Positions 1 to 64,000 of a stretch of DNA of 64,000 nt are shown one piece after another (positions within the stretch are counted from its first letter, which is position 1; the number at the start of each line of letters is the position of its first letter). The DNA is taken from the NCBI GenBank assembly GCA_964005815.1, contig CAXFSR010000049.1, positions 366 to 64,365 on the forward strand. The letters run 5' to 3'. The DNA comes from an uncultured Nitrospinaceae bacterium (GTDB taxonomy: Bacteria > UBA8248). Position numbers and translations under genes: made by a program. The notes beneath the pieces were generated by a model, which was not told the DNA's origin, ran no database searches, and saw only the letters and a program-made list of their open reading frames with translations.

Positions 1-237
1 GACTACCATAGGACTTCTTGGAAAAGCGATAGCAATACCTGTTGTTAAAAATATATTTTTAGTGACTACTGAACTAATAGCAAGTGGGAGAAATGGGTCG
101 TGTGCGTTCTCCATTGACAATAATCCATCGAACCCCTTTTTTTCATATTCTTTTGCAGAGGTGTTCGCTTTATTTAAATTATCTTGTGGAAGTGTAGTAT
201 AGACAAGCAATAGAGTATCCCCGAGTATACGGGTCAA
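1..237 (-). CDS. LLM-class flavin-dependent oxidoreductase (luciferase/SsuD-like), N-terminal fragment running off the left edge
   Basis: The minus-strand frame is open from a TTG at 235-237 down to position 1, but was not in the ORF track because it is partial. The translation ...KEYEKKGFDGLLSMENAHDPFLPLAISSVVTKNIFLTTGIAIAFPRSPMVV matches the conserved N-terminal core of LLM monooxygenases (GFDxxW...DPFxxLAxxAxxTxxIxLGTGVxxxPxRxP). The start codon is uncertain. Confidence 0.5.
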   Translation of the reverse strand, partial: MTRILGDTLLLVYTTLPQDNLNKANTSAKEYEKKGFDGLLSMENAHDPFLPLAISSVVTKNIFLTTGIAIAFPRSPMVV

Positions 238-266
238 AAAAATAAAGTATTTTTAAAAATTTCAAC

Positions 267-2972
267 TTAATTTTTTAATTCGCTTTGTTTTAATAACTGT
301 CTCAAAACGTATTGTAAAATACCTCCATTTTGGTAATACGCTAGTTCATTTGGAGTATCAATACGAACAATTGCTTTAAAATCCATCTCTTTTTCTGCAG
401 ATTTAGCTTTTACACTCACTTCGTTTGATTCACCCTGATTAAGTCCTATGATCGAAAATGTCTCTTCTCCTGTCAATCCAAGACTCTCTGCATTTTCTTC
501 GGGTTTAAATTGTAACGGCAAAACACCCATTCCAACGAGATTCGAACGATGTATACGTTCAAAACTCTGTGCTATAACCGCCTTTACCCCCAATAAAAGA
601 GAACCTTTCGCTGCCCAATCTCTAGATGAACCAGTTCCATACTCTTTCCCTGCAAGAACTACCAATGGAGTAGAGTCTTCTTTATACCTATTAGCAGCTT
701 CAAAAATATCTAAGACCTCTCCGGTAGGAAAGTATTTCGTAAATCCACCTTCTGTTCCGGGAGCAAGTTGATTTCTGAGTCTTACATTCGCAAATGTCCC
801 CCGCATCATTACTTCATGATTGCCTCTTCTAGAACCATAACTATTAAAATTATCTGGAAGAACATCATTCAAAACAAGAAATTGACCACCAGGACTATCT
901 TTTTTTATTGAACCAGCCGGAGAAATATGATCAGTTGTTATCGAGTCTCCAAGCAAAGCAAGACACCTGGCATCACTAATATCTGACACTGGGTCAGGAT
1001 CTTTTTTCATGCTATCAAAATAAGGCGCCTTTCTTACATACGTGGACATTTCATCCCAAGCGAATTGACTCCCTTCTGGAGTAGAAATACCTTGCCAAGA
1101 TAAATCTCCTGTAAAAACATCGCCATAAGATTTTTCAAAAAGATCAGATTTTACACTACCAACTAAAACTTCCTGTAATTCTTGCTGAGAAGGCCATATA
1201 TCTTTCAGAAAAACATCCTCGCCATTTGAGCTTTTCCCTATAGGTTCAGAGGAAAAATCAATATCTACTTTACCAGCCAATGCATAAGCAACTACTAATG
1301 GCGGAGACGCCAGAAAATTCATTCTTACTTCCGCATGAACACGACCTTCAAAATTTCTATTACCAGATAAAACAGAAGAAACTACTAAATTTTCGTCTGC
1401 TATTGCCTTAGAAATTGGTTGTGCCAACGGTCCAGAATTTCCTATACATGTAGTACATCCATATCCTACAACATTAAATCCTAACTCCTCTAAGTATTGA
1501 TAAAGATCAGATTTATTTAAATACTCTGTCACTACCTTAGAACCAGGAGCAAGACTTGTCTTAACCCAAGGATGAGTTTTTAATCCAGCTTCAACCGCCT
1601 TTTTTGCAAGAATACCAGCAGCAAGCATCACAGATGGATTTGATGTATTAGTACAACTTGTAATGGCAGCAATCACTACTGATCCATGCTCTAAATCGAA
1701 TGAATGTCCATTGTTTTTTATAGATGAAGAAGCAGTTTTCGAAACTGAAGTCTCCATCGAAGAAGAAATTTCTCCTAACATTTTGTCCAATTCATCAGTT
1801 ATTTTTGTTTTTGAATCCTTTAAAGAAATACGATCTTGAGGACGTTTCGGTCCAGAAATACTCGGCTCAACATCTGCAAGATCTAACTCCAGGATATCGG
1901 TATAGGAAGGATCTGGAGAAGAATGATCCCAAAACATTCCTTGTTCGCGAGAATAGGCTTCTACTAAATCAATTTGTTCTTTTGATCTTCCGGTCAGTTG
2001 TAGATATTTAATAGTTTCTTTATCTACTGGGAAAATACCGCAAGTAGCTCCGTACTCAGGCGCCATATTTGAAATCGTAGCTCTATCAGCAAGAGGCAGT
2101 GAAGACATCCCAGAACCAAAAAATTCCACAAATTTTCCAACTACTCCTTTTTTCCTGAGAATCTCTACAATAACTAAAACTAGATCAGTAGCTGTAGTTC
2201 CCTCAGATAATTCTCCAGTCAGTCGAAACCCTATAACCTCAGGTATTAACATTGAATAATGTTGACCAAGCATCGCAGCTTCTGCTTCAATTCCTCCCAC
2301 ACCCCAACCTAAAACTCCAATACCATTGATCATAGTTGTATGAGAATCAGTACCTACTACAGTGTCTGGGAAAGCAAATCTTGATCCATTTATATCCCTT
2401 ACAGAAACAACATCCGCCAAATATTCCAGATTTACCTGATGAACAATTCCTGTCGCAGGGGGTACTACACGAAAATTATCAAATGCATTCTGAGCCCAAC
2501 GCATAAATGAATAACGTTCAGTATTCCTTTCAAATTCAATCTGAGAATTAAAATCGACGGCATCTTTTGTTCCAAATTGATCAACTTGAACAGAATGATC
2601 AATTACAAGATCAACCGGCTGTATAGGATTTATAAGATTTGGATCACCACCAAGCTTTTCCATTGCATCACGCATAGATGCCAAATCAACAACAACTGGC
2701 ACTCCTGTGAAATCCTGCAACAAAACACGACTAGGCATAAAACCTATCTCACTACTTTCTTCACTATTCGGATTCCAGGTTAATAGGTTTTCTATATCAC
2801 TTGATTTAACAGAAACTCCGTCTTCATTACGAAGAAGATTTTCGAGTAAGATTTTCAAAGCAAACGGCAACTTTGTAAAATCTCCCTTTTCTTTCAGAGC
2901 ATCCAACCTAAAAAGTTCATATGAATTAGAACCCACATTGAATTCTGATCGGGAATTAAAAGTATCTTTCAT
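267..2972 (-). CDS. acnA: aconitate hydratase A
   Basis: 901-aa ORF with full-length similarity to the aconitase/IRP family: N-terminus [15 protein letters not shown], Fe-S ligand region and SRDWAAKG C-terminal motif. Confidence 0.9.
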
Positions 2973-3094
2973 AAAATTTCTCCATAAAACAAAAAGAATT
3001 TAAAATGAAATCTCTAAAACCTAAAACATATACTCAAAATGGAAAGGAAAGAGACTAACACAGCTTCATAAGAGCGTGTAGCATCAAAATAAAA

Positions 3095-3547
3095 TTATTC
3101 AAAAATAGGAAAAATATTTTTCTCTGCAGGAGTACTCGCGACCACATAAGTGGCAGTAGCAAACGCTACTGTTCGATTTTCCTCATCACTTACTCTTATT
3201 TCCCAAACAGAAGTTTTTCTTCCTCTATGCAATGGGGATGTTTCTGCAACAACAAATCCTGAAGAAACAGGACGTATGAAATTTACTTTCATCTCAAGAG
3301 TTACTAGATTTTGTCCAGGATAACTTAAATGAGCAGCAACTCCACCAGTACAATCCATTAAAGAAAAAATAGCACCTCCGTGCAAAATTCCAGTTGGTTG
3401 TAAAATTTCAGATTTTAAAGGAAGACGCATTTCAGCAAAATCTTTACCTGCATCTACAAATTCGATACCAACATGCTCATTAAAATTCCCAGACCATCTT
3501 TTTTTGAGAAAATCCCCAACTTGATCCTTGAGTGACTTTTCAGACAC
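3095..3547 (-). CDS. PaaI/YbgC-type hotdog-fold thioesterase
   Basis: 150 aa. The GILHGGAIFSLMDCTGGVAAHL motif is typical of the PaaI/4HBT thioesterase family. Confidence 0.75.
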   Translation of the reverse strand: MSEKSLKDQVGDFLKKRWSGNFNEHVGIEFVDAGKDFAEMRLPLKSEILQPTGILHGGAIFSLMDCTGGVAAHLSYPGQNLVTLEMKVNFIRPVSSGFVVAETSPLHRGRKTSVWEIRVSDEENRTVAFATATYVVASTPAEKNIFPIFE

Positions 3548-3576
3548 ACTTACTCCAAAACTTGAATGTTTTAAAA

Positions 3577-3891
3577 TTAACCAAAGATTTGATTGGGAAC
3601 TCTACCCCAATTTTCAGGATTCGTAACAATACTACCATCCTGTTCTTCGTAATCAAAAAAAAGTGTTTCAGTTTCAGTTTTCGTACCTTTTTTTTCTATT
3701 CTCCTTACACTGATCGTGGGGACATGGATATTAAGTTCAAAATTCTTGGCATGACTTATACTCACAATGGCATTAAATTTTGCAGCACATTTCTCAAGAG
3801 ATTCACGATTGGTCTTAATTGAACCATCGGAAAGGATTTCAGAATCAAAATTTTCTGTTAATTCTACTAAGAAACTATCTGGCTCTAACAT
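3577..3891 (-). CDS. hypothetical protein
   Basis: 104-aa ORF co-directional with neighbours. No recognisable motif. Confidence 0.4.
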   Translation of the reverse strand: MLEPDSFLVELTENFDSEILSDGSIKTNRESLEKCAAKFNAIVSISHAKNFELNIHVPTISVRRIEKKGTKTETETLFFDYEEQDGSIVTNPENWGRVPNQIFG

Positions 3892-3936
3892 TTCATTTTC
3901 TCCTTTAAACTCAGTTTTAAAATAGTTTTCAAACTT

Positions 3937-4704
3937 TTACCAATCCCAGAACATTGTATATGCCCTACCTAAAATCGGGGAGTGCTCATCCCACAATATA
4001 ACAATTCGATTGTTTTCAGCATCAAATTCTGGATATAGACGTCTTTTATTGAAACTGTTAGACGCTCCGTCAGATTCCTCTCTCCTTACACCTATTGGTT
4101 TTCTCTCAAACGGAAGAATCAATGAAAGTTTAAACGAATCTGTAGGATATTCTACAACTAGTGTAACCCACTCATTCCTAGAATTAAATGTATTTGCAAG
4201 AACCATTTCTTCTTGAATTTCAAATGATTCGCCTTCGGTCAAAGGTACAGGCAGAGAAAGACATGCTGAAGAATCTACGCTAGTCATTTTATCTACCTTA
4301 AACTCAACTTCCTCCCAATCTGCTGACTCTCCTGAATCATTGTCTATAGTCCTATACTTATATATTACTGAGCGATCACCTGTACCCGTATGACATCTTG
4401 ATCTGATTTCTGAGAGATCCCTGAGTGCAGAACAATTACGCTTACTTACCATACTTGCCTTTTTACCATTCACATCATGAATAGTATATTCTCTTTGATC
4501 AAGATTAATCTTGTAATCATAAAGTCCTTTTTCCTCATCTTTAGTTGGAGTAACATCTAAGTTTTCTAGAAGTGATAATTTCTCTTCCACACTTTGCAAT
4601 CTATCAATAATAGATTTCTGACGTAAAATGAATTCTTGAAGTTCTTCCCTTAATTTTTCTGTATATTCATTCTTGTCAATCATATTGAAATTACCCCTGC
4701 ACAC
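3937..4704 (-). CDS. hypothetical protein with N-terminal coiled-coil
   Basis: 255-aa ORF. The N-terminal heptad-rich segment (EELQEFILRQKSIIDRLQSVEEKLSLLENL) looks like a coiled coil. No family recognised. Confidence 0.45.
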   Translation of the reverse strand: MCRGNFNMIDKNEYTEKLREELQEFILRQKSIIDRLQSVEEKLSLLENLDVTPTKDEEKGLYDYKINLDQREYTIHDVNGKKASMVSKRNCSALRDLSEIRSRCHTGTGDRSVIYKYRTIDNDSGESADWEEVEFKVDKMTSVDSSACLSLPVPLTEGESFEIQEEMVLANTFNSRNEWVTLVVEYPTDSFKLSLILPFERKPIGVRREESDGASNSFNKRRLYPEFDAENNRIVILWDEHSPILGRAYTMFWDW

Positions 4705-4815
4705 ATAAAATTGGGAATAGTAAAAAAAAAGAAATTCCTAAAAGATTGTAGCACCAGAAACATTTTCTTTAAATTATTAAGTACAAAAGAGATAAATCTT
4801 ATATCCACTAATAAT

Positions 4816-5937
4816 CTAATTTGTTCCGTTCTTTAAAATAGAAATATCTGCAAGTTGACCACAAGCAGCACTAATATCAGCACCTTTACTTTTTCTCACG
4901 GTTGTTACGAAACCGTTCTTTTTAAGTATTTTTTGAAATTTTTCTACATTCTTTTCATCTGGACTTTTAAAATTAACTCCTTGAAATTCATTCCAAGGGA
5001 TAAGATTAATTTTAGTTCGAATTCCATTTAAAATTCTTACTAACTCATTGGCATCTTTCTCAGAGTCGTTTACTCCTTTTAGTAAAACATATTCGAAAGT
5101 TATCCTCTTAATATCTTTCGAAGATAAGTTTCTACAAATTGTAATAAGAGAAGACAAATTCCATTTTTTATTAACTGGAACAAGTTTTGAACGAGTAAAA
5201 TCATCTGAAGCATGTAAGGATATAGCAAGACCAACGTCTGGAATGGATTTTAAGAAATCTTTGATTTTATTTGAAATACCTACTGTAGATACAGTCAATC
5301 TTTTTTTTGCGACTCCTTCAAAACCAGGATCTGTAAGTATCTGTGCAGCTTTTTTCATTTCTTCGAAATTATCAAGAGGCTCACCCATACCCATAAAAAC
5401 AATATTATGGAACCTATCATTCTCTCCTAATCTTCTCTTTGCAGCTAAAAACTGTTCAACGATTTCTCCTGAAGTTAATTGACGAACAAAACCCATCTTT
5501 CCGGTTAAACAAAATTTACATCCCATTGCACAACCCACTTGTGTTGAAATGCAGATAGACCATCTTTTAATATTTCCTGCATGAATCATTGGAATCCTCA
5601 CACTTTCTACAATCGAACTATCTGCGAGAACCCAGGAATATTTCTCTGTACCATCAATAGATTCTTGTATATCCGCGCTGGCAAACCTACCTACTTTCGC
5701 AACTCTCATAAGATTTTGACGAAAAGAACCTGGCAAATTCATCATACGATCAAAGGAAATTTCATCAATATTATAAATCCAATCAAATAATTGTTTCCCC
5801 CTAAAATTCGGCTCACCAAATTTCTCACAAAAATTTTGTAGTTCTCCTAATTCCATGCCTTTCAAATCTATTAAATCAGGCTTGCATTTCTTTGAATACG
5901 GGTTAAGTTCCATAAAATTCGCCAAATCACTTTTCAT
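4816..5937 (-). CDS. rlmN: 23S rRNA (adenine2503-C2)-methyltransferase, radical SAM
   Basis: 373 aa with the CxxxCxxC radical-SAM motif (GCAMGCKFCLTG) and overall RlmN/Cfr architecture. Confidence 0.88.
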   Translation of the reverse strand: MKSDLANFMELNPYSKKCKPDLIDLKGMELGELQNFCEKFGEPNFRGKQLFDWIYNIDEISFDRMMNLPGSFRQNLMRVAKVGRFASADIQESIDGTEKYSWVLADSSIVESVRIPMIHAGNIKRWSICISTQVGCAMGCKFCLTGKMGFVRQLTSGEIVEQFLAAKRRLGENDRFHNIVFMGMGEPLDNFEEMKKAAQILTDPGFEGVAKKRLTVSTVGISNKIKDFLKSIPDVGLAISLHASDDFTRSKLVPVNKKWNLSSLITICRNLSSKDIKRITFEYVLLKGVNDSEKDANELVRILNGIRTKINLIPWNEFQGVNFKSPDEKNVEKFQKILKKNGFVTTVRKSKGADISAACGQLADISILKNGTN

Positions 5938-5955
5938 TAGAAGTCCTTAAATGCT

Positions 5956-6639
5956 ATGTTCCTTAAATTAGTTGAAGCGCTCAAACTATCGGAATCTTTC
6001 AAAATGACAATACGCGCAATCTTATTCGATCACGATGGAACCCTAGTAGACAGTTACGAAGGAATTGCAAAATCATTACAACTTACTTGCAAAGACATTG
6101 ATAAACCTACCCTAAATCAAGATGAAATTCTAGCCTCCATAGGTCCGACTTTAGAAACAAGATTTATGGAATTATGGGGTGAAGAGATTGGAGCCAAAGC
6201 CGTTCCTATATATAGGAAACACTACAAACAACATTTTATCGATGGGACAAAAATATTGCCTAAAGTAGAAAGTACGATTTTATCATTAAAATCAAGGAAA
6301 TATTTACTTGGATGTGTCACAAATAAAACTTACTTGTATGCGAAAGAACAATTAATTCATTTCAACCTCTTTGATAAAATGGAAGTTGTTTATGGAAACT
6401 TACAAGGTTTCAAACCAAAACCCGACCCAGAAATGATTGAAGAAGCATTAAGAAAATTAAAAGTATCTCGCGAAGAGACTATCTTAGTAGGAGACACCCC
6501 AATTGATATTCTTGCTGCAAAAGCTTCAGGAATTCAATCTTGGGCTATACTTGGAAAATATGCGTCCAGAGAATCTATTGAAAATGCTGATCCTGACAAA
6601 CTTTTATTCAAATTCGACGAGATCCTTAACCTTCTTTAG
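5956..6639 (+). CDS. HAD-superfamily hydrolase (phosphoglycolate phosphatase-like)
   Basis: HAD motif I (AILFDHDGTLVDS) and C-terminal motif VGDTPIDILAAKASG. The true start is probably the internal Met near 6004. Confidence 0.75.
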   Translation: MFLKLVEALKLSESFKMTIRAILFDHDGTLVDSYEGIAKSLQLTCKDIDKPTLNQDEILASIGPTLETRFMELWGEEIGAKAVPIYRKHYKQHFIDGTKILPKVESTILSLKSRKYLLGCVTNKTYLYAKEQLIHFNLFDKMEVVYGNLQGFKPKPDPEMIEEALRKLKVSREETILVGDTPIDILAAKASGIQSWAILGKYASRESIENADPDKLLFKFDEILNLL

Positions 6640-6676
6640 TTTAAAGCTACACTATTTTTAAAAACTACAGAAAAAA

Positions 6677-7591
6677 TTGTTTTCCAACTTATCAAAAGGA
6701 TATGGCAAAGTGAACCTAATCGGACAAGGTGAATTATTGGCAATTGCCTCTTCAATCACCTTTGGATTTACTCAAATACTTGTTCGTCAAGGCATTCAGA
6801 ACGCTAGTCCTGTTTCCGCTGCGTTAATTATGAATTCGATGGTATCAATTGGAGGATTGTTGATTGCTATTTATTCAGGAACACTAATGAATTCAACACT
6901 ACCTCCAATTCTATGGTACTTAGCCATAGGAATTACTGGACCTGGAATAGCTAGGGTTATGTATTATATTGGTATTTCAAGAATGGGTGTGAGCAGAACC
7001 GCAGGAATTTCATCCGCTACACCCATTTGGGGTGTAATTTTTGCAGTAATCTTTCTTGGAGAAACACCAAATACACTGGTTATATTAGGAACTCTAGCGG
7101 TTGTTTTTGGGGTAGGTCTTCTTAGTATTCAAGATGATGATTCAAAAACTTTTAAAGACTGGTTTCAAACTGCAATCTTTTTTGCGTTAATTGCATCTAT
7201 TGCTTATGCGATACCGCCAATTCTAGTAAAATTTGCATACAAATATCAGTCAACCCCTGCTGTTGGCATGTTTTTCTCTTTTGCTATGGGGAATATAGTC
7301 CTATTTTCTTGGAGAAAGGTTTTACCTGAAAAAGGACTTATAAAATCAAATAAAAAAGGACTTTTAATTTTAACAACTGCGGGATTTGGAGGAATTGCTA
7401 GTTCATGGTTCCTATGGAATGCATTCAGCATTGCAGACGTCACAACCGCACTCCCTCTTAGCAGAACCGCCCCTATATGGGTTGTCGTTTTTAGCAGAAT
7501 TTTTCTAGGGAAAATAGAGATTATAAATTCAAAAATATGGATAGGAACATTCCTAGTTGTACTAGGAGGAATCGCCGTAGTAATGTCCTAA
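6677..7591 (+). CDS. EamA/DMT-family transporter
   Basis: 304 aa and very hydrophobic, with about 10 predicted TM helices and two EamA-like halves. Confidence 0.75.
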   Translation: MFSNLSKGYGKVNLIGQGELLAIASSITFGFTQILVRQGIQNASPVSAALIMNSMVSIGGLLIAIYSGTLMNSTLPPILWYLAIGITGPGIARVMYYIGISRMGVSRTAGISSATPIWGVIFAVIFLGETPNTLVILGTLAVVFGVGLLSIQDDDSKTFKDWFQTAIFFALIASIAYAIPPILVKFAYKYQSTPAVGMFFSFAMGNIVLFSWRKVLPEKGLIKSNKKGLLILTTAGFGGIASSWFLWNAFSIADVTTALPLSRTAPIWVVVFSRIFLGKIEIINSKIWIGTFLVVLGGIAVVMS

Positions 7592-7619
7592 TAAAAAGTC
7601 ACGAATTATATCAAAATCT

Positions 7620-8009
7620 CTATTTCTTTTGACATAATTCTATTCGAACATTTTCAGGCCCACATATAAAGGCTATCATTCTTCCACCTACACCGGATGC
7701 CTCTGGTTCAACTATGAATTTAGCACCTCTAGCACGTAAAATATTTGCAGATTCTTCAACATTTTCTACTTCTAATCCAAAATGGTCTAACCCTTGGACA
7801 AGTTCTGGCGAAAATGCGTCTGGGTCTTCTCCGGGCCTTACGCCTCTTATAAAAACCCTAAGTCCACCAAATTCAACAACTGTATTTGGCGCACCTTTTA
7901 AATTTTCATCATAACTCAATACTTTTGCTAGAAATAAATCCTGAAAAAATGAAGACATTTCATCAACATTTTCACTAACAATATGCACATGATCTAATCT
8001 GAAATTCAT
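7620..8009 (-). CDS. VOC/glyoxalase-family protein
   Basis: 129 aa. HVHIVSENVDE...HFGLEVENVEE is typical of the glyoxalase/bleomycin-resistance fold. Confidence 0.7.
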   Translation of the reverse strand: MNFRLDHVHIVSENVDEMSSFFQDLFLAKVLSYDENLKGAPNTVVEFGGLRVFIRGVRPGEDPDAFSPELVQGLDHFGLEVENVEESANILRARGAKFIVEPEASGVGGRMIAFICGPENVRIELCQKK

Positions 8010-8056
8010 TTCAAAAAAACTCCTTCCTAAGAATTATTAGAAATCCATTTTTCTTC

Positions 8057-9685
8057 TTATTGTTGTGTTTGGTCTTCACTTTCTTTTTTTGCATTTTCTT
8101 TTTGCTCATTTAAACTTTTGGACCAAGCTAAAAGTGTTGAACGTACCATTTCAAGAAAAAAGGAAGATGTCAGTTCATCACTACTTAACTCCGTTGACAA
8201 CATAAAACATTCACGAGAAAAATCTTTCATTCCTAAATGATGGTAAAGATACGCATTCTCTTCTAATTGAGAAGTCAATCTTCTGATGTAATTCTTATTT
8301 TTATAGATTTCACTAGTTGCAGTTTTTATAGTCCGTTCTAAGAGTTCGTTCCTTTTTTGTTCACTAATTTTCTTGTCAGAATTTAATGAATCTATATAAG
8401 TTTGCACGTAAGGCCTAATGATTTGATCATCAATATACCAACCACTAAAAACCTTATCACTCAGAAGAATGCTTGCATCAATTCTTTCTTTATCTTTCGA
8501 AACATTATTCATCAGTTCGGCAACTGGATGAATATTCATATCTGAAAATTCACTTTTCTCAACAAGTGTATTTAGTAACAATTTAGTTCTAGTAAAACCA
8601 CTTGGAAGAGTTATCCCCAATTTTTCATTCTCCAATTGAGCTCTTTCCAATAACCAATTTGCATAAGAAATTGGCACTTCAGCAGTTGCAAGAGAGTCTT
8701 GTTCTTCTATTTTAGAGAGAAAATTTCGTATCTCCTTGGAAGTAGTTTCAACTAAAGACAAATCTTCTATTCCAGATTTAACTTTTAAATTAAATTCTCC
8801 TAAATAACGACCCTTTGGTTTTTTTGAACGTATGATCCATAATATTTTTCTACCAGTACCATCAGTTGAACTACAAATTGCCTTAGAAATATCATTTCCC
8901 TGAAAAAGATTTGGAGGAAGAGATTTATCTTTAGATGTTTTATTTTTGACATTAATTCCTTTTTTTTCTAAACGAAAAATACTCTTTCTCAAGAGTGACT
9001 TAAATTTTTTGTCCAAAGAATTCTCACTCATATTAACGAGAAAAATTGCTGCATCATTACTACTTAAAGAAACTACTAGATTTATTAGGTCTGGTGAAAA
9101 TTGTTGAGTTTTTTCGAAAACATTTTCAAAAATACGAAATAATTTTTCTATAGATTTAGGTTCTCCCTGATTCAATATTTGACGAAAGATGAGAGATTGC
9201 GAATGAATAGATAATTTCCCAATACTTTCTTCAAGATCATTAGTTTTCACTTTGTTTAAATCATTATGATTTAGAAAAAGATCTATATTTTTTGAAACCT
9301 CTTCCAAATTTTGGTCACTTAAAACATCTGGAATAATTGAATCGGAATCAATAGATAAGATGGTTTCTTTTAGCAATTTTAACTGCTCCGGTGTCCACTT
9401 AAATGACATTGCAAGTTCAAGTAAACTCGGGATGAACTCAGTATTGTTTAATGTTTTAATTGCAAGAAGGCTTGGAAGTACACCCTTGTCGCTCGTAAGA
9501 TTCAGATGTTCTTGCATTCCTCTTATCCCAGCGTCCCCTAATTCTAAGATTTCATCAATTAAAGGAGCGGGAGCCATAGCATCATCAGGCATAGGAGATG
9601 TAAAAGATTTTTCCAAAGCAAAAGCTATAGCCCTTGCCCTTTTAAGGTCCTCTCTTATCACTTTATTTTTCTTGTTTTTTTCCAT
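8057..9685 (-). CDS. large hypothetical protein
   Basis: 542-aa uninterrupted ORF, Lys/Glu/Leu-rich and predicted mostly helical. No recognisable catalytic motif. Confidence 0.5.
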   Translation of the reverse strand: MEKNKKNKVIREDLKRARAIAFALEKSFTSPMPDDAMAPAPLIDEILELGDAGIRGMQEHLNLTSDKGVLPSLLAIKTLNNTEFIPSLLELAMSFKWTPEQLKLLKETILSIDSDSIIPDVLSDQNLEEVSKNIDLFLNHNDLNKVKTNDLEESIGKLSIHSQSLIFRQILNQGEPKSIEKLFRIFENVFEKTQQFSPDLINLVVSLSSNDAAIFLVNMSENSLDKKFKSLLRKSIFRLEKKGINVKNKTSKDKSLPPNLFQGNDISKAICSSTDGTGRKILWIIRSKKPKGRYLGEFNLKVKSGIEDLSLVETTSKEIRNFLSKIEEQDSLATAEVPISYANWLLERAQLENEKLGITLPSGFTRTKLLLNTLVEKSEFSDMNIHPVAELMNNVSKDKERIDASILLSDKVFSGWYIDDQIIRPYVQTYIDSLNSDKKISEQKRNELLERTIKTATSEIYKNKNYIRRLTSQLEENAYLYHHLGMKDFSRECFMLSTELSSDELTSSFFLEMVRSTLLAWSKSLNEQKENAKKESEDQTQQ

Positions 9686-9832
9686 TTACCTTTTTATAAA
9701 TTAACCTCATTAATAAAAAAACAAAAAAAAATGCAAATTTATACGAATCCTCAAAAATGATAACATCTCAAAGAGTTTCTTGTAAAAAATATATTTGTAA
9801 CGATTGCTTTTAAAATTTAAGTAGAGGTTCTT

Positions 9833-10621
9833 TTGAATAAGCCTATTTTTTTTGATGTTGCTTTTAGCTATACCGATGTTCAGGAACATATACTAGAAAT
9901 TAAAAACCGTTTAAAAATAGAACATCAAGATGTTAATTGTGCTGTAGTAGATGTTCTTCGAGCAACAACTACTATTATTTCTTCTTTACACAATAAATGC
10001 TCAGAAATTTATCCAGTAATATCCAAGAATGCTGCAAAGCTTAAAGCAAAAGAATTAATGGGGGAAAATATCAAGAAACAGATCCTGTTAGCCGGAGAAA
10101 AAGATGGAAAAGCTTTAGAAGGATTCGATTTAGGAAATTCACCGTCAAACTTCGATCGTGAGATTGTAGAAAATAATATTCTGATTATATCTACCAGTAA
10201 TGGAACAAAAGCAATAGATGCAGTAAAGCAACAGAAATACGTTATTCTTTTCTCTTTAGCTAATTTAAGTGCGACCGCCTCATCGATTATCAAACCCATC
10301 ATGAAAAATCATAATCTTTTGATTATTTGTTCGGGAAGAAATGGAAAATATTGCGAAGAAGATTCAATAGCTTCTGGGCTCTTAATCAACAAAATAACTA
10401 GTCTTTGGAACGAAAAAGAATTCATCTGTTCTGATAGTGCAAAGGCATCTATACATATAGCGAATTTCTACAAAAAAGACATTCATAAAGCATTCCTGAA
10501 TTGTTCTTGGGGAAAACACCTGATTCAACTAGGTTTGAAAGAAGATTTAGAATTTTGTTCCAGGACAGACTGGTCAGATGTAGTCCCAAAATTAAAAGAT
10601 GGAAAGATTATAGCGTCCTAA
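9833..10621 (+). CDS. 2-phosphosulfolactate phosphatase (ComB) family protein
   Basis: 262 aa. The N-terminal AVVDVLRATTTI motif is characteristic of the ComB family. Confidence 0.7.
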   Translation: MNKPIFFDVAFSYTDVQEHILEIKNRLKIEHQDVNCAVVDVLRATTTIISSLHNKCSEIYPVISKNAAKLKAKELMGENIKKQILLAGEKDGKALEGFDLGNSPSNFDREIVENNILIISTSNGTKAIDAVKQQKYVILFSLANLSATASSIIKPIMKNHNLLIICSGRNGKYCEEDSIASGLLINKITSLWNEKEFICSDSAKASIHIANFYKKDIHKAFLNCSWGKHLIQLGLKEDLEFCSRTDWSDVVPKLKDGKIIAS

Positions 10622-11427
10622 TCTTCTTTACTTTTAAAAATATTTTCTATTATGTTTTTAAAATCTTTTTTAGAATTTTCCATATTAAAGTGTATAAAAA
10701 ATTCTCTATTCCCTTTAGTTCCAAGAATTGGACTATCAGTAACGTTACATGGAGAAAAACCCAAATCTTTTGATTCTTGCCAGATATTGAACAAAACCTC
10801 TTCATGTAATTTCTGATCACGAACAATTCCACCCTTACCGACTCTATTTTTTCCTACTTCAAACTGTGGTTTCACTAAAGCAACAATTTCATTAGGAAAA
10901 GAAATTAGCTTTTGAATCACTGGAAGAATTTTCATGAGAGAAATGAATGAAACATCAATTACAGCAAATTCAAAATTTAGATCACAATCAGATGAACTCA
11001 ATATCTGTCTATTTAAATATCGGGCATTAACTCCTTCTATTATCGTTACCCTACTATCGTTTCTCAAACTCCAGTCGAGCAAACCTTTCCCCACATCAAC
11101 GCAAACAACATGCGCAGCTTGCCTTTTGAGTAAAACATCCGTAAAACCACCGGTTGACGAACCAACATCCAAACAAGACTTGGAAATAGGATCTATTCTA
11201 AAGTAATCTAAGGCATGAAAAAGTTTTTCTCCACCTCTGCTTACAAATTCTCTTTTACTCTCAGTGATGGAAATGGACGAATTTACATCATAGGAATGGC
11301 CAACTTTATCTGCTACAAAACCGTCAACTTTAATTCTACCAGAAAGAACAAGTCTCTTTGCATGCTCACGACTTTTCACAAAGCCTTTTTCAACGAGAAG
11401 TTTATCAATTCTTTCTTTTTTTTTCAC
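10618..11427 (-). CDS. tlyA: TlyA-family rRNA 2'-O-methyltransferase (hemolysin A-like)
   Basis: S4 RNA-binding N-terminus (RIDKLLVEKGFVKSREHAKRLVLSGRIKVDG) followed by an FtsJ-like MTase with the GxGxG motif DVGSSTGGFTDVLL. Confidence 0.85.
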   Translation of the reverse strand: MKKKERIDKLLVEKGFVKSREHAKRLVLSGRIKVDGFVADKVGHSYDVNSSISITESKREFVSRGGEKLFHALDYFRIDPISKSCLDVGSSTGGFTDVLLKRQAAHVVCVDVGKGLLDWSLRNDSRVTIIEGVNARYLNRQILSSSDCDLNFEFAVIDVSFISLMKILPVIQKLISFPNEIVALVKPQFEVGKNRVGKGGIVRDQKLHEEVLFNIWQESKDLGFSPCNVTDSPILGTKGNREFFIHFNMENSKKDFKNIIENIFKSKED

Positions 11428-13334
11428 GAAATAACGCTACGCATGTGATCATCAATATCTATTAGATCGCGTGCAGCTTGAGTTATATCACCCGATGTTA
11501 GGCCACAATCTTCTCTTTGCAAAGCTGGGCTCCCATGAGATATAAAACGATCGGGAATACCAAGGACAGAAACTGGAATATTACTCATCTTATTTTCTGA
11601 AAGAATTTCTAAAACACCCGAACCCATACCACCAATTTTTGTCCCTTCTTCTATTGTTACGATTCTCTTACACAAATTAGCCTGTTCAAGTATTTTTTTC
11701 TTGTCCATAGGTTTCACAAATCTAAGATTCAGGACTGAAGCTTGAATTCCTATCTCTTCTAATTGTGAGGAAGCCTCGAGTGCAAGTGGAACCATTGGAC
11801 CTAGAGCAATCAATAGCACATCTCTTCCTTCCCTTAACAACTCTGATTCACCAATTGGAATACTTTTAACCTTATCTTGTAATTCAACACCTAAACCAGA
11901 ACCTCTACAGAAACGAAGCGCTGCGGGACCGGGGTATTCTATTGATGTAAGAAGCATACTTTGCAATTCGCTCTCATCCTTTGGAGACATCACGATTGCA
12001 TTTGGCAAACATCTCAAATAGGCTATGTCAAAAGCACCATGATGCGTAGGACCATCTTCTCCGACTAAACCTGCACGATCTATTGCAAAAGTCACAGAAA
12101 CATTCGTAAGACAAATATCATGAACTATCTGATCATAGGCTCTTTGTAAAAAAGTACTATAAATTGCAACAACTGGCTTCATATTCTCTAAAGATAGTCC
12201 AGCCGCAAATGTTACACCATGCTGTTCACACATTCCGACATCAAAACATCTATCAGGAAAAAGACTCTGATATTCTACTAAAGCTGTTCCTTCCAACATA
12301 GCTGCAGTTATTGCCACTATCTTTGGATCCTTCTTACTCAATTTAATCATTGTATCCGCAAAAACTTTAGAATAACTTGGAGGGCCTGGTTTCTTTTTCA
12401 GAAATTTTCCAGTTTCAGGATCAAATTTGGTAACACCATGGTAAGTAATTGGTTCAGCTTCACTATATGGATAACCATGCCCTTTTTTTGTAACTACATG
12501 TACTAAATTAGGACCCTTTAATTTACGAACATTCCGTAAAGCTGGAATTAGCAAATCTAATCTATGACCATCAATTGGACCTATATAACGAAAACCTAAT
12601 TCTTCAAATAGAATGCCAGGAACAAATAAATTCTTCATGGAATCTTCAAATCTCGTCATGAAATTAACAGCAGATTCACCAAAAACAGGAAGATGAGAAA
12701 CAATTTTTTGTATTTCATTTCTAAACTTCCTTGCGCGATTAGCCCATTCTCCAGTCATAATCCTTGCAAGATAAGAACACATAGCACCAACATTTTTTGA
12801 AATACCCATTTTATTATCATTTAAGATTACAGTTAGATCTCTCTTAGAATCTCCAGCATTATTTAACGCTTCCATTGACATACCAGATGTAAGACTTCCA
12901 TCTCCAATAATTGCAACAACACTAAAATTTTCTTTACTTAGATCTCTTGCAGTTGCCATTCCAGACGCCGCAGATATCGAAGTACCTCCATGTGCGACAT
13001 TCATATGATCATATGGACTTTCTAGTCTATCTGGGAAACCAGCAATTCCTCCCCACTGTCTAAGAGTTTCAAATTCCGTTTTTCTTCCGGTCAATACTTT
13101 ATGTGCATAAGCCTGGTGACCAACATCCCAAATAAGTTTATCGATAGGTGTCTGAAAAACATAATGCAAAGCAACTACTAATTCAGTTGCACCTAAAGAT
13201 GCCCCCAAGTGTCCACCGGTTTTAGAAGTAACGCCAACAATAAATTCTCTTAACTCTTCTACTACAGTCTGCAGTTCATCTTCAGATAGTTTTCTGAGAT
13301 CTTCCGGAGAATCTATTTGTGCTAGTTTTTTCAC
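11424..13334 (-). CDS. dxs: 1-deoxy-D-xylulose-5-phosphate synthase
   Basis: 636 aa with the TPP-binding GDG motif (IIGDGSLTSG) and transketolase-like domains. It sits in the conserved ispA-dxs synteny. Confidence 0.92.
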   Translation of the reverse strand: MKKLAQIDSPEDLRKLSEDELQTVVEELREFIVGVTSKTGGHLGASLGATELVVALHYVFQTPIDKLIWDVGHQAYAHKVLTGRKTEFETLRQWGGIAGFPDRLESPYDHMNVAHGGTSISAASGMATARDLSKENFSVVAIIGDGSLTSGMSMEALNNAGDSKRDLTVILNDNKMGISKNVGAMCSYLARIMTGEWANRARKFRNEIQKIVSHLPVFGESAVNFMTRFEDSMKNLFVPGILFEELGFRYIGPIDGHRLDLLIPALRNVRKLKGPNLVHVVTKKGHGYPYSEAEPITYHGVTKFDPETGKFLKKKPGPPSYSKVFADTMIKLSKKDPKIVAITAAMLEGTALVEYQSLFPDRCFDVGMCEQHGVTFAAGLSLENMKPVVAIYSTFLQRAYDQIVHDICLTNVSVTFAIDRAGLVGEDGPTHHGAFDIAYLRCLPNAIVMSPKDESELQSMLLTSIEYPGPAALRFCRGSGLGVELQDKVKSIPIGESELLREGRDVLLIALGPMVPLALEASSQLEEIGIQASVLNLRFVKPMDKKKILEQANLCKRIVTIEEGTKIGGMGSGVLEILSENKMSNIPVSVLGIPDRFISHGSPALQREDCGLTSGDITQAARDLIDIDDHMRSVIS

Positions 13335-13409
13335 GATAAAATAATCCTAAAAAAGATACTTGTACATTTAAAAACTAATATTGCAAATTTCAAAAATCAC
13401 AATTCAGAA

Positions 13410-14336
13410 CTAGAGACTACGGAAAACTATAAATTTTGCAAGAGCCTCTAAAGTTTCAGCATCTTTTCCAAAAACTTTCAAAAAACCTAAAGATTTCTCT
13501 AATGTAGAATTTGCTATTTCCTTTGATTTTTCAATACCATACATTGATAAATAAGTAATTTTTCCAGAAGCAAGATCGGAACCAACTGGCTTTCCTAACA
13601 AATTCTCATCTCCTTCAAAATCAAGTATATCGTCAACAATTTGAAATGCTAATCCAATATACCTACCAAAATTACTCAACGCATTTTGTTCTTCTTCATT
13701 AGCACCACCTAATATTCCTCCTATACAAACAGAAACTCGAATCATTTCAGAAGTCTTGAGCAAATGAATCTGTTCTAAATACTTCGAATCTACTTCAATC
13801 GAATCGGCTTTTATATCTAAATATTGACCACCTACCATTCCTGAAGGACCTGCAGCAGAAGATAAAAGTGAGATAGAATCTATCAATTTGTCTGACCCAA
13901 ATTTTTTCTTCATTGTATTGGAAGATATCAATTCAAACGCTTTTGTTAAAAGACCGTCTCCAGAAAGTATAGCCGAAGCCTCTCCAAAAGCTTTATGACT
14001 AGTAGGCTTTCCTCTCCTCAAATCATCATCATCCATTGCGGGCAAATCATCATGGATCAAAGAATAAGAATGAATACATTCTATTGCGCAAGCAGGTATT
14101 AATACATCATTAGGATCCCCTTTTACAGACTCGCATCCAGCTATACACAAAATCGGTCTGATCCTTTTTCCTCCATTTAACAAGCTATACGACATGACTT
14201 TATATAATTCAAACGGTTCAGATTGTTCATTAGTAAATAAGATTCTTAATTGTTCATTCACTAATTCATTCCATTTTTCCATATAACCTAAGACATCAAA
14301 TGAAGAAGACAAATTACTTTTCCTCACTTTCTTCAT
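13410..14336 (-). CDS. ispA: (2E,6E)-farnesyl/geranylgeranyl diphosphate synthase
   Basis: Polyprenyl synthase family: first DDxxD (LIHDDLPAMDDDDLRRGKP) and second DDxxD (FQIVDDILDF). Confidence 0.85.
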   Translation of the reverse strand: MKKVRKSNLSSSFDVLGYMEKWNELVNEQLRILFTNEQSEPFELYKVMSYSLLNGGKRIRPILCIAGCESVKGDPNDVLIPACAIECIHSYSLIHDDLPAMDDDDLRRGKPTSHKAFGEASAILSGDGLLTKAFELISSNTMKKKFGSDKLIDSISLLSSAAGPSGMVGGQYLDIKADSIEVDSKYLEQIHLLKTSEMIRVSVCIGGILGGANEEEQNALSNFGRYIGLAFQIVDDILDFEGDENLLGKPVGSDLASGKITYLSMYGIEKSKEIANSTLEKSLGFLKVFGKDAETLEALAKFIVFRSL

Positions 14337-14583
14337 CTAAAGGCTTCATAGAAAATGTGCCATCTTCAGTTATAGTTAGTTCTTCAATTTTTTTCTGAGC
14401 AGAATGTAATTGATCCTGCGTAAACTTAAACAATTTGACCCCTTCCTCATATAAAGCAATTGCATCTTCCAAAGTTAAGTCTCCGTCTTCTAAAGTTCCC
14501 ACAATTTCCTCTAGTCTAGAAGATGCATCCTCAAAACTCTTTGGCGAATCAAAAGATGGTTTTTTCTTTTTCGAAGAACTCAT
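14314..14583 (-). CDS. xseB: exodeoxyribonuclease VII small subunit
   Basis: 89-aa helical protein (FEDASSRLEEIVGTLEDGDLTLEDAIALYEEGVKL) in the classic position upstream of ispA. Confidence 0.8.
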   Translation of the reverse strand: MSSSKKKKPSFDSPKSFEDASSRLEEIVGTLEDGDLTLEDAIALYEEGVKLFKFTQDQLHSAQKKIEELTITEDGTFSMKPLDEESEEK

Positions 14584-15974
14584 TGTGTTTCTCCTTTTTG
14601 ATTTGTTTTTTCAACCCTACAATCTAATTCTCCATCCGACAATTTAATTTGAAGCAATTCTTGATTCTCTACTTGTCGAATACTACGAATGAGCGAATTG
14701 TCTTTTGCCCGATAGGTCAAACTATATCCGCGTGCCAAAATTGATATTGGGGAAACAGATTCAAGTCTAAGAATTAAATTTTCCACTTCTAAGTTCTTTA
14801 CAAAGAATATTTTTTCAATACTAATTTTAATTTTCTCAAAATATTCCTCAATTGTTTTTACTTTACTTGAATGAAGACTCAAAGGAGAAACAACTCTAAG
14901 TCTAGGCAAAATCGAAAAAGCACGATTCGTAAAACCTGATAGGACATACTTAGTTTCTTTTGAAAGACTTTCAAAGAGCATATCAACTTTTTGCTGCAGT
15001 TCCTGAATAAACAAAGCGGGTTCTTCTAATATTTTTATTCTCTCATAAAATGCAACTTCATCTTTTCTGTTCTTTAGGAACATTTTAACGTATCGTTCCA
15101 TCTCAGAAGGAAATCTCATAAAACGTTCTAAAAAAACATCCCAGTTGCTACATACTTTCTCAGCGGCTGCCGTAGGTGTTGAAGAAAAATCATCTGATAC
15201 TAAATCAGAAAGCGAACTATCCACTTCATGACCAATGGCCGTTAAAATTGGAATACTGCAGTTGGCAATGGCGCGAATAACTATCTCATCATTAAATGCA
15301 CTGAGATCTTCATTACTACCTCCACCTCTAGAAAGGATTATTAAGTCAGCAGGAGAATTTATTCTATTATTTTCTTCAGCAACCTGAATGGCTCTTTCGA
15401 TAGATCTTGGAGCATATTCTCCTTGCACAAGTGTATGGATGATTGTTAGTTCCACAAAAGGAATACGCATTGACAAAATTGGAAGCATGTCACGTAAGGC
15501 TGCTCCTTCACGACTGGTAACCAAAATAATTCTTCCTGGTCTTATTGGAAGGACTTTTTTCCTTTCCTTGGAAAAAAGTCCTTCCAATTCTAATTTCTCT
15601 CTTAGTTGTCTAAACTTTACATCTAAAATTCCTTCTCCTAATGGTTCCAAAGAGAAAACAGACAATTGGAACCTACCCTCCCGCTCAAAAAGAGTCACGC
15701 TACACTTAACCAAAACTCTCATCCCGACTTCAGGAATAAAATCAAGTGATTTTCTTCTACCTGCAAACATAACAGCATTTATTTTTGAATTAGAATCCTT
15801 TAAAACAAGATATGCATGATTCGATGGATATACCTTCCAACTTGAAATCTCACCTTCAACCAAAATATTGCTGAATTCTTGCTCAAGATGACCACGAACT
15901 TTCGAATTAAGTTGAGAAACCGTATAGATTTGATCTGACATTGTTTTCGTGGAACCCAATAAATCAATGTTCAA
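14580..15974 (-). CDS. xseA: exodeoxyribonuclease VII large subunit
   Basis: 464 aa with an OB-fold N-terminus and the catalytic ExoVII_large core. Overlaps xseB by 4 nt. Confidence 0.88.
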   Translation of the reverse strand: MNIDLLGSTKTMSDQIYTVSQLNSKVRGHLEQEFSNILVEGEISSWKVYPSNHAYLVLKDSNSKINAVMFAGRRKSLDFIPEVGMRVLVKCSVTLFEREGRFQLSVFSLEPLGEGILDVKFRQLREKLELEGLFSKERKKVLPIRPGRIILVTSREGAALRDMLPILSMRIPFVELTIIHTLVQGEYAPRSIERAIQVAEENNRINSPADLIILSRGGGSNEDLSAFNDEIVIRAIANCSIPILTAIGHEVDSSLSDLVSDDFSSTPTAAAEKVCSNWDVFLERFMRFPSEMERYVKMFLKNRKDEVAFYERIKILEEPALFIQELQQKVDMLFESLSKETKYVLSGFTNRAFSILPRLRVVSPLSLHSSKVKTIEEYFEKIKISIEKIFFVKNLEVENLILRLESVSPISILARGYSLTYRAKDNSLIRSIRQVENQELLQIKLSDGELDCRVEKTNQKGETQ

Positions 15975-15986
15975 AAAATTCTTCCT

Positions 15987-16868
15987 TTAAGTCACTGAAA
16001 TATGATTTTCAAATGCATTCACTGTATTAACCATTAACATAGATATAGTCATGGGACCAACACCTCCGGGTACTGGAGTTATAGCCGAAACTTTTCCCAT
16101 CAGTGATGCAAAATCACAATCTCCTACCAATTTATCATCTAGTCTGTTTGTCCCAACGTCAACAACTATAGCTCCTTCCTTCACCATCTCTGCACTCACA
16201 AAATTTGCTCTACCAACTGCAGCGATTAATATATCTGCACTTTTCGTTACCTCACCAATTTTTTCTGTCCTAGAATGACAAATAGTTACGGTCGCATTCT
16301 CATGTAACATAAGAATGGATAATGGAAGACCGACGATTTTACTCCTTCCAATTATAACAACATTTTTTCCTTCCATTTGAAAACCATAGAATTTCAATAT
16401 TTCAAGTACCCCAGCGGGAGTACAAGATTTAGGCCCTGGTTGCTTTAAAGATAATTTCCCGAAATTTTCACTATGAAAAACATCAACATCTTTTAATGGA
16501 TCAACTTTCTTAAGGATTTCTGTTTCATCAAAAGTTGAAGGAAGAGGGAGTTGAACAAGTATACCGTCAATTTTTGAATCCTGATTTAGTTTTTCTATTA
16601 AATCAGATAGTTCTTGAAAAGAAACATCAGAAGACAATCTATAGTCGTACGTTTCTATCCCAATTTTATCAGCCATTTTACCTTTTAGACGTACGTATAC
16701 CTGAGATGCAGGGTCTTCCCCAACTAATATAACCGCTAAACCAGGAGATCTACCAGAAGATTTTTTTAATCTTTCAATTCTTGAAACGAGAACTTTTATT
16801 ATTTTGTCTGATACCGGTTTGCCTTTCATTATTAACGTGTCTATCTTTTTATTCATTTTTGTTGGCAC
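15987..16868 (-). CDS. folD: bifunctional 5,10-methylene-THF dehydrogenase / methenyl-THF cyclohydrolase
   Basis: 293 aa with GLAVILVGEDPASQVYV and GRSKIVGLP motifs. Confidence 0.9.
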   Translation of the reverse strand: MPTKMNKKIDTLIMKGKPVSDKIIKVLVSRIERLKKSSGRSPGLAVILVGEDPASQVYVRLKGKMADKIGIETYDYRLSSDVSFQELSDLIEKLNQDSKIDGILVQLPLPSTFDETEILKKVDPLKDVDVFHSENFGKLSLKQPGPKSCTPAGVLEILKFYGFQMEGKNVVIIGRSKIVGLPLSILMLHENATVTICHSRTEKIGEVTKSADILIAAVGRANFVSAEMVKEGAIVVDVGTNRLDDKLVGDCDFASLMGKVSAITPVPGGVGPMTISMLMVNTVNAFENHISVT

Positions 16869-17016
16869 CTCTAAATAATTTTAGCTTCTTATATTCTGTG
16901 TAATTTTGTTATACTACATTTGGTGGAGAAAAAAACAAATTGCTTTAACAATTCAAACCCCTTACAAAAAAGTAAGAGAAGAAAACTAGCTACGTAGTTT
17001 CTAAATTAAGGGAAAA

Positions 17017-17685
17017 ATGAAAAATTTTATATATGCAATTCAAACCGATTTAGACGCCGCATTTGCAAGAGATCCTGCTGTTAATAGTAAGATAGAAATT
17101 ATTCTCTGTTATCCTGGATTTCACGCAATATTTATTCATCGTATTTCGCACTTCATTTTCAAAAAAGGATTAAAGTTAATTCCGCGATTTTTAAGTCATA
17201 TAGGTAGACTACTTACAGGAATTGAAATTCATCCGGGAGCACAGATAGACATAGGGTTTTTTATAGACCATGGGATGGGAGTTGTAATTGGAGAAACCTC
17301 TGTTATCGGAAAGAACTGCACAATTTATCATGGCGTAACTCTTGGGGGCGTAAGCCTAAAAAAAGAGAAAAGGCACCCTACTCTCGAAGATAATGTTTTA
17401 GTTGGAGTAGGGGCACGTATACTTGGACCACATATAATAGGCAAAAACAGTAGAATAGGGGCAGGGTCAGTAGTTATTTCTGATGTCCCTCCGGATTGCA
17501 CAGTTATAGGAGTTCCTGCACGGATTGTTTCAGGATTAAGAAAGGAACCCAATCAAAAACAACAAGAAACTTCTTTTGAACACGACGAACTTCCAGATCC
17601 TATACAAAATTCTATTCAAAATTTAGAAAAAAGAATACAAGACCTTGAAAAAAGAACGAAAGATGAGGAGGCTCCTGGTTTATGA
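17017..17685 (+). CDS. cysE: serine O-acetyltransferase
   Basis: Left-handed beta-helix hexapeptide repeats and an N-terminal SATase domain (DPAVNSKIEIILCYPGFHAIFIHRISH). Confidence 0.85.
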   Translation: MKNFIYAIQTDLDAAFARDPAVNSKIEIILCYPGFHAIFIHRISHFIFKKGLKLIPRFLSHIGRLLTGIEIHPGAQIDIGFFIDHGMGVVIGETSVIGKNCTIYHGVTLGGVSLKKEKRHPTLEDNVLVGVGARILGPHIIGKNSRIGAGSVVISDVPPDCTVIGVPARIVSGLRKEPNQKQQETSFEHDELPDPIQNSIQNLEKRIQDLEKRTKDEEAPGL

Positions 17686-18839
17686 AAAGAATTTATTTAG
17701 ACCACAACTCTACAACACCTATACGTCCTGAAGTGATCAAAATTGCAGAACCTTTCATTACAAATTTTTACGGAAATCCAAGTAGTGTTCACTCTTTTGG
17801 AAGAGAAACCAGAGAAGCAATAGAAAATTCCCGTATTAAAATAGCATCGACAATAAATGCTTCTGATCCAAATGAGATTTTTTTTACTTCTGGTGGAACT
17901 GAGAGTGACAATCTCGCAATTAGAGGAGTTTTTAATAATCAAGAATCAAAATCACATATTATTACAACTCAAATTGAACATAATGCCGTTTTAGATACTT
18001 GCAATCACCTTAGTAGCGAAAGATCGTTAGAAGTAACCTATATAAAACCGGACAAAGATGGTTTAGTGTCTTCGAAAAGAATCAAAGATGCAGTGAAAAA
18101 AAACACAAAATTAATATCCGTAATTTTGGGAAATAATGAAATAGGTACTATTCAACCAATTTCTGAAATTTCAACATTTTGTAAAAATTTGGGGATATTA
18201 TTTCATACAGACGCGGTACAAGCAGTTGGAAAAATGAAAATAGATGTGCAAAAAGATAACATAGATTTATTATCTGGAAGTGGTCACAAAATTAATGCTC
18301 CAAAAGGTATTGGTTTCCTTTATGCAAGAAAAAACACTCCACTTAATGCAATTCTAACTGGAGGTGGCCAAGAACAAAACATAAGATCGGGTACCGAAAA
18401 TGTAGCTGGAATAGTTGCACTAGGTGAAGCATGCAAAATTTTAGATACAGAAGGAAATGAGCTTTGGGGTAATGTTTTAAAATTGAGAGATAGATTAGAA
18501 AATGAGATTTGTGAAAAGATTCCTGATGTTGAAATCATTGGACACAAGACTCAACGTCTTCCTGGAACATCAAATATCGCGTTCTCAAATGCTGAAGGAG
18601 AAACTTTATTAATCAGACTAGATCTTGAAGGGATAGCTGTAAGTACAGGTGCAGCCTGCAGCTCTGGATCAACTGAACCTAGTCATGTTTTACTTTCAAT
18701 GGATCTGCCACAAAATCTTGTTCGTGGTTCTCTTCGTTTTAGTCTGGGTTGGGGAAGTACTGATGAAGATATAGATTATTTAATGGATAAATTACCTTCT
18801 GCAGTTAAAAAGGTTAGAGAAATTGCGCCAAAGAATTAG
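17682..18839 (+). CDS. nifS: cysteine desulfurase (NifS/IscS class)
   Basis: 385 aa. PLP-lysine motif SGSGHKINAPKG and active Cys in STGAACSSG. Start overlaps the cysE stop. Confidence 0.88.
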   Translation: MKRIYLDHNSTTPIRPEVIKIAEPFITNFYGNPSSVHSFGRETREAIENSRIKIASTINASDPNEIFFTSGGTESDNLAIRGVFNNQESKSHIITTQIEHNAVLDTCNHLSSERSLEVTYIKPDKDGLVSSKRIKDAVKKNTKLISVILGNNEIGTIQPISEISTFCKNLGILFHTDAVQAVGKMKIDVQKDNIDLLSGSGHKINAPKGIGFLYARKNTPLNAILTGGGQEQNIRSGTENVAGIVALGEACKILDTEGNELWGNVLKLRDRLENEICEKIPDVEIIGHKTQRLPGTSNIAFSNAEGETLLIRLDLEGIAVSTGAACSSGSTEPSHVLLSMDLPQNLVRGSLRFSLGWGSTDEDIDYLMDKLPSAVKKVREIAPKN

Positions 18840-18862
18840 TTCTAAATTACTAAAGGTAAAAA

Positions 18863-19243
18863 ATGAATAATAGCAACTATCATTATAATTCTATTGTATT
18901 GTCACATATTGCATCGCCTCAAAATGTTGGTATTTTAGAGGACCCTAACTATTTAGGAAAAGGAACTAATCCCTCTTGTGGCGATGAGGTAGAATTGTAT
19001 ATCAAAACAAATGGAGAAAAGATTATTGACGCTAAAATTAAAATCCTTGGGTGTGGAGCAATTACAGCTTCAATGAGTCTACTAAGTAATTTACTTATAG
19101 GTAAATCAATCCAAGATGCAAAAAAAATATCCTCCGAAGATATTGAAAGAAACTTAGGAGGACTTCCTAAACACAAACAGCATTGTTCTAAATTAGCATG
19201 TAGAGTCCTCCAAAACGCTTTTGATAAATCAGAAAATGAATAA
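18863..19243 (+). CDS. nifU: Fe-S cluster assembly scaffold (NifU/IscU N-terminal type)
   Basis: 126 aa with the three scaffold Cys (GNPSCGDE, GCGAITAS, HCSKLA). Confidence 0.85.
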   Translation: MNNSNYHYNSIVLSHIASPQNVGILEDPNYLGKGTNPSCGDEVELYIKTNGEKIIDAKIKILGCGAITASMSLLSNLLIGKSIQDAKKISSEDIERNLGGLPKHKQHCSKLACRVLQNAFDKSENE

Positions 19244-19703
19244 AATATTAGAAAATCCTATGCAAATTCAAATCATTAAGAAAGACCCTATAGAAGGTTC
19301 AGGCATTTCTACATATGGAGATACCACACCTGAGAAAGTAGGACTATTAAGAGGTCAATTTCTTAAACTAATCGGTCATTTACAAATCTTGGACGGAGAT
19401 TGTTATGGAGTCCTATCACCTAACGATAGTTACAAAACTTTTTTGCCAAAAAAGTATCTTTATTCAAATATTGAAAATTTTACTACAATCCAAATTAAAT
19501 CCAACTTATATGCGATAGGAATTCATGAAGGAAGTTACCGAAATTTACCTCAATCACAGGAGAAAATTTTGAAAAATATTAAGGAAAAAGGTCTTGAAAA
19601 AACGGATGACCCTATAGTCCACCGCTTCATGAATGATCCTAGAAAAACTACAGTCCAAGAACTCAGAACAGAAATATGGATAGGAATAATCCAGAAAAAT
19701 TAG
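19236..19703 (+). CDS. hypothetical protein downstream of nifU
   Basis: Its ATG overlaps the nifU stop in an ATGA arrangement (ORF-track start 19221 trimmed to the Met at 19236). No recognisable family. Confidence 0.4.
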   Translation: MNKILENPMQIQIIKKDPIEGSGISTYGDTTPEKVGLLRGQFLKLIGHLQILDGDCYGVLSPNDSYKTFLPKKYLYSNIENFTTIQIKSNLYAIGIHEGSYRNLPQSQEKILKNIKEKGLEKTDDPIVHRFMNDPRKTTVQELRTEIWIGIIQKN

Positions 19704-19719
19704 AACCTATCAATAAACA

Positions 19720-22692
19720 TTATATTTTCTTAATTTTACATAGCAGACTTTTTAAATTTGTCTGACCTGAGATTGGATCTCTCTGTTCTTTACTTGTTAA
19801 GAAATTAACTGAAAACCAAGGATTGTAAGGTTGTTTTTCACCCCATCCAATAGGGATAAAAACAGAATTCTTTCTAATTCCACGATAAAGATAAGCTCTA
19901 GCCGTTATTTTTCCATGGGCTGACTCAACCTCAATAATTTCTCCATCTTCTATGTTTAACGCCCTCGCATGTTCAGGATGAATTTGACAAAAAAGATCTG
20001 GCCACATTTCTTGCGCTTGCCAAAAATAGTGTGTCCAACTGTGAAAATGTGGTGCGGGAGGTCTTCCAGTTATTAGTTCGGTATTAAAACCCTTTTCCCT
20101 TAAACTTCTGGATAAACTTCCTTCCTGCGTTGAGACTATCTTTGCTTTTGATGTTCCAGTAGGAACATCAAAAAATGGAGAAATCACATCTAATCTTTCA
20201 TCATTATCTTCAATTTCTAAAAAGGGCAAATCTATTAGAATCTCTGGATCTGAGTAAAATTCGGGTAAAGCAGATAGATCTAAACAATTAAATTTGTCTT
20301 CCAATTCTTTAGTCCAAAACTCTAGTTTTCCGCTTTTTGTTGGGAATCTTTTTCCTTCTGGTTGACCAACTGCCGTTGTTCCTTCTAAGTAAAGGGTTTC
20401 TTGTTCAAGAGAATCTTCATATTTTACTGGGTATCGAACCCATCTATAAGGAACTGAATGTAGTCGTTTCTGAGTCACTCCACTGAGAAAATCATTTTGT
20501 ATACACATTTCATCCCAAAATATTTTTGGATCCTTGTATTCTTCCTTAAGAACATCATTAAATCCTAAACGTTTTCCCAATTCTATCCATATCCACCCAT
20601 CAGGTTTTGCCTCTCCAGGAGGATCTATCAATTTATCAATCCAAACAATTCGTCGATCATCATTGCTTCTTCCTATTTCTCCCTTTTCGATTCCCGTTGC
20701 TGCAGGTAATACATAATCAGCAAATGCAGAAGTCTCGTTTTGAAACAACTCAATATGCACTAGAAGATCTAAGTTCCTTAAGGCATCTCTTACATTATTT
20801 TGATCTGGCCACTGAGCTAAGGGATTACTTGAACTTATCATTCCTTTTACAGGATAAGGTTTCTCATGTTTCATTGCATTAAGCCAACCGACGGGACTCT
20901 TCCTTATTTTTGGCCTGTTAATTTTTTCTCTTCTTTCTAATGGAGCATTTGGCGAAATAGGTGGGCCTGCCGTCATATTGAAATAAGCTCCCCCCTTACG
21001 TCCCCAATTACCAGTAATAGCGCTTACAAACATCCAGGCTCGATTTGTTTGCAAAGAATTCATATGTTGATTTATACCCCTACTCGCAAAAATTACACAT
21101 CCATCTGAATTAGCAATCTCACTTGCAAGCAATTCAATCTCTTTTTGAGGCAAATCAATTATTTCAGAAGCCCATTCCGGACTATAATCTTTTTCAAAGA
21201 TAAATTCTTTCCATTCTTCCCACCCTAAAACCCAATCATTACAAAACTTTGCGTCATGCAAATTCTTTGAAAAAACCTCGTGTGCTATTGATAATGCTAA
21301 TGCCATATCTGTCCCAGGTCGTATTGGCAACCATTTATCTGCTTTACTAGCTGTTACAGTCTGTCTAGGATCAATAACAACCATCTTTGCTTTATTTTTG
21401 ACTCTCCAATCATTAATCTTTCCAAAATAAACTGGACGTGTTTCAGCCTGATTATCCCCTACATAAAGGTACATTTCTGCACTACCAAGATCAGTCGGGG
21501 TATAACTATTTCCACTTCCATTTACTCCCTGAGTAATCTGATAAGAGATTGTTTTTCCAGAAGCACAAAATGGGTCAGTACCTTCAATATTATGGGTTCC
21601 CCACAACTGACTAAATAATCTCGTATACCCTTTTTGAGTAAGAATGCCAGTTCTAGTCCCAATAAATATAGCAAGTGCTTCCGGTCCCCATTTTTCTTTT
21701 AACTGTCTTAACTTTTCAGCAATTTCATCTAACGCTTGCTCCCATGTAATTTTCTCAAACTTATTTTCACCTCTTTTTCCTACTCTTTTCAGAGGAGTTA
21801 GAAGCCTTTTTTTATTATGATGAAGTTGCAATCCAAATTGTGCTTTAGGACATATTTTTCCCTCCAAAACAGGATCTTCATCATTCCCAGTTATTTGTAC
21901 TAGTTTGTCATCCTCAAAATGAAATTTTGTAGTACAGCAATTAAAGCAAATATTGCAACCACCCGGTTCGATTCTAGTGTCAATCTTCCGATTTTTTTCA
22001 AAACCAAATGGAAAGTTTGCCTCTAATTTTTTAGGTGAAATAGGATCATTTTTAAAATCAGACTTTTGAGATCGTATTCTATTTTGAACATGATTTTTTT
22101 CCATTATAGGAATAGATGAACTGGGACCTTTTAATCTCTCTAAATAAATTGTCTGCGGTTTCAGTAAAAAGCTATCAACATCTTTAATAACTCTCTCTTG
22201 TTTTTTAGCAATTTTAAGTAATTCAGAACGTTCTCCAAAAGTAATCGCATATCCTGGACATACAATAGAACAAGCTGGTTCTAATTCATTCTCACGTCTC
22301 TCAGAACAAAGGTCACATTTAACAGAGTGATGTCCTTCTCCATCAAAACCCATAGCACTATAAGGACAGGACAGAATACATTCACCACATCCTGTACATA
22401 ATTCTTCATGGACTTTTACTACACCAGTTTCTTCGTCTTTAGTTATCGCTTTTGGATTTACAGGACATGATCTAAGACAAGCAGGTCGTTCACAATGTTG
22501 GCAAGTTAACGTAAAGAAATCTATATCCGGACTATTCTCATTTCCAAGCCATACAACTTTATTCCTGTATGTTCCCGGTTTTAGATGATGCTCCTGTTTA
22601 CATGCTGCCTCGCAACTTTTACAACCGAAACATCTTTCTAAATCAATCATTAGTGCTAGTCGATTCAATTTCAATCCTTTTCCATTAGACAA
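19720..22692 (-). CDS. molybdopterin (bis-MGD) oxidoreductase with fused N-terminal 4x[4Fe-4S] ferredoxin (beta-alpha fusion); substrate unknown
   Basis: 990 aa. Residues 1-150 carry four CxxCxxCxxxCP clusters as in DmsB/PsrB/FdnH. Then comes a MopB FS0 motif (CNICFNCC...C) and a long molybdopterin catalytic domain. There is no Tat signal and no in-frame UGA. Confidence 0.8.
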   Translation of the reverse strand: MSNGKGLKLNRLALMIDLERCFGCKSCEAACKQEHHLKPGTYRNKVVWLGNENSPDIDFFTLTCQHCERPACLRSCPVNPKAITKDEETGVVKVHEELCTGCGECILSCPYSAMGFDGEGHHSVKCDLCSERRENELEPACSIVCPGYAITFGERSELLKIAKKQERVIKDVDSFLLKPQTIYLERLKGPSSSIPIMEKNHVQNRIRSQKSDFKNDPISPKKLEANFPFGFEKNRKIDTRIEPGGCNICFNCCTTKFHFEDDKLVQITGNDEDPVLEGKICPKAQFGLQLHHNKKRLLTPLKRVGKRGENKFEKITWEQALDEIAEKLRQLKEKWGPEALAIFIGTRTGILTQKGYTRLFSQLWGTHNIEGTDPFCASGKTISYQITQGVNGSGNSYTPTDLGSAEMYLYVGDNQAETRPVYFGKINDWRVKNKAKMVVIDPRQTVTASKADKWLPIRPGTDMALALSIAHEVFSKNLHDAKFCNDWVLGWEEWKEFIFEKDYSPEWASEIIDLPQKEIELLASEIANSDGCVIFASRGINQHMNSLQTNRAWMFVSAITGNWGRKGGAYFNMTAGPPISPNAPLERREKINRPKIRKSPVGWLNAMKHEKPYPVKGMISSSNPLAQWPDQNNVRDALRNLDLLVHIELFQNETSAFADYVLPAATGIEKGEIGRSNDDRRIVWIDKLIDPPGEAKPDGWIWIELGKRLGFNDVLKEEYKDPKIFWDEMCIQNDFLSGVTQKRLHSVPYRWVRYPVKYEDSLEQETLYLEGTTAVGQPEGKRFPTKSGKLEFWTKELEDKFNCLDLSALPEFYSDPEILIDLPFLEIEDNDERLDVISPFFDVPTGTSKAKIVSTQEGSLSRSLREKGFNTELITGRPPAPHFHSWTHYFWQAQEMWPDLFCQIHPEHARALNIEDGEIIEVESAHGKITARAYLYRGIRKNSVFIPIGWGEKQPYNPWFSVNFLTSKEQRDPISGQTNLKSLLCKIKKI

Positions 22693-22694
22693 TG

Positions 22695-23474
22695 CTATTT
22701 AGATATATGCCACCAGTATATATCAGAGCCATCGGAAACATAGCTAGCAAAAAAAGTAACTACAATTATATGAGCAATAAGACCAAGAAAAAAAATAATC
22801 GATAAAGATATATGAATCGATCTCCAAAAACGAATAAAAAAATTATATTCAAATTTTTTTCTTATACAAGAATTTTCTTGACGGACTAAATTATAAAATT
22901 GAATGGAAAAAATAGGATGGCAAAACCAATGTTTAAGACTAAGAGAAAAAGTACCCTCTTCACTATCAGGGTCAAACGATAACAATAATTTTTCTTTCTT
23001 GGAAATTATCAATTCTATTTTTTCTTTTTCATGGGGTTCCATAGTGTGAAAGACTTCAATTTTTGAAGCAAAAAGTTTTGCATTCCTCTTAGAAATATAA
23101 AACCTTGCAAAAACCCCTAAAAGTGTTAGAGCTAAGAGTGCTAAAAGTAGTAATGCTGGAGCGTACCTTAAATGACCAGAAGAGTGAATTGTAACTAAGA
23201 CAGAACCAATAACTGCTGTTACTACGTGACAATTAAACCAAAATACTGGTTTTTTACTTACGTTTGTTCTCTTAAGCAATAAGAAAAGGATAGAAACAGA
23301 TAAAAATAAAGAACCAATCACACCAAAAACATAAAGTACTGGGGAACCTGGCATATGCCACATAGATGGCAATAAATGCAAAAATGAAAAATATCCAAAC
23401 AAACTAAGGGAAGCAATAGATATAAGGTATGCAAGTATCCTATCTTGTATTGATAAAGACTGCTTTTTTTTCAT
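22695..23474 (-). CDS. integral membrane protein, putative heme-b membrane anchor of the molybdoenzyme
   Basis: 259 aa with about 5 TM helices and conserved-looking His residues inside the helices (FLHLLPSMWHM, CHVVT...TIHSSGHL, LIAHIIVV). It lies immediately upstream of the Mo-enzyme gene, and its 4-nt start overlap with the greA stop supports co-expression. Confidence 0.55.
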   Translation of the reverse strand: MKKKQSLSIQDRILAYLISIASLSLFGYFSFLHLLPSMWHMPGSPVLYVFGVIGSLFLSVSILFLLLKRTNVSKKPVFWFNCHVVTAVIGSVLVTIHSSGHLRYAPALLLLALLALTLLGVFARFYISKRNAKLFASKIEVFHTMEPHEKEKIELIISKKEKLLLSFDPDSEEGTFSLSLKHWFCHPIFSIQFYNLVRQENSCIRKKFEYNFFIRFWRSIHISLSIIFFLGLIAHIIVVTFFASYVSDGSDIYWWHISK

Positions 23475-23950
23475 TCAAATTCTATTTTTGAAACTTTAAC
23501 TATCTCAAAAGTTCTAATACCACCAGGAAGTTTAATAACTACCTCGTCCCCAGATTCCTTCTGCATCAATCCTCTTGCAAGGGGAGCGTTGAAAGAAATA
23601 ATACCTTTAGACAAATCACTTTCTTCTTCACCAAGAATTTGGTAGGTCATTTCTTCATCCTTGTCGATATCATATAGTTGAACCTCAGTCCCAACGGAAA
23701 CTTTATCACCAGATATAGGAAGTTCTTCAATTATTTGTGCAGTTCGTATTTTCTCTTTCAATCTACTTACTTCATGTTGTAAATTTCTTTGGAGTTCAAT
23801 AGCAGCCTCCCATTCTGCATTTTCACTTAAATCCCCAAGATCAGCAGCTTTCCCGATTTCTTTTGCCACATCATGTTTAAGACGATGCTCTATTTCCTCA
23901 ACCTTATCTTTTAAATTTATTAGGCTTTGATTTGTTAAATAAAATGCCAT
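23471..23950 (-). CDS. greA: transcription elongation factor GreA
   Basis: 159 aa with an N-terminal coiled-coil and a C-terminal FKBP-like domain (GDEVVIKLPGGIRTFEIVKV). Confidence 0.85.
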   Translation of the reverse strand: MAFYLTNQSLINLKDKVEEIEHRLKHDVAKEIGKAADLGDLSENAEWEAAIELQRNLQHEVSRLKEKIRTAQIIEELPISGDKVSVGTEVQLYDIDKDEEMTYQILGEEESDLSKGIISFNAPLARGLMQKESGDEVVIKLPGGIRTFEIVKVSKIEFE

Positions 23951-23994
23951 CTTTTACCTCTTTTACTAATTAAAAAAACAAAATCATATTATAC

Positions 23995-24912
23995 TTAAAC
24001 AGACAAATCTCTAAAATCAAATCCTGTCTCAGAAACGAATTCGTTAATTATCTTTTCAGTTATTGGACCGGGCACAGGATTTTTTGGAAAAAAACGATCT
24101 ATTTGATTTACAGGCATCGCACAAATAGCACTTGATGTCAGAAAAAATTCATCTGCCTGGCTTAAATCATAGAGAGTTATATCTCTCTCTTCAAAAGCAA
24201 CACCTAACTTTCTAGCCATTTCTAATACTGTTAGCCTTGTAACGCCTTGAAGAACATTTTTTTCATAAGGAGTGTAAAGCACATTATCTTTAACCATAAA
24301 AAAGTTTGCTACTGAATTCTCAGCAACATTTCCATAAATATCAAGCATTAGGGATAGAGAACCATTAGAAGAAGCATCAAGTTCTGCTAAAATTTGATTC
24401 ATTTTACTGGTCACTTTTGCCCTAGCTTCAAGACATTGGGGTGGAACCCTTCTTGTCGCCACAACTGATAATTTCACCCCCTTAGAATATTTATCTATTA
24501 GTTTATCAGAAGGAGATTCTCTCCAGAAAATGAAAATTGTCGGCCTATCTGATTCACTTGCAACCATAGAGGGATCATCCAATCCTCTTGATACCCAATG
24601 GCCAACTCGATAAATCTTTCCCTCTCCAAGTGAATCTTGATTTGCTTTTAATGTTTTAAGAGTTGCTTCTCTCATCTCTTCTATATCTAAATGGCAATGA
24701 ATTTGAGTATATCTCAAAGATCTATAAAGTCGTTTTAGATGGTCATCAAGACGGAATAATTTGCCATTAAAACAAGGAGTAACCTCATAAACTCCGTCCC
24801 CCCATAAAAATCCACGATCAAAAGGAGAAATTAGAGCCTCACTCTCTCCTATTATTTCCCCATTTAAATAAACATAGCGTTCTAAAGACATAAAAAATAC
24901 TTTCAATTTCAT
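23995..24912 (-). CDS. class IV aminotransferase (branched-chain / D-amino-acid aminotransferase family)
   Basis: 305 aa. FDRGFLWGDGVYE and a class-IV fold signature. Confidence 0.8.
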   Translation of the reverse strand: MKLKVFFMSLERYVYLNGEIIGESEALISPFDRGFLWGDGVYEVTPCFNGKLFRLDDHLKRLYRSLRYTQIHCHLDIEEMREATLKTLKANQDSLGEGKIYRVGHWVSRGLDDPSMVASESDRPTIFIFWRESPSDKLIDKYSKGVKLSVVATRRVPPQCLEARAKVTSKMNQILAELDASSNGSLSLMLDIYGNVAENSVANFFMVKDNVLYTPYEKNVLQGVTRLTVLEMARKLGVAFEERDITLYDLSQADEFFLTSSAICAMPVNQIDRFFPKNPVPGPITEKIINEFVSETGFDFRDLSV

Positions 24913-24956
24913 TAATAGAAACAGTAAGACATTTTAATCATATCAAATTTCTGCTC

Positions 24957-26561
24957 TCAATTTAATTTTTTCTTTCCCCAACCACCTCCACCAGGAGTTT
25001 CTAATCTTATTATGTCTCCTTTTTCTAGATACAGGCGTTGTTTCCCCTTACACTTAATTCTCTTTCCATCTTTTTTTAAAACCGAATTCTTTCCTTTCTT
25101 ACCTGGGAAACCACCTTGCAGAGCCCAAGGTGAAAATTTTCGCCTTTCTGTCATAAAAGAAACCGTAGCAGAACTTAAAAGTTCTATTTCTCTAATTATT
25201 CCATCCCCACCTGTCATTAAACCTTTTCCTCCACTTTTTCTTCTAACTCCATACTTATTAACTCTTAGAGGATATGAATGCTCAATAGCTTCTATAGGGG
25301 TATTTCTCGTATTCGTTAGGTGGGTATGTATTGCATTTTCACCATTTCCCCATTTTCCGGCACCCATTCCACCTCCTGTGGTTTCATAATATGCAAAAGG
25401 TTTCCTTCTTTCTTTCTTAGAACGTATATCATTACCTCCAATGGTAAGATTATTCATCGACCCACACGAAGCGGAGGGTATTTTATCAGGGCATGCTTTC
25501 GACATAGCACCAAGGACTACGTCAACCATCCTTTGACTAGTCTCTACATTTCCTCCAGCAACAGCAGATGGAAATTTAGAATTAACTACGGTTCCAAATG
25601 GCGCAATTACCTTAATAGGTTCCATACAACCAGAGTTATTTGGAATTTCAAATGGTATCAAACAACGAATAGCATAATAAACTGCTGTTCTAGCTATAGA
25701 TTCAACCGCATTAATATTTCCATCTGTTTGGAGAGAAGAACCAGTGAAATCAGCTACAATAGAGTCTTTTCGAATAATAATTTTCACACTAATTTTCACG
25801 GGATTCTCAGATATACCGTCATCATCCATAAAATCCGTAAAATCAAATTCCCCTTCTGGCATCTTAGAAATTGCGACTCTTGTCATTCGCTCAGAATAGC
25901 GTTGTAACTCAGTTGTATAAAAAGAAGTATTTTTTAGTCCATATCTATCAATGATCATCTCAATTCTTCTTTGTCCTACAAGATTTGCAGAAATTTGTGC
26001 CAGGACATCACCTTTTCGTTCTTCCGGTGTTCTTACATTCGATAAAACAATAGATAATAAATCTTCTTGTATTATTCCTTTCCTAACTATTTTAACAGGC
26101 GGAATAACTAATCCATCTTGAAAAATTTCTTTAGTTAAACTCATTGAACCTGGCGCAATGCCTCCAATATCGGCGTGATGTGCTCTATTTGCAACAAAAT
26201 ATTGAAGAGAAAATCTTCTGTTCCTCTTTATAAATATCGGAGATATCATTGTTAGATCTGGCAAATGATTGCCTCCATGAAACGGATCATTGAGAACAAC
26301 CATATCGCCAGGGTCCAAATTCATAGTTTCAATAACATGTTCAACCGACATTGGCATTGAACCAAGATGTGCAGGTAGATGAGCCGCTTGAGATACCATT
26401 TTTGCATTCTTATCAAAAATAGCACATGAATAATCTCTTCTCTCTTTAATATTTGGAGAAAAAGAAGACTTACATAGAGAAACTCCCATTTCTTCTGCAG
26501 TTGACAAGAAAAGATTTTTAAATATCTCTAATAAAATTGGATCTAAGCTATTCTTTCCCAT
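24957..26561 (-). CDS. hydantoinase B / oxoprolinase family protein
   Basis: 534 aa with HyuB-like motifs (NDPFHGGNHLPD). Paired with a HyuA-family gene downstream. Confidence 0.85.
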   Translation of the reverse strand: MGKNSLDPILLEIFKNLFLSTAEEMGVSLCKSSFSPNIKERRDYSCAIFDKNAKMVSQAAHLPAHLGSMPMSVEHVIETMNLDPGDMVVLNDPFHGGNHLPDLTMISPIFIKRNRRFSLQYFVANRAHHADIGGIAPGSMSLTKEIFQDGLVIPPVKIVRKGIIQEDLLSIVLSNVRTPEERKGDVLAQISANLVGQRRIEMIIDRYGLKNTSFYTTELQRYSERMTRVAISKMPEGEFDFTDFMDDDGISENPVKISVKIIIRKDSIVADFTGSSLQTDGNINAVESIARTAVYYAIRCLIPFEIPNNSGCMEPIKVIAPFGTVVNSKFPSAVAGGNVETSQRMVDVVLGAMSKACPDKIPSASCGSMNNLTIGGNDIRSKKERRKPFAYYETTGGGMGAGKWGNGENAIHTHLTNTRNTPIEAIEHSYPLRVNKYGVRRKSGGKGLMTGGDGIIREIELLSSATVSFMTERRKFSPWALQGGFPGKKGKNSVLKKDGKRIKCKGKQRLYLEKGDIIRLETPGGGGWGKKKLN

Positions 26562-26584
26562 ATATTCAATCCTAAGAAAACAAA

Positions 26585-28585
26585 TTATTTTTTATCAGAA
26601 TTTACTATTTTCGATAAAATCAAATTACTCTCTTTATCCACTTTACAATTCCAAAATGGTGGAATTATAGATGTAGCACTAAATTCAGAGACTAAAGCAG
26701 GTCCACAGAAATCTTCCCCTGGTTGTAGATTTGTACGATCAAAAACCATAGCTTCATATGATTTTCCATCAAAAACCATCTTTTGTGTTTTCTCTTTTTT
26801 CTTTTTCATATTGTCACTTTTTTTATTTAGTTCAACTGTCTTTGTAGAACCTATTGCCCTAACTCTTATGTTAACGATTTCCACCTCTTGTTCAGAATTT
26901 AAAGTTAGATATCTTTTTTTATAAAATTTAGTAAATAACGAATACAAATCCACATGGAAGTTCGATGTAATCTCCCCAATTGGAATGGTTAGTTCGTGCG
27001 ATTGTCCTAAATAACGCATATCTAAAAATTTTTCTATTTTAAATTGATTAACCCCTTCTTTTTCCAAATCTACTTTTGCTTGTTTTAGAAGAGGGGAAAA
27101 AGAGTCCTCCAAGTTTTGACTCTTAATATTCTCCAATTTCAGAAGCACTGTTTTAGAGTAATCTTTGATTATATCGGCTAAAAACATTCCTCTTGCTGAA
27201 AGGGTTCCGGGATCTGCTGGAATAAGTACTCTTTTCATATTAAGAGTTTCCGCAAGCGCACAAGCATGCATGGGTCCTGCTCCACCGAATGCCATCAGTG
27301 TAAAAATACGAGGATCATATCCTCTCTCAATACTCATAAGTCTAACAGCATTAGCCATATGTTCGTTAGCAATTGTTAAAATTCCCTCAGCAGTTTCTAA
27401 TAGACTAAGAGATAATTCTTTTGCTAGAACTTTTATTCCTTTTTCTGACCTACAAGGATCAATTTTCATCTTTCCACCAAGAAAATTCAGAGGATCTATC
27501 CTTCCTAAAAATAAATTCGCATCAGTCACAGTCACTTTATTTCCGTTTCCATAGCACATAGGCCCAGGATCTCCTCCTGCACTTTTTGGTCCTACTACAA
27601 GCGCTCCTCCTAGATCACATTCTGCAATTGAACCACCTCCTGCACCAACAGTATGAATATCAATAACTGGCACTCTAACGGGCAGACCAGATAATTCTGT
27701 CTCAGAAGTGAAACTTAAATTCTCATCGATAATTGAGACATCAGCACTCGTTCCACCCATATCAATAGTTAAAAATTTAGATAATTTGGTTTTTTTAGCT
27801 ACATGGAATGCTCCGACAACTCCTCCTGCAGGGCCAGACAAAATTGTCCTAACAGCTTCATTGCTAGCTACTTCAGAAGAAATAATTCCGCCATTACTTT
27901 GCATTACACGGAAATGTTTTAATGTTTCTTCTTTTGCAAGTTTATCTAAATAATTTTTCATCAACGGTGATACATAGGCATTCACTGCTGTTGTACTAGT
28001 CCTCTCAAACTCCCTATATTCGGGCAAAATAAGACTAGAGACAGAAACAGGAAAACCTTCTTTTATAAAAAAATTTGATGCCTCTAACTCGTGTATATTA
28101 TTTGCATAAGAATGAAGTAAACAAATTGCTAAAGATTGTATTTTGTTCCTTTTTAATTTTAAGAGTATTTTCTTTAATTCAGATTTAGAAAGATTGTGCA
28201 AAATATCACCATTTTCATTCATTCTTTCCCTTAGTCCAAAACGATTTTCTTTATCAACAATAGATTTAGGCCTTTGGTATTTCAGATCATAAAGGACATC
28301 CCTATTCTGACGTCCAATTTCAATTACATCTTCAAACCCAGATGTTGTAATAAGACCAACTTTTGCACCCTCTCTAGACAAAAGAGCATTTGTCGCGACT
28401 GTCGAACCATGAATAAGATCAACTGGTCTATTATCAGTATTTTTTTCGGCTATCCCTTGTATGATTGCAGTAGCCGGATTCGAAGGTGTAGAAGGCAATT
28501 TATGAACATTTAGCTTTCCATTTTCAAGAAAAACAAAATCGGTAAATGTCCCACCAGTATCAACTGCAACACGAAAATCTGTCAA
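26585..28585 (-). CDS. hydantoinase A / oxoprolinase family protein
   Basis: 666 aa. The N-terminal VDTGGTFTDFV motif is the HyuA/acetone-carboxylase-beta ASKHA fold. Confidence 0.85.
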   Translation of the reverse strand: MTDFRVAVDTGGTFTDFVFLENGKLNVHKLPSTPSNPATAIIQGIAEKNTDNRPVDLIHGSTVATNALLSREGAKVGLITTSGFEDVIEIGRQNRDVLYDLKYQRPKSIVDKENRFGLRERMNENGDILHNLSKSELKKILLKLKRNKIQSLAICLLHSYANNIHELEASNFFIKEGFPVSVSSLILPEYREFERTSTTAVNAYVSPLMKNYLDKLAKEETLKHFRVMQSNGGIISSEVASNEAVRTILSGPAGGVVGAFHVAKKTKLSKFLTIDMGGTSADVSIIDENLSFTSETELSGLPVRVPVIDIHTVGAGGGSIAECDLGGALVVGPKSAGGDPGPMCYGNGNKVTVTDANLFLGRIDPLNFLGGKMKIDPCRSEKGIKVLAKELSLSLLETAEGILTIANEHMANAVRLMSIERGYDPRIFTLMAFGGAGPMHACALAETLNMKRVLIPADPGTLSARGMFLADIIKDYSKTVLLKLENIKSQNLEDSFSPLLKQAKVDLEKEGVNQFKIEKFLDMRYLGQSHELTIPIGEITSNFHVDLYSLFTKFYKKRYLTLNSEQEVEIVNIRVRAIGSTKTVELNKKSDNMKKKKEKTQKMVFDGKSYEAMVFDRTNLQPGEDFCGPALVSEFSATSIIPPFWNCKVDKESNLILSKIVNSDKK

Positions 28586-28670
28586 TTTTTCTCTCTGAAT
28601 ACTTGATTTTGAAAGTTTGGTTGAAATTCAATACGACAAAAAAAGAATAATAAATGTTCTATTAAACAAA

Positions 28671-29837
28671 TCAAGAAAAAGTAGAAATTGCGTGAGAAAT
28701 ACGATGAATCGCTTCCTCTAAATTTTCGATACTATTTGCAAAACACATACGTAAATGATTATCTGCGTATTGGCCAAAAGCAGAACCGGGCAATGTTGCC
28801 ACACCAACCTCATCAAGTAAATAATCTGACAATTTTTCCGCAGACATTGGAATTTCACTAACATTAGGAAAAGCATAAAATGCCCCTTCCGGAAACTTAC
28901 ATGAGATCCCATCAATTGAATTTAAACCATTTATAAACACATCTCTCCTTTTTTTAAATTCAGTCATCATTTTAATACTATCAGCTTGTTCCCCATTCAA
29001 TGCTTCTACACCAGCCATTTGAACAAAAGGGGGAACACAACTCACTGAATTTGTTATAAGTTGAGATAAAGGATCTGATAACCATGATGGAGCAGCTATA
29101 AAACCTAATCTCCATCCAGTCATTGCATAAGTCTTTGAAAAAGTCTCTAGCAAGATTGTTCTTTCGCGCATTCCATCAAGTGTCCCAATGGAAACATGGT
29201 TACCCTCAAATAACATATTCGCATAAACTTCATCAGATAAAATGACAAAATCATTCTCAATCGCAAGATTTCCTATTTCTACTAATTCTTTATAACTCAA
29301 TGTACCTCCGGTAGGATTATGCGGATAATTAAGAATTAACAATCTGGTATTCTTCGAAATTCGACTTTTCAAATCATCAATAGTAAATTTAAAATCATTT
29401 TCTTCAAGAATAGGAAGAGGCACAGGCTTAGCGCCTGCATACAATGTAACTGATTCATATACAGGGAAACCCGGATCAGGATATATCACTTCATCTCCTA
29501 CTCCAGATGTAGCCATAATTGTGTAATAAAGGAATGGCTTCCCACCTGGTCCAATTACAATTTCTTCTGGGGAATATTCTCCACGTTTATTTTTTTTAAT
29601 CCAATCGCAACAAGCTTCTCTAAGTTCAAGAACTCCAGCAGAAGGACAATAATGAGTATTTCCGGAACTTACTTCGTCACAAACAACATTAATAATATTT
29701 GAAGGAGTATCAAAATCAGTATCACCTATCTCGAGGTGAATAATACTTCTACCCTCCCTCTCAAGTTGATTTGCTTTAGCAAGAACAACAAAAGAGTTTT
29801 CGGTTTTTAAAAGACTCATTCTATCAGCTAGACGCAT
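28671..29837 (-). CDS. PLP-dependent aminotransferase, class I/II
   Basis: 388 aa with an aspartate-aminotransferase-fold signature (SFSKTYAMTGWRLGF with the PLP lysine). Confidence 0.8.
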   Translation of the reverse strand: MRLADRMSLLKTENSFVVLAKANQLEREGRSIIHLEIGDTDFDTPSNIINVVCDEVSSGNTHYCPSAGVLELREACCDWIKKNKRGEYSPEEIVIGPGGKPFLYYTIMATSGVGDEVIYPDPGFPVYESVTLYAGAKPVPLPILEENDFKFTIDDLKSRISKNTRLLILNYPHNPTGGTLSYKELVEIGNLAIENDFVILSDEVYANMLFEGNHVSIGTLDGMRERTILLETFSKTYAMTGWRLGFIAAPSWLSDPLSQLITNSVSCVPPFVQMAGVEALNGEQADSIKMMTEFKKRRDVFINGLNSIDGISCKFPEGAFYAFPNVSEIPMSAEKLSDYLLDEVGVATLPGSAFGQYADNHLRMCFANSIENLEEAIHRISHAISTFS

Positions 29838-30453
29838 TAGGAAACTCCATATTATCTATATTTTGTGATATTCCAAATTCTTTCAAAACCTTCAAAATCT
29901 CCTTTAAGGGGAATCCTATTACATTAGTGTAACTCCCATTTATCTTATCCACAAGGAAATATCCTTTCCCTTGGATAGCATATCCTCCAGCTTTATCTAA
30001 AGACTCATTTTCTGATATATATTGATTTATTTCAACAGAATTGAGTTTCCGAAATTTTACTTCTGTTACTACATTTTGAATTTTTTGAGTCTTAGAAGAC
30101 ATAACCGAAAACCCAGTAATCACGTGATGTCGTTCTCCTGATAAAGATTTAATCATGTTAAATGCATCTTCTAAATCTTTGGGCTTCCCTAAAATTTTTT
30201 CACCTTTCACAACAATCGTATCTGCTGCTAGTACAATACATTCAGGAAATATTTTAAGAATACTCGAAGCTTTTGCTTCAGCAATTTGCATTGCTAGTTC
30301 TTTTGAGTTGCCGGTCTTACAAAACCCTTCTTCAATAGACGAATCTGGAGGAACAACTTTAAATTCTATGTTTGTCTCTGTTAAAAGAGCAATTCTTCGA
30401 GGTGAACTTGAAGCTAACACCAATGAATCTTTTTTTTCAATATTGTTAATCAA
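29824..30453 (-). CDS. maf: Maf-like nucleoside triphosphate pyrophosphatase
   Basis: 209 aa. LVLASSSPRR...ADTIV is the Maf/Ham1 signature. Confidence 0.8.
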   Translation of the reverse strand: MINNIEKKDSLVLASSSPRRIALLTETNIEFKVVPPDSSIEEGFCKTGNSKELAMQIAEAKASSILKIFPECIVLAADTIVVKGEKILGKPKDLEDAFNMIKSLSGERHHVITGFSVMSSKTQKIQNVVTEVKFRKLNSVEINQYISENESLDKAGGYAIQGKGYFLVDKINGSYTNVIGFPLKEILKVLKEFGISQNIDNMEFPNASS

Positions 30454-30455
30454 AG

Positions 30456-31433
30456 TTAAAAATTTCTATCAACAACAAAATCAGCCAAATAAATAAGGGA
30501 CTCCAAGTATTCAGATTCTTTCATAATAGATAAAGATGATTTTGCTCTTTCTGCGTATTCTTTTGCCAAATTTCTTGTATAAGAAACTGATTCAAACTCT
30601 TCCATTAATCCAAGTACAAAACTTAAATCCTCTTCATGAAGTTCTTCCGATTCTAAAATAATTTTTTTAAGTCTTTCTTTACGAGTCTCGTCAATCCTAG
30701 ACAAGAGATGTAAGAGAGGTAGAGTTATATTACCATCAGTTAAATCGTTTCCAATCTTCTTTCCAGTCTTATTTTCATCGCCCATATAATCTAATGCATC
30801 ATCGATTAACTGAAATGAAAATCCTATATTCTTACCATAGGAATTAAGAGACTCAATGACACAATCAGGAGAATCGCTTAAAATTGCACCTAACTTACAA
30901 CTAGCAGCTATTAAAGCTGCAGTCTTTCTAAAAACAACTTTTAGATACTCCTCTTCTGTTATATCTGTATTATAAAGATTTATAAGCTGCAACACTTCGC
31001 CCTCAGAGAGTAGAGTACACGCCTCGGACATTGTTTTCATAATTCGAGTATCCTTTTCAGAGGACATAAGTTCAAAACTCTTTGCAAAAAGAAAATCACC
31101 CACTAGAACGCTTGCCTCATTCCCCCATTTTGAGTTTGCAGATGGATTTCCTCTTCTTACATCTGCATCGTCTACAACATCATCATGCAATAATGTCGCA
31201 GTATGAATAAACTCTACAACACAACTGTGTTTAATAGCTTTTTTCCCTCTATATCCACAGGCTCTAGATGAAAGAAGAAGTAGTAATGGACGTATTCTCT
31301 TTCCACCTGAGGAACTCAAATATTCACTGACATCAGGTATTAAAACTACATCAGAGTGGAAATTTTTCTTGATCTCTTTCTCAACTTCCTCTAGGTCAGA
31401 AGAAAGTGAATTTGTGATTTCTGAAAAAATCAA
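30456..31433 (-). CDS. ispB: polyprenyl (octaprenyl) diphosphate synthase
   Basis: 325 aa, trans-IPPS family with two DDxxD motifs (LLHDDVVDDADVRRG and FQLIDDALDY). Confidence 0.8.
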   Translation of the reverse strand: MIFSEITNSLSSDLEEVEKEIKKNFHSDVVLIPDVSEYLSSSGGKRIRPLLLLLSSRACGYRGKKAIKHSCVVEFIHTATLLHDDVVDDADVRRGNPSANSKWGNEASVLVGDFLFAKSFELMSSEKDTRIMKTMSEACTLLSEGEVLQLINLYNTDITEEEYLKVVFRKTAALIAASCKLGAILSDSPDCVIESLNSYGKNIGFSFQLIDDALDYMGDENKTGKKIGNDLTDGNITLPLLHLLSRIDETRKERLKKIILESEELHEEDLSFVLGLMEEFESVSYTRNLAKEYAERAKSSLSIMKESEYLESLIYLADFVVDRNF

Positions 31434-31615
31434 ATGAATGACCCTTCTTTAAAAAACAATCTATGGCATCGAAACCGTATGCTATCGTAGTAGTTTGTAT
31501 ATAATAAAAACAATTACAAAAAAAAAATTAACCCTATTGCCGAAAACAACGAAATATCATACTAAATTGTCTTATTAAATCATAAGGCATTAAAAGAAAG
31601 AATTATTTTATAGAG

Positions 31616-32851
31616 ATGAAAATGGAAACATTAGCAAAAGAAAAAAGTGAAAAATATAACTATGTATTGGTTCACTATAATGAAATAGGCATAAAAGGGA
31701 AAAATCGCTATAAATTTATTGACCTTCTCATCGACAGAATACGGAAATCATTAAATATATATGGCAAAATAATTGTAAAGAAAAAAACAGGCAGAATTTT
31801 AGTTGAATATGACTCAAAAATCTCATGGAATAAAATAGAAAAAAGCTTATCTACCTGCTTTGGTATCGCATATTTTTCTAAGACTTACAAAAGTCCGATA
31901 AATCTTCCATTAGTAAAAGATAAAATTTCAAAATTAATTTCTGACAAAGAAATACAGACTTTCAAAGTTCGAACAAGAAAAAGTTTTAAGAATATACCAA
32001 TAAGTACAAAAGAATGGGACAAAGAAATTGGGTCTCATGTCCAGTCAGAACGTCATTTGCCTGTTGAACTGAAAGAAGACAACTTTACAATTTATATTGA
32101 AGTAATTCCAAATGAAGTTTACATATATTTTAAAAAAATATCCGGTTCAGGTGGTCTTCCACAGGGAATAAGTGGTCATATGACTAGTCTTCTTTCGGGA
32201 GGAATTGATTCACCTGTAGCATCATGGAGAATGATGAAAAGAGGTTGCGAGGTAATATTCGTTCATTTTCATGGAGCTCCTTTTTTGAGCCGCGTTTCTG
32301 CAGAAAAAGCCTTAGACCTTGCAGAAATTTTGAACGAATACCAGATAAATAGTAAAGTTTATCTGGTTCCCTTTGGGGAACTTCAAAAACAAATTGTTCT
32401 TTCAACCAAGCCGGAACACAGGGTTATTCTATACCGTCGTTTCATGCTTCGTATTGCTGAGTTAATTTCTAACAAAGAAAAAGTGTCTTCTCTGATTACA
32501 GGTGAAAGTTTAGGTCAGGTTGCAAGTCAAACACTTTCCAATATTTCAACTATTCAAAATGCTGTAGAGATGCCAATTTTAAGACCTTTAATCGGTATGG
32601 ATAAAGAAGAAATAATAAAACAAGCAAAAAAAATTAACACTTTCGAAATTTCGATTGAACCTGATCAAGACTGTTGTACCTTATTCGTACCCAAACACCC
32701 CGCAGTCCGATCTAAACTCTTTGTTATTGAAAAAATCGAAAGTCAACTTCCGATAGAAGATATGATAAAAACAGTTCTTGAAAAAACTGAAATCTATATT
32801 CTAGAAAAAGGCAAAAAAAAGACTAAAATTCAACCAAATGAAATAGATTAA
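31616..32851 (+). CDS. thiI: tRNA 4-thiouridine(8) synthase
   Basis: 411 aa with a THUMP N-terminus and PP-loop SGGIDSPVA. Confidence 0.88.
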   Translation: MKMETLAKEKSEKYNYVLVHYNEIGIKGKNRYKFIDLLIDRIRKSLNIYGKIIVKKKTGRILVEYDSKISWNKIEKSLSTCFGIAYFSKTYKSPINLPLVKDKISKLISDKEIQTFKVRTRKSFKNIPISTKEWDKEIGSHVQSERHLPVELKEDNFTIYIEVIPNEVYIYFKKISGSGGLPQGISGHMTSLLSGGIDSPVASWRMMKRGCEVIFVHFHGAPFLSRVSAEKALDLAEILNEYQINSKVYLVPFGELQKQIVLSTKPEHRVILYRRFMLRIAELISNKEKVSSLITGESLGQVASQTLSNISTIQNAVEMPILRPLIGMDKEEIIKQAKKINTFEISIEPDQDCCTLFVPKHPAVRSKLFVIEKIESQLPIEDMIKTVLEKTEIYILEKGKKKTKIQPNEID

Positions 32852-33759
32852 TTCACATCAATTAGCTGTTTAAGAGCCTCTGCAGGCAAGGGTTCGCAAG
32901 ACATACAATTCTGTTTCGCTTGCTCTTCAGTTCTAATTCCAGGAATAACACAAGAAACATCAGGGTTAGAAACACAAAAACGTATTGCTGTCTCTGCAGG
33001 GGAAATACCTAATTGACTTGATATGTTTCTCAATTTATTTAATTTACTTTGAAATTTTCTTATATTGTCCGCACTTAAAATTCTACTTCTTCTATCTCCT
33101 TCAACAAATTCAAATGTTTCATCTATTCTTCCTGACAAAAAACCTCTCTTAAGTGGAACCCTTGAAATTATTCCAACATTCGCAGATTTTGCCCTAGAAA
33201 AAGCTTCTGTAGCTTCTTGGCTAATAATATTATATTCCATTTGTAAACAAGCAGCAGTCCCCTGCTCTGTTACATAATCACATTCTTCTTTTGTATTTAC
33301 AGAAACACCCCAATGAGCAATTTTTCCATCTTGTTTAGCTTTGTCCAGTAGAGCATAACTATCTTCTGCCATCATATTATCAATAGTTGGATTATGCAGT
33401 TGATAATAATCAATTCTATCGACACCCAACCTTTTCAGACTTGCTTCAAGGCAATTTCCTATATATTCAGGAGTATAGTTATATTCTCCTGTTACCATAT
33501 TGTTGCCACCCTTAGTAAAAACAAGAATATCTTCATTATCTTTTCTTTCTTTCAAAAATTTTCCTATCACAGACTCACTATGTCCTTGCCCATACGCGTC
33601 GGAAGTATCAATAAAATTCATTCCATTGTCTATAGATGCGTGAAGAGCACGATTACTCTCTGAATCATCTACAGGTCCGTAAATCTCCCCTATAGTCATA
33701 GCACCAAAACCTATAACCGTTACTTCCAAACCAGTTGATCCAAGAATACGCTTTTCCAT
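32848..33759 (-). CDS. aldo/keto reductase
   Basis: 303 aa AKR fold (IDTSDAYGQGHSE). Its stop overlaps the thiI stop on the opposite strand. Confidence 0.8.
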   Translation of the reverse strand: MEKRILGSTGLEVTVIGFGAMTIGEIYGPVDDSESNRALHASIDNGMNFIDTSDAYGQGHSESVIGKFLKERKDNEDILVFTKGGNNMVTGEYNYTPEYIGNCLEASLKRLGVDRIDYYQLHNPTIDNMMAEDSYALLDKAKQDGKIAHWGVSVNTKEECDYVTEQGTAACLQMEYNIISQEATEAFSRAKSANVGIISRVPLKRGFLSGRIDETFEFVEGDRRSRILSADNIRKFQSKLNKLRNISSQLGISPAETAIRFCVSNPDVSCVIPGIRTEEQAKQNCMSCEPLPAEALKQLIDVN

Positions 33760-34003
33760 CTCTTCCCTCCAAAGAAATACGGTTAATTGTAAAGATAGAC
33801 TGTAAAGGCAAGTTTTTTACACTAATTTACTCTATAGTATAAAAAATCACACAAAACACCAATAATTGAAATATTTTAATTTCAAAAATAGATAGGAAAA
33901 TTTCTATTTTATTATATTGATTCAATTTAGCTTTTTAACAATATCAGATACTATTTTTAATACCTAATAAAAACAGCCTAATAGACAAAAGGGGATAAAA
34001 CTC

Positions 34004-34429
34004 ATGCCTTACTATAATTTATATGGAATGGAGAAATTGAGAGAAAGTGAAACTCCTCTTGCCGAAATACAAAAAGTAAAAGGAGAATTTATGAAAACGG
34101 GTCTTGTCACTTACAATCAAGGTGGACACCCACGACCCCATTTCCATCCAAACGAAGAACAATTTGTTTTTATATTAGAGGGAAAAAGATATTCGATTCT
34201 AGGAGATGAAGAAAAAGTTGTAGGTCCAGGCGACCTGCTACACATCCCAAGAAATACTCGTCATTGTGCTATTACTCTAGATGAAAAATGTGTTGCATAC
34301 GTTACTAAAAGTCCAGCTGGCACAGGTCATCTTGCTCAAGATTATAACGAATCTGACGATGCGGATGAGGTAGAAAAAAGGCTCCAAGAAAAACTTGAAG
34401 AATATAAGAAAACTGGGACTATAAAGTAA
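34004..34429 (+). CDS. cupin-domain protein
   Basis: 141 aa with cupin His motifs (HPRPHFHPNEEQFVFILEG...H). Good SD (AAGGGGA) upstream. Confidence 0.65.
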   Translation: MPYYNLYGMEKLRESETPLAEIQKVKGEFMKTGLVTYNQGGHPRPHFHPNEEQFVFILEGKRYSILGDEEKVVGPGDLLHIPRNTRHCAITLDEKCVAYVTKSPAGTGHLAQDYNESDDADEVEKRLQEKLEEYKKTGTIK

Positions 34430-34455
34430 AAAACTATTTATATTGAAAGGGAAAA

Positions 34456-36102
34456 ATGAACTCTAATTTCATTCCAAACGATCCGGAAAGAGTCCGAAAT
34501 ATTTATCCATCAGTAACTCCTCAATGGCCTTTCAATCAACCCCCAAAGACCAGAGAAAGTTCTCAGCCCATATACAATATTCAATCTGATACAAACTTAA
34601 AAATTATGATGAGAGATGGCGTAAGAATAGCAGCAGATGTTTTCAGACCTAGTTCGAGTGGTCAAAAATTTCCCGCACTATTAGCAATTTCACCATATAC
34701 TAAAGGGCTTCAATCTACGAACGTTCCGATTGCCCAAAACGAAGCAGGAATAACTGAGTTTTGGGTTCCAAGGGGCTATGCACATATAATTATTGACTCA
34801 AGAGGAACAAATGACTCAGAGGGAAAATTCGATAACAGAGGAGAAATAGAACAACAAGACTTTGTAGAATTAATATATTGGGCTGCAAATCAATCCTGGT
34901 GTGATGGAACCGTTGGGATGGTAGGTTGCTCTTATTTTTCTTTAGTTCAACTTTTATCTGCAAAACACCAACCCGAACCACTAAAAGCAATCTTTCCTTA
35001 TGATGCATGGACAGATAGATACAGACACCTTTTTTATCCTGGAGGAATACCTCAAACCGGATATATGTGGATGTGGTTTTCTGCAATGTCAAACCTACAT
35101 TTTAACAGTGGGAGATCAAATGATTTATCAGGTCTAATAGAAATGATGGAAGAAGGCATGGGATTTGAAAATCCATTTGATGGAGAATTTCATTGGAAAT
35201 CTTCACCTCAACCTTTTTTAAAACAAATTAAAATCCCGACATATTTAGGTTCTGACTGGTCATTTTACTGGGATCATCTACCTGGAGTCTTTGCTGGGTG
35301 GGAAGAAATTCAAGATCCACCCAAAAGAATGCTAGTAGGTCCTAAACCTTCACCTTGGAGACCTTTTGCCGCATATCACCAAGAAACTTTACGTTGGTAT
35401 GATCAATGGCTTAAAGGAATGGATACGGGTGTTATGGATGGACCACCCATACAGCTTTTTATTCAAGGAACAAACAAATGGAGAGGAGAAAACGAGTGGC
35501 CTCTTAACAGAACAGAATGGAAAAAATTATATCTTGGAGGTCCTGATTCTGGATTAGAAGGAACCTTAACTGATTCAGAACAAAGTCAATCAGAAAGATC
35601 GTACATAAATGACCCTTTATCATCTGAGTGGCGTTACGGACATCCTAGACTTATTTACAGAACAGAAGCATTATCTGAACCTATAGAAATCACAGGTCCT
35701 TTATCTCTTCATTTAGTAGCTCATTCAAGCGCAGAAGACGTAGATTGGATTGTTTATCTATTCGATGAATCTCCAGAGGGTACGGCCCGTTTATTAACAA
35801 GAGGTTGTCTACGTGCTTCTCACAGAGAAGTAGATGCCTCTAAATCAAAACCGGGAAGACCTTGGCATCCCCACGATAGAAAAATACTCCTCATACCCAA
35901 TCAGACAGAAATTTTTGAGATTGAGATAGTTCCAACCTCCAATATTTTTCTTAAAGATCACCGAATTCGACTAGAAATTTGTAGTTGTACCTCAGCTGTT
36001 AAACGTGTCGCATATTTAGACACCTTAGCAGTAAAAGCAAAAAATACTGTTATAGAAGGACAAAATGGTTCATACTTATTTTATTCTTCGATTCCTTCTT
36101 GA
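34456..36102 (+). CDS. CocE/NonD-family alpha/beta hydrolase (X-Pro dipeptidyl-peptidase S15-like)
   Basis: 548 aa. MRDGVRIAADVFRP...LLAISPY followed by a serine hydrolase core and a C-terminal beta-sandwich. A paralog lies at 57836-59461. Confidence 0.8.
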   Translation: MNSNFIPNDPERVRNIYPSVTPQWPFNQPPKTRESSQPIYNIQSDTNLKIMMRDGVRIAADVFRPSSSGQKFPALLAISPYTKGLQSTNVPIAQNEAGITEFWVPRGYAHIIIDSRGTNDSEGKFDNRGEIEQQDFVELIYWAANQSWCDGTVGMVGCSYFSLVQLLSAKHQPEPLKAIFPYDAWTDRYRHLFYPGGIPQTGYMWMWFSAMSNLHFNSGRSNDLSGLIEMMEEGMGFENPFDGEFHWKSSPQPFLKQIKIPTYLGSDWSFYWDHLPGVFAGWEEIQDPPKRMLVGPKPSPWRPFAAYHQETLRWYDQWLKGMDTGVMDGPPIQLFIQGTNKWRGENEWPLNRTEWKKLYLGGPDSGLEGTLTDSEQSQSERSYINDPLSSEWRYGHPRLIYRTEALSEPIEITGPLSLHLVAHSSAEDVDWIVYLFDESPEGTARLLTRGCLRASHREVDASKSKPGRPWHPHDRKILLIPNQTEIFEIEIVPTSNIFLKDHRIRLEICSCTSAVKRVAYLDTLAVKAKNTVIEGQNGSYLFYSSIPS

Positions 36103-36111
36103 GGTTTTAAA

Positions 36112-37434
36112 ATGGAAGAAATTAAAAAAATAGCTTTAGAATTTATTGAAAGTCAAAAAGGAGAGGCAAAACAGATTTCTCGTGAGATTTGGAATTTTGC
36201 AGAAATAGCTCTAGAGGAATTCAAAAGTTCCGAATTACTTGTTGAGATCCTTCAGCAATACGGATTTGACGTACAATACGGAATTGGGGATCTTCCAACT
36301 GCTTTTATTGCAACTTGGGGAGATTCTGGTCCAACTATTGGTATTTTAGGCGAATATGATGCACTCCCTCACTGCGGAAACCAACATGACAAAAATGGAC
36401 ACGGCTGTGGACACAATTTGTTTGGAACTGCGTGTGTTTACGCCGCAATTTCTATATCTAAAGCACTAGAAAGAACTAAAACACCAGGTAAAGTTGTTTG
36501 CTTTGGATGCCCCGCAGAAGAAACTCTAGAAGGAAAAGTCTATATGGCTCGTGATGGTGCATTTGAAGGATTAGACGCAGTACTAACATGGCATCCTCAT
36601 TGGGCAAACTATGCTAGGGGTGGAAGTTCAAATGCAATGGACTCAATGGTTTTCGAATTTCATGGGAAAAGTTCGCATGCTGCAAGAGACCCATGGAATG
36701 GCAGAAGTGCATTAGATGGAATAGAAATCATGAACTACGGTGTCAATATGATGCGTGAACATATTATTGAAGAAGCAAGAATTCACTATGTAATAAGGGA
36801 TGGAGGAGTCCAGCCAAATGTAGTTCCTTCGTATTCACGAGTTTGGTATTACGTAAGAGCACCGAAACGCTCAATAGTAGATGAACTAAGTAGAAGGGTA
36901 CGTCAATGCGCCCAAGCTGGCGCTATAGCTTCTGAAACAGAATTTAAGGAAACTCTTTTGACGGGAGTGTATGAAACTTTACCTAATTTAGCTCTTGCTA
37001 ACTGTATACAAAGAAATCTTGAATTGGTAGGAGGACATAAATACAACAATGAAGAAAAAGATTTTGCCAAGGAATTAGGTTTCGAAGATCCCCTATTTGA
37101 AGAAATTCTTCCTTTAAATTTAGAGCATACTCGTCCTAGTAATGAACGTGGCAATGTGAGCTGGCTTGCACCTCTTGGAAGTTTTTACACTGCATGCCAC
37201 GCACCAGGAACCCCCGGTCATCATTGGCTAGCCACCCAGCAATATGGAATGGAAATAGGAGAAAAAGGAATGGAAACCGCTGCAAAAACAATCGCCACAT
37301 CTGCTTTAGAACTTATTTGCAATCCTGATGTTCTTAGTGAAGTTCAAAAAGAATTTAAAGAAAAAACAAAAGAATTTGTATATGACCCATTAGTACCAAA
37401 GGGACAAAAACCCAATCCTCTAGGGATCAGATAG
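36112..37434 (+). CDS. M20-family amidohydrolase (AbgB/hippurate hydrolase-like)
   Basis: 440 aa with an M20D metal-binding His/Asp/Glu pattern (GHGCGHNL...). Confidence 0.8.
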   Translation: MEEIKKIALEFIESQKGEAKQISREIWNFAEIALEEFKSSELLVEILQQYGFDVQYGIGDLPTAFIATWGDSGPTIGILGEYDALPHCGNQHDKNGHGCGHNLFGTACVYAAISISKALERTKTPGKVVCFGCPAEETLEGKVYMARDGAFEGLDAVLTWHPHWANYARGGSSNAMDSMVFEFHGKSSHAARDPWNGRSALDGIEIMNYGVNMMREHIIEEARIHYVIRDGGVQPNVVPSYSRVWYYVRAPKRSIVDELSRRVRQCAQAGAIASETEFKETLLTGVYETLPNLALANCIQRNLELVGGHKYNNEEKDFAKELGFEDPLFEEILPLNLEHTRPSNERGNVSWLAPLGSFYTACHAPGTPGHHWLATQQYGMEIGEKGMETAAKTIATSALELICNPDVLSEVQKEFKEKTKEFVYDPLVPKGQKPNPLGIR

Positions 37435-37451
37435 ACATTTTGAAAAAAACA

Positions 37452-37937
37452 TTAATGACATCCGCCTGTGATCCCACGCTTTAGAAAATAACTCTGATGA
37501 TATTCTTCAGCAGGCCAAAAAGTAGTCGCTCTAGTTATCTCTGTTACAATTGGGTTAGAAAATTTTCCTGAATTATTCCATTTTTCGCGAGAAATTTGCG
37601 CTAATTTCTCTTCATCAACCTCAGCAAAAAAGATAGCTGAGCGATATTGTTCTCCTATGTCAGGTCCTTGCCTATTTAACGTTGTAGGATCATGTAAATT
37701 CCAAAAACAATCTAGTAACTCTTCATAAGTAATTATAGTAGGATCAAATTCAACCCTAACAGCCTCTGCATGACCTGTACTTGAATAACACACTTCTTCG
37801 TATGTCGGATTTTCTTTACTCCCACCAATATATCCTACAGAAGTCTTTAAAACTCCATTTAAACTTTGAAAAGTAGACTCTACTCCCCAAAAACAACCAG
37901 CAGCAAAAATAGCAACAGACAATTTCAAAACCTCCAA
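37452..37937 (-). CDS. msrA: peptide methionine-S-sulfoxide reductase
   Basis: 161 aa. The GCFWGVE active-site motif is present. Confidence 0.88.
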   Translation of the reverse strand: MEVLKLSVAIFAAGCFWGVESTFQSLNGVLKTSVGYIGGSKENPTYEEVCYSSTGHAEAVRVEFDPTIITYEELLDCFWNLHDPTTLNRQGPDIGEQYRSAIFFAEVDEEKLAQISREKWNNSGKFSNPIVTEITRATTFWPAEEYHQSYFLKRGITGGCH

Positions 37938-37957
37938 TTAAATTATTTTTTTGAAAA

Positions 37958-39049
37958 TTAAAGGTTAACCGTTATTTTTCTTTCTTTTCCTTCCACTACT
38001 TCTCCTATTATAGACGAACAAGAAGAACCAGTAGAAATCAATTTTTGTATCATCTCCTCAGACCTTGAAGGTTCTACAGCAATTATCAAACCTCCAGAAG
38101 TTTGAGCATCGTTCAGAACGGCAATCATATTTTGGTCTAATTTATCTGAATAAGAAACAAAAGAACTAGTCCACTCTCTATTTCTTTCTCCACCTCCAGC
38201 TGTACCTTGAATAGCGTGAGATAAAACTCCTTCAAAAAGAGGTATATCTGAAAATGAAATCTCAGCATCTAATCCACTTGCATCAAGTATATTGTGAAGG
38301 TGTCCTAAAAGTCCAAAACCAGTTACGTCGGTACAAGCATTGACTGGAAATTTCAACATAACTTCGCTAGCGGTTTTGTTAAGAGTTTTCATTGAATTAA
38401 TAGATTCCTCAAAAACACCTTCCTTTAATTTGTTATTTTTAGATTTAAGCACTCTTGAAATTTTTTTTATAGGACTAGTACTTTTGTTGAGATTCGTAAT
38501 TATTCCCGTTCCTATTTTCTTTGTCAAAATCAATTTGTCTCCAGGTTTCGCCCCGCTATTTAAAATCATATCTTTAGGCTCTATAACCCCAGTTACAGCA
38601 ATCCCGTACTTTGGTTCTTGATCATCTACACTATGACCACCTAAGATAACAGCCCCTGATTCGCGAACTTTCTCGGCTCCTCCGGAAAGGATCAAGCTTA
38701 ATATATCCATTCCCAAATTACACGGGAAAGACACTAAACTCAGAGCAGTAACCGGTCTAGCTCCTATCGTATAACAGTCACTAAGAGCATTTGCAGCAGC
38801 GATCTGTCCAAAATCAAAGGGGTCATCAACAATTGGAGTGAAAAAATCTACAGTCTGAACAATTGCCAAGTCTTCTCTTAATTTGTATACACCAGTGTCA
38901 TCACAAGGATTTGTCCCATAAATTAAATTTGGATCTACAAATGGTTCAAATCCTGACAGGGCTTTTCTGAGGTCCTCCGGACCAATTTTTGAACCTCAAC
39001 CACCCGCTTTAACCATACTCGTCAAAAAAACTTTTTTTTCATTCTTCAT
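37958..39049 (-). CDS. selD: selenide, water dikinase (selenophosphate synthetase) with in-frame UGA selenocysteine
   Basis: The ORF track's TTG start at 38869 is internal. The same frame stays open upstream through a TGA (38996-38998 on the minus strand) to an ATG at 39047-39049. This gives MKNEKKVFLTSMVKAGG-U-GSKIGPEDLRKAL...FVDPNL..., which aligns residue-for-residue with E. coli SelD (HGAGC17GCKISPKVLETIL...FVDPNL). The UGA sits exactly at the Cys17 position. Confidence 0.85.
38941..38995 (-). promoter_or_regulatory. candidate SECIS stem-loop immediately 3' of the selD UGA
   Basis: mRNA after the UGA reads GGUUCAAAAAUUGGUCCGGAGGACCUCAGAAAAGCCCUGUCAGGAUUUGAACC. It has an apical GGUCC-GGA-GGACC hairpin starting 13 nt after the UGA. 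The outer arms GGUUCAAA and UUUGAACC are also complementary. Confidence 0.5.
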
Positions 39050-39232
39050 TAAATTAATCCCAAAAAAACATATACAAAAATATATTTTTATTATCGTAGA
39101 AAGGAAGCGATTAGAAAACCACAAAAATTAAATACCATTCTATTTGCAAAAAAAAATCAAAAGAAATGTTTTTTTTTATTTAATCTTAGTAAAATCTATT
39201 TTGGAATTTTTCATATAAACAAGGCAAAAAAA

Positions 39233-40201
39233 ATGAAAATTATCATATCTGACGATTATCAAAGAGCAATCGAATCTTTAGAATGTTTTCATAAAATTGC
39301 ACATCACGATGTAGTCATTCATAACAATACTGTTTTTGAAACTGAAGATTTAGTTAAAAGATTTTATGAAGCAGAAGGAATTGTTCTCATAAGACAACGC
39401 ACAAAGATTAATGAAGAACTTCTATCAAAACTCCCAAACTTGAAAATTATCAGTGCAACTGGAGCGAATTATGCTGGTCACATAGATGTAGAAGCTTGTT
39501 CAAAATATAACGTAGCAGTTGCTGCAGGCGGAAGCGGAACACGTTCAACTTGTGAACTAGCCTGGGGACTGATAATTTCGAGCATGCGCTCTATTCCCAA
39601 AGAAGTTTCAAGCTTAAAAAATGGTGGATGGCAAAGTTCACTTGGTGAAGATTTAAATGGAAAAACAATCGGTATATATGCTTACGGAAAAATAGGAAGA
39701 CAAATGGCACAAATTGCAAATGCATTTAATATGAATGTTCTGATTTGGGGCAGAGAATCATCAATGGAAAAAGCACAAGAAGATGGATTCAACTTTGCAA
39801 AAAATAGAGAATATTTTTTTTCTACCTCAGATATTATAAGTATTCACCTGCCTTTAAAAAAAGAGACCGAAGGGATTATAACTTCAGAGGATCTTGCTCT
39901 CATGAAAACGAACTCTGTTTTCGTAAATACAAGTCGTGCAAAAATCATAAAATCAGGAGATTTAGAAAAAGCGCTCCTTGAAGGCAGGCCTGGATTTGCA
40001 TGTGTCGATGTTTATGAAAAAGAACCAATCTACAATTCGCAAAATTCATTTATCCAAATGAAAAATACATTATGTACCCCTCACTTAGGATATGTTACTA
40101 GAGGAACATATGAAAAATATTTTGGACTTGCTTTTGATCAAATAAACTCTTTTTGTGAAGGAAAACCGATTAATCTGGTAAACCCAGAAATTTTAAAATA
40201 G
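39233..40201 (+). CDS. D-isomer-specific 2-hydroxyacid dehydrogenase (NAD-binding)
   Basis: 322 aa. Rossmann GxGxxG (IGIYAYGKIGRQ) and the catalytic R/E/H pattern of the D-2-HADH family. Confidence 0.8.
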   Translation: MKIIISDDYQRAIESLECFHKIAHHDVVIHNNTVFETEDLVKRFYEAEGIVLIRQRTKINEELLSKLPNLKIISATGANYAGHIDVEACSKYNVAVAAGGSGTRSTCELAWGLIISSMRSIPKEVSSLKNGGWQSSLGEDLNGKTIGIYAYGKIGRQMAQIANAFNMNVLIWGRESSMEKAQEDGFNFAKNREYFFSTSDIISIHLPLKKETEGIITSEDLALMKTNSVFVNTSRAKIIKSGDLEKALLEGRPGFACVDVYEKEPIYNSQNSFIQMKNTLCTPHLGYVTRGTYEKYFGLAFDQINSFCEGKPINLVNPEILK

Positions 40202-40245
40202 AATTAATATGAAAATATTTTCAATTTAACAGATAGGGGATCACC

Positions 40246-41388
40246 GTGGATTTTGAATTTGATGAAAAACAGAAATTAATGCAAAGAACTTTAGATGATT
40301 TGCTCAAAAGAGTTTGTCCCCAAGAATATTCTATGGAATGTGACGAAAAAGGCGAAGCACCAATGGAAGCCTATAAAGAAATGGCTAAAGATGGATGGAT
40401 TGGGGTATCTACTCCTGAAGAATTTGGGGGTATGGGAGGAAATGAAATTGATATGTCTATAGTTTTAGAAACCGCGGGACATCATTATCTAGATTTGGGA
40501 ACTATGATTTTTCGGAATATCTGCTATGGATGTGATGCAATCTTAACAAGTGGAACTCCAGAACAGAAGAAAAAATTTGTAACTTCAACCGTCAAGGGAG
40601 AAACTTACTTTGCATTCAGTTTAACCGAACCCGATGCAGGCTCTGATGCTGCTTCTATTATAACCCGAGCAGATAGAGAACAGGACGTTTTCAAAATTAC
40701 TGGAACGAAAAATTATACTTCTGGCATGCCTATAGCTACAGATGTTTTAGTTGCAGTCAGAACAAACAAAAACGCAAAAAAACATGAAGGAATTACCAAC
40801 TTCATCATCCCTGCCGATAGAGAAGGTATTGAATGGAAAAAACTGCGTTTGATGGGACATAGAGCAATGGGAACATGTGAAGTTCATTACAATGGTGTCG
40901 AAGCTTCAGAAACAGAAATTTTAGGAGATCTAGATGATGGATGGAATGGATTAATGAAATACATTACAACAGAGAGATTATGTCTATCTGCAGCCAGAAC
41001 AGGTGCTGCAGCAAGCGCTCTAAAAATGGCGATAAAACACGCTCAAGAACGGCATCAATTTGGAAGACCTATTGGAAAGTTTCAAGCTGTTAGCCACATG
41101 ATTACGGAAATGCATACTCTAGTAGATACTGCTCGATTGCAAGTTTATAGATTTGCATGGCTTGCCTCCCAAGGTCATGCTGGGAGGTTAGAAGCTGCCA
41201 CCCTAAAACTATACGCTGCTGAGGCCTATAAAAAAGTTGCAGATTTAGGTGTACAAGTACTAGGAGGATATGGATATAGTGCAGAATTTCCAATGGAAAG
41301 ACATTATAGAGATGCGCGCCTTGCGACTATTGGAGCAGGTTCAAGTGAAATTCAAAGGAATATTATTGCAAAGGAATTAGGACTGTAG
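40246..41388 (+). CDS. acyl-CoA dehydrogenase
   Basis: 380-aa ACAD fold (three domains). The C-terminal GGYGYSAEFPMERHYRDARLATIGAGSSEIQ matches the ACAD signature. Confidence 0.85.
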   Translation: MDFEFDEKQKLMQRTLDDLLKRVCPQEYSMECDEKGEAPMEAYKEMAKDGWIGVSTPEEFGGMGGNEIDMSIVLETAGHHYLDLGTMIFRNICYGCDAILTSGTPEQKKKFVTSTVKGETYFAFSLTEPDAGSDAASIITRADREQDVFKITGTKNYTSGMPIATDVLVAVRTNKNAKKHEGITNFIIPADREGIEWKKLRLMGHRAMGTCEVHYNGVEASETEILGDLDDGWNGLMKYITTERLCLSAARTGAAASALKMAIKHAQERHQFGRPIGKFQAVSHMITEMHTLVDTARLQVYRFAWLASQGHAGRLEAATLKLYAAEAYKKVADLGVQVLGGYGYSAEFPMERHYRDARLATIGAGSSEIQRNIIAKELGL

Positions 41389-41426
41389 TAACTATTTATA
41401 ACAAATTAAAATTTCAGGAGTAATAA

Positions 41427-41894
41427 ATGGCTTTAGATTTAAAAGTTTTAGAAATGGATTTCCCTGAATTTGAAATTTTAGTTGAAAGAGGAAAAATAAG
41501 AGAATACGTCTCTGTTTTGGGACTGGAAGACCCTGTTCATTTTGATGTTCAGGCGGCAAAAGATGCAGGGTATAATGATCTGTTAGCACCAGCAACATTT
41601 ACTAGACAGTTCTGGCATGAAAATAACGAAAATGACCCTATGCAACATTTAGGTTATGACCCAAAAAGAAGACTGCATGGGGAACAAGAATTTGAATATT
41701 TCAAACCCTTGACTGCTGGAATGACATTGAAAGGAAAAAACGTGATCGTCTCCCACAAAGAGAAAGAAGGAAAACGGGGTGGAAAAATGACATTTGTTGT
41801 CATTGAAACTAAATTTTTAGACGAAAATGGGGAACTAGTCCAAATCGCAAGAAGGACTTTGATTGAAACCGCGGCTCCCCCTAAAAATAATTAA
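41427..41894 (+). CDS. MaoC-N-like hotdog protein (non-catalytic partner of a heterodimeric R-specific enoyl-CoA hydratase)
   Basis: 155 aa, MaoC_dehydrat_N/HadA-ChsH1-like. About 60% identical by eye to the ORF at 43992-44441. Confidence 0.7.
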   Translation: MALDLKVLEMDFPEFEILVERGKIREYVSVLGLEDPVHFDVQAAKDAGYNDLLAPATFTRQFWHENNENDPMQHLGYDPKRRLHGEQEFEYFKPLTAGMTLKGKNVIVSHKEKEGKRGGKMTFVVIETKFLDENGELVQIARRTLIETAAPPKNN

Positions 41895-41908
41895 AGGAAT
41901 ATATTAAA

Positions 41909-42334
41909 ATGACATTTGTTAAAGAAGAAATTCTCTGGGAAAAAATAAATGAAGGTGATGAAAAAGAACTCACTGTTGGACCAATTACTAGAACGGATTT
42001 AGTGAAATATGCAGGTGCTAGTGGAGACTTTAATCCTAATCATCATGACGAAATCTACTCTATACGCTCTGGTTTCGAAAAACCATTCGCACACGGAATG
42101 TTACAAGGAGGCATCCTAAGTCGTCTAATTACAGATTGGTTTGGAGTAGAAACTTTACGATATTTCAGACTTCGTTTTAGTGCACAAACCTGGCCAGGAG
42201 ATACAATAAACTGCAAAGCAAAAGTAATTAATAAAATAGAAGAAGAAAACTCCATAGAAATAGAAGCAGAAGCAACAAATGCAAGTAATGTTCTCTTAAT
42301 TAAAGCGAAAGCGAAAGTAGAAATCAAAAAATGA
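41909..42334 (+). CDS. MaoC-like (R)-specific enoyl-CoA hydratase, catalytic hotdog subunit
   Basis: 141 aa with the motif GASGDFNPNHHDE. Paralog at 43552-43995. Confidence 0.75.
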   Translation: MTFVKEEILWEKINEGDEKELTVGPITRTDLVKYAGASGDFNPNHHDEIYSIRSGFEKPFAHGMLQGGILSRLITDWFGVETLRYFRLRFSAQTWPGDTINCKAKVINKIEEENSIEIEAEATNASNVLLIKAKAKVEIKK

Positions 42335-43533
42335 AATTTTTACAAGATTACAGGATAATAGATTTAGGCCAAGTAATTGCAGGAACAATCGGAGGACTTA
42401 TTCTTGCTGATTTTGGTGCAGATGTAATAAAGGTTGAGTCCCCTAGTGGGGATATAGGCAGGAATCCTAACATAGCAGGTGTAGGAGACGTTTCGGGAAT
42501 TTTTCTTACTTTTAATAGAGGAAAAAAGGGTTTAGTCATAGACCTAAAAAATGAAGAAGGAAAAAAAGTTTTTCTTGATTTAGTTGCTGTATCTGATGCA
42601 GTTATCGCTAATTTCAGACCCGGCACACTTGATCGCCTTGGGATAGGTTTTAAAGAAATGAAAAAACACAATTCCGAAATAATTTTTGTTGACTCAAGTG
42701 GTTATGGTGAAGAAGGTCCCTGGAGAGATAAACCTGCTTTTGATGTTGTTGAGCAGGCCATGAGTGGTCATATGGCTATTACAGGAGAACCTGGTGGACC
42801 ACCATTAAGAAATGGCTCTCCAACTGCAGATATTTCTACTGCTTTATACACTGCTATTGCATGTATGGCTGGACTCCTTGGAAAACAAAAAGGAAAGGGA
42901 GCAAAACATTTTGAGGTTCCTATGTTTGATGTCCAACTATCTATGCTTGGTTACATCTCAACTATGTATCTAAATAATGGAGATATTCCTGAACCTCCAG
43001 GTAGTGCACATGAATATATGGTTCCTTATCAAGCATTTCCAACTGCTACAATCCACATTGTTTTATCTCCCAGGGAAGAAAGATTTTATAAGAAAATGTG
43101 TGAAGTGATGAATATTCCTGAATACGCAACAGACCCCCGATTTCTAACAAACGATTTACGTGTCAAAAACAAAAATGAGCTATTACCAAAACTGAAAGAA
43201 ATATTGCTTCAAAAACCTGGAGAAGAGTGGTGTAAACTATTTGAAGCTGCAGGAGTCCCTGCAGCTCCCGTCAATACTCTTGACAGAGCACTAGACAACG
43301 AACAAGTTGAGCAAAGAGGTTTGATTAAAACTTTCAAATACCCTGGATCGGGGGATGTGAGAGTGGTTGGGAACCCAATTATGGACATGGGCAGTGAAAA
43401 AAGTTCTACATGTGAACCTGCTCCTATGCACGGAGAACATACGATAGAAATTTTGAGAGAAACCCTCGGATATCAAAAAGAGAAAATTGATTCGCTTCTA
43501 GAAAATAATGTTGTTCAAACCGAAAAAAAATAA
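42331..43533 (+). CDS. family III CoA-transferase (CaiB/BaiF/Frc family)
   Basis: 400 aa with the N-terminal IIDLGQVIAGTIGGLILADFGADVIKVE signature. Start overlaps the hydratase stop. Confidence 0.85.
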   Translation: MKFLQDYRIIDLGQVIAGTIGGLILADFGADVIKVESPSGDIGRNPNIAGVGDVSGIFLTFNRGKKGLVIDLKNEEGKKVFLDLVAVSDAVIANFRPGTLDRLGIGFKEMKKHNSEIIFVDSSGYGEEGPWRDKPAFDVVEQAMSGHMAITGEPGGPPLRNGSPTADISTALYTAIACMAGLLGKQKGKGAKHFEVPMFDVQLSMLGYISTMYLNNGDIPEPPGSAHEYMVPYQAFPTATIHIVLSPREERFYKKMCEVMNIPEYATDPRFLTNDLRVKNKNELLPKLKEILLQKPGEEWCKLFEAAGVPAAPVNTLDRALDNEQVEQRGLIKTFKYPGSGDVRVVGNPIMDMGSEKSSTCEPAPMHGEHTIEILRETLGYQKEKIDSLLENNVVQTEKK

Positions 43534-43551
43534 GATTCAAAAATCAAGTTT

Positions 43552-43995
43552 TTAACCTTCGGGGACTGCAGTTAGTGTCCCCTGAACTAGCTTAATTCCG
43601 TTTTGATTGTTTACTTCTGCGTCTATTTCTATAATATTTTTACCCGATTCTTCATACTGCTTTACTACTCTACCTTTACAAGTAAGCAAATCGCCTGGCC
43701 AAGCCTGAGAGACAAAACGAATTTCAAATCTTCGAAAAGAGGTGGGACCAAGATTCTCAATTAACATTCTCGATAGATAACCTAATGAAAGAGGTCCCAT
43801 AGCAAAAACTTTCTCAAAACCACTTCTAATAGCAAAAATTTCATCATGATGATTAGGATTAAAATCACCCGAGGCTCCAGCAAAACGAACAATATCAGTA
43901 CGAGTTATAGGACCAACGTCCAGAGAAAGTTCCGTTCCAGGTGTTAATTCATTGGATTTTTTATACATTCGTGCCATAGAATCTCCTTTTGTCAA
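43552..43995 (-). CDS. MaoC-like (R)-specific enoyl-CoA hydratase, catalytic hotdog subunit (paralog)
   Basis: 147 aa. The GASGDFNPNHHDE motif is repeated here. Confidence 0.75.
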   Translation of the reverse strand: MTKGDSMARMYKKSNELTPGTELSLDVGPITRTDIVRFAGASGDFNPNHHDEIFAIRSGFEKVFAMGPLSLGYLSRMLIENLGPTSFRRFEIRFVSQAWPGDLLTCKGRVVKQYEESGKNIIEIDAEVNNQNGIKLVQGTLTAVPEG

Positions 43996-44441
43996 CCTGT
44001 TTCAATCAGAGTACGAAAATCTATTTGAACAATCTCCCCATCTTCGTCTCTAAATTCTGTTTTAATTACCACAAAAGTCATTTCACCTCCTTTTCTTCCT
44101 TTTTTTACTTCCGAGGATACAACAGAATTTTTTCCAATTAGCTTCATCCCGGCAAAAATTGGTTTGATGTATTCAAATCTGTATCCCCCTAAAAGTCTTT
44201 TTCCTAGATCAAAACCAAGATGACGCATTGGATCATTATCATCGTTGTCAAACCAAAACTGTCTCGTGAAAGTAGGAGGTGCAACCAAATTTGGATAGCC
44301 AGCCTCTTTCGCAGCATCCACATCAGTATAAACAGGATCTTTTAATCCTAAAGCTTTGGCATATTCACGAATTTTGCCTGTTTCTACAATAAATTCAAAT
44401 TCTTTGAAATTTCTGTCGAGAACTGACTTATCGAAAGGCAT
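43992..44441 (-). CDS. MaoC-N-like hotdog partner subunit (paralog)
   Basis: 149 aa with a 4-nt overlap with the downstream catalytic subunit. Strongly similar to 41427-41894. Confidence 0.7.
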   Translation of the reverse strand: MPFDKSVLDRNFKEFEFIVETGKIREYAKALGLKDPVYTDVDAAKEAGYPNLVAPPTFTRQFWFDNDDNDPMRHLGFDLGKRLLGGYRFEYIKPIFAGMKLIGKNSVVSSEVKKGRKGGEMTFVVIKTEFRDEDGEIVQIDFRTLIETG

Positions 44442-44483
44442 AACGAAATCCTTTTTAAAAATATATTATTCTAATTAATATAT

Positions 44484-44924
44484 TTAATCAGTAAGATTAA
44501 CTACATTTCCATTGATTTTTAAACTACTTTCAATTTCTACAGGGTTTTTTAAAGTCCACTCCGCGAAACAACCACCTTTTGCATTTTTAGCAAGTTTTAT
44601 TACCTCTTCTGGAGAAGCATCAGAATCAATAGAAAGAAAAGAACGAAAACTATTGCAACCGCTTTCAACTGTCCCTTTTAAAACAGAACCTCTCAAGAAA
44701 AAATCATATTCAATCCTGCATTTTGCTTTCTTAAATGGTATTTTCATCATGTGCGCGTACCGCGCAACTTGGGTCAAAAGTCAAAAACCCACACCAAGTG
44801 CAAAATAATTTAACGGTTGTGGATACTCTCCGTCACCTCCTAATCTCGCTGGTTCATCACAATAAATTTCAAAATCTCCACTCTTCCCAACTTTTAGTTG
44901 TCCTTTTCCTTCTATGGTTTCCAT
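44484..44924 (-). CDS. OsmC/Ohr-family peroxiredoxin-like protein with in-frame UGA (candidate selenoprotein)
   Basis: ORF-track entries 44781-45101 and 44484-44777 are in the same frame, separated only by a TGA at 44781-44783. Read through, they give ...GDGEYPQPLNYFALGVGF-U-LLTQVARYA...AKNAKGGCFAEWTL. This resembles OsmC (NPEELIGAAHAAC59FSMAL ... KAGC125PVSQVL), with the UGA at the peroxidatic-Cys position. The start is uncertain: Met at 44924 is preferred, because the longer ORF to 45101 overlaps the SNase gene. Confidence 0.6.
44748..44768 (-). promoter_or_regulatory. candidate SECIS hairpin 3' of the OsmC-like UGA
   Basis: mRNA reads UGA-CUUUUGACCCAAG-UUGCGCGGUACGCGCAC. There is a GC-only stem GCGC(G)/CGCGC with a GGUAC/GUA loop about 14 nt after the UGA. 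This is a conspicuous GC block in an AT-rich gene. Confidence 0.4.
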
Positions 44925-45043
44925 CTCTGCCACTATTGTATTTACGTATCCTTGAGCGGGATGCTCTGGTTGATCGATTACCCTCTTTCCTGGGACATTA
45001 CTTTGATCTGCTGCAGTTGTCGGCTTCAAAACGTGAACTCCTT

Positions 45044-45553
45044 TTAAAAATTTAAGAAATCTTTTATCTTCTTTTTTCTTCTTAATTTCCTCCATTTCCA
45101 AGGAGGAAGAGGATTACTATGACTCCAAACTCCTATCTTTTTTTTTCGCGCTTTCGATTCTGCTTCTGATAAACTTAAATTATTTTTAGCGTATTTTTTG
45201 TACCACCAACAAAGCCCTTCAGAAACAAGTACTAATCCAAGATCAATATTCCCTTGAAAAAATACTTTTCCTATAACTCTGCCATAACGATCATACCCTT
45301 TACCCACAACTTTTACCTTCTTTTTAAAAATCAATTCTTTCACTCTTCTTTTTGCACTTACTCCACCCAATTGTCTTATCTCAGGACAATCGATTCCAGA
45401 TAATCTTATTTTAAATTTCTTAAAATTTTTCCTAAGATGAATTGTGTCTCCGTCTGGCACAAAAGATACCTCACCAAAAAAAGTTTCAGAAAATAGAATA
45501 CTAGGTGTGAAGAAAAAGAAAATCAAAAAAACAAAATATAGAAAGAATCTCAT
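45044..45553 (-). CDS. secreted thermonuclease (SNase-like) family protein
   Basis: 169 aa with an N-terminal signal peptide. DGDTIHLR...RLSGIDCPE...DRYGR matches staphylococcal-nuclease fold catalytic residues. The C-terminus is Lys/Arg-rich. Confidence 0.7.
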   Translation of the reverse strand: MRFFLYFVFLIFFFFTPSILFSETFFGEVSFVPDGDTIHLRKNFKKFKIRLSGIDCPEIRQLGGVSAKRRVKELIFKKKVKVVGKGYDRYGRVIGKVFFQGNIDLGLVLVSEGLCWWYKKYAKNNLSLSEAESKARKKKIGVWSHSNPLPPWKWRKLRRKKKIKDFLNF

Positions 45554-45681
45554 TAGTATCTCTCTTCTAATAAAATAAGTTTGAAGTATTATATTTCATT
45601 TAAAAATTTTAAGTACCCTTAGTAAGTTCAAAAACACTTCTGTTTTTTAAAAGTTGAAAAAAAATTATTTTTCATATAATT

Positions 45682-46185
45682 TTGAATTATTCATATTTTT
45701 TTAAAGGAGAAGCTATGAATTTTTACAAAATATGTTTTTTAGCTATTTTATCGTTTAGTTTTCTAGCAAATCCCTTTTTTGTCGAATCGGCATATGCACA
45801 TAAAGGAAAAAAGAAATCTCGTAAAATGCTTTTAAATTTGGCATTACGACACAGCACAAGAGTAGGTCTTAATAAATCTCAAATTTCAAAGTTAAGAAGT
45901 TTAAGAACAAATTTCAGAAAATCGAAAATAATGAATAGAGCTAGAATACGAATTATGAAAATAGATTTAAGTTCATTAATTCGAACTGAACCTATGAATA
46001 TGAAAGAAATTCAAAAGTTAGTTCAAAGAATCACGTCACAAAAGGAAATTATGTGGATATCTTTAATTAAAACAATTGCAAAAACAAAAAATATTTTGAC
46101 TAGCAAACAATTAGAAGAAATAAAAAAAATCAGAAAAAGAATGCGAAAGAGAAGAACAAGATCTCGAAAAAAAAGAACAAGATAA
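45682..46185 (+). CDS. periplasmic LTXXQ-motif protein (Spy/CpxP/ZraP-like), tentative
   Basis: 167 aa with a signal peptide (FLAILSFSFLANPFFVESAYA), two LxxxQ/LTxxQ motifs (LNKSQISKL, LTSKQLEEI) and a very basic C-terminus. Confidence 0.4.
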   Translation: MNYSYFFKGEAMNFYKICFLAILSFSFLANPFFVESAYAHKGKKKSRKMLLNLALRHSTRVGLNKSQISKLRSLRTNFRKSKIMNRARIRIMKIDLSSLIRTEPMNMKEIQKLVQRITSQKEIMWISLIKTIAKTKNILTSKQLEEIKKIRKRMRKRRTRSRKKRTR

Positions 46186-46228
46186 AATTCGAAAAGAAAA
46201 AGTTTTTTAAATTTTTATTGGAAATTTA

Positions 46229-47941
46229 ATGGGTATAGAACTGCAAAAAGCTTCATGTGATGTTTTAATCATAGGCGGCGGTGTCGCAGGTATGCTAGCA
46301 GCTATTGAAGCTAAAAAAGAAGGTGTTGATGTTATTCTGTTAACAAAAGCAACTTTTCCTTCTGGTAGTTCGTCCATGGCACGCGGCGGATTTTCCAGTG
46401 CACTAGGACACCAAGACAGTAGAGATAACCCGAGAGTACACTGGAAAGATACAATAGAGGGGGGTTATGAAATAAACAATCCCAGACTAGTTGAAGTGAT
46501 GACTGAAGAAGTTATCGAACGTACTTTTACTATTGATTCTTGGGGCTTGGGATTAGTTAAAAAAGAAAACGACAAATACGATCAACGAAAAAGTGCAGAT
46601 GATACATACGCTCGTTTTCTACATTGTGCAGGAATGATCGGAAAACCTTTGATGTCTTCTTTGTCAAAAAAAGTTACAGATTCAGGAATACAAGTTGAAA
46701 GTAATGTTTTTATTATTGATCTAATCTTAGACAAAGACGGGGTTGTATCTGGAGCTTGGGGAATAAAACATAAAGAAGATATTGCCATGCTCATTTCTAG
46801 TAAGAGCACCGTACTTTGTTCAGGAGGAGCACCACAATTACACGAAGTCAACGACTCTCCACCTCAGGTAACCGGAGATGGATACGCCATGGCCTATAGA
46901 GCAGGTGCAGAACTTATTGATATGGAAATGATTGACTATCAGCTTATGACTGGATGGCCTAAAAAGATGATAGGTTATAACCCTTATGCAACTGGATTCA
47001 TTAGAATTGGTTCACATTTAAAGAATAAAGATGGCTTCAGATTTATGCAAAAATGGAACCCAAATGCACCAGATCTAAATTATGAACAAACAACACGTTC
47101 GCTTTTTAATAGAGGCGTAGGGTTTGAGATTTTTGAAGGTAGAGGAACAGAACATGGAACTGTATATATGGATGCATCACATTGCATGAATATAGATCAT
47201 GGAGGAGAAATAGAGATTATTAAAAGAGCTTTTAGGAATGGTGGCATTGATATTACTAAAGAACCTATGGAAGTTTGTAGTGGACCGCATACTTTTTTAG
47301 GAGGAATACGAATTGACGAATTTGGAAGAACCAATGTGCCAGGTTTATATGCAGGCGGAGAGGCAGGTGGAGGAATTCATGGTTCAAATCGTCTTTCAGG
47401 AGCTGCACTTGCAGACAGTTTTGTCTTTGGATCACGTTCAGGAAAATTTGCAGCACAAGACTCAAAAAAGAATCATTCTAAAAATGGTATAGAAATAAAT
47501 GTGTCAGATAAACTTTCTTCACTATTTGACAGAATTAAAGATTCTGGGAATATGAGTGCTAAAGAATTCCGTCTTTCTCTTCAAAAGAATGTTTTCGATA
47601 ATCTGGGCCAAATTAGATCAGAAGAAAGATTGCAAGTCGGACTCGAAAAATTGGATTCCCTCAAAAAGAATTCCGTTTCTATAGAAAAGGACAAAAAGAG
47701 ACCTACGTCTAAAATAAATGAAATAAAAAGTGTCATTGAAACTGAAAATTTAATAGATGTTGCAAAAATGCTTGGAACAGCAGCATTAGAAAGGGAAGAA
47801 AGTCGGGGAGGCCACTATAGATATGACTTTCCAGAAACAGATAACGAAAACTGGAAAGCAAATATAATTGTCTCTAAAAATATTGCAATCGATGAAATTA
47901 AAACGAAAATTAATCAGATTTCAAAAAACGGTTCAAGATAA
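46229..47941 (+). CDS. FAD-binding oxidoreductase of the SdhA/FrdA/AprA (FAD_binding_2) family, stand-alone
   Basis: 570 aa. N-terminal DVLIIGGGVAGMLAAIEA dinucleotide fold and the C-terminal ESRGGHYRYDFPETD motif. No adjacent Fe-S or membrane subunits. Confidence 0.75.
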   Translation: MGIELQKASCDVLIIGGGVAGMLAAIEAKKEGVDVILLTKATFPSGSSSMARGGFSSALGHQDSRDNPRVHWKDTIEGGYEINNPRLVEVMTEEVIERTFTIDSWGLGLVKKENDKYDQRKSADDTYARFLHCAGMIGKPLMSSLSKKVTDSGIQVESNVFIIDLILDKDGVVSGAWGIKHKEDIAMLISSKSTVLCSGGAPQLHEVNDSPPQVTGDGYAMAYRAGAELIDMEMIDYQLMTGWPKKMIGYNPYATGFIRIGSHLKNKDGFRFMQKWNPNAPDLNYEQTTRSLFNRGVGFEIFEGRGTEHGTVYMDASHCMNIDHGGEIEIIKRAFRNGGIDITKEPMEVCSGPHTFLGGIRIDEFGRTNVPGLYAGGEAGGGIHGSNRLSGAALADSFVFGSRSGKFAAQDSKKNHSKNGIEINVSDKLSSLFDRIKDSGNMSAKEFRLSLQKNVFDNLGQIRSEERLQVGLEKLDSLKKNSVSIEKDKKRPTSKINEIKSVIETENLIDVAKMLGTAALEREESRGGHYRYDFPETDNENWKANIIVSKNIAIDEIKTKINQISKNGSR

Positions 47942-47952
47942 ATTTTTTTAGC

Positions 47953-47978
47953 AAAATAGGATTGTTACCTATTTTTTT
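47953..47978. terminator. putative bidirectional rho-independent terminator
   Basis: AAAATAGG-attgtta-CCTATTTT is an 8-bp perfect stem followed by a T-run (TTTTTTTGA) on the plus strand. It overlaps the stop of the convergent minus-strand gene. Confidence 0.35.
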
Positions 47979-49041
47979 GAATATACTTACAAAGAACATC
48001 CCCAACTTCCTTTGTTTTTAAATTCCCGCCAAGATCTCCCGTAACCGATTTCTCTCTAATTGCGTTTTTCACAGCACTTAGAATAATGTCTGCCGAAGCA
48101 TCATAACCCAATGAACCAAGAAGAATACGAGCAGTAAGAGTTGTTGCGAATGGATTGGCAATACCCTTCAATGCTATATCTGGTGCAGTTCCATGAACAG
48201 GCTCAAACATAGAAACTTTCCCAGGGTGTATACAACCTGAAGGAGCCATACCAACTCCTCCTACAAGACCTGCACACACATCACTTAAAATATCCCCATA
48301 CATATTATTAGTAACAATTACAGAAAACTCTTCAGGATGTTGGATCAGATCCATACACAAAGTATCTATAAAATAATGTTCCCCTTCCACTTCAGGGAAC
48401 TCATCGTTAATTTGCCAGAAAACTCTCTGCCATAAATCATGTGCATGGACTAGAGAACCAAATTTGTCAGCCATCGTTACTTTTGGATAGTTATGTTTTT
48501 TTGCATATTCAAATGCATATCTACATATCCTTTCTACTCCCTTAAAAGTGTTCACATCCTCCTGAATTGCTACTTCATCTTTTGTTCCCTTTTTGAAATT
48601 TCCTCCAAGCCTAACCATCACTCCCTCAGTATTTTCTCGCATTACTGTCAAATCTATAGGAACTTCTTTTCGAAGAGGACTATAACTAGGATCAAATAAA
48701 AAAGCTGGCCGTAGGTTTACGTAAAGATCTAACTCTAAACGAAGTGCCCTAAGAAGATCTCTACAATTTACGTCTGGAGGAATACGAGGATCTAAACCTG
48801 CACTACCAAATAAAATAGCATCATGTTTACTTGCAAGATCGTGAACTAACGCGGGAACGTCCTCTGGAAGAGGCGAACCTTCATCAAGATATCTCAATGC
48901 TCCATAGTTATATACTGTAGGATCTACTTGAACTTCATCTGCTAGGGCTGCCTCTTTCATTACTTCTGTCACAACAGGCAAAATATCATGACCAACTCCG
49001 TCACCCAAGATGACTGCTAATGAAAGCTTTGTCTCATTCAT
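47965..49041 (-). CDS. isocitrate/isopropylmalate dehydrogenase-family enzyme (tartrate/D-malate dehydrogenase-like)
   Basis: 358 aa. NMYGDILSD substrate/metal motif and the N-terminal AVILGDGVGHDI. Confidence 0.8.
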   Translation of the reverse strand: MNETKLSLAVILGDGVGHDILPVVTEVMKEAALADEVQVDPTVYNYGALRYLDEGSPLPEDVPALVHDLASKHDAILFGSAGLDPRIPPDVNCRDLLRALRLELDLYVNLRPAFLFDPSYSPLRKEVPIDLTVMRENTEGVMVRLGGNFKKGTKDEVAIQEDVNTFKGVERICRYAFEYAKKHNYPKVTMADKFGSLVHAHDLWQRVFWQINDEFPEVEGEHYFIDTLCMDLIQHPEEFSVIVTNNMYGDILSDVCAGLVGGVGMAPSGCIHPGKVSMFEPVHGTAPDIALKGIANPFATTLTARILLGSLGYDASADIILSAVKNAIREKSVTGDLGGNLKTKEVGDVLCKYIQKNR

Positions 49042-49050
49042 TTTTTCCCT

Positions 49051-50226
49051 CTAAAGATGTTTGACAACTTTCATTCTTTGAACTGCATCACCTGCTAAAT
49101 GAGTCCATACAGCACCGTCTCTTTGCAATTTTTCTGCACCAACATCTTTCATCACGCCCTCTCCACCATGGATATCAACATTTAAACAGGTAACCCTTTG
49201 TATTACATCAGAGGAAAAATTCATGCAAAGTATTCCATGCCTAGGGTCACGTTTATTTCCAAGTTCACTATCACAAGCAGTCCTTAACACATAAGATCTC
49301 AGAGCTTCTGTAAGCATATGCATCTCCGCAAGTTTCAGTTGAATCGCCTGATGTTCAATAATATATTTCCCCCCCTGCCATCTTGTCCTAGCATGATTCA
49401 TCGCCATATCACATGCAGCTTGACAGACTCCTGTGGCATTAGCAGCTAACTCCAAATCATTAAATTCAGAGGTATCCCCTCGCCTAACTTTAATACCTTC
49501 ATTAACCCCCCCAATCATATTCGCATGCGGAACACGTGCATTTTCAAAAATCAGCTCCGCGTTTTGGTAAAAACGCCAACCAGTTTTATCGTATACCTTT
49601 CCAACTCTAAAACCAGGGGTATCAGTTGGAACCAAAAAAAGAGTCGAACCATCAACCATGTTGACTGATGGATCTGTTCTAGCATCTATAAAGAAAAGTT
49701 TTGCAACACTTCCATTTGCTATATAACGCTTTGTTCCATTTAAAATCCATTCGTCTCCATCTCTCTCGGCTTTCATCATCCAACCGGTCGAGGGATCATC
49801 AAGTTGCAATCGATTATCTGAGCCTGCAGCAGGCTCAGTACCACCTTTCCCTAACAAATAAGTATCGTCAGCAATAAATGGCTTCAGGAATCGTTCCTTC
49901 TGATCTTCTGTACAAATAGCCGAAATTAAATGACTCCACTTCCAACATTGACTAAATGTCTTTGCAATAGCACTATCACCACGTGCAAGTTCTTCCATTA
50001 CTAGAACCTGAGTAACGAAATCTATCCCATGACCACCCCATTCTTTAGCAACTACTGCGGTTCTAAAACCTAATGCAGAACCCTTCTTTATAATCTCCCA
50101 ATCAAACGTTTCTCTAGGATCTAGTATCTGGTCTCTTTCCAGAGAGATGGGCTTTATTTCTTCCTCAGCAAATTTCCTTGCTTTCATCTGCCAGGAAATC
50201 TGTTCTTCATTGAGTTTAAAATCCAT
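49051..50226 (-). CDS. acyl-CoA dehydrogenase family protein
   Basis: 391 aa with an ACAD three-domain pattern. Second ACAD in the island. Confidence 0.8.
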   Translation of the reverse strand: MDFKLNEEQISWQMKARKFAEEEIKPISLERDQILDPRETFDWEIIKKGSALGFRTAVVAKEWGGHGIDFVTQVLVMEELARGDSAIAKTFSQCWKWSHLISAICTEDQKERFLKPFIADDTYLLGKGGTEPAAGSDNRLQLDDPSTGWMMKAERDGDEWILNGTKRYIANGSVAKLFFIDARTDPSVNMVDGSTLFLVPTDTPGFRVGKVYDKTGWRFYQNAELIFENARVPHANMIGGVNEGIKVRRGDTSEFNDLELAANATGVCQAACDMAMNHARTRWQGGKYIIEHQAIQLKLAEMHMLTEALRSYVLRTACDSELGNKRDPRHGILCMNFSSDVIQRVTCLNVDIHGGEGVMKDVGAEKLQRDGAVWTHLAGDAVQRMKVVKHL

Positions 50227-50262
50227 TATTAAGAACTCCTATTTTAATTAACAATTTTGAAT

Positions 50263-51852
50263 TTAATTTTCTAAAAATGGCTTAGGTACTTGTGTCCACC
50301 ATTTATCAATATTTAAGTCTTCACAAATTGCATTCGCAGCATTATAACCAGGTGCACCATTGAGTCCACCTCCATGACAACTAGAACCACATAAATAAAA
50401 TTTTTCTAATGGAGTCCTCATTCCAGAAAGTAAAGGATGTGGACGATTAACACCCAGTTGATCCGAAGTATAAGCTCCCATTCTAACCGCGCCCTCCACA
50501 ATATTCTTGTTCCTAATATTTAAATCATTAGGAGAATATAATTTTGCAGCACGAATAATATTACCTTTTAAATTAGGAGCATATTCACTCCATATGTCAA
50601 TTAATTGTTGTGTCACCGATTCCTTAATTTCATTCCATTTTTCAGGAGAATCACCGCCAATTCTATAGGGAGCGCCAGGCCACCAGAATGCAACATGGCC
50701 ATCTTCCGGAGCGTAACTTGAATCAAATAAACTGTTACATGCACCGTTTCCCATGGGCATTGAGGGAAATTTTCCACTTCGTCTTTCCTCAGTATTTTTT
50801 GAGACTTCCTCATCTGTATCAGCACCGAAAATTACATTAAAAGATTTTGCTACATCAGGATCATATTTCTCTGCGAAATATTTCGGTGCTTCACTGAGAG
50901 CTAGGTGTAATGTCATCAACGAATGAAATCCCCAATCCCAATTATTCATTTTTTCATTTACTTCCTCTGGGAAAGCGTCCTCTCCTGCAATACGAATTGA
51001 AGAAGGAGCATTTAAACCACTTGCAATAAATGAACTTGCAGAAATCTTTGAACCATTTTCAAGAACTACTCCTCCCGCATTTCCATTTTCACGATAAACT
51101 TCCTCTACCTTGCAATCTCTAAAAACTTCACCGCCATAGGATTTAATTAATTTTTCTAAAGATTTTGGTAATTCAAGAGCACCCCCAACAGAAAGACCTA
51201 AAGTAGTTTGAGATGAAAAAAGACTAGGCAAAAACATTCCTGTTCCTGGTTCATCTTCTACAGTGATTGCGTGAGCAAACAATTTAAATAATGTTCTCAA
51301 TTTAGGATGCTCAAAATAGGTATCTATTGCCTCTCCAATACTCATTTTTGCGAATGAGAGCAACTCTTTCCCTTTTTCCCCCGTAATCCTATTTCCAATT
51401 TCTTCAGGAGATAGTGGAGCATGAAAAAGAAAACTTCGTAAAAGAGGTCCTAATTCTACTGCATATCGCTCGAATAAATAATTATAGGATTCAGCATCGT
51501 TTTTTGAGATTCGAGAAATAGAAGAAACGCTTTTTTCTACATCTCTATGAAGAACTACAGACGTGCCATCTCTATATAGTGCAGCATGTTGAACTTCTGG
51601 TGTTACCCATTTAAATCCATACTTAGATAATTCCAAATCATTAACGATTGGAAAATCTTCTAATCCAATAAAAAAATTAGCATGCATATTAGACTTGTAG
51701 CCAGGAAGGAGGAATTCTTCTGTAGAAGCGGCACCACCTATTTCTGATTCTGATTCAAAAACAGCAACCTTAAGACCACATTTTGCCAAGTAAGCAGCAC
51801 AAACTAGACTGTTGTGACCAGCTCCAATTAAAATACCGTCATATGTATCCAC
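50263..51852 (-). CDS. phytoene desaturase-family NAD(P)/FAD-dependent oxidoreductase (CrtI-like)
   Basis: 529 aa. N-terminal DGILIGAGHNSLVCAAYLAKCGLKVAVFE is an FAD Rossmann fold of CrtI-family topology. Confidence 0.75.
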   Translation of the reverse strand: MDTYDGILIGAGHNSLVCAAYLAKCGLKVAVFESESEIGGAASTEEFLLPGYKSNMHANFFIGLEDFPIVNDLELSKYGFKWVTPEVQHAALYRDGTSVVLHRDVEKSVSSISRISKNDAESYNYLFERYAVELGPLLRSFLFHAPLSPEEIGNRITGEKGKELLSFAKMSIGEAIDTYFEHPKLRTLFKLFAHAITVEDEPGTGMFLPSLFSSQTTLGLSVGGALELPKSLEKLIKSYGGEVFRDCKVEEVYRENGNAGGVVLENGSKISASSFIASGLNAPSSIRIAGEDAFPEEVNEKMNNWDWGFHSLMTLHLALSEAPKYFAEKYDPDVAKSFNVIFGADTDEEVSKNTEERRSGKFPSMPMGNGACNSLFDSSYAPEDGHVAFWWPGAPYRIGGDSPEKWNEIKESVTQQLIDIWSEYAPNLKGNIIRAAKLYSPNDLNIRNKNIVEGAVRMGAYTSDQLGVNRPHPLLSGMRTPLEKFYLCGSSCHGGGLNGAPGYNAANAICEDLNIDKWWTQVPKPFLEN

Positions 51853-51914
51853 TTTAACCCCCCATTTGGTTAAATTAGAACAAATACAGTCGAAATCTAA
51901 AAAAAATTATCAAG

Positions 51915-53039
51915 CTATTTCGTTAATTCAGATTGTAATACTTCAGGTTCAATTGGGAGAGCTAGCGGCGCCTCCATTTTGGCAGATAAATCACAAGCCA
52001 TTGTTAACATTAAATTCCTATGTCCTTCCTCGGCAGTACAATGAGGGGTGTCTACTCCTGCGTATATTCTTGCAAGCCAAGAATTTGTTTCTTCACGCAT
52101 GGGACCCCAGAACTGCCCCCTTGAAATATCGCCAGGTGGATAACTAGCTAAGAAGTTAACATGTCTTTCGTCACCACGATGGGCAACCCAAGGCTTTTCT
52201 GTAGCCATAACCATATCTCTATGTGTATCGTCAATAGTAAGAACTCCACCTGTTCCAACTATTCCAATTTCTAAACTATAAGTTGAAGCAGGCCATACAA
52301 CTGGCAAGCCCCAACTACAAGACATGCTCCATAAAGTACCATCCTCAAAAGTGAAAATACTGTAGGTAGAGTCCTGAGTCCCCAGACCAGTTAGAGCCTT
52401 CGCAACCGAACGAGCATATATTTCAGTTGGTTTCTTACCTTCACCTAAGACCCAAAGTATAACGTCTAATGCGTGAGTTCCAGAAATCACCATTGGAGTT
52501 AATAAAGAACGATCCTCGTTTGCTTCTAAGCGCGTTATCCCAACCATTCTATTCAAAAATGCCCTAGTTGTTGCAGATGTTATATCTCCTAATTGACCGG
52601 AGGCAACTTGCTCTCTAGCAACTAACCATTTTCTCCTGAACCTTTGTGTATAACCAACAACTAGATCTATATTTGCGTCTTGTGCTGCTTTAACTATTTT
52701 TGCAGATTCAACTACATTAGTCGCCAGAGGCTTTTCTGCGATGATTCTATGTCCATGTTCTATAGATTCAAAAAGTGTTTCTGCATGTACGTTTTCATCC
52801 GTAGCTAGAACGGCAGAATTAACTTCTGACCTTTTTAATAATTCCTTATAATCAGTCGTAAAAAAGTCTGCATTCAAATCTTCAGCTAGCTGTTTACCTT
52901 TTTTCTCATCAATATCACAACAGCCGATCCACTCTGTACCAGGATATTCTAATGCACAACGCCCTCTAATTCTTCCAACACGACCACAACCTACAATTGC
53001 TAATCCAATTGGAGTCTTTGTTTTATCATTCTCTGGCAC
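51915..53039 (-). CDS. Gfo/Idh/MocA-family oxidoreductase
   Basis: 374 aa with an N-terminal GxGxxG NAD(P) fold (IGLAIVGCGRVGRIRG) and a C-terminal GFO_IDH_MocA_C region. Confidence 0.8.
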   Translation of the reverse strand: MPENDKTKTPIGLAIVGCGRVGRIRGRCALEYPGTEWIGCCDIDEKKGKQLAEDLNADFFTTDYKELLKRSEVNSAVLATDENVHAETLFESIEHGHRIIAEKPLATNVVESAKIVKAAQDANIDLVVGYTQRFRRKWLVAREQVASGQLGDITSATTRAFLNRMVGITRLEANEDRSLLTPMVISGTHALDVILWVLGEGKKPTEIYARSVAKALTGLGTQDSTYSIFTFEDGTLWSMSCSWGLPVVWPASTYSLEIGIVGTGGVLTIDDTHRDMVMATEKPWVAHRGDERHVNFLASYPPGDISRGQFWGPMREETNSWLARIYAGVDTPHCTAEEGHRNLMLTMACDLSAKMEAPLALPIEPEVLQSELTK

Positions 53040-53193
53040 TTTCTTTTTCCCCCATTTTATGCAAAAAAATATATATACATTTTTTCAAGTGAATTTAAGA
53101 ACATTGGTAATATTTATGTAACAAGTATATTGCAAATCATACACAAAATATAATTAAAATTGAGAAAATAAATTAATTTTTAAGGAGAGACCT

Positions 53194-54867
53194 ATGCCGG
53201 AGATAAAGGGAGCTCGATATATCGGAGAGTTCTTAGTTAAGTACGGAGTAAGTACCTTTTTTTTCAAACCATCAGTACTCAGCAAAACTTTAGCGCAGAT
53301 GGATGATTTGCCTATCAAAAGAGTTTTAACTCACGGAGAAAAATCAGCTGCTTATATGGCGGATGGTTACGCAAGAGCATCTGGAAAACCCGGTGTATGC
53401 GGCGCACAAACTGTAGGTGCCGCAAATTTAGCTGCAGGACTCCGAGACGCTTATATGGAGAATAGTCCAGTCATTTCGTTGACGGGAGGCAGATTTCCAC
53501 ACTCGAAACATAAAAGACCTTACCAAGAAATAGATGACTATCCTATATTCGAACCTCTTACAAAAGCAAACTATCAGATAGATGAAGTTGAAAGAATTCC
53601 TGATCTTATGAGACAAGCTTTTAGGGACGCCACATCTGGAACCCCAGGACCAGTGAATCTTCAGTTTCTAGGCCTGCACGGAGAGATTGAAAATGACACT
53701 GCAGATCTAGAAATGATCGTAGAAAAAGAATTTACGCAACTTCCTTCTTACAGGTCGTATCCAGATCATGAACTTCTTGACAAATTACTTGTTAAATTAG
53801 AAAACGCTGAACGTCCAGTAATAATAGTCGACTCTGAAGCAAGGAGATCCGGTGCCGGAAAAGAGTTGTCTGCTCTTTCGGTAAAACTATCCATCCCAAT
53901 CGCAACATCGACTGGAGCATATGCCCTTATACCAGATGATCATCCCAATTATATTGGAGTACCTGGCACATATTCTAGATCATGTTCAAATCAAATATTA
54001 TCTAAGTCTGATTTGGTTATCTTCATTGGTAGTGAATTGGGTGGACAAATTACACATTTTTGGAAACTTCCTGTTCCAGGAACAGAAGTTATTCAAATTG
54101 GAAATGACAGTTCTGAATTCGGAAGAACTTACCCAAATACACTATCAGTTTTAGGAGATGTAAAAGTCACGATACGTGAACTTATAAAAAAGATTCAGCA
54201 AGATAAAGAAGCAACGTCATGGCTTTTAGAAACAAGAAAAATAGTAGAAGAATGGAAAAAAGAACAATCTATTTTTAGAGATTCAGTATCCTCTCCAATG
54301 CGCCCTGAAAGAATAATGAAAGAATTAGGCAATTCCCTTCCAGAAGATGTTCTCTTAGTTTGTGATACTGGACATTCAGCATTATGGGTAACACAACAAT
54401 TATGGATAAATAGTAAATCATGGGATATGATTCGATGTGCTGGCTCTCTTGGGTGGGCATTTCCTGCCTCTATTGGAGCAAAATGTGCTCTACCCGAACG
54501 TCCTGTTGTTTGTTTCACAGGAGATGGTGGTTTTTGGTATCATATTCAAGAAATTGAGACTGCTGCAAGATGCAAAATACCAACTGTAACTGTTGTCAAT
54601 AACAATCATTCAATGAATCAAGAAATAAATGTTTACACCGCTGCTTATGATGGAAACCCATCTGATAAATGGGGAGACATGTGGATTTTTAATAAGGTTA
54701 ATTTCTCTAAAATTGCAAATGAAATGGGTGCTCAAGGAATTAGGGTCGAGGATCCAAATGATATATCATCAGCTTTGGATAAAGGACTCAATACACTTGA
54801 CAAGCCAACCGTAATAGAAGTGATCTCTGATATAAATGCTTTAGCTCCAAAAACATGGACGCCTTAA
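53194..54867 (+). CDS. thiamine-pyrophosphate enzyme (acetolactate synthase / oxalyl-CoA decarboxylase / 2-hydroxyacyl-CoA lyase superfamily)
   Basis: 557 aa with three TPP-enzyme domains and the TPP-binding GDGGF...NN motif (CFTGDGGFWYHIQEIETAARCKIPTVTVVNNN). Paralog at 59480-61168. Confidence 0.8.
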   Translation: MPEIKGARYIGEFLVKYGVSTFFFKPSVLSKTLAQMDDLPIKRVLTHGEKSAAYMADGYARASGKPGVCGAQTVGAANLAAGLRDAYMENSPVISLTGGRFPHSKHKRPYQEIDDYPIFEPLTKANYQIDEVERIPDLMRQAFRDATSGTPGPVNLQFLGLHGEIENDTADLEMIVEKEFTQLPSYRSYPDHELLDKLLVKLENAERPVIIVDSEARRSGAGKELSALSVKLSIPIATSTGAYALIPDDHPNYIGVPGTYSRSCSNQILSKSDLVIFIGSELGGQITHFWKLPVPGTEVIQIGNDSSEFGRTYPNTLSVLGDVKVTIRELIKKIQQDKEATSWLLETRKIVEEWKKEQSIFRDSVSSPMRPERIMKELGNSLPEDVLLVCDTGHSALWVTQQLWINSKSWDMIRCAGSLGWAFPASIGAKCALPERPVVCFTGDGGFWYHIQEIETAARCKIPTVTVVNNNHSMNQEINVYTAAYDGNPSDKWGDMWIFNKVNFSKIANEMGAQGIRVEDPNDISSALDKGLNTLDKPTVIEVISDINALAPKTWTP

Positions 54868-54919
54868 AATTTTAACATTAAACTACTAAATAAATTCGAA
54901 AATTGATGCGAGGGGAAAA

Positions 54920-56110
54920 ATGTCGGAAAACAACTTACCATTATCTAGATTTAAAGTTCTCGATTTAACTACCGCAAGATCTGGTCCAACCGCCGTAAAA
55001 CAACTCGCAGACTGGGGTGCAGATGTTATTAAGATCGAACCTTCAAGAAAAATTATTGCTTCTGGCGGTGGATTATCCAGAGATAGACATGGATATGAAA
55101 TGCAAAACCTTCATAGAAACAAACGAGGGATGACATTAAATCTAAAAAGTGAAGAAGGCAGAGAGATTTTTTATAACCTTGTCAAAAATTCAGACGTAGT
55201 CATAGAAAATTATCGACCAGATGTCAAAAATCGTCTGAAAATAGATTATGAAACTTTAAAATCTATAAACAAAAAAATAATTCTAGGGAGTATCTCAGGT
55301 TTTGGTCAATTTGGTCCGTATTCTAGTCGACCGGGTTTAGACCAGATTGCCCAAGGGTTAAGTGGATTGATGTCCGTAACTGGCATGCCTGAAAATGGAC
55401 CAACAAGAGTAGGTGTTCCAATTGGAGACCTCACCGCAGGAATGATGCTAGCACAAGGTGTACTTCTAGCTTTGCTAGAAAGAGAGAAATCGGGTGAAGG
55501 TCAATGGGTACATACTTCCCTTCTAGAAGGTCTAATTCAAATAATGGATTTACAAGCCGCTCGTTTCTTAATGGCAGGAGAAGTTCCTAAACAAGTTGGG
55601 AACCTACATCCAGTTTATCTACCAACTGGAGTTTTTCCAACTTCTGATTCTTCTATGAATATACAATCTCCCGGTCAAGTTTTTTGGAAAAGATTAAGTG
55701 CTGCCTTAGGAAAACCCGAACTGTTTGAAGATGAAGATTTCAAAACTCCAGAAGACCGATGGAATAATAAAGATAGATTAAACAAAGAAATTTCAGAATT
55801 GACAATGCAGAAAACTACCGCGGAATGGGTTGAAATCCTAAATGATGCCGGAGTGCCTTGTGGCCCAATTCACAGTGTAAATGAGACATTTGCAGATCCG
55901 CAAGTTCAGCAATTAAATATGAATCCTGAACTCGAGCACCCTGTGATCGGAAAGATAAATGTCGTTGGACAGGCAATTAAATTAAGTAGAACTCCGCAAA
56001 AAATGAGATTTACTACACCGGAAGTTGGGGAGCATAATGATCAAATTCTATCTGAGCTAAATTACAGTGAAGAGGACATAGAAAAATTCAAACAAGAGGA
56101 TATCATCTAA
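54920..56110 (+). CDS. family III CoA-transferase (CaiB/BaiF/Frc family)
   Basis: 396 aa. FKVLDLTTARSGPTAVKQLADWGADVIKIE N-terminal signature. Immediately downstream of the TPP-enzyme gene. Confidence 0.85.
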   Translation: MSENNLPLSRFKVLDLTTARSGPTAVKQLADWGADVIKIEPSRKIIASGGGLSRDRHGYEMQNLHRNKRGMTLNLKSEEGREIFYNLVKNSDVVIENYRPDVKNRLKIDYETLKSINKKIILGSISGFGQFGPYSSRPGLDQIAQGLSGLMSVTGMPENGPTRVGVPIGDLTAGMMLAQGVLLALLEREKSGEGQWVHTSLLEGLIQIMDLQAARFLMAGEVPKQVGNLHPVYLPTGVFPTSDSSMNIQSPGQVFWKRLSAALGKPELFEDEDFKTPEDRWNNKDRLNKEISELTMQKTTAEWVEILNDAGVPCGPIHSVNETFADPQVQQLNMNPELEHPVIGKINVVGQAIKLSRTPQKMRFTTPEVGEHNDQILSELNYSEEDIEKFKQEDII

Positions 56111-56114
56111 AATC

Positions 56115-56885
56115 TTAAATCATAAGAATTCCACCATTTACATCTAAGGTTACACCGGTAATGTAACTTGCTTGTCGACTACATAAAAATAGAATCGGCC
56201 AGGCAATTTCTTCCGGATCACACATTCTACCTAAAGGAGAGTTCTTTCTTATTCTGTCCATCTGTTCTTCTGTTCTCATTGCGATAGTTCTAGGAGTATT
56301 CACGTTCGCAGGAGCAACAGAATTTACGGTAATTCCAAAGGGGCCGAACTCTTTAGCTGCTTGTCTTGTTAATGAAAGTAATCCTCCTTTAGAAGCGGTA
56401 TAATGAGGAGAATGTGTAGCAACACGGGCAGCAGCACTTGAAAGAGAGATGATTCTTCCGTAGTTATTTTTTTTCATCAAAGGAGTAATTGCTTTCAGTA
56501 ACAAAAAAAAACTTTTTAAATTGTTATCTACAATATCATCCCACTCATCTACAGGAAGATCCGTGAGTGAAATATATTGTGGAAAACCACCTGCACTATG
56601 AACTAAGGAATGGATATGTCCTGCTTCATTTTCAATTCTTTTGACCGACTTTTGAATTGCTAACCAATCGGTTAAATCAAGGCAGGCAACAAGAGCCTTA
56701 CCTCCTGAGCCAGTAATATCATTGGCAACTCTCTCTACCCCTTTTTTATCGAAATCCATAACTACAACATTCGCACCCCGCGATGCAAATAATTTTGCGC
56801 ACATTTCGCCTATCCCAGTTGCAGCACCTGTAACAACCGCGACCTCTCCATCAAAATTCATAATTAATGAGTCGTGTTTAATCAT
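56115..56885 (-). CDS. SDR-family oxidoreductase
   Basis: 256 aa with TGAATGIG cofactor motif and YxxxK (YTASK) catalytic dyad. Confidence 0.85.
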   Translation of the reverse strand: MIKHDSLIMNFDGEVAVVTGAATGIGEMCAKLFASRGANVVVMDFDKKGVERVANDITGSGGKALVACLDLTDWLAIQKSVKRIENEAGHIHSLVHSAGGFPQYISLTDLPVDEWDDIVDNNLKSFFLLLKAITPLMKKNNYGRIISLSSAAARVATHSPHYTASKGGLLSLTRQAAKEFGPFGITVNSVAPANVNTPRTIAMRTEEQMDRIRKNSPLGRMCDPEEIAWPILFLCSRQASYITGVTLDVNGGILMI

Positions 56886-56897
56886 TATTTTAATTTT

Positions 56898-57791
56898 CTA
56901 ATCGAATCTCTCAGGCAAACCAGCCATTTTTCTTAGAACTTCAAAAACTGCCACAGAATCTCTCTCAGCATGACCATTTTCGTATGCATTTTGTGCTAAT
57001 TGAGACCATATACTAGTCATTAACATTGGAGAACCAAATCTTTGTCCTTGTTCCAACATCAATCTTGAATCCTTTAAAGAAATTTTGATTAAACCTTCTG
57101 GGCTATAATCTCCATTGATCATTTTTGGACCTTTATCTATCATCGTTTTAGATGAACATGCTCCATCTTGAAGTACTTCAAGTAAGTTATTCAATTCCAT
57201 ACCAGCCTTTGTTCCTAAAGACAGGGCCTCAGCAAGTGCAAGTCGATTGCCTGCAAGAACTAAATTGATAATCAATTTCGTAAGAGCTCCAGAACCAACC
57301 GCACCCATCAAATATGAAGCTCGACTAAATCCATCAAAATATGGTTTGCAAGCATTAAAATCTTCTTGTTCCCCTCCTGCAATGATTATCAAATCTTTTT
57401 TCCAAGCCATTGCACTTGTTCCACTAACTGCAGCATCAAGAAAGCGAATCCCTTTCTCTGCTAATTCTTTTCCCAAAACCTCTGAATCTTCAGGTCTCGA
57501 GGTAGTAGCATCAGCTATAATAAGACCTTCTTCTGCACTTTCCATAATCCCATTATTGCCGAAAATTACTTCTCTGACGATATCACTAGTAGGCAGAGAA
57601 GTTATCAGCCAATTTACTCCTTTAGCTGCTGCTGAAGGAGATTCCGCAGAAATTCCACCTCTTTCTACAAATTCGTCAACTCTTTTCCCATCTAAGTCAA
57701 AACCCTGCACCTCATAACCAGCATTAAGAAGATTCCCTGAAATAGCTGAACCCATCAATCCGATTCCTACAATACCAACACGCTCTGACAT
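56898..57791 (-). CDS. NAD(P)-dependent beta-hydroxyacid dehydrogenase (3-hydroxyisobutyrate dehydrogenase family)
   Basis: 297 aa with N-terminal VGIVGIGLMGSAISGNL and an MmsB/6PGDH NAD-binding fold. Confidence 0.8.
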   Translation of the reverse strand: MSERVGIVGIGLMGSAISGNLLNAGYEVQGFDLDGKRVDEFVERGGISAESPSAAAKGVNWLITSLPTSDIVREVIFGNNGIMESAEEGLIIADATTSRPEDSEVLGKELAEKGIRFLDAAVSGTSAMAWKKDLIIIAGGEQEDFNACKPYFDGFSRASYLMGAVGSGALTKLIINLVLAGNRLALAEALSLGTKAGMELNNLLEVLQDGACSSKTMIDKGPKMINGDYSPEGLIKISLKDSRLMLEQGQRFGSPMLMTSIWSQLAQNAYENGHAERDSVAVFEVLRKMAGLPERFD

Positions 57792-57835
57792 ACATTAACC
57801 TCCAACATTAAAATTCTTTAAAATAAAATAGTTAG

Positions 57836-59461
57836 CTATCTAGGAATAAATGGAACAATCAATCTAGATTGTTCCTTCCCAGTTAAAATAGTGTTAGTGA
57901 CAGGTCTAGGAATTGGATCATGTGTGTAAATTAAATTTGTTACTGGATCACATGATGAAATTTCTAATTTTAATGAATGCCCCTCAAGGAACAAATTACA
58001 CGTAGAGACTATTTCAATTTCGTACTCATACACTTCACCAGGATTAATCAACTCTACTTTATTATGAGGGTGCCAAGGTCTCCAATTCTTACTTTTTTGT
58101 GAATCTAATGCTCTATGAGAAGCTTTTAAACAACCACGAGTTAAAACTTTCTCTGAACCATCGGGAAATTCATCTTTAACAAAAACAAACCAATCCGTAT
58201 CATCCTGATCAGAAATTGCAAATAATTTCAGAACTAATGGTCCTGTAATTTCAAATGGTTTTTCCGCTGGTTCAGTTCTAAAAACTAATTTTGGTTCACC
58301 GAGTTTTGACTCTGACGTTCCAGGAACAAATTTATAACATCTCTCCCCATAAGAGGAAACATTTTCAGTAAGCCTTTCGCCATCAAGATAAAGCTCCTTC
58401 CAATCCGTTCTCTCTAAAGGCCATTCTTTCTCAGTCCTCCAAGTATTTTCTCCTTGAATAAAAATATTAATCGGAGGACCTTCATTTACTCCTGTATCCA
58501 ATTCTTTCAAATAATGGTCATACCAGCGAAGAGCCTCAAAATGATATACGCCAAAAGGTCTTCTAGGCTGGGGTTCAGGACCAATCAACATTCTTTTTGG
58601 GGTACTTTGAGGTATTAAATCCCAACCCTCAAAAGCCCCTCTTAAATGAAGACCATAAAAATTCCAATCGCATCCAAGATATGTGGGAACTTCTATTTTG
58701 CATAAATTAGACCATGAAGACCGCTCTTGAAAGTACTCACAGTCAAGACTATCTTTTCCACTTAAAACTCGATTAAAATGATAATTAAAACCAGAGAGAT
58801 CTTTCACACGACCACTTGTATGATTCAAGAACATTAAACTCGTGAACCAAAAACGCGCCCAAGCAGAATAGATTCCTCCATGATAATAGGCATCACGATA
58901 TAAATCAGTCATTGCATCATATGGAAAGATTGCAGAAAGTCCTTCGGGTTGCTGTTGCGCGGCAAGTAATTGACTCATCCCAAAATAAGAACATCCAATC
59001 ATACCTACTTTTCCATTACACCAAGGTTGATTAGCAATAAACTCTATCATCTCTTTTAAGTCTTTTTGTTCTTCTGGACCCCAATGATCCCATGCCCCTC
59101 CCGAATCATTAGAACCTCTAACATCTGCAATAATTTGAACATAGCCCCTAGGCACCCAAAATTCAGTCAGTCCTGCCTCATTTTGTCCGATAGGAACCAT
59201 GGTTGGCTGTAGTTGTCGAGTGTATGGAGACCAAGAAAGCAGAGCTGGAAATTTTTCGCCAGAAACATTAGGTCTATACACATCATAAAAGATATCTATC
59301 CCATCTCTTACCGTAAGTGTTTTTGAGTTTTCTATGAAAACAGAATATTTAGGAAGAGAAATTTCCCTGCTCTTGGGTTCTTCATTAAAAGGATATTGCG
59401 GCCAGGAAGATGGATTGATAGTTCGAATGCTTTCCGGATTCACTTTGGGAAATTGATTCAT
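57836..59461 (-). CDS. CocE/NonD-family hydrolase (paralog)
   Basis: 541 aa. Collinear similarity to 34456-36102 (e.g. VRDGIDIFYDVYRP...LLSWSPY; GPPINIFIQGENTWR). Confidence 0.8.
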   Translation of the reverse strand: MNQFPKVNPESIRTINPSSWPQYPFNEEPKSREISLPKYSVFIENSKTLTVRDGIDIFYDVYRPNVSGEKFPALLSWSPYTRQLQPTMVPIGQNEAGLTEFWVPRGYVQIIADVRGSNDSGGAWDHWGPEEQKDLKEMIEFIANQPWCNGKVGMIGCSYFGMSQLLAAQQQPEGLSAIFPYDAMTDLYRDAYYHGGIYSAWARFWFTSLMFLNHTSGRVKDLSGFNYHFNRVLSGKDSLDCEYFQERSSWSNLCKIEVPTYLGCDWNFYGLHLRGAFEGWDLIPQSTPKRMLIGPEPQPRRPFGVYHFEALRWYDHYLKELDTGVNEGPPINIFIQGENTWRTEKEWPLERTDWKELYLDGERLTENVSSYGERCYKFVPGTSESKLGEPKLVFRTEPAEKPFEITGPLVLKLFAISDQDDTDWFVFVKDEFPDGSEKVLTRGCLKASHRALDSQKSKNWRPWHPHNKVELINPGEVYEYEIEIVSTCNLFLEGHSLKLEISSCDPVTNLIYTHDPIPRPVTNTILTGKEQSRLIVPFIPR

Positions 59462-59479
59462 CGCATTCCTCTAAAATCT

Positions 59480-61168
59480 CTAAAATTCTGAATATGCTCC
59501 TGGAGCAAGCGCTTTTATGTCAGTAACAACGTCTACAATAATGGGACCAGTTTTTGTTTTTAAGGCTGTCTGAAGTTTTGATTTAAGATCTTTTTCTTTT
59601 TCAATCCGAATTCCCTTAGCACCCATAGATTTCGCAACTTGGACAAAATTAGTTTTCTCGAAATGCCAAAGTTCATGCGCTTTACCGTGTTGTTTCCCAC
59701 CATACGCATCATCAAAAATTTTTGTTTCTTGATTTTGTGAACTATTGTTATTTACAAGAATAACCAAAGGGATTTTCCAACGAACTGCTGTCTCAATTTC
59801 TCCTATGTGATACCAGAAACCAGCATCCCCAGTAAAAAGGACAACTGGACGATTGGGGGCAGCACACTTAGCTCCGATTGCAGCAGGGAAACCCCACCCC
59901 AGATGACCCGCAGCTCTTATGAAACTATTCTCTCCGCCATTTAAATCAAGGTATCCACCTGTCCACATCCCAGAATGTCCGGTATCAGACAAGAGGATTG
60001 AATCATTTGGAAGAATATCTGAGAGAATCTGACAAACTCTCTCTGGTCTTATAGGATTTTTCTTTGAATTTAGCAAAGGAGCAAATTCTTTCCTCCAATT
60101 TGAAACTATTTTTTGGAATCTTTTTTTCCAATTTACTCTCTTACTATTTTGACTATCATCACAAAACTCAATTAATTTGCTTAAGGAGATTTTTGCATCT
60201 CCGTTAATAGATGCAAGCAAAGGATAATTTCTTCCAAGTTCTTCTGGGTCTATGTCTAACTGAATGGCAGAAACCCCGATCTTAGGAACCTTCCAAAAAT
60301 GAGTAGTCATTCCACCCGTTTTTGTACCTATAAAGAAAACAAGATCTGCTTCTGAAACAATTTGGTTCGCACTTCTTCTAGAATAACTACCGACAACACC
60401 AACAGATAGTTCATGATTGCCTGGAATAACTTCTTTAGCATTCATAGAAGTAGCGACCGGGATAGAAAGTTTTTCTGCAAGCTCCACTAGTTCTTTATGA
60501 GCTAAAGATGTACGCACACCTCCACCACAGACAATAACGGGCTTTTTACTAGAACTAAGTATTTTCGCCACTTTTTTTAACGAATCAATACTAGGCTCTG
60601 GACGATAGGCAGGAGTACACTTGAAATCTTCTTCTACAACAAGTTTAAGGTTTGCTTTCTTCTGTTCTATTTGTCCTAAATTTCCAGCAAATCTTAAATG
60701 CACTGGGCCAGGCGTACCAGATGTAGCTACTCTAAAAGCTTGTCTTAATAAATCAGGAAATCTTTCAACATCATCCACATATGCATTGAATTTCGTAACT
60801 GGATCGAACGCAGAAATATCTTCTACTTCTTGATATGGATTCCTATAACGAATCGATGGAGTTGTCCCACCTGTGAAAGCTATCACTGGCGAGGAAGCTA
60901 AATATGCTTCTCTAAGCCCCGCAGCGAGATTAACTCCTCCTACAATTTGCGCCATACAAATACCAGGGCGTCCGGATATTCGGGCATAAGCGTCAGCCAT
61001 ATATGCTGCAGATTTTTCTCCATGTGTTAAAACTCTAGAAATTCCCGTGTTCTTTTTATCCATTTGGGCCAAAGAATGGCTCAGAATTGTGGGAACGAAA
61101 AAAATATGCGTGACACCATATGCTTTCATAGTATCGGCCATAAACTCAGCACCTGACATTCTTGGCAT
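59480..61168 (-). CDS. thiamine-pyrophosphate enzyme (paralog of 53194-54867)
   Basis: 562 aa. RVLTHGEKSAAYMADAYAR... and the TGDAGFWYHIGEIETAVRWKIPLVILVNNN TPP motif. Confidence 0.8.
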   Translation of the reverse strand: MPRMSGAEFMADTMKAYGVTHIFFVPTILSHSLAQMDKKNTGISRVLTHGEKSAAYMADAYARISGRPGICMAQIVGGVNLAAGLREAYLASSPVIAFTGGTTPSIRYRNPYQEVEDISAFDPVTKFNAYVDDVERFPDLLRQAFRVATSGTPGPVHLRFAGNLGQIEQKKANLKLVVEEDFKCTPAYRPEPSIDSLKKVAKILSSSKKPVIVCGGGVRTSLAHKELVELAEKLSIPVATSMNAKEVIPGNHELSVGVVGSYSRRSANQIVSEADLVFFIGTKTGGMTTHFWKVPKIGVSAIQLDIDPEELGRNYPLLASINGDAKISLSKLIEFCDDSQNSKRVNWKKRFQKIVSNWRKEFAPLLNSKKNPIRPERVCQILSDILPNDSILLSDTGHSGMWTGGYLDLNGGENSFIRAAGHLGWGFPAAIGAKCAAPNRPVVLFTGDAGFWYHIGEIETAVRWKIPLVILVNNNSSQNQETKIFDDAYGGKQHGKAHELWHFEKTNFVQVAKSMGAKGIRIEKEKDLKSKLQTALKTKTGPIIVDVVTDIKALAPGAYSEF

Positions 61169-61216
61169 ATAAAAACTCCTTATCTCTTTTTAAATTTCAG
61201 AAACTACGTCTTATTT

Positions 61217-62011
61217 CTATAAACCTATTATCGCTTTAGCCTCGTCAACCGAAGCGATTTCTCTACCTAATATTTTTGCAATATTCGCTATTCGATTTAC
61301 ATGCTCTGGATTATCTCCAAAGACACCAGGACTTAGAAATGGCTCATCTTCTGTACCGACACGAACATGACCACCTTCCATTACGGCCATAGTCTCTAGG
61401 TGTAAATGAGTATTACCCGTAACGCTTGTAATGTATATTGAGTCCTCAGGAAGTGCAGAAACTCTATGCAAGAATTCTTTCATCGTCGCAGGTGACCACG
61501 CACCACCAGGTCTACCGAAAAATACTGTCATTAGTACTGGAGTTTTAATTAAATCTTTATCTAACAAATCATTGATCATCCATAATTCGCCGATACTAAA
61601 TACTTCAAATTCTGGTTTCACATTATAGTCAGCACAAAGTTTCATCATATCTGCAATTTCATCTCGGGGATGCAACATCATAACGTCACCCTGTAAAAAA
61701 GCCATATTATGCGCTCCAACCGCAACAGACATCATTTCAGGCTGAAACTTCACTACTTCACGTCTTTGTTCAAGAGTCTGCGTAGAAATTCCATACTGCA
61801 ACATAACGGGACAACAATCACGAATCGCTTTTGTATGATTTTCCCAAGCTTCATAATTTGTAGGAGGTGCGTGGATATGAGCGATACAAGAACCTGATTC
61901 CCATCCTTTTTTAACAGAACTCGCTAGAACTTCCGAATCATGGAATCTTTTTTCAACGCCTTCGTGCATAGATGTATCTGCTGCACAGTTTATAATCATA
62001 AGTTTTGACAT
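61217..62011 (-). CDS. beta-keto acid cleavage enzyme (BKACE/DUF849, 3-keto-5-aminohexanoate cleavage enzyme-like)
   Basis: 264 aa. KLMIINCAAD...HIH...GGHVRVGTEDEP matches the TIM-barrel BKACE signature. Confidence 0.65.
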   Translation of the reverse strand: MSKLMIINCAADTSMHEGVEKRFHDSEVLASSVKKGWESGSCIAHIHAPPTNYEAWENHTKAIRDCCPVMLQYGISTQTLEQRREVVKFQPEMMSVAVGAHNMAFLQGDVMMLHPRDEIADMMKLCADYNVKPEFEVFSIGELWMINDLLDKDLIKTPVLMTVFFGRPGGAWSPATMKEFLHRVSALPEDSIYITSVTGNTHLHLETMAVMEGGHVRVGTEDEPFLSPGVFGDNPEHVNRIANIAKILGREIASVDEAKAIIGL

Positions 62012-62036
62012 TAATAATCCCTCATTACTAAAAAAT

Positions 62037-62840
62037 TTAATTTAGCCCTAGAATTTGTTTGGTTTCATCAACAGTTGCAGGTTCTCTACCTAGTTCTTTT
62101 GAAATTCGAACCATTCTCGAAACAAGCTGTGCATTATCCTCGGCTAAGACCCCTTTTGTATAATAAGGTTCATCCTCCGTACCAACTCGGACATGACCTC
62201 CTTGAATAATAGAAACCGTTTCTAAAGCAACATTACTCAAACCAGCAGCACTAACAGAAAAAACAGAATTTTCAGGTAAATGTTCAATTCGATGCAACAG
62301 TTCTTTTAAAGTTGCTGGAGACCAAAATCCGCCTGGCCATCCGAAAAAAATGGTCAAAACGACCGGATTTTTTACTAAATCTTTCTCTAAGAGCCATTCT
62401 AAATTCCATAAATGTCCCAAATTAAAACATTCAAATTCTGGATGCACTCCATTGTCATTGAATAGTCTTACTTGATCTTCAATTTCCTGTCTTGAATGTT
62501 CAACTAACAAATCTGCATCAACAAACGCAAAATCATGAGAACCAAGAGCGATAGAAGCCATATCAGGTTTCAAATGAACTATTTTCTTTCTTCCTGGCAA
62601 ACCCATAGCAGCAATTCCGAATTGAATGAGAATTTCAGGACAAGCTTCTCGTACTGCATTCGTAAAAGGTTCCCAACTATCTAACTGCATTGGAATTCCA
62701 TGAATATGTGCTATCGAAGCACCTGCGTCGTAACTTGCCTTAATTTCACTTGCAAGAGATTCCGCAGTCTGAAGACGTTTTGGGACACCTGGATGCTTAC
62801 GACTATCTGCTGCACAATTAGTTATTATTAACTTTTCGAT
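62037..62840 (-). CDS. BKACE/DUF849 paralog, apparently initiating at a non-canonical AUC codon
   Basis: The ORF-track Met at 62690 is internal. The frame is open upstream to a TAG at 62853-62855. The upstream translation IEKLIITNCAADSRKHPGV...ASIAHIHGIP aligns with the paralog N-terminus MSKLMIINCAADTSMHEGV...CIAHIHAPP. An ATC sits exactly where the paralog has its ATG, and a perfect AGGAGG lies 8 nt upstream. Confidence 0.6.
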   Translation of the reverse strand: MEKLIITNCAADSRKHPGVPKRLQTAESLASEIKASYDAGASIAHIHGIPMQLDSWEPFTNAVREACPEILIQFGIAAMGLPGRKKIVHLKPDMASIALGSHDFAFVDADLLVEHSRQEIEDQVRLFNDNGVHPEFECFNLGHLWNLEWLLEKDLVKNPVVLTIFFGWPGGFWSPATLKELLHRIEHLPENSVFSVSAAGLSNVALETVSIIQGGHVRVGTEDEPYYTKGVLAEDNAQLVSRMVRISKELGREPATVDETKQILGLN

Positions 62841-62883
62841 GTTAACTTCCTCCTACAATAGAAAAGACTGGGAATAATAATGA

Positions 62884-63654
62884 TTAATCAATAGTACTTT
62901 CAGCGTATAACAAACCTCTAATCCTTTGGGTTAACTTAACAAATTCAGGATCTCCCATTGTCTTAAGATCTCGAGGACGTGGAATATCTACTGGAATGAT
63001 CTCCGCAATTTTTCCAGGTCTTGCTGTCATGACAACAATTCGATCTCCTAGAAAAACAGCCTCTGGTATACTATGAGTGATAAAGAAAACCGTTTTTTTA
63101 CTTTCTAACCAGATTCTCTGTAGTTCTAAATTCATTTGTTCTCTAGTCATAGCATCCAATGCACCAAAAGGTTCATCCATCAGAAGTAAACTGGGATCAT
63201 GAATTAATGCTCTAATTATAGAGTTTCTTTGCTTCATTCCACCTGATAATTCATGAGGGTATTTATCTTCAAATCCATCAAGACCAACCAAATTGATTAA
63301 TTCTTTAGCTCTTTTAGTTGTTACTTCTGAATCAAGATTTAAGATTTCAGAGGGAAGAAGTGTATTTTGTAATACAGTTCTCCAGAGAAGAAGAACAGGA
63401 TCCTGGAAAACAATTCCAACATCATTTCGAGGACCTTCAATCGCAGTATTATTTAAAGTAACCACTCCGGACGTTTTTGCTAAGAGACCACTTAAAATTT
63501 TTAATAATGTACTTTTGCCACAACCACTTGGCCCAACAACAGAGACAAACTCTCCTTCAGAAATATCCAAGTTTATGTCAGATAGAGCATGCACAATTTC
63601 ACCAGTTGAGGTGATGTATTCCTTTTCTAAATTTTTAACGGAAATGTAAGACAT
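62884..63654 (-). CDS. ABC transporter ATP-binding protein (nitrate/sulfonate/taurine NitT-TauT family)
   Basis: 256 aa. Walker A GPSGCGKST, signature LSGGMKQR and Walker B LLLMDEPFGALD. Overall TauB/SsuB-like. Confidence 0.85.
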   Translation of the reverse strand: MSYISVKNLEKEYITSTGEIVHALSDINLDISEGEFVSVVGPSGCGKSTLLKILSGLLAKTSGVVTLNNTAIEGPRNDVGIVFQDPVLLLWRTVLQNTLLPSEILNLDSEVTTKRAKELINLVGLDGFEDKYPHELSGGMKQRNSIIRALIHDPSLLLMDEPFGALDAMTREQMNLELQRIWLESKKTVFFITHSIPEAVFLGDRIVVMTARPGKIAEIIPVDIPRPRDLKTMGDPEFVKLTQRIRGLLYAESTID

Positions 63655-63684
63655 TTTTAAATTTCAATTTTAAGTTTTAAAAAA

Positions 63685-64000
63685 TTAAGTTCCTGTTGTT
63701 TGTTCTGTTTCTGGTGCCCAAAACAGTATTTTCTTTTTTGTAATTTGAACCATTTTATGCATCGCCAAACCAATCATTGAAAGCAAAACAAGAATCGCAA
63801 ATGTACCTGTTGTATCAGCTGCAAAACTCATTTGCATTAAGAGGACTCCTAATCCACATTGTCCTTTTCCACCCCACATACACATTCCTGCTCCTACAAA
63901 TTCTCCTAAAATAGCACCTAGTAAACTAAAGACTACTGCTATTTCAAATCCAGCAAAAATAAACGGTAGTGCATTAGGAAATTGCAATTTTCTAAATGTC
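63685..64000 (-). CDS. ABC transporter permease (TauC/SsuC-like), C-terminal part; gene continues beyond the window
   Basis: Hydrophobic C-terminal TM segments directly upstream of the ATPase gene. The reading frame is open to the window edge. Confidence 0.6.
   Translation of the reverse strand, partial: TFRKLQFPNALPFIFAGFEIAVVFSLLGAILGEFVGAGMCMWGGKGQCGLGVLLMQMSFAADTTGTFAILVLLSMIGLAMHKMVQITKKKILFWAPETEQTTGT

What the first reader, a model, noticed from the sequence alone, without database searches (positions are those of the whole stretch)
19720..23950. greA / His-rich membrane protein / fused ferredoxin-molybdopterin oxidoreductase operon of unknown substrate
The 990-aa enzyme fuses a complete four-cluster ferredoxin (the normally separate beta subunit of DMSO-reductase-family complexes) to the bis-MGD catalytic subunit. 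It has no Tat signal, so a cytoplasm-facing active site is expected. The gene directly upstream encodes a 5-TM protein with His residues inside TM helices, consistent with a di-heme cytochrome b quinol-interacting anchor. It bears no resemblance to the NrfD/PsrC-type anchors that usually accompany such enzymes. The anchor's start overlaps the greA stop (ATGA), so a transcription factor gene appears translationally coupled to a respiratory-type enzyme. There is no in-frame UGA, so it is not a Sec-type formate dehydrogenase.
Basis: partly seen in the sequence, partly recalled or inferred. Interest (0 to 1): 0.7.

Follow-up and report, generated by a model that had tools for sequence, protein, structure and literature searches.

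The report
Cytoplasmic molybdoenzyme with dihaem anchor
Two adjacent genes encode an uncharacterised but widespread membrane-bound molybdenum enzyme: its iron-sulfur "wire" is fused to the catalytic subunit, it faces the cell interior, and its anchor looks like a two-haem cytochrome b. The substrate is unknown, and the neighbouring greA gene is a bystander.

Summary
On the minus strand lie greA (23471-23950), a 259-aa five-helix membrane protein (22695-23474) and a roughly 982-990-aa fusion of a four-cluster ferredoxin with a bis-MGD (MopB) catalytic subunit (19720-22692). The fusion has no Tat signal and no in-frame stop.

The real unit is the membrane gene plus the fusion gene. They are adjacent in 62 of 65 species-level genomes (Nitrospinota, Alpha-, Beta- and Gammaproteobacteria); the three exceptions are cut by contig ends. 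No third gene is universal. greA is upstream only in Nitrospinota-type lineages, so that link is lineage-specific gene order, not function.

The membrane protein has four invariant histidines, as two H-x13-H pairs on TM3 and TM5. It weakly matches DUF4405, a family shown to bind haem b. Its 87-residue loop is predicted to be cytoplasmic.

The catalytic domain is Cys-ligated (FCA, not Cys/Sec-His). It scores far below every curated family cut-off and forms its own clade, whose nearest relatives are Tat-exported, unfused enzymes.

Best reading: a quinone-linked, cytoplasm-facing molybdoenzyme with Nar-like topology built from different parts, and an unknown substrate. Cytoplasmic sulfite oxidation is a weak lead. 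I found no published description.

Verdict: new variant of a known kind; moderate to high interest.

The parts
19720..22692 (-). Gene for the fused iron-sulfur / molybdopterin oxidoreductase (longest ORF 990 aa). The likely start is TTG 22668 (982 aa); public gene calls use ATG 22650 (976 aa).
   Evidence: ORF; Pfam domains; at least 120 full-length homologues at 60-100% identity; start-codon reasoning.
22183..22653 (-). N-terminal four-cluster ferredoxin domain (residues ~14-170). It has four Cys groups: C21/24/27/31, C64/67/72/76, C99/102/105/109 and C126/129/141/145.
   Evidence: Fer4_11 at 1.3e-23 and DmsB, FDH-beta, NrfC and TtrB models hit; PsrB (2vpw_B) at 7.9e-25; all 16 Cys invariant; codons checked.
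21973..22182 (-). Variable linker between the ferredoxin domain and the MopB domain (residues ~171-240).
   Evidence: No Pfam hit here; few invariant columns in this stretch of alignment A3.
19723..21972 (-). MopB (bis-MGD) catalytic domain, residues ~241-990. It includes the FS0 [4Fe-4S] motif C246-x2-C249-x3-C253-x27-C281 (21850-21957).
   Evidence: Molybdop_Fe4S4, Molybdopterin (2.5e-49) and Molydop_binding (1.1e-21); best solved relative is PsrA 2vpw at 6e-65; below every NCBIfam cut-off.
21565..21567 (-). Codon of Cys376, the predicted molybdenum ligand, in the motif DPFCASGK. The next residue is Ala, not His.
   Evidence: Aligns with the 'SLCTAP' Cys of PsrA and the 'ARLCHAP' Cys of FdhF in the alignments. 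That these are the metal ligands is from my own knowledge of those structures. F375 and C376 are invariant; codon checked.
22695..23474 (-). Gene for the 259-aa five-helix membrane protein, the predicted dihaem cytochrome b anchor (divergent DUF4405-like).
   Evidence: ORF; family of 262 clusters at 50% identity; directly upstream of the fusion gene in 62 of 65 loci; 56 of 61 members weakly hit DUF4405; AF2 model pLDDT 85, pTM 0.80.
23184..23228 (-). TM3 histidine pair H83 ... H97 (H-x13-H): one ligand for each predicted haem.
   Evidence: Invariant in 61 of 61 sequences; codons checked.
22770..22814 (-). TM5 histidine pair H221 ... H235 (H-x13-H): the second ligand for each predicted haem.
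   Evidence: Invariant in 61 of 61 sequences; codons checked.
22836..23096 (-). Helical loop of about 87 residues between TM4 and TM5 (residues 127-213), predicted cytoplasmic. It is the likely docking surface for the ferredoxin domain.
   Evidence: Mean 15.6 K+R across 61 sequences, against 1.5 or fewer in the other-side loops; invariant F135, K160, L164, E173, P187 and E200. The docking role is inferred, not shown.
23471..23950 (-). greA, a transcript-cleavage factor. It is adjacent and overlaps by 4 nt (ATGA), but I do not count it as part of the system.
   Evidence: Pfam and NCBIfam; overlap; upstream only in Nitrospinota-type loci.

Best explanation
Genes 22695-23474 and 19720-22692 encode a self-contained, two-polypeptide membrane complex of the 'complex iron-sulfur molybdoenzyme' kind. 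A Cys-ligated Mo/W-bis-MGD catalytic domain and its four-cluster ferredoxin form one cytoplasmic polypeptide in beta-alpha order, with no Tat export. This polypeptide docks on a five-helix membrane protein that binds two haems b through H83/H221 (cytoplasmic side) and H97/H235 (periplasmic side).

Electrons would run: Mo - FS0 - FS1-4 - haem b (inner) - haem b (outer) - quinone/quinol. The overall topology is that of NarGHI, but every part comes from a different lineage.

Shown: the domain content, the cofactor-ligand motifs, their invariance, the obligate gene pairing and the lack of an export signal. Inferred: haem binding, docking, coupling to quinone, and the direction of electron flow.

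My lean on direction is a reductase: quinol oxidised near the conserved periplasmic face, and an oxidised substrate reduced in the cytoplasm, which would generate proton-motive force. The substrate is unknown. greA lies next to the pair only through lineage-specific gene order.
For: Architecture and cofactor motifs.

No signal peptide: the first Fe-S Cys is 13-21 residues from the start and there is no RR motif.

Obligate pairing: the membrane gene is immediately upstream on the same strand in 62 of 65 species-level loci across at least two phyla, and the 3 exceptions are cut by contig ends. The same pair sits on a Pseudohalocynthiibacter plasmid. The flanking genes differ.

Haem ligands: four invariant His as two H-x13-H pairs on TM3 and TM5.

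Family link: 56 of 61 members weakly hit DUF4405, and a few hit Ferric_reduct or Ni_hydr_CYTB. A purified DUF4405 protein binds haem b (PMC11334425).

Topology: the positive-inside count puts the N-terminus, loop 2 and the 87-residue loop 4 inside.

Conserved periplasmic-face residues (W39, G43, S44, Y48, G100, P106, Y245, W254, W255, H256) are compatible with an outer quinone site.

Catalytic competence: the Mo-ligand Cys, FS0 and the pterin-binding domains are conserved, and the QrcB-like cofactor-less model scores 155 bits against a cut-off of 440.
Against: No experiment exists for any member.

The window protein itself scores only 15.8 bits (E 0.021) on DUF4405, below the 26.7-bit gathering score.

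I could not inspect the His-His geometry in the model.

Quinone coupling and direction rest on analogy only. A cytoplasmic dehydrogenase with a dihaem anchor (as in Bacillus succinate:menaquinone reductase) is equally possible on architecture alone.

The TauD-family neighbour in 10 alphaproteobacterial loci points to the oxidative direction, with sulfite as substrate.
Confidence: 0.65

Rival explanations
1. [quoted passage not shown] It would be a functional analogue of SoeABC that removes sulfite released inside the cell from organosulfonates.
For: A TauD/TfdA-family dioxygenase lies immediately upstream on the same strand in 10 alphaproteobacterial species-level loci. It hits Pfam TauD at 3e-65, and its nearest NCBIfam model is taurine dioxygenase at 240-253 bits. 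It is the most frequent neighbour. A TauE/SafE-family gene lies about 6 kb away in 5 gammaproteobacterial loci. A 'putative sulfate exporter' lies 6 kb away on the Pseudohalocynthiibacter plasmid. The enzyme is Cys-ligated, lacks Tat and faces the cytoplasm, as described for SoeA (PMC10100899). The best solved relative is a sulfur-compound enzyme, PsrA.
Against: TauD adjacency covers only about 16% of loci, all from one class. It behaves like the other lineage-specific neighbours (recA, Pat-like, greA), which are plainly unrelated in function. The TauD homologues fall below the taurine dioxygenase cut-off of 313 bits. SoeABC uses a haem-free NrfD-type anchor; a dihaem wire across the membrane is not needed for a strongly exergonic oxidation. 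I could obtain no SoeA sequence or model to test relatedness.
Confidence: 0.2
2. The cytochrome b is not a quinone-reactive anchor. It is a transmembrane electron conduit, like MsrQ or the flavinylation-associated DUF4405 proteins, linking the cytoplasmic Fe-S/Mo protein to an unidentified periplasmic donor or acceptor.
Against: No conserved periplasmic partner gene accompanies the pair in 62 loci. No ApbE or flavinylation genes appeared among the neighbours. All characterised MopB plus four-cluster plus membrane-subunit complexes couple to quinones (established knowledge of the complex iron-sulfur molybdoenzyme family).
Confidence: 0.1
3. It is simply a member of a well-characterised cytoplasmic clade, either a formate dehydrogenase (FdhF/Fdh-alpha type) or an assimilatory nitrate reductase, with an accessory ferredoxin domain.
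For: The top NCBIfam hit is Fdh-alpha at 320-322 bits and NasC scores 236 bits. HDCR FdhF (7qv7) is the second-best solved relative.
Against: All scores are less than half of the curated cut-offs (666 and 1100). The residue after the ligand Cys is Ala, not the His of formate dehydrogenases. Identity to E. coli FdhF, FdnG and NapA is about 24%. In a neighbour-joining tree the family groups with uncharacterised Tat-exported relatives (86-93% bootstrap), apart from the FdhF/FdnG/NapA group (84%).
Confidence: 0.04
4. greA is functionally part of the system, translationally coupled so that expression of the enzyme is tied to a transcript-cleavage factor.
For: There is a 4-nt ATGA overlap in the window and in L012. 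No terminator-like site was found between the genes.
Against: greA is absent within 8 kb of the pair in every proteobacterial locus. In L004 and L013-L015 there is a 5-nt gap instead of an overlap. Other lineages carry unrelated housekeeping genes such as recA at that position. This greA is an ordinary full-length GreA.
Confidence: 0.02

Closest known systems
NarGHI, respiratory nitrate reductase A
   Same: A cytoplasm-facing MopB catalytic subunit without Tat export, a four-cluster Fe-S subunit, and a dihaem cytochrome b anchor with two His on each of two helices. Electrons cross the membrane between an outer quinol site and an inner active site. This is the best analogue for how the system probably works.
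   Different: NarG is an Asp-ligated, roughly 1250-aa enzyme. The narG model scores only 41.6 bits against a cut-off of 1084, and identity is about 21%. The subunits are separate and need NarJ. NarI gave no sequence match to the anchor. Here the beta and alpha parts are fused and the ligand is Cys.
PhsABC / PsrABC, thiosulfate and polysulfide reductases
   Same: These are the nearest characterised catalytic subunits by sequence: PsrA 2vpw at 6e-65, the PhsA model at 290 bits, and 27% identity. They share the Cys ligand and the four-cluster beta subunit. PhsC is a cytochrome b anchor.
   Different: They are Tat-exported and periplasmic, with three separate subunits. PsrC is a haem-free NrfD-type anchor. 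hhalign of the anchor family against PhsC was insignificant (E 0.054 over 24 columns). The PhsA cut-off of 694 bits is not reached.
FdnGHI, formate dehydrogenase-N
   Different: It is periplasmic, with a Sec-His active site. The His ligands in FdnI are spread over three helices (my own knowledge). The formate-DH-alpha model scores 142 bits against a cut-off of 814.
SoeABC, cytoplasmic sulfite:quinone oxidoreductase
   Same: It faces the cytoplasm, lacks Tat, is a Cys-ligated MopB enzyme linked to quinone, and occurs in aerobic and phototrophic Proteobacteria (PMC10100899; PMC10839748).
   Different: It has three separate subunits and a haem-free NrfD-type SoeC anchor. I could not test sequence relatedness because no SoeA sequence or curated model was available to me.
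ActB of Alternative Complex III
   Same: It is the known precedent for fusing a MopB-like module and a four-cluster Fe-S module in one polypeptide (PMC10100899).
   Different: By my own knowledge, ActB has the opposite order (MopB-like first). It has lost the Mo cofactor and several clusters (PMC10100899). It is periplasmic and works with NrfD-type subunits. Here the ligand Cys, FS0 and all 16 ferredoxin Cys are kept.
DUF4405 cytochromes, MsrQ and the ferric-reductase-domain superfamily
   Same: These are membrane helical bundles with four central His that bind haem b. A DUF4405 protein was purified with haem b (PMC11334425). 56 of 61 anchor-family members give weak DUF4405 hits. The H-x13-H spacing on two helices separated by one helix is that of NOX/FRD TM3 and TM5 and of cytochrome b helices B and D (my own knowledge).
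   Different: The match is below Pfam's gathering score for the window protein. This family has five helices plus an 87-residue cytoplasmic insertion. Its partner is a cytoplasmic molybdoenzyme, not an extracytosolic flavoprotein or MsrP.

Membership tests
MopB / DMSO reductase superfamily (Mo/W-bis-MGD enzymes) | Molybdopterin, Molydop_binding and N-terminal Fe4S4 domains above Pfam gathering scores | tested here: met
   168.6 against 24, 77.4 against 26.8, and 24.9 against 22.7 bits.
MopB / DMSO reductase superfamily (Mo/W-bis-MGD enzymes) | FS0 motif C-x2-C-x3-C-x(26-34)-C, and a protein ligand to the metal at the canonical position | tested here: met
   C246, C249, C253 and C281 are present. 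C376 aligns with the Cys of PsrA and FdhF. All are invariant.
Four-cluster ferredoxin subunit (DmsB / FdnH / PsrB / NrfC type) | Four Cys groups (16 Cys) that bind four [4Fe-4S] clusters | tested here: met
   Fer4_11 at 83.5 bits against 26.2. The 16 Cys lie in four groups and all are invariant. PsrB 2vpw_B matches at 7.9e-25.
Formate dehydrogenase alpha (TIGR01591; FdhF type) | Score at or above the curated cut-off of 666 bits | tested here: not met
   320-322 bits.
Formate dehydrogenase alpha (TIGR01591; FdhF type) | Sec or Cys metal ligand followed directly by His | tested here: not met
   The motif is F-C376-A377, against 'LCH' in FdhF of 7qv7. There is no in-frame UGA.
Thiosulfate / polysulfide reductase (PhsA NF012032; PsrA) | Score at or above the cut-off of 694 bits, and a Tat signal | tested here: not met
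   290 bits. There is no RR motif and the first Fe-S Cys lies 13-21 residues from the start.
Assimilatory nitrate reductase (NasC NF047855) | Score at or above the cut-off of 1100 bits | tested here: not met
   236 bits.
Respiratory nitrate reductase NarG (TIGR01580) | Score at or above the cut-off of 1084 bits | tested here: not met
   41.6 bits; about 21% identity.
SoeABC sulfite dehydrogenase | Orthology of the catalytic subunit to SoeA | not testable with these tools
   NCBIfam has no SoeA model. I could not retrieve a SoeA sequence, and plasmid hits from sulfur oxidisers proved to be other enzymes.
SoeABC sulfite dehydrogenase | Three separate subunits with an NrfD-type, haem-free membrane subunit | tested here: not met
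   Alpha and beta are fused. The anchor gives no NrfD hit and carries four invariant TM His.
DUF4405 (PF14358), haem b-binding membrane proteins | Pfam score at or above the gathering score of 26.7 bits | tested here: inconclusive
   The window protein scores 15.8 bits, E 0.021. 56 of 61 family members hit at E<1, the best at 6.3e-6. One database member carries the precomputed Pfam hit PF14358, and a different member is named 'DUF4405 domain-containing protein' by NCBI.
Dihaem transmembrane cytochrome b (general) | Four conserved intramembrane His positioned to ligate two haems | tested here: met
   H83, H97, H221 and H235 are invariant in 61 of 61 sequences. Both pairs are H-x13-H, on TM3 and TM5. 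Actual haem binding was not tested.
Dihaem transmembrane cytochrome b (general) | Fold similarity to solved dihaem cytochromes b | tested here: inconclusive
NrfD / PsrC-type anchor | Sequence match to the NrfD family | tested here: not met
   No NrfD hit in Pfam or NCBIfam for the window protein or for any of 61 family members.
GreA transcript-cleavage factor (for ORF 23471-23950) | TIGR01462 score at or above the cut-off of 139 bits, with both GreA/GreB domains | tested here: met
   140.6 bits; both Pfam domains present.

The most novel reading that the evidence does not exclude
The pair is the founding example of an unrecognised, widely distributed class of quinone-linked molybdoenzyme. It would be a Nar-like, cytoplasm-facing redox-loop complex assembled independently from a Psr/Phs-like Cys-ligated catalytic lineage, a fused beta subunit and a DUF4405-type dihaem cytochrome. 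It would act on a substrate that none of the characterised MopB families handles in the cytoplasm. It occurs in marine Nitrospinota, pelagic Alphaproteobacteria and soil or groundwater Burkholderiales. In that case it would mark an unaccounted electron sink or source in aerobic and microaerobic bacteria.
Probability: 0.4. Interest if true: 0.75.

Novelty: new variant of a known kind. Interest (0 to 1): 0.6.

Why it matters
MopB enzymes drive much of the microbial redox chemistry of nitrogen, sulfur, arsenic, selenium, chlorine and iodine. New clades have repeatedly turned out to be new activities.

This clade is abundant. At least 120 clusters at 90% identity hold the fusion protein, and 262 clusters at 50% identity hold the anchor. 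It is strongly conserved, at 60-68% identity between phyla, and is plasmid-borne in one isolate. It is annotated only as 'molybdopterin-dependent oxidoreductase' plus 'hypothetical protein'.

It shows a third way to attach a molybdoenzyme to the membrane on the cytoplasmic side, besides NarI and SoeC. It also gives DUF4405-type cytochromes a first molybdoenzyme partner.

Two cultured carriers make it directly testable: Halomonas pelophila CS7 and Pseudohalocynthiibacter aestuariivivens RR4-35.

Tried and rejected
1. Looked for a universal third gene with an all-against-all clustering of neighbours and a Pfam census of 106 flanking ORFs. None exists; each lineage has its own neighbour. My first two home-made gene callers lost real genes in GC-rich loci (partly), so I added the TauD genes by hand from BLAST coordinates.

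2. Tried to obtain a SoeA reference. NCBIfam has no such model. The Thioclava and Pseudosulfitobacter plasmid hits were other enzymes. The SoeA question stays open.

3. The first AF2 model, built on 8 sequences, was poor (pLDDT 64). I replaced it with a 61-sequence run (pLDDT 85).

4. The Foldseek afdb50 library was not available. Foldseek against the PDB gave no significant hit. hhalign against PhsC was insignificant.

5. No Moco riboswitch or any other Rfam family is present in the window. No terminator-like sites were found, and promoter-like sites were no more frequent than in shuffles.

6. No Moco-biosynthesis genes appeared among the window ORFs of 250 aa or more that I annotated. A 64-kb window cannot settle this.

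7. I checked whether a TPP enzyme at 53194-54867 is the sulfite-releasing Xsc. It scores 206 bits against a cut-off of 676 and is closer to acetolactate synthases, so I rejected it.

8. Seven literature searches and seven papers read found no description of this module (for the searches; for the papers).

9. The loci at 40-42% identity (L069, L070) and the loci at 33% or lower (L077-L091) from the genome scan are not the same family. They lack the anchor, and the one I examined, L070, is unfused.

Full report
**1. What is in the sequence**

Three consecutive minus-strand ORFs occupy the flagged interval:
- greA, 23471-23950, 159 aa.
- A 259-aa ORF, 22695-23474.
- A 990-aa ORF, 19720-22692.

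greA is an ordinary full-length GreA. Both Pfam domains are present, and TIGR01462 scores 140.6 bits against a cut-off of 139.

The ATG of the 259-aa ORF overlaps the greA stop, giving ATGA.

The 990-aa ORF carries a Fer4_11 four-cluster ferredoxin domain at residues ~14-170. A variable linker follows, and then the three domains of a bis-MGD (MopB) catalytic subunit. I located the cofactor ligands codon by codon:
- 16 Cys in four groups.
- The FS0 motif C246-x2-C249-x3-C253-x27-C281.
- Cys376, in the motif DPFCASGK.

All of these are invariant in an alignment of 12 homologues at 61-69% identity.

In HMMER alignments to solved structures, Cys376 falls on the Cys of PsrA ('SLCTAP') and of FdhF ('ARLCHAP'). 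The next residue here is Ala, not the His of formate dehydrogenases.

The ORF has no internal stop and no twin-arginine motif. The first Fe-S cysteine lies 13-21 residues from any possible start, which leaves no room for a signal peptide.

*Start codon.* Public gene calls begin at ATG 22650, giving 976 aa. Homologues conserve 'RLALMIDLERC' upstream of that Met, and one of them has Leu at the Met position. A TTG at 22668 lies 6 nt after AAAGGA. It would give MNRLALMIDLERC, parallel to MSRLALMIDLERC in P0020. I take 22668 as the likely start (982 aa).

**2. The functional unit is a gene pair; greA is a bystander**

The fusion protein has at least 120 database clusters at 60-100% identity, all full-length and with the same domain order. 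The only names given are 'molybdopterin-dependent oxidoreductase' or generic COG-style labels.

Context look-ups in a Rhodospirillales MAG, a Burkholderiales MAG, two further metagenomic contigs and a 68%-identical relative all show a Pfam-less gene of about 260 aa directly upstream. That gene is homologous to the window's membrane protein at 39-44% identity, E 2e-58 to 1e-77.

A scan of one genome per species returned 65 loci with 50% or more identity. They come from:
- Nitrospinota.
- Alphaproteobacteria, including Rhodospirillales and Hyphomicrobiales.
- Beta/Burkholderiales.
- Gammaproteobacteria, including the isolate Halomonas pelophila CS7 and the Olavius Gamma-3 symbiont.

An HMM of the membrane family finds the gene immediately upstream on the same strand in 62 of these 65 loci. 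In the other three the contig ends within 121 nt of the match.

The pair also sits on a mobilizable plasmid of the isolate Pseudohalocynthiibacter aestuariivivens RR4-35. There it is annotated 'hypothetical protein' plus 'molybdopterin-dependent oxidoreductase'.

No third gene is universal. A clustering of neighbours and a Pfam census of 106 flanking ORFs gave these counts of immediate neighbours:

| Neighbour family | Loci | Lineage |
|---|---|---|
| TauD family | 10 | Alphaproteobacteria |
| Pat-like acyl-CoA synthetase/acetyltransferase | 8 | Burkholderiales |
| RecA | 6 | Gammaproteobacteria |
| GreA | 5 | Nitrospinota-type |

greA is upstream only in L004, L008-L010 and L012-L016. In L004 and L013-L015 a 5-nt gap replaces the overlap. 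The greA link is therefore inherited gene order in one lineage. Co-transcription in this organism is still plausible, since no terminator-like site lies between the genes.

**3. The membrane protein**

A whole-library HMMER search found a compact family: 262 clusters at 50% identity, nearly all 250-285 aa when complete.

In a 61-sequence alignment, H83, H97, H221 and H235 are invariant, H256 is present in 60 of 61 and H182 in 57 of 61. The other His residues of the window protein are not conserved.

The AF2 model built on that alignment has pLDDT 85.3 and pTM 0.80. It shows helices at 11-30, 45-69, 76-98, 106-144 and 212-241, with a helical insertion between the last two. The four invariant His therefore form two H-x13-H pairs, on TM3 and TM5. 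By my own knowledge this is the spacing seen in cytochrome b helices B and D and in NOX/FRD TM3 and TM5.

K+R counts over the family:

| Segment | Mean K+R |
|---|---|
| N-terminus | 2.0 |
| Loop 2 (9 residues) | 2.6 |
| Loop 4 (87 residues) | 15.6 |
| Loop 1 | 1.5 |
| Loop 3 | 1.5 |
| C-terminus | 0.6 |

This indicates N-in and C-out, with loop 4 in the cytoplasm. It puts H83 and H221 near the inner face and H97 and H235 near the outer face.

Sequence links:
- The window protein gives only a sub-threshold DUF4405 hit (15.8 bits).
- 56 of 61 family members hit DUF4405 at E<1, the best at 6e-6.
- A few members hit Ferric_reduct, Ni_hydr_CYTB or DUF4079.
- One member is named 'DUF4405 domain-containing protein' by NCBI.

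A DUF4405 protein has been purified and shown to bind haem b, with four central His (PMC11334425). The DUF4405 model also overlaps the cytochrome b subunits of hydrogenase and formate dehydrogenase (PMC12727194; PMC7755780).

No NrfD/PsrC signal appears anywhere.

**4. Where the catalytic domain belongs**

No curated NCBIfam model is reached:

| Model | Score (bits) | Cut-off (bits) |
|---|---|---|
| Fdh-alpha | 322 | 666 |
| PhsA | 290 | 694 |
| NasC | 236 | 1100 |
| DmsA/YnfE | 229 | 778 |
| ArrA | 147 | 1600 |
| TtrA | 69 | 1750 |
| NarG | 42 | 1084 |

The best solved relatives are PsrA (2vpw, 6e-65), HDCR FdhF (7qv7) and acetylene hydratase.

Among 72,556 plasmids, only the Pseudohalocynthiibacter record holds the family. 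Every other annotated relative is 34% identical or less.

The nearest non-fused relatives are all exported:
- A Nitrospira enzyme, 40% identical over 750 residues, with a TRRSFLK Tat signal. It is followed by a separate beta subunit beginning MMVDLERCIGCKSCEAACK and by a NarJ-like chaperone.
- Nostoc and Streptomyces proteins of 838-841 aa, with RR signals, at 31-35% identity.

I built a rough neighbour-joining tree: 19 sequences, 711 columns, 200 bootstraps, with E. coli FdhF, FdnG, NapA, DmsA, BisC, NarG and PhsA as references. Its results:
- The fused family is monophyletic (100%).
- It is sister to the Nitrospira enzyme (93%).
- Next come the Nostoc and Streptomyces proteins (86%).
- This clade is separate from FdhF/FdnG/NapA (84%) and from DmsA/BisC (98%).
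- The link to PhsA is unsupported (31%).

The tree lacks Psr, Ttr, Arr, Aio and, above all, SoeA/bSreA references, which I could not obtain. I therefore conclude 'unclassified Cys-ligated clade nearest Psr/Phs and Fdh/Nas/Nap', not 'new deep branch'.

The pattern suggests a cytoplasmic offshoot of a periplasmic alpha-beta enzyme. That offshoot lost the Tat signal and the chaperone, fused beta in front of alpha, and acquired a haem-bearing anchor.

**5. How it most likely works**

*Shown.* One polypeptide keeps every ligand for a Mo/W-bis-MGD site, FS0 and four further [4Fe-4S] clusters. It has no export signal. It is always encoded next to a membrane protein with four invariant, correctly spaced intramembrane His and a large cytoplasmic loop.

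*Inferred.* The loop docks the ferredoxin end. Two haems b span the membrane. The outer face reacts with quinone or quinol. That face is strongly conserved: W39, G43, S44, Y48, G100, P106, Y245, W254, W255, H256.

This is the NarGHI layout. By analogy, I lean towards a quinol-driven reductase whose transmembrane electron transfer contributes to proton-motive force.

The opposite direction is the main rival. Its best candidate substrate is sulfite, because a TauD-family, potentially sulfite-releasing dioxygenase lies immediately upstream in 10 alphaproteobacterial species. TauE/SafE and sulfate-exporter family genes also occur nearby in a few loci. I weight this lead low. The other lineage-specific neighbours (recA, greA, Pat-like) are clearly unrelated to the enzyme's function, so adjacency within one lineage is weak evidence here.

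A third possibility is that the cytochrome is a conduit to a periplasmic partner rather than a quinone site, as proposed for other DUF4405 proteins. No such partner gene is conserved, however.

**6. Novelty and verdict**

Seven full-text searches and seven papers read found no description of this gene pair, of a beta-alpha fused cytoplasmic MopB enzyme with a cytochrome b anchor, or of DUF4405 in a molybdoenzyme context (for the searches; for the papers). A large MopB survey lists ActB as a fusion case and SoeA/bSreA as an under-appreciated cytoplasmic radiation (PMC10100899).

All the building blocks are known. The combination and the clade are not characterised. I rate it a new variant of a known kind: a well-supported, widespread, experimentally tractable orphan enzyme complex. 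The greA coupling does not.

Limits of this work:
- No experimental data exist for any member.
- I could not inspect the model's coordinates.
- No multimer prediction was possible.
- The reference set for the phylogeny is incomplete.

Noticed in passing
L102:2815-5340 (Streptomyces sp. NBC_01708 plasmid): An 841-aa, Tat-signal MopB protein 31-33% identical to the window enzyme sits inside an arsenic-resistance cluster (arsR, ACR3 arsB, arsO, this MopB, more arsR genes, arsC). An uncharacterised exported molybdoenzyme in an ars operon may be an arsenic-transforming enzyme.
   Followed up: partly
L070:7836-11375 (Nitrospira sp. MAG): This is the closest non-fused relative, 40% identical over 750 aa. 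It is a Tat-exported alpha subunit followed by a separate four-cluster beta subunit and a NarJ-like chaperone, with no homologue of the membrane protein. It represents a periplasmic sister clade of unknown function.
   Followed up: partly
L029, L032, L033, L035, L036, L037, L052, L056, L063, L071 (about 1 kb upstream of the membrane gene): A TauD/TfdA-family dioxygenase lies directly upstream on the same strand in 10 alphaproteobacterial species. Its nearest model is taurine dioxygenase, at 240-253 bits against a cut-off of 313. This is a possible sulfite link, or just lineage-specific gene order.
   Followed up: yes
window 22648-22692: Public gene calls start the fusion gene at ATG 22650. Conservation of 'RLAL' upstream, and an AAAGGA 6 nt before TTG 22668, indicate that database entries for this protein are probably about 6 residues short at the N-terminus.
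   Followed up: yes
window 22695-22745 (C-terminal tail of the membrane protein): A periplasmic C-terminal 'I-x-W-W-H' motif is almost invariant across the family: W254 is invariant, W255 is 90% or more, and H256 is present in 60 of 61. Its role is unknown; it could be a quinone site, a haem propionate contact or a fifth ligand.
   Followed up: partly
L092 (Pseudohalocynthiibacter plasmid pRR4-35_5, 90 kb, mobilizable): The gene pair is plasmid-borne in a cultured Rhodobacterales strain. It lies next to a LysR regulator, a 'hybrid-cluster NAD(P)-dependent oxidoreductase', Rieske, amidohydrolase and betB genes, and a second unrelated MopB gene with a ferredoxin and a desaturase. Together with the 60-68% identity between phyla, this points to horizontal spread.
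   Followed up: partly
window 8057-9685 (-): A 542-aa ORF with no Pfam or NCBIfam hit at all.
   Followed up: no
window 23995-28585 (-): A class IV aminotransferase plus a hydantoinase B / hydantoinase A (oxoprolinase-like) pair lies upstream of greA. This block is conserved together with greA and the enzyme pair in the Nitrospinota-type relatives.
   Followed up: no
window 17017-19703 (+): A cysE-like acetyltransferase, a NifS-like cysteine desulfurase, a NifU/IscU scaffold and a GyrI-like small-molecule-binding protein converge on the 3' end of the fusion gene. This Fe-S assembly cluster is also conserved in the Nitrospinota-type relatives.
   Followed up: no
window 34456-61168: The window holds several paralogue pairs: two S15 X-Pro dipeptidyl-peptidase-family proteins (34456-36102, 57836-59461), two TPP enzymes (53194-54867, 59480-61168), two family III CoA-transferases (42331-43533, 54920-56110) and two acyl-CoA dehydrogenases (40246-41388, 49051-50226). 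This suggests a duplicated catabolic island.
   Followed up: no
window 9833-10621 (+): A 2-phosphosulfolactate phosphatase (ComB) family protein scores below the equivalog cut-offs. This family is tied to sulfolactate and coenzyme M chemistry and is unexpected in a Nitrospinota-like genome.
   Followed up: no
window 1-64000: GC content is 30-40% and GC skew is negative over most of the window. The closest genome is a marine Nitrospinota MAG (XB_MAG82, 87% identity for the fusion protein). No tRNA search was run, and no Rfam family reached threshold anywhere in the 64 kb.
   Followed up: partly

Follow-up and report, generated by a model that had tools for sequence, protein, structure and literature searches.

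The right-hand part of the window (the whole stretch of DNA analysed, 64,000 nucleotides of a compact contig of about 37% GC from a marine Nitrospinota genome) is crowded with catabolic gene families between positions 34004 and 63987, which raises the question of whether these 30 kb serve one pathway. A preliminary description had read them as a single old island for one organic acid or osmolyte, expanded by gene duplication. Its gene-family calls are all borne out by matching Pfam families: two CocE/NonD hydrolases (Peptidase_S15 and PepX_C; 34456+ and 57836-), two TPP enzymes with three TPP domains each (53194+ and 59480-), two CoA_transf_3 proteins (42331+ and 54920+), two acyl-CoA dehydrogenases (40246+ and 49051-), two BKACE enzymes (61217- and 62037-) and two FAS1_DH_region/MaoC pairs (41427/41909 on the plus and 43992/43552 on the minus strand). 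Also present are M20, D-2-hydroxyacid dehydrogenase, SDR, MmsB-like, Iso_dh, Gfo/Idh/MocA and amine-oxidase/CrtI-like proteins, a lone FAD_binding_2/Succ_DH_flav_C protein, an ABC ATPase and a partial BPD_transp_1 permease. None of the window proteins searched clears an NCBIfam equivalog cut-off. The paralog richness is equally real, with seven homologous pairs among 29 right-hand genes against one (32% identity) among 29 left-hand genes, an enrichment that exceeds chance.

Duplication in place, as the preliminary description had proposed, accounts for little of this richness. The paired CocE, TPP and BKACE proteins share 50%, 50% and 48% identity and the hotdog A and B proteins 61% and 52%, whereas the CaiB and ACAD pairs share only 30% and 25% and are therefore co-members of a family and nothing closer. 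Each member of the TPP, CocE and hotdog pairs is nearer to relatives elsewhere than to its partner, the closer relatives of both CocE proteins being partial sequences. The tandem BKACE pair is thus the only one that local duplication could explain, and there it would be old. The view that the region is no recent mobile island stands: the whole window lacks a tRNA, the ORFs scanned include no transposase family, GC3 is even (0.239 in the region, 0.225 in the rest of the window) and relatives at about 94% identity are colinear with the region.

The same colinearity and uniform GC3, together with the density of catabolic families and the seven pairs, could be taken to favour one old island for a single substrate, built by local duplication. 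We consider that reading unlikely, given what comparison with more distant genomes revealed. Synteny persists at about 94% identity but breaks down in two large genomes, where the two most conserved parts of the region, a module around CaiB1 (module A) and a BKACE/TPP2 operon (module B), are separated by 1.1 Mb or more on one contig of 4.48 Mb and by 0.8 Mb or more on another of 2.93 Mb (loci L100/L101 for module A, L012 and L018 for module B); these distances presume the same orientation of the ENA and NCBI copies, and otherwise the modules are even further apart. Dispersal of this kind is what the preliminary description had itself set against its island, so the relatives speak against one pathway for one substrate. 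Furthermore, the genes between the modules are specific to the clade, the paired genes are separate old orthologous groups or relatives at family level only, and housekeeping genes (MsrA, SelD, an OsmC-like protein and a nuclease) interrupt the region.

We therefore regard the 30 kb as probably a mosaic, in which two old modules working broadly as proposed below have had clade-specific genes added beside them. Delimited by strand and by gaps of -4 to 62 bp, the region falls into at least seven gene blocks; operon limits are drawn from strand, spacing and conservation, as promoter and terminator scans returned no more matches than in shuffled sequence. The catabolic and import-linked character of the region holds, but its proposed limits are arbitrary, with housekeeping genes inside and catabolic genes extending at least 9 kb past the right edge on longer contigs. 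Confined to the organism's own low-GC clade are the second hotdog pair, the SdhA-like gene, the Gfo-CrtI-ACAD2-IMDH block, TPP1-CaiB2 and CocE2-MmsB-SDR, and the stretch from CocE2 through the IMDH-family gene was seen only in relatives of 90-95% identity. These genes would have accreted beside the old modules rather than arisen by local duplication; that they sit together in this clade might nevertheless be due to co-regulation or to a common substrate class gained later.

At the left, a plus-strand block opens with a Cupin_2 protein (34004..34429; PF07883, E 2e-14; no NCBIfam match), followed by CocE1 (34456..36102), which exceeds the TIGR00976 cut-off at 265 bits, and an M20 amidohydrolase (36112..37434; M20_dimer and Peptidase_M20), which exceeds that of the amidohydrolase subfamily TIGR01891 at 209 bits. 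The M20 gene keeps its position in the distant relatives L100/L101, and CocE1 is missing from the corresponding position there. The minus-strand housekeeping genes msrA (37452..37937; PMSR, E 3.5e-63) and selD (37958..39049; AIRS and AIRS_C) follow, a pair whose position is shared with the same relatives. The selD gene proved longer than called, reading on to 39049 across a TGA codon in frame at 38996-38998 (translation KAGG*GSKIG), which probably encodes selenocysteine.

Module A (39233-43533) consists of five plus-strand genes, for a D-isomer 2-hydroxyacid dehydrogenase (39233..40201; 2-Hacid_dh_C, E 4e-47; no NCBIfam equivalog passed), ACAD1 (40246..41388, three ACAD domains), a HadA-like (41427-41894) and a HadB-like (41909-42334) hotdog protein forming a FAS1_DH_region/MaoC_dehydratas pair, and the family III CoA-transferase CaiB1 (42331..43533; CoA_transf_3, E 1e-108). 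The module is old and independently conserved: its order, together with ThiI, M20, MsrA and SelD, is retained in L100/L101, where the hotdog orthologues share 77-78% (hotA1) and 59-61% (hotB1) identity, and CaiB1 is 67-74% identical to its orthologues in Nitrospinota, Tectomicrobia and Methylomirabilales. ACAD1 matches acryloyl-CoA reductase best (263 bits against a cut-off of 640), and the hotdog proteins, which together probably form a heteromeric (R)-specific enoyl-CoA hydratase, reach 57-74 bits against HadA/HadB cut-offs of 180-203. Adjoining FAS1_DH_region and MaoC genes beside an ACAD and a CoA-transferase recall the HadAB and ChsH1-ChsH2-type MaoC hydratases, whose gene sets serve beta-oxidation-like side-chain degradation; the window differs in these sub-cut-off scores and in that no aldolase or thiolase gene adjoins its hotdog pairs, whose substrates would be CoA esters. 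Judged by family membership, module A would most likely use CoA transfer to activate a carboxylic acid and then carry out beta-oxidation-like dehydrogenation and (R)-hydration.

Directly downstream lies the second, inverted hotdog pair (HadB-like 43552-43995, HadA-like 43992-44441, both minus), which shares 52% (HadB-like) and 61% (HadA-like) identity with the first and is absent from L100/L101. Its HadA-like member, hotA2, falls outside hotA1 and its orthologues and is no nearer to hotA1 than to the L100/L101 orthologues; the pair is thus not a recent local copy. The non-catabolic OsmC-like gene beyond it (44484..45101, minus; start codon uncertain) is interrupted by a TGA in frame at 44781-44783 (translation ALGVGF*LLTQVARYA), probably a selenocysteine at the catalytic cysteine position, and matches OsmC (PF02566) at E 1.3e-10 with the stop read as Cys. 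Two unrelated fillers, an SNase-family nuclease (45044-45553, minus; E 5e-20) and a basic LTXXQ/Metal_resist-like protein (45682-46185, plus; Metal_resist 23.7 bits, under cut-off), complete this stretch.

The clade-specific middle begins with a stand-alone SdhA/TfrA-like flavoprotein (46229..47941, plus; FAD_binding_2 and Succ_DH_flav_C), whose top NCBIfam match is TfrA (413 bits against a cut-off of 718) and whose gene is adjoined by none for an iron-sulfur or membrane subunit. A minus-strand block follows, encoding Gfo/Idh/MocA (51915-53039), CrtI-like flavoprotein (50263-51852), ACAD2 (49051-50226) and isopropylmalate/tartrate-dehydrogenase-family (47965-49041) enzymes by Pfam, with every NCBIfam match under its cut-off. 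This block was seen only in the close clade (L007, L010, L025 and L095), and in L007 it lacks ACAD2.

Next to it, the plus-strand gene for TPP1 (53194-54867) is followed after 52 bp by that for CaiB2 (54920-56110; CoA_transf_3), a gene order and pair of superfamilies shared with oxc-frc and HACL systems. The preliminary description had accordingly proposed Oxc-Frc or HACL logic for these two genes. [quoted passage not shown] HACL and Oxc are detectable as homologues of TPP1 and TPP2, but at 139-168 bits compared with 197-257 bits for ALS, glyoxylate carboligase (Gcl) or BbmA, so that bit scores favour ALS, glyoxylate carboligase and BbmA over Oxc/HACL. In addition, no Oxc model is among the top NCBIfam matches of the TPP enzymes, CaiB2 reaches 245-255 bits against Frc cut-offs of 442-504, and the TPP1-CaiB adjacency is not conserved beyond the close clade, having no CaiB neighbour at the TPP1 homologues of three other lineages (L097-L099). 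Formyl-CoA logic of either kind therefore appears very unlikely to us.

TPP1 and TPP2 belong to two separate old orthologous groups, each with members in other phyla; identity is 59-84% inside the TPP1 group and 47-57% to the TPP2 group. The best NCBIfam models of both enzymes are ALS families, and some sources label homologues 'acetolactate synthase large subunit', which might suggest ordinary biosynthetic acetolactate synthases with coincidental neighbours. We give this next to no credence: the enzymes reach 285-347 bits where the cut-offs lie at 538-1084, no small-subunit gene adjoins, and TPP2 (59480..61168, minus; three TPP domains), with orthologues of 66-95% identity, always stands at the 3' end of the core of an importer/BKACE operon, fixed there across phyla-level shifts in GC. 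Moreover, the solved structures that TPP2 matches rank BbmA (257 bits, full length) above ALS (205) and HACL/Oxc (168). This likeness to the BbmA/CsmA ThDP enzymes (PDB 8X3X, 8X3Z) is of moderate identity, any transfer of function would be tentative, and a limited literature search found no paper describing their function.

That importer/BKACE operon, module B, is the most interesting part of the region, a conserved, uncharacterised uptake-and-cleavage operon running off the right edge of the window. We infer an 11-gene minus-strand operon that starts beyond this edge, in the order M24 hydrolase, cyclase-family metal hydrolase, NMT1-type binding protein, permease, ATPase, BKACE2, BKACE1, TPP2, CocE2, MmsB-like dehydrogenase and SDR. 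The window holds the 3' part of the permease gene (63685 to the window end, 64000; BPD_transp_1), the ATPase (62884-63654; ABC_tran), BKACE2 (62037-62840; PF05853) and BKACE1 (61217-62011; PF05853), and longer contigs of the same organism continue with the full permease, the NMT1 binding protein, the cyclase-family protein and an M24/Creatinase_N hydrolase. The binding-protein gene had been predicted just past the edge, and in L090/L091 it does lie beside the permease. The BKACE2 gene call was too short: the conserved N-terminus, including the HxH zinc motif, begins at an ATC codon at 62840, where relatives have ATG.

Module B is likewise old and independently conserved, its core order from M24 to TPP2 being kept in about 17 Nitrospinota and Tectomicrobia loci; the link between BKACE and a NitT/TauT-like importer is thus real. 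Core proteins are 66-83% identical in relatives of 52-67% GC (the binding protein 57-58% in Tectomicrobia), and BKACE1 and BKACE2 each have orthologues of 71-82%, some relatives keeping one copy only. CocE2 (57836-59461), the MmsB-like beta-hydroxyacid dehydrogenase (56898-57791) and the SDR (56115-56885) form a clade-specific 3' extension on the TPP2 strand with gaps of 12-44 bp, present in L007, L010, L025 and L090 and absent behind TPP2 in relatives of about 74% identity.

In order to rationalise module B, we propose that the ABC system and its binding protein most likely import a small organic solute, which the cyclase-family enzyme and M24 hydrolase (with CocE2 in this clade) would open or deacylate hydrolytically. 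The MmsB-like and SDR dehydrogenases would then oxidise it to a beta-keto acid where needed, and the ALS-like TPP enzyme may take an alpha-keto acid or 1,2-dicarbonyl intermediate. Of these steps, the one given to TPP2 is the weakest, and to our knowledge no BKACE pathway requires a TPP enzyme. In relatives, the conserved core does not include the dehydrogenases for beta-keto acid formation.

The preliminary description had linked the BKACE genes, with the neighbouring dehydrogenases and importer, to the cleavage of carnitine or of beta-hydroxy/beta-keto quaternary amines. In a carnitine-type pathway, oxidation of a beta-hydroxy quaternary amine would give a beta-keto acid, which BKACE would split into acetoacetate and betainyl-CoA. 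Such a carnitine dehydrogenase and BKACE route, reportedly described by Bastard et al. in 2014, shares with module B the logic of a beta-hydroxy acid dehydrogenase and BKACE beside an importer. Genes of the TauD family, to which gamma-butyrobetaine hydroxylase belongs, occur close to the operon in L005 and L008, and sponge-associated relatives have been reported to use carnitine. However, no 3HCDH-type carnitine dehydrogenase, betaine-type binding protein or thioesterase was seen at module B, its binding protein being NMT1/SsuA-like, and the conserved partners of BKACE are not dehydrogenases but the M24 hydrolase, cyclase-family hydrolase and TPP enzyme, which a carnitine route would leave without a role. 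The active site points the same way, both BKACE proteins carrying Ser or Thr in place of the amine-binding Glu14 of Kce, and we hold a carnitine-type module to be highly doubtful. In both PDB and NCBIfam, Kce is what the two proteins match best, at 140-154 bits against a cut-off of 382; their HxH, PE and GGHVRVGTED motifs align with it (2Y7D), and the zinc ligands (HxH, Glu) are retained, as are the catalytic Glu, Arg and Asp. No genes for lysine aminomutase or 3,5-diaminohexanoate dehydrogenase were found near BKACE1/BKACE2.

The best analogy for the proposed working of module B is the cyclase, dehydrogenase and BKACE logic of phloroglucinol degradation, as characterised in the anaerobic cluster of Clostridium scatologenes (PGR, DPGC, dehydrogenase and TAL; PMC10470551). 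There, as here, a PF04199 cyclase-family metal hydrolase is co-located with BKACE, an SDR and a beta-hydroxyacid-type dehydrogenase, and the shared logic would be ring or amide opening, oxidation to a beta-keto acid and Claisen-type cleavage with acetyl-CoA to acetoacetate. With the same four families in one operon of this clade, outright orthology could be envisaged, the SDR acting as phloroglucinol reductase, the cyclase as dihydrophloroglucinol cyclohydrolase, the MmsB-like protein as hydroxy-oxohexanoate dehydrogenase and BKACE as triacetate acetoacetate-lyase. We judge this highly improbable, as the SDR and dehydrogenase stand outside the conserved core, and the BKACE proteins reach 94-115 bits against a cut-off of 430 for the 3,5-dioxohexanoate model and have Ser or Thr where the lyase has Trp (the Kce Glu14 position). 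Module B also adds an ABC importer, an M24 hydrolase, the ALS-like TPP enzyme and a second BKACE, additions for which a phloroglucinol pathway offers no explanation. Across 64 distant loci of the wider TPP2 family, TctC binding proteins are the most frequent neighbours (25 of 64), with the cyclase family second (24 of 64).

ORFs were listed for 30-64 kb, and a Pfam scan of all 29 plausible genes recovered every gene family that the preliminary description had assigned to a single catabolic island (34004-63987), each where it had been placed. The CocE/NonD hydrolases, three-domain TPP enzymes, family III CoA-transferases (CaiB1, CaiB2), acyl-CoA dehydrogenases (ACAD1, ACAD2) and BKACE enzymes are each present twice in the island, as are adjacent hotdog pairs of FAS1_DH_region and MaoC proteins. 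An M20 amidohydrolase, D-2-hydroxyacid dehydrogenase (D2HADH), SDR, MmsB-like dehydrogenase, Iso_dh-family dehydrogenase, Gfo/Idh/MocA protein, CrtI-like flavoprotein and lone SdhA-like flavoprotein occur singly, and the transport genes inside the window are one ABC ATPase and a partial permease. All-against-all BLASTP gave within-pair identities of 50% for CocE, 50% for TPP, 48% for BKACE, 61% and 52% for the hotdog proteins, 30% for CaiB and 25% for ACAD. With seven homologous pairs on the right versus one in the left 34 kb, the paralog richness noticed earlier goes beyond chance. The left part is mostly housekeeping (aconitase, rlmN, dxs, ispA, xseA, folD, cysE-iscS-nifU, greA, thiI) plus a hydantoinase A/B pair. 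These hydantoinase/oxoprolinase A and B subunits lie between class IV and class I/II aminotransferases (23995-29837, minus strand) and form another catabolic-looking block, left of the boundary chosen for the island. A 990-aa fusion of a 4Fe-4S dicluster domain and a molybdopterin oxidoreductase (19720-22692, minus strand) has next to it a 259-aa ORF, one of three minus-strand ORFs without a Pfam match at E ≤ 0.001 (3937-4704, 8057-9685 and 22695-23474; 255, 542 and 259 aa). Amid the housekeeping genes stands a 2-phosphosulfolactate phosphatase (ComB-family) gene (9833-10621, plus strand), possibly relevant to sulfonate metabolism.

Delimited by strand and spacing, the island falls into a plus-strand cupin-CocE1-M20 block; a minus-strand housekeeping block, MsrA-SelD; module A (D2HADH-ACAD1-HadA-like-HadB-like-CaiB1; 39233-43533, plus strand); the inverted second hotdog pair (43552-44441, minus strand); an OsmC-like gene, a nuclease and a small basic protein; the SdhA-like gene (plus strand); Gfo-CrtI-ACAD2-IMDH (minus strand) and, divergent from it, TPP1-CaiB2 (53194-54867 and 54920-56110, plus strand); and one long minus-strand run of SDR, MmsB, CocE2, TPP2 (59480-61168), BKACE1, BKACE2, ATPase and permease. 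Promoter and terminator scans for the operon ends gave matches no more frequent than in shuffled sequence and were discarded, and no riboswitch (e.g. guanidine, TPP) matched Rfam in the window and three related loci. The earlier view that this is not a recent mobile island holds: GC3 is 0.239 in the island and 0.225 in the rest of the window (p = 0.05), which is not meaningfully different, the window contains no tRNA, and no integrase or transposase family was found among the Pfam-scanned ORFs. The near-equal GC3 values led us to reject recent horizontal transfer. A tblastn search of annotated plasmids for TPP2 homologues returned only 44%-identical Achromobacter matches, which are not of the same family.

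Gene order in relatives contradicts the reading of the region as one island with a single pathway. TPP2 homologues were aligned, 80 loci were fetched from species-representative genomes, and these, together with earlier-fetched loci, were searched by tblastn with all island proteins. Identical proteins are present on Tara Oceans and other marine contigs; TPP2 is found at 95% identity with the same gene order in uncultured Nitrospinaceae and, more distantly, in Nitrospinota, Nitrospinae and Candidatus Tectomicrobia. In about 17 loci from Nitrospinota and Tectomicrobia the core order M24-cyclase-binding protein-permease-ATPase-BKACE (one or two)-TPP2 is kept, with proteins 66-83% identical (binding protein 57-58% in Tectomicrobia); GC is 36-39% (about 37%) in the clade of the window versus 52-67% in the relatives with the core operon. 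Such identity despite the GC shift, seen between 59480-64000 and the core-operon relatives L005, L008, L012, L018 and L024, points to strong purifying selection. CocE2, MmsB, SDR, CaiB2, TPP1, Gfo, CrtI, ACAD2 and IMDH occur only in relatives of 90-95% identity (L007, L010, L025), ACAD2 being absent from L007 although this locus belongs to the close clade. CaiB1 has orthologues of 67-74% identity in the same lineages. On a 4.48-Mb contig its neighbourhood (cupin, aldo-keto reductase, M20, luciferase-like, MsrA, SelD, D2HADH, ACAD, HadA, HadB, CaiB) occupies 0.54-0.56 Mb, at least 1.1 Mb from the TPP2 operon (1.70-1.72 Mb); the corresponding positions on a 2.93-Mb contig are 2.67-2.69 and 1.86-1.88 Mb, at least 0.8 Mb apart. 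ThiI is found upstream of the neighbourhood in L101, the CaiB1 locus of a relative. Since the CaiB1 and TPP2 loci are far apart in two relatives, the left third of the island, housekeeping genes included, belongs to an old syntenic backbone, the right third is an old operon in its own right, and the middle is clade-specific. A metagenome scan with CaiB1 returned only close relatives (84-94%), informative on colinearity and not on deep synteny. The parts of the island are dispersed in relatives, the arrangement that the preliminary description had itself set against its proposal, and a unifying one-pathway interpretation is not supported by these comparisons. In a compact genome, what looks like a dense 'paralog-rich island' can consist of unrelated operons side by side, a lesson for annotation.

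Expansion by gene duplication, the origin proposed earlier, proved mostly wrong, as the TPP, hotdog and CocE pairs have relatives of their own and the BKACE tandem is old. TPP1 homologues in other lineages are 59-68% identical, and an identity matrix gave 59-84% within the TPP1 group, 60-90% within the TPP2 group and 47-57% between them. The HadA-like member of the inverted hotdog pair (hotA2) is 61% identical to its counterpart in module A (hotA1) and 63% to hotA1 orthologues, to which hotA1 itself is 77-78% identical; being no closer to hotA1 than to the orthologues, the second pair is not a recent local copy. When 1.84 billion representative proteins were searched exhaustively with CocE1, no full-length match exceeded about 50% identity, and partial sequences came closer to CocE1 (57%) or to CocE2 (63%); judged by sequence, the two represent an old split inside a small subfamily. 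BKACE1 and BKACE2 each have 71-82% orthologues in relatives, with one copy only in some; the tandem duplication is old, and neither copy depends on the presence of the other.

What remains of interest is the strongly conserved, uncharacterised operon B (module B) of Nitrospinota and Tectomicrobia. It runs past the end of the window, whose edge thus truncates the island: on longer contigs of the same organism the minus-strand run extends through the full permease, an NMT1-type binding protein, a cyclase-family protein (PF04199) and an M24/Creatinase_N hydrolase. A binding-protein gene had been predicted just past the right edge, and the NMT1-type gene indeed adjoins the permease (L090, one of these contigs). 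Together, the PF09084 NMT1 binding protein, permease and ATPase make a NitT/TauT-type importer in L090 and relatives; the binding protein scores only 66 bits against the SsuA_fam model (cut-off 163.5), so the importer type does not imply a ligand class. Across the divergent promoter region from operon B (L090:1-5613) lie two ACAD-fold genes, an EamA transporter, a second M24 gene and an ankyrin protein. One of the ACAD-fold proteins scores best to DszC/SfnB-type oxygenases, and the second M24/Creatinase_N protein is weakly DoeA-like. TauD-family genes occur near operon B in L005 and L008.

Both BKACE proteins are members of the family (PF05853, 158 and 180 bits; gathering cut-off 24.8). In an alignment with Kce they retain the zinc ligands (His-x-His, Glu) and the catalytic Glu/Arg/Asp, their motifs AHIH, PEFE and GGHVRVGTED aligning with IHLH, PEVE and GGHIRCGFED of 2Y7D; for BKACE2, the zinc motif is present only if translation begins at ATC 62840. 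This ATC start (62838-62840, minus strand) lies 7 nt after an AGGAGG site and corresponds to ATG GAG in relatives. In public annotations BKACE2 begins at an internal ATG (62690), yielding 217 aa without the zinc-binding HxH. Kce itself was rejected as the identity of either protein (NF052387, 140 and 154 bits versus a cut-off of 382; Glu14 not kept), and both also fall below the NCBIfam 3-oxoadipate and 3,5-dioxohexanoate equivalog cut-offs. The position of Glu14 is Thr13 in BKACE1 and Ser13 in BKACE2 by ungapped extension of the alignment. Glu14 binds the 5-amino group in Kce, and triacetate acetoacetate-lyase has Trp there (PMC10470551); in contrast to that Trp, the two proteins have Ser or Thr. 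As to the carnitine or quaternary-amine cleavage logic ascribed to beta-hydroxyacid dehydrogenases, BKACE enzymes and importer, the NitT/TauT-type importer is conserved with BKACE, but the conserved partners of BKACE are M24, cyclase and TPP, not dehydrogenases.

The TPP enzymes were placed by score ranking against NCBIfam models and solved structures. TPP1 and TPP2 are below every NCBIfam cut-off, their top models being ALS-like subfamilies (285-347 bits versus cut-offs of at least 538). Among solved structures, TPP2 ranks BbmA (257 bits) over ALS (205), Gcl (185) and HACL/Oxc (168), and TPP1 scores 197 bits with ALS, 196 with BbmA and 139 with HACL/Oxc; no description of BbmA/CsmA, to which TPP2 is closest among solved relatives, was found in the literature searched. 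A biosynthetic acetolactate synthase was rejected on TIGR00118 (285 and 340 bits versus 538) and on context, the neighbours being CaiB2, CocE2 and BKACE with no small-subunit gene. Xsc was likewise rejected (TIGR03457, 206 and 263 bits versus 676), as was Gcl on NCBIfam scores. The oxc-frc or 2-hydroxyacyl-CoA-lyase logic suggested for TPP1-CaiB2 finds no support as membership and is weak as analogy. By score neither TPP enzyme ranks with Oxc/HACL, and the 25 best NCBIfam matches include no Oxc model; Frc is rejected for CaiB2 (TIGR03253 and NF003809, 245 and 255 bits versus 504 and 442) and for CaiB1 (189 and 200 bits versus the same cut-offs), the Frc-model matches of each being broken into two stretches, and both proteins are also below the CaiB and YfdW cut-offs. 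No CaiB gene adjoins the TPP1 homologues of three other lineages, where the neighbours are a MetE-like gene, an M24 hydrolase or nothing related.

At 64 more distant TPP2-family loci, mostly from soil Alpha- and Betaproteobacteria, the commonest neighbours are cyclase-family proteins (25) and TctC binding proteins (24), so the TPP-cyclase couple seems to be the deepest of these associations. In soil Xanthobacteraceae, Burkholderiales and others (loci L027-L089) the TPP2-family gene often lies directly beside a PF04199 gene and TctC-type binding proteins (e.g. L048:8952-9962, L065:9092-9787). This recurrent pairing suggests an uncharacterised enzyme couple of wider distribution.

As to the hydrolases of operon B, the M24 protein has Creatinase_N + M24 architecture, and in the PDB it comes closest to aminopeptidase P and prolidases (at most 83 bits). 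A true creatinase was rejected, as none is among the PDB matches at E ≤ 1e-10; the NCBIfam matches (PepQ, DoeA, DddP) are all far under their cut-offs. The cyclase-family protein shows weak similarity to isatin hydrolase (28 bits). Phloroglucinol degradation offers a characterised precedent for the combination of cyclase, dehydrogenase and BKACE: the ring of a cyclic 1,3-dione is opened by a cyclase-family enzyme, and the beta-keto acid so formed is split by a BKACE. The other cyclase-family relative that has been characterised, isatin hydrolase, breaks the C-N bond of a cyclic amide (PMC10470551). By our own reasoning, its product is an alpha-keto acid, the type of substrate that a ThDP decarboxylase takes. 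In module B, the solute would be imported and hydrolytically opened or deacylated, in the clade of the window it may be oxidised further by the MmsB-like and SDR enzymes, and BKACE would then cleave the product to acetoacetate and an acyl-CoA, with TPP2 presumably acting on an intermediate of alpha-keto or 1,2-dicarbonyl type. Variants of the pathway based on carnitine, sulfonate or formyl-CoA are possible, but their hallmark genes are missing; because BKACE enzymes can form formyl-CoA from malonate semialdehyde (PMC11961710), the formyl-CoA reading stays alive at low probability. Sulfonate, taurocyamine, creatinine, tetramic-acid or isatin-like substrates are guesses.

It is a tentative and, on balance, improbable proposal that the M24 and cyclase-family proteins, NMT1-type ABC importer, one or two BKACE and ALS-like TPP enzyme constitute an undescribed catabolic pathway in which the hydrolytic opening of a ring or amide is coupled to C-C cleavage of both the BKACE and the ThDP type. 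If true, module B, shared at 66-83% identity by pelagic Nitrospinaceae of 37% GC and by Nitrospinota and Tectomicrobia of 52-67% GC, would be dedicated to converting an imported organic solute into acetoacetate and acetyl-CoA, possibly with released nitrogen. The Nitrospinota lineage is generally regarded as one of chemolithoautotrophic nitrite oxidisers, and its marine members, the main nitrite oxidisers of the water column, are usually modelled as autotrophs. That an operon for import and cleavage is strongly conserved, and expanded in a streamlined pelagic clade, suggests a particular organic substrate, one that could be important for mixotrophy or for acquiring nitrogen. Keyword searches of the accessible literature returned no description of operon B, a search for Nitrospinota and creatinase found nothing, and a keyword search on organic catabolism in a Nitrospinota comparative-genomics paper (PMC10839748) brought up no mention of the operon.

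Two genes of the island contain an in-frame TGA. In SelD (37958-39049, minus strand) it lies at 38996-38998 within the conserved motif KAGG-TGA-GSKIG, and the true start is ATG 39049, not TTG 38869; the protein is probably a selenocysteine-containing selenophosphate synthetase. Rfam gave no SECIS match for SelD. The OsmC-like gene (44484-45101, minus strand) appears as two adjacent ORFs of about 100 aa split by TGA 44781-44783 (ALGVGF-TGA-LLTQVARYA). Its product matches Pfam OsmC when the TGA is read as Cys, at what we take to be the catalytic Cys position of OsmC proteins. The gene, about 6 kb from SelD, probably encodes another selenoprotein. For annotation practice, standard rules mis-call three genes here, these two with an in-frame TGA and one with an ATC start.

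Follow-up and report, generated by a model that had tools for sequence, protein, structure and literature searches.

The stretch of DNA analysed here (the window, 64 kb) carries on its minus strand a predicted selD gene whose reading frame is interrupted by one in-frame UGA codon, which is followed by a short RNA hairpin (Table 1). The Cys-type msrA gene that lies downstream is probably co-transcribed with selD; a PMSR gene also follows selD in three relatives (L081, L083 and L168). A second gene with an in-frame TGA, encoding an OsmC-like protein, occurs elsewhere in the window.

Table 1. Coordinates of selD, of the RNA elements at its UGA codon and of other genes discussed in the text
Feature	Position	Strand	Remarks
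selD, full-length coding sequence	37958..39049	-	363 residues (17 aa + Sec18 + 345 aa)
selD start codon ATG, most likely	39047..39049	-	from profile and relative alignments
In-frame UGA, predicted to be read as Sec18	38996..38998	-	counterpart of Cys17 in E. coli SelD
5' outer arm GGUUCAAA (codons G-S-K)	38988..38995	-	possible lower stem, comparatively unsupported
Putative SECIS core hairpin GGUCC-GGA-GGACC	38971..38983	-	5-bp stem, 3-nt loop starting GG
3' outer arm UUUGAACC (codons F-E-P)	38943..38950	-	partner of possible lower stem
selD stop codon TAA	37958-37960	-	ends the 363-residue frame
msrA, Cys-type (GCFWG)	37452..37937	-	20 nt downstream of selD, same strand
OsmC-like gene	44484..45029	-	181 residues, predicted Sec83, motif U-L-L-T
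OsmC-like TGA (predicted Sec83)	44781-44783	-	aligned to Cys in 3cje and 2opl
OsmC-like hairpin UGCGCG-GUA-CGCGCA	44752-44766	-	-7.8 kcal/mol, 20 nt after UGA

Translation of the frame from 39049 to 37958 showed that the TGA is its single internal stop. The ORF list opens selD at an internal TTG at 38869, which gives a product of 303 aa (37958..38869, minus strand), because ORF callers take every TGA as a stop. The first-pass annotation had noticed this late start and proposed that an upstream extension crosses exactly one TGA before reaching an ATG at 39049-39047. Translation gave the same reading, in which MKNEKKVFLTSMVKAGG is followed by the TGA and then by GSKIGPEDLRKAL. The length of 364 aa proposed at that stage has to be corrected to 363 residues since the terminal TAA is among the 364 codons.

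The extended protein, with the TGA taken as Cys or Sec, passed the cutoffs of both SelD equivalog models over its whole length: TIGR00476 gave 344.4 bits (cutoff 125) starting at residue 9, and NF002098, which covers residues 4-362, gave 302 bits (cutoff 299). Pfam assigned residues 50-156 to AIRS (PF00586) and residues 168-361 to AIRS_C (PF02769), and E. coli SelD (3u0o) aligned to residues 4-355 with an E-value of 2e-61. The profile match thus continues upstream of the TGA, and profiles and relatives together align from residue 3-9 onward, not just downstream of the TTG at 38869. The ATG is the most likely start codon as judged from these alignments. It places 17 residues ahead of the Sec position, compared to 16 ahead of Cys17 in E. 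coli, position 3 of the NF002098 profile corresponds to residue 4, and in L084, a near-identical relative, the match begins at residue 1 (MKNEKKVF). A TTG at 39124 was considered as start and rejected, as it would add 25 residues that have no match in any profile.

In the alignment with 3u0o the UGA falls on the nucleophilic Cys17, as had been proposed, with U18 on Cys17, Ser20 on Cys19 and K21 on Lys20. The segment KAGG-U18-GS-K21 lies over HGAG-C17-GC-K20, so that both proteins have a Gly-rich N-terminal loop with Sec or Cys and a Lys, residues to which we take the catalytic roles known from SelD biochemistry to apply. The UGA also aligned to the Sec-to-Cys position of the Aquifex SelD 2yye. 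Residues D51, D68, N87 and D91 are the same as in 3u0o, and the TDVTGFG motif is kept. The counterparts of E. coli Asp51, Asp68, Asp91, Asp227 and Asn87, which presumably bind ATP and metal, are all identical, and D68, N87, D91 and D241 are invariant in our wider SelD alignment (A1).

The TGA is present at the Sec codon in all 12 clade members (63-97% identical at the protein level), and the codons on either side of it vary synonymously. It is also kept in L168, which lies on a 2.9-Mb contig, and thus occurs in each of the 13 closest relatives examined. In the wider set of related loci with a resolvable site TGA was found in 135 of 153, with TGC or TGT in the other 18 and in a further four loci (L164-L167).

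The inner hairpin GGUCC-GGA-GGACC, which the first-pass annotation had placed directly 3' of the UGA, is present; it begins 12 nt after the UGA and overlaps the codons for G-P-E-D-L. When the codons from -9 to +25 were compared in the 12 relatives, codons +5 to +8 were, besides the TGA, the only ones without synonymous variation: all clade members have GGT CCG GAG GAC, unchanged at four synonymous sites. These are rare codons for a genome of 36% GC, where CCG makes up 9% of Pro codons, GAG 24% of Glu codons and GAC 19% of Asp codons. Under a synonymous-recoding null the exact 13-mer was obtained in 0.1% of cases and a local minimum free energy (MFE) as low as observed in 1.4%. In four TGC-type SelD genes the same GSKIGPEDL peptide is encoded with GGC...GAU UUR, and no comparable hairpin is formed. 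Among genes encoding GPxDL, which are not phylogenetically independent, GGU occupies codon +5 in 50 of 53 Sec-type versus 8 of 16 Cys-type genes, and the mean local MFE is -6.8 versus -3.2 kcal/mol. Covariation cannot be expected in the inner stem because the G-P-x-D-L peptide fixes codon positions in four of its five pairs.

[quoted passage not shown] The 3-nt GGA loop, the 5-bp stem and the UGA-loop distance of 17 nt all fall within this geometry. The minimal hairpin has an energy of -5.8 kcal/mol in isolation and -7.0 kcal/mol in context, compared to the model limit of -7.5 kcal/mol (PMC13188914), which is reached only when the non-conserved outer arms are included (-13.4 kcal/mol). No Rfam family matched anywhere in the window at gathering thresholds, and a permissive search of positions 38700-39200 with E-values up to 10 gave only chance-level matches to unrelated eukaryotic families. 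Since bacterial SECIS elements are described in a review as very diverse, this result is no argument against such an element. Taken together, the sequence comparisons support the assignment of the inner hairpin as the core of a SECIS element.

The first-pass annotation had included in the SECIS a lower stem formed by the outer arms, and this part of the proposal did not hold up, while the inner hairpin did in view of its invariant synonymous sites, its absence where Cys-type genes encode the identical peptide, and its fit to the consensus. The arms GGUUCAAA and UUUGAACC are both present and the nested structure is the MFE fold of the 62-71-nt segment, at -13.4 kcal/mol with pair probabilities of 0.67-1.0. 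The z-score of the 71-nt fold against shuffled sequences was -0.38. In a 161-nt context (z = -1.45) a different hairpin was preferred, with 9 bp formed by UUGAGGUUC and GGACCUCAG, which contains the UGA and has an MFE of -10.4 kcal/mol. As the z-scores from single-sequence folding were uninformative and the winning structure varied with context, comparative evidence was used instead.

A functional SECIS that has two tiers and includes the outer arms, or that consists of the 9-bp hairpin with the UGA, appears unlikely on this evidence, although of the alternatives considered it deserves the most weight. In two relatives (L001 and L088) the outer stem is kept through two paired synonymous changes. 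These are offset by mismatches in seven others (L081, L084, L086, L087, L089, L002 and L003), where one or two pairs are lost without compensation, for example by a G-to-A change in the 3' arm of L081 and a U-to-C change in the 5' arm of L084; we therefore rejected the outer arms as a conserved element. Their fixed positions are set by the conserved G-S-K and F-E-P codons. Their two variable positions are synonymous sites that track GC content, and pair in some relatives only, near chance frequency. Furthermore, the lower helix has been described as unwound when the UGA arrives at the A site, and the 5' outer arm should be inside the ribosome once the UGA is in the A site. The 9-bp hairpin excludes the invariant inner hairpin and is unable to form in GC-rich relatives, which have GGACCUGCG; it was rejected because of this lack of conservation. 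The sole structure that diverse Sec-type SelD genes have in common is the hairpin at about +13 to +30, and we retain the inner hairpin as the element that would be recognized.

That selD is a pseudogene or encodes an N-truncated protein, with the TGA acting as a real stop and expression starting from the TTG at 38869 or a downstream start so that the catalytic loop is absent, is very improbable. Both the ORF track and numerous public gene predictions begin downstream of the TGA, genes of the Sec machinery were not seen within the window, and selD of a close relative has a nonsense mutation further along the gene, all of which could be read in favor of a truncated gene. Against this, relatives at 63-97% identity differ synonymously in the 17 codons upstream of the TGA and conserve the encoded residues (LT..VKAGG), all relatives examined keep the TGA, and the RNA-level constraint on the hairpin is specific to TGA-type genes. 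A protein starting at 38869 would lack both the Sec/Cys-Lys loop and Asp51, which lie within the SelD profiles and structures. Comparison of selD from the window with that of L084 revealed 14 amino-acid differences versus 58 synonymous codon differences, indicating purifying selection. Thus, homology across the UGA was observed in this analysis, as were the conservation of this codon and a constraint on the hairpin at the RNA level. We conclude with high confidence that selD (selenide, water dikinase or selenophosphate synthetase) is intact here, with Sec predicted at the position of E. coli Cys17 and with UGA decoding that would depend on the hairpin.

The presence of further selenoproteins, which the first-pass annotation had anticipated, was confirmed within the window by the OsmC-like gene, where an in-frame TGA also occupies a Cys position. 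The Pfam family OsmC (PF02566) matched across the UGA with 42.3 bits (cutoff 27.5), and the downstream hairpin has a GUA loop. The OsmC-like gene of L081 keeps the TGA, and one G-C pair of its hairpin has become G-U through a synonymous change. An OsmC-like selenoprotein family with a UxxT motif is listed in PMC2398784. The gene resembles the OsmC-like selenoproteins of marine metagenomes (pfam02566, UxxT) in its OsmC match, its U-L-L-T motif and the alignment of U on Cys. It lies some 6 kb away from selD as a gene of its own and bears only on UGA decoding by the host, where as judged from its sequence it supports reading of UGA as Sec. The read-through scan, which was systematic for proteins of about 120 aa or more with a Sec codon away from the C-terminus, gave ten candidates, of which the other eight were dismissed as shadow ORFs or AT-rich upstream noise.

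Readthrough without Sec, by a variant code (UGA as Trp or Gly), a suppressor tRNA or near-cognate insertion of Cys or Trp, has an almost negligible probability, and no observation made here favors it. TGA ends 8 of the 51 long ORFs in the window, several of them at tight gene junctions, so the genetic code is standard, and an alternative one was rejected on stop-codon usage. Both internal TGAs found stand at catalytic Cys positions of families with known Sec forms, and downstream of each lies a hairpin compatible with the bacterial SECIS model.

Genes for Sec synthesis and insertion were searched for in the vicinity. No selA, selB or selU was found in the 64-kb window by Pfam scans and by the Pfam annotation of the syntenic locus L081, no tRNA-Sec was found in the window, and none of these four genes was found in the fetched flanks of close relatives. 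The Sec machinery is therefore assumed rather than seen. Two ORFs at 11424-15974 that were considered as selA and selB on the basis of their size (464 and 636 aa) proved to be XseA, as judged from sequence motifs, and Dxs. In distant Sec-type loci tRNA-SeC adjoins selD (L013, L016, L028, L035 and L053).

With Sec decoding as the preferred reading, the ribosome would arrive at the UGA of selD (38996-38998) while SelB carrying Sec-tRNA(Sec) would bind the GGUCC-GGA-GGACC hairpin 12 nt downstream. Delivery of Sec by SelB would then allow translation to go on past the UGA instead of terminating. The SelD product is predicted from its sequence to form selenophosphate, the selenium donor in Sec-tRNA synthesis. 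As selenophosphate feeds Sec-tRNA synthesis, SelD would depend on its own product.

The protein shares its family, domain architecture and UGA-encoded residue with known Sec-SelDs such as those of Aquifex aeolicus (2yye and 2zod) and Acetomicrobium mobile. We take the two Aquifex entries to be structures of a Sec-to-Cys variant. The Acetomicrobium mobile gene (BSepDB) has a hairpin at the same distance from the UGA, UGAGCAGCCAAAUUGGGUCCGGCGGACCUC, compared to UGAGGUUCAAAAAUUGGUCCGGAGGACCUC here; its loop is GGC rather than GGA. The motif found here is G-U-G-S-K, whereas many other Sec-SelDs have U-A-S/A/C-K. The host is probably a low-GC marine lineage resembling Nitrospinota, unlike the hosts of the named Sec-SelD systems. 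E. coli SelD (3u0o) shares Lys20, Asp51, Asp68, Asn87, Asp91 and TDVTGFG with the present protein but has Cys17 and Cys19 (GCGCK) instead of Sec18 and Ser20 (GUGSK), and compared to it the protein described here contains about 14 additional residues in the region of residues 190-210. Like the E. coli fdhF-type SECIS and the bSECISearch model, the element is a coding-region stem-loop after the UGA with a small loop that begins with G at a distance of 16-37 nt. Compared to the fdhF-type SECIS the hairpin is much shorter (5 bp and a 3-nt loop) and no bulged U was identified. Compared to the bSECISearch model the minimal hairpin narrowly misses the energy limit of -7.5 kcal/mol, and its binding by SelB is a predicted one. 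Among bacterial selenoprotein families only one is more widespread than Sec-containing SelD. Since Sec-SelD itself, the position of its SECIS and its frequent mis-annotation are all documented already, the occurrence of Sec-SelD here opens no new question.

A relative that is 95-97% identical (L081, L082) carries a TAA nonsense codon at selD residue 265, which shows that selD can be lost in this lineage. A frameshift was considered as the cause of the split selD call in L081 and rejected: no gap occurs in the alignment, and the split results from a TCA-to-TAA substitution. The relative with the TAA in selD still keeps the Sec codons and hairpins of both selD and the OsmC-like gene. For MAGs labelled Nitrospinota in NCBI (GTDB phylum UBA8248) 48-54 selenoproteins have been reported. 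One could speculate that the lineage is rich in selenoproteins, with two Sec genes in 64 kb, and that its natural populations are perhaps polymorphic for selenium use, a suggestion that we regard as rather improbable. If true, the TAA allele would mean that the Sec trait is being lost or has recently been lost, or that another copy of selD is relied upon.

For annotation, the results mean that selD should be recorded as a selenoprotein of 363 residues (39049..37958) with a translation exception at 38996-38998 instead of as a 303-residue fragment, and that the OsmC-like gene (44484-45029) should likewise be joined across its TGA. A Sec-type selD marks the host as a selenium user. The locus would also provide a further case of a coding-region SECIS that fixes synonymous codons, with four rare codons remaining invariant from genomes of about 36% GC to GC-rich relatives.

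Read upstream of the listed selD ORF, the same frame continues as MKNEKKVFLTSMVKAGG*GSKIGPEDLRKAL... to an ATG, with a TGA as the single internal stop (table). The first-pass annotation, which proposed a Sec-encoding selD, had placed frame, TGA and ATG exactly, but its length of 364 aa was one too many since the 364 codons include the terminal stop. For comparison of SelD with family profiles and solved structures, the UGA position was entered as Cys. The extended protein scored 344 bits with the NCBIfam SelD equivalog TIGR00476 (cutoff 125), the alignment beginning at residue 9, and 302 bits with the equivalog NF002098 (cutoff 299), with residues 4-362 aligned; Pfam identified AIRS and AIRS_C domains. 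The top solved-structure match was E. coli SelD (3u0o, E = 2e-61, residues 4-355). In this alignment the UGA lies opposite Cys17, as had been claimed, while Cys19 and Lys20 correspond to Ser20 and Lys21; both proteins share Asp51, Asp68, Asn87 and Asp91, as well as TDVTGFG. Since both profiles and 3u0o align upstream of the UGA, the homology is not confined to the region downstream of the TTG, the outcome that had been named as counting against the proposal. The alignments mark the upstream extension as genuine SelD sequence, beyond chance.

Features of the selD locus and of other genes in the window
Feature	Position	Strand	Remarks
selD, as listed	TTG 38869 to TAA 37958-37960	minus	303 aa, ORF list
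selD, full frame	ATG 39049-39047; TGA 38996-38998	minus	363 residues
selD inner hairpin	38983..38971	minus	GGUCC-GGA-GGACC
msrA	37452-37937	minus	20 nt downstream of selD, same strand; Cys form (GCFWG)
OsmC-like gene	TTG 45029 to stop 44484; TGA 44781-44783	minus	181 residues; AAAGGAG ahead of TTG
OsmC-like hairpin	44752-44766		UGCGCG-GUA-CGCGCA
Molybdopterin oxidoreductase fusion	19720-22692	minus	990 aa
Cysteine desulfurase cluster	17017-19243	plus	three genes
ORFs without Pfam match at E <= 1e-5	8057-9685; 3937-4704; 22695-23474; 3577-3891	minus	542, 255, 259 and 104 aa

The nearest database proteins found by protein search are 297-342 aa long and start right after the UGA position (MSGFEPF..., MGPEDLR...). 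Such starts would be expected from the truncation of Sec-type genes by gene callers. Public calls of this SelD clade likewise begin downstream of the UGA (entries P0001 and P0003-P0016, and the related locus L168), including an NCBI entry named SelD with MGPEDLR as first residues (P0004) and the 333-aa call of L168 on a 2.9-Mb contig. The codon at this site was surveyed in 80 genomic and 80 metagenomic loci and could be resolved in 153, of which 135 have TGA and 18 TGC or TGT. All 12 nearest sequences (63-97% protein identity) and one further on the 2.9-Mb contig carry TGA, and among these relatives the flanking codons on either side vary synonymously. Decay of selD to a pseudogene is contradicted by the comparison with the related locus L084, in which 58 synonymous codon differences outnumber 14 amino-acid differences, a pattern that marks the gene as under purifying selection and in use. 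In one close relative of 95-97% identity, L081, a premature stop was observed (TAA at 10613-10615 where codon 265 of the window gene is TCA, Ser265), and L082 is called with the same 204-aa SelD product. L081 nevertheless keeps the selD Sec-UGA and hairpin, as well as the TGA of the OsmC-like gene; its stop codon could reflect recent selD loss, variation within the population or the presence of another selD copy elsewhere.

Folding of one sequence leaves the choice of SECIS structure undecided. The nested structure drawn in the first-pass annotation had an MFE of −15.9 kcal/mol for a 71-nt segment (z = −0.38), and the inner hairpin with outer arms gave −13.4 kcal/mol for 62 nt. In a 161 nt context (z = −1.45) the preferred fold was an alternative hairpin, which has 9 bp, contains the UGA and has an energy of −10.4 kcal/mol. 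The inner hairpin alone reached −5.8 kcal/mol isolated and −7.0 kcal/mol in context, which is borderline with respect to the MFE <= −7.5 kcal/mol of the bacterial SECIS model in a 2026 review (PMC13188914). [quoted passage not shown]

Comparison with relatives settles the choice in favor of the inner hairpin as the predicted SECIS element. It is made up of codons +5 to +8 after the UGA (GGT CCG GAG GAC), which together with the TGA itself are the only codons between −9 and +25 without synonymous variation in the clade. In a window of 36% GC these are rare choices (CCG is 9% of Pro codons, and for Glu and Asp the shares of GAG and GAC are 24% and 19%). When the peptide was recoded with the window's own codon usage, the exact 13-mer appeared in ~0.1% of recodings and a local energy as low as observed in 1.4%. 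The key control is a set of four Cys-type SelDs (TGC) with the identical GSKIGPEDL peptide. Their codons are GGC CCG GAA/GAG GAU UUR, and nothing like the hairpin forms: energies range from 0 to −5.8 kcal/mol, and C and A are mismatched in register. Across every unique sequence with G-P-x-D-L, a set whose counts are not phylogenetically independent, GGU at +5 occurs in 50/53 Sec-type but 8/16 Cys-type genes, GAC at +8 in 50/53 and 7/16, and the mean local MFE is −6.8 and −3.2 kcal/mol, respectively. These comparisons show a constraint on the hairpin that acts at the RNA level and is specific to TGA-type genes.

The proposed SECIS element thus stands for the inner hairpin, with its invariant codons and absence from Cys-type genes, but not for the outer arms GGUUCAAA/UUUGAACC. 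Most arm positions are dictated by the G-S-K and F-E-P codons. At the two synonymous positions pairing comes and goes, being complete in four relatives (L001, L088, L083, L085) and mismatched in seven (L081, L084, L086, L087, L089, L002, L003). A lower SECIS helix is reported to be unwound when the UGA arrives at the A site (PMC13188914). The alternative UGA-including hairpin is unable to form in GC-rich relatives. A plus-strand "terminator" at 38971-38983, GGTCCTCCGGACC then AATTTTTGAA, is almost certainly a scan artefact inside the selD coding region: it is the SECIS hairpin read as its reverse complement, and the stretch after it is complementary to the AAAAAUU spacer. Sec-type SelDs with G-P-G-D-L-D were observed to carry a longer hairpin, GUCCAGG-GGA-CCUGGAC, one codon further downstream with the same GGA loop (L005, L031, L034, L036, L038, L043, L044 and others), which suggests two register classes of SelD SECIS.

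A variant genetic code is excluded because TGA closes 8/51 long ORFs in the window as a normal stop. A scan of the window for ORFs running on through one TGA revealed a second convincing case, an OsmC-like gene, in agreement with the expectation of further selenoproteins. Pfam OsmC aligns across its UGA (42.3 bits, cutoff 27.5), which corresponds to a Cys of the OsmC-like structures 3cje and 2opl, and its U-L-L-T conforms to UxxT, the motif of a known family of OsmC-like selenoproteins (PMC2398784). A GC-rich, SECIS-like hairpin of −7.8 kcal/mol lies 20 nt past the UGA. In L081 the TGA is kept and a synonymous C-to-U change turns a G-C into a G-U pair, preserving the pairing. ORF callers report the gene as two pieces, 82 aa and 97-98 aa long, as annotated in L081. 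With two independent genes in 64 kb that each have TGA at a Cys position and a SECIS-like hairpin, the organism very likely decodes UGA as Sec.

The window contains no selA, selB or selU and no tRNA genes of any kind; the ORFs of selA/selB size encode Dxs and XseA, and the remaining genes are ordinary metabolic ones. Sec machinery genes are also absent from the flanks of close relatives, whereas tRNA-SeC adjoins selD in five distant Sec-type loci. The 990-aa protein, in which N-terminal 4Fe-4S dicluster domains are fused to a molybdopterin oxidoreductase with a Molydop_binding domain, contains no in-frame TGA and so does not belong to the Sec-type formate-dehydrogenase-like enzymes. The plus-strand cluster encodes a serine-acetyltransferase-like protein, a class-V aminotransferase (NifS/IscS-like cysteine desulfurase) and a NifU_N scaffold. 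Such desulfurases are discussed as possible selenium donors to SelD (PMC13188914); no link to selD, 20 kb distant, was found.

The nearest genomic relatives of SelD lie in MAGs that carry the label Nitrospinota or unclassified "bacterium", one named ODZ_NOB7a, and marine metagenomes supplied the near-identical contigs, a TARA scaffold among them. All named Dxs matches with 73-76% identity belong to Nitrospinae, Nitrospinota or Nitrospinaceae, and identity falls to ~55% for other phyla. The order 2-Hacid_dh (opposite strand), selD, msrA is kept even in the relative of 65% identity, on the 2.9-Mb contig, and this conserved gene order marks the selD locus as vertically inherited. The selD-msrA pair is conserved in L081, L083 and L168; MsrA is a selenoprotein family in certain organisms (PMC2398784).

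The analysis shows that SelD homology spans the UGA, that the UGA is conserved and that the hairpin is under RNA-level constraint. The observation of a Sec-encoding selD is confirmed and its interpretation supported, except for the outer arms. By analogy with established bacterial Sec insertion, SelB with Sec-tRNA(Sec) would bind the hairpin still outside the ribosome while the UGA occupies the A site, and would then insert Sec. Sec18 and Lys21 of the flexible N-terminal loop would handle selenium in ATP-dependent selenophosphate synthesis. Among bacterial selenoprotein families, FdhA and SelD have the widest distribution (PMC1794560), and marine metagenomes yielded 357 Sec-type SelD sequences, SelD being among the most widespread selenoproteins there (PMC2398784). 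For MAGs with the NCBI label Nitrospinota that belong to GTDB phylum UBA8248, 48-54 selenoproteins are reported. In the BSepDB paper, the "canonical SECIS" of a SelD example, GGGUCCGGCGGACCUC, is this same hairpin, placed as in the window. The selD described here is a typical representative of a well-described class, the mis-annotation of which is likewise well described. Synthesis of SelD would rely on SelD's own product, the selenium donor needed for its Sec residue.
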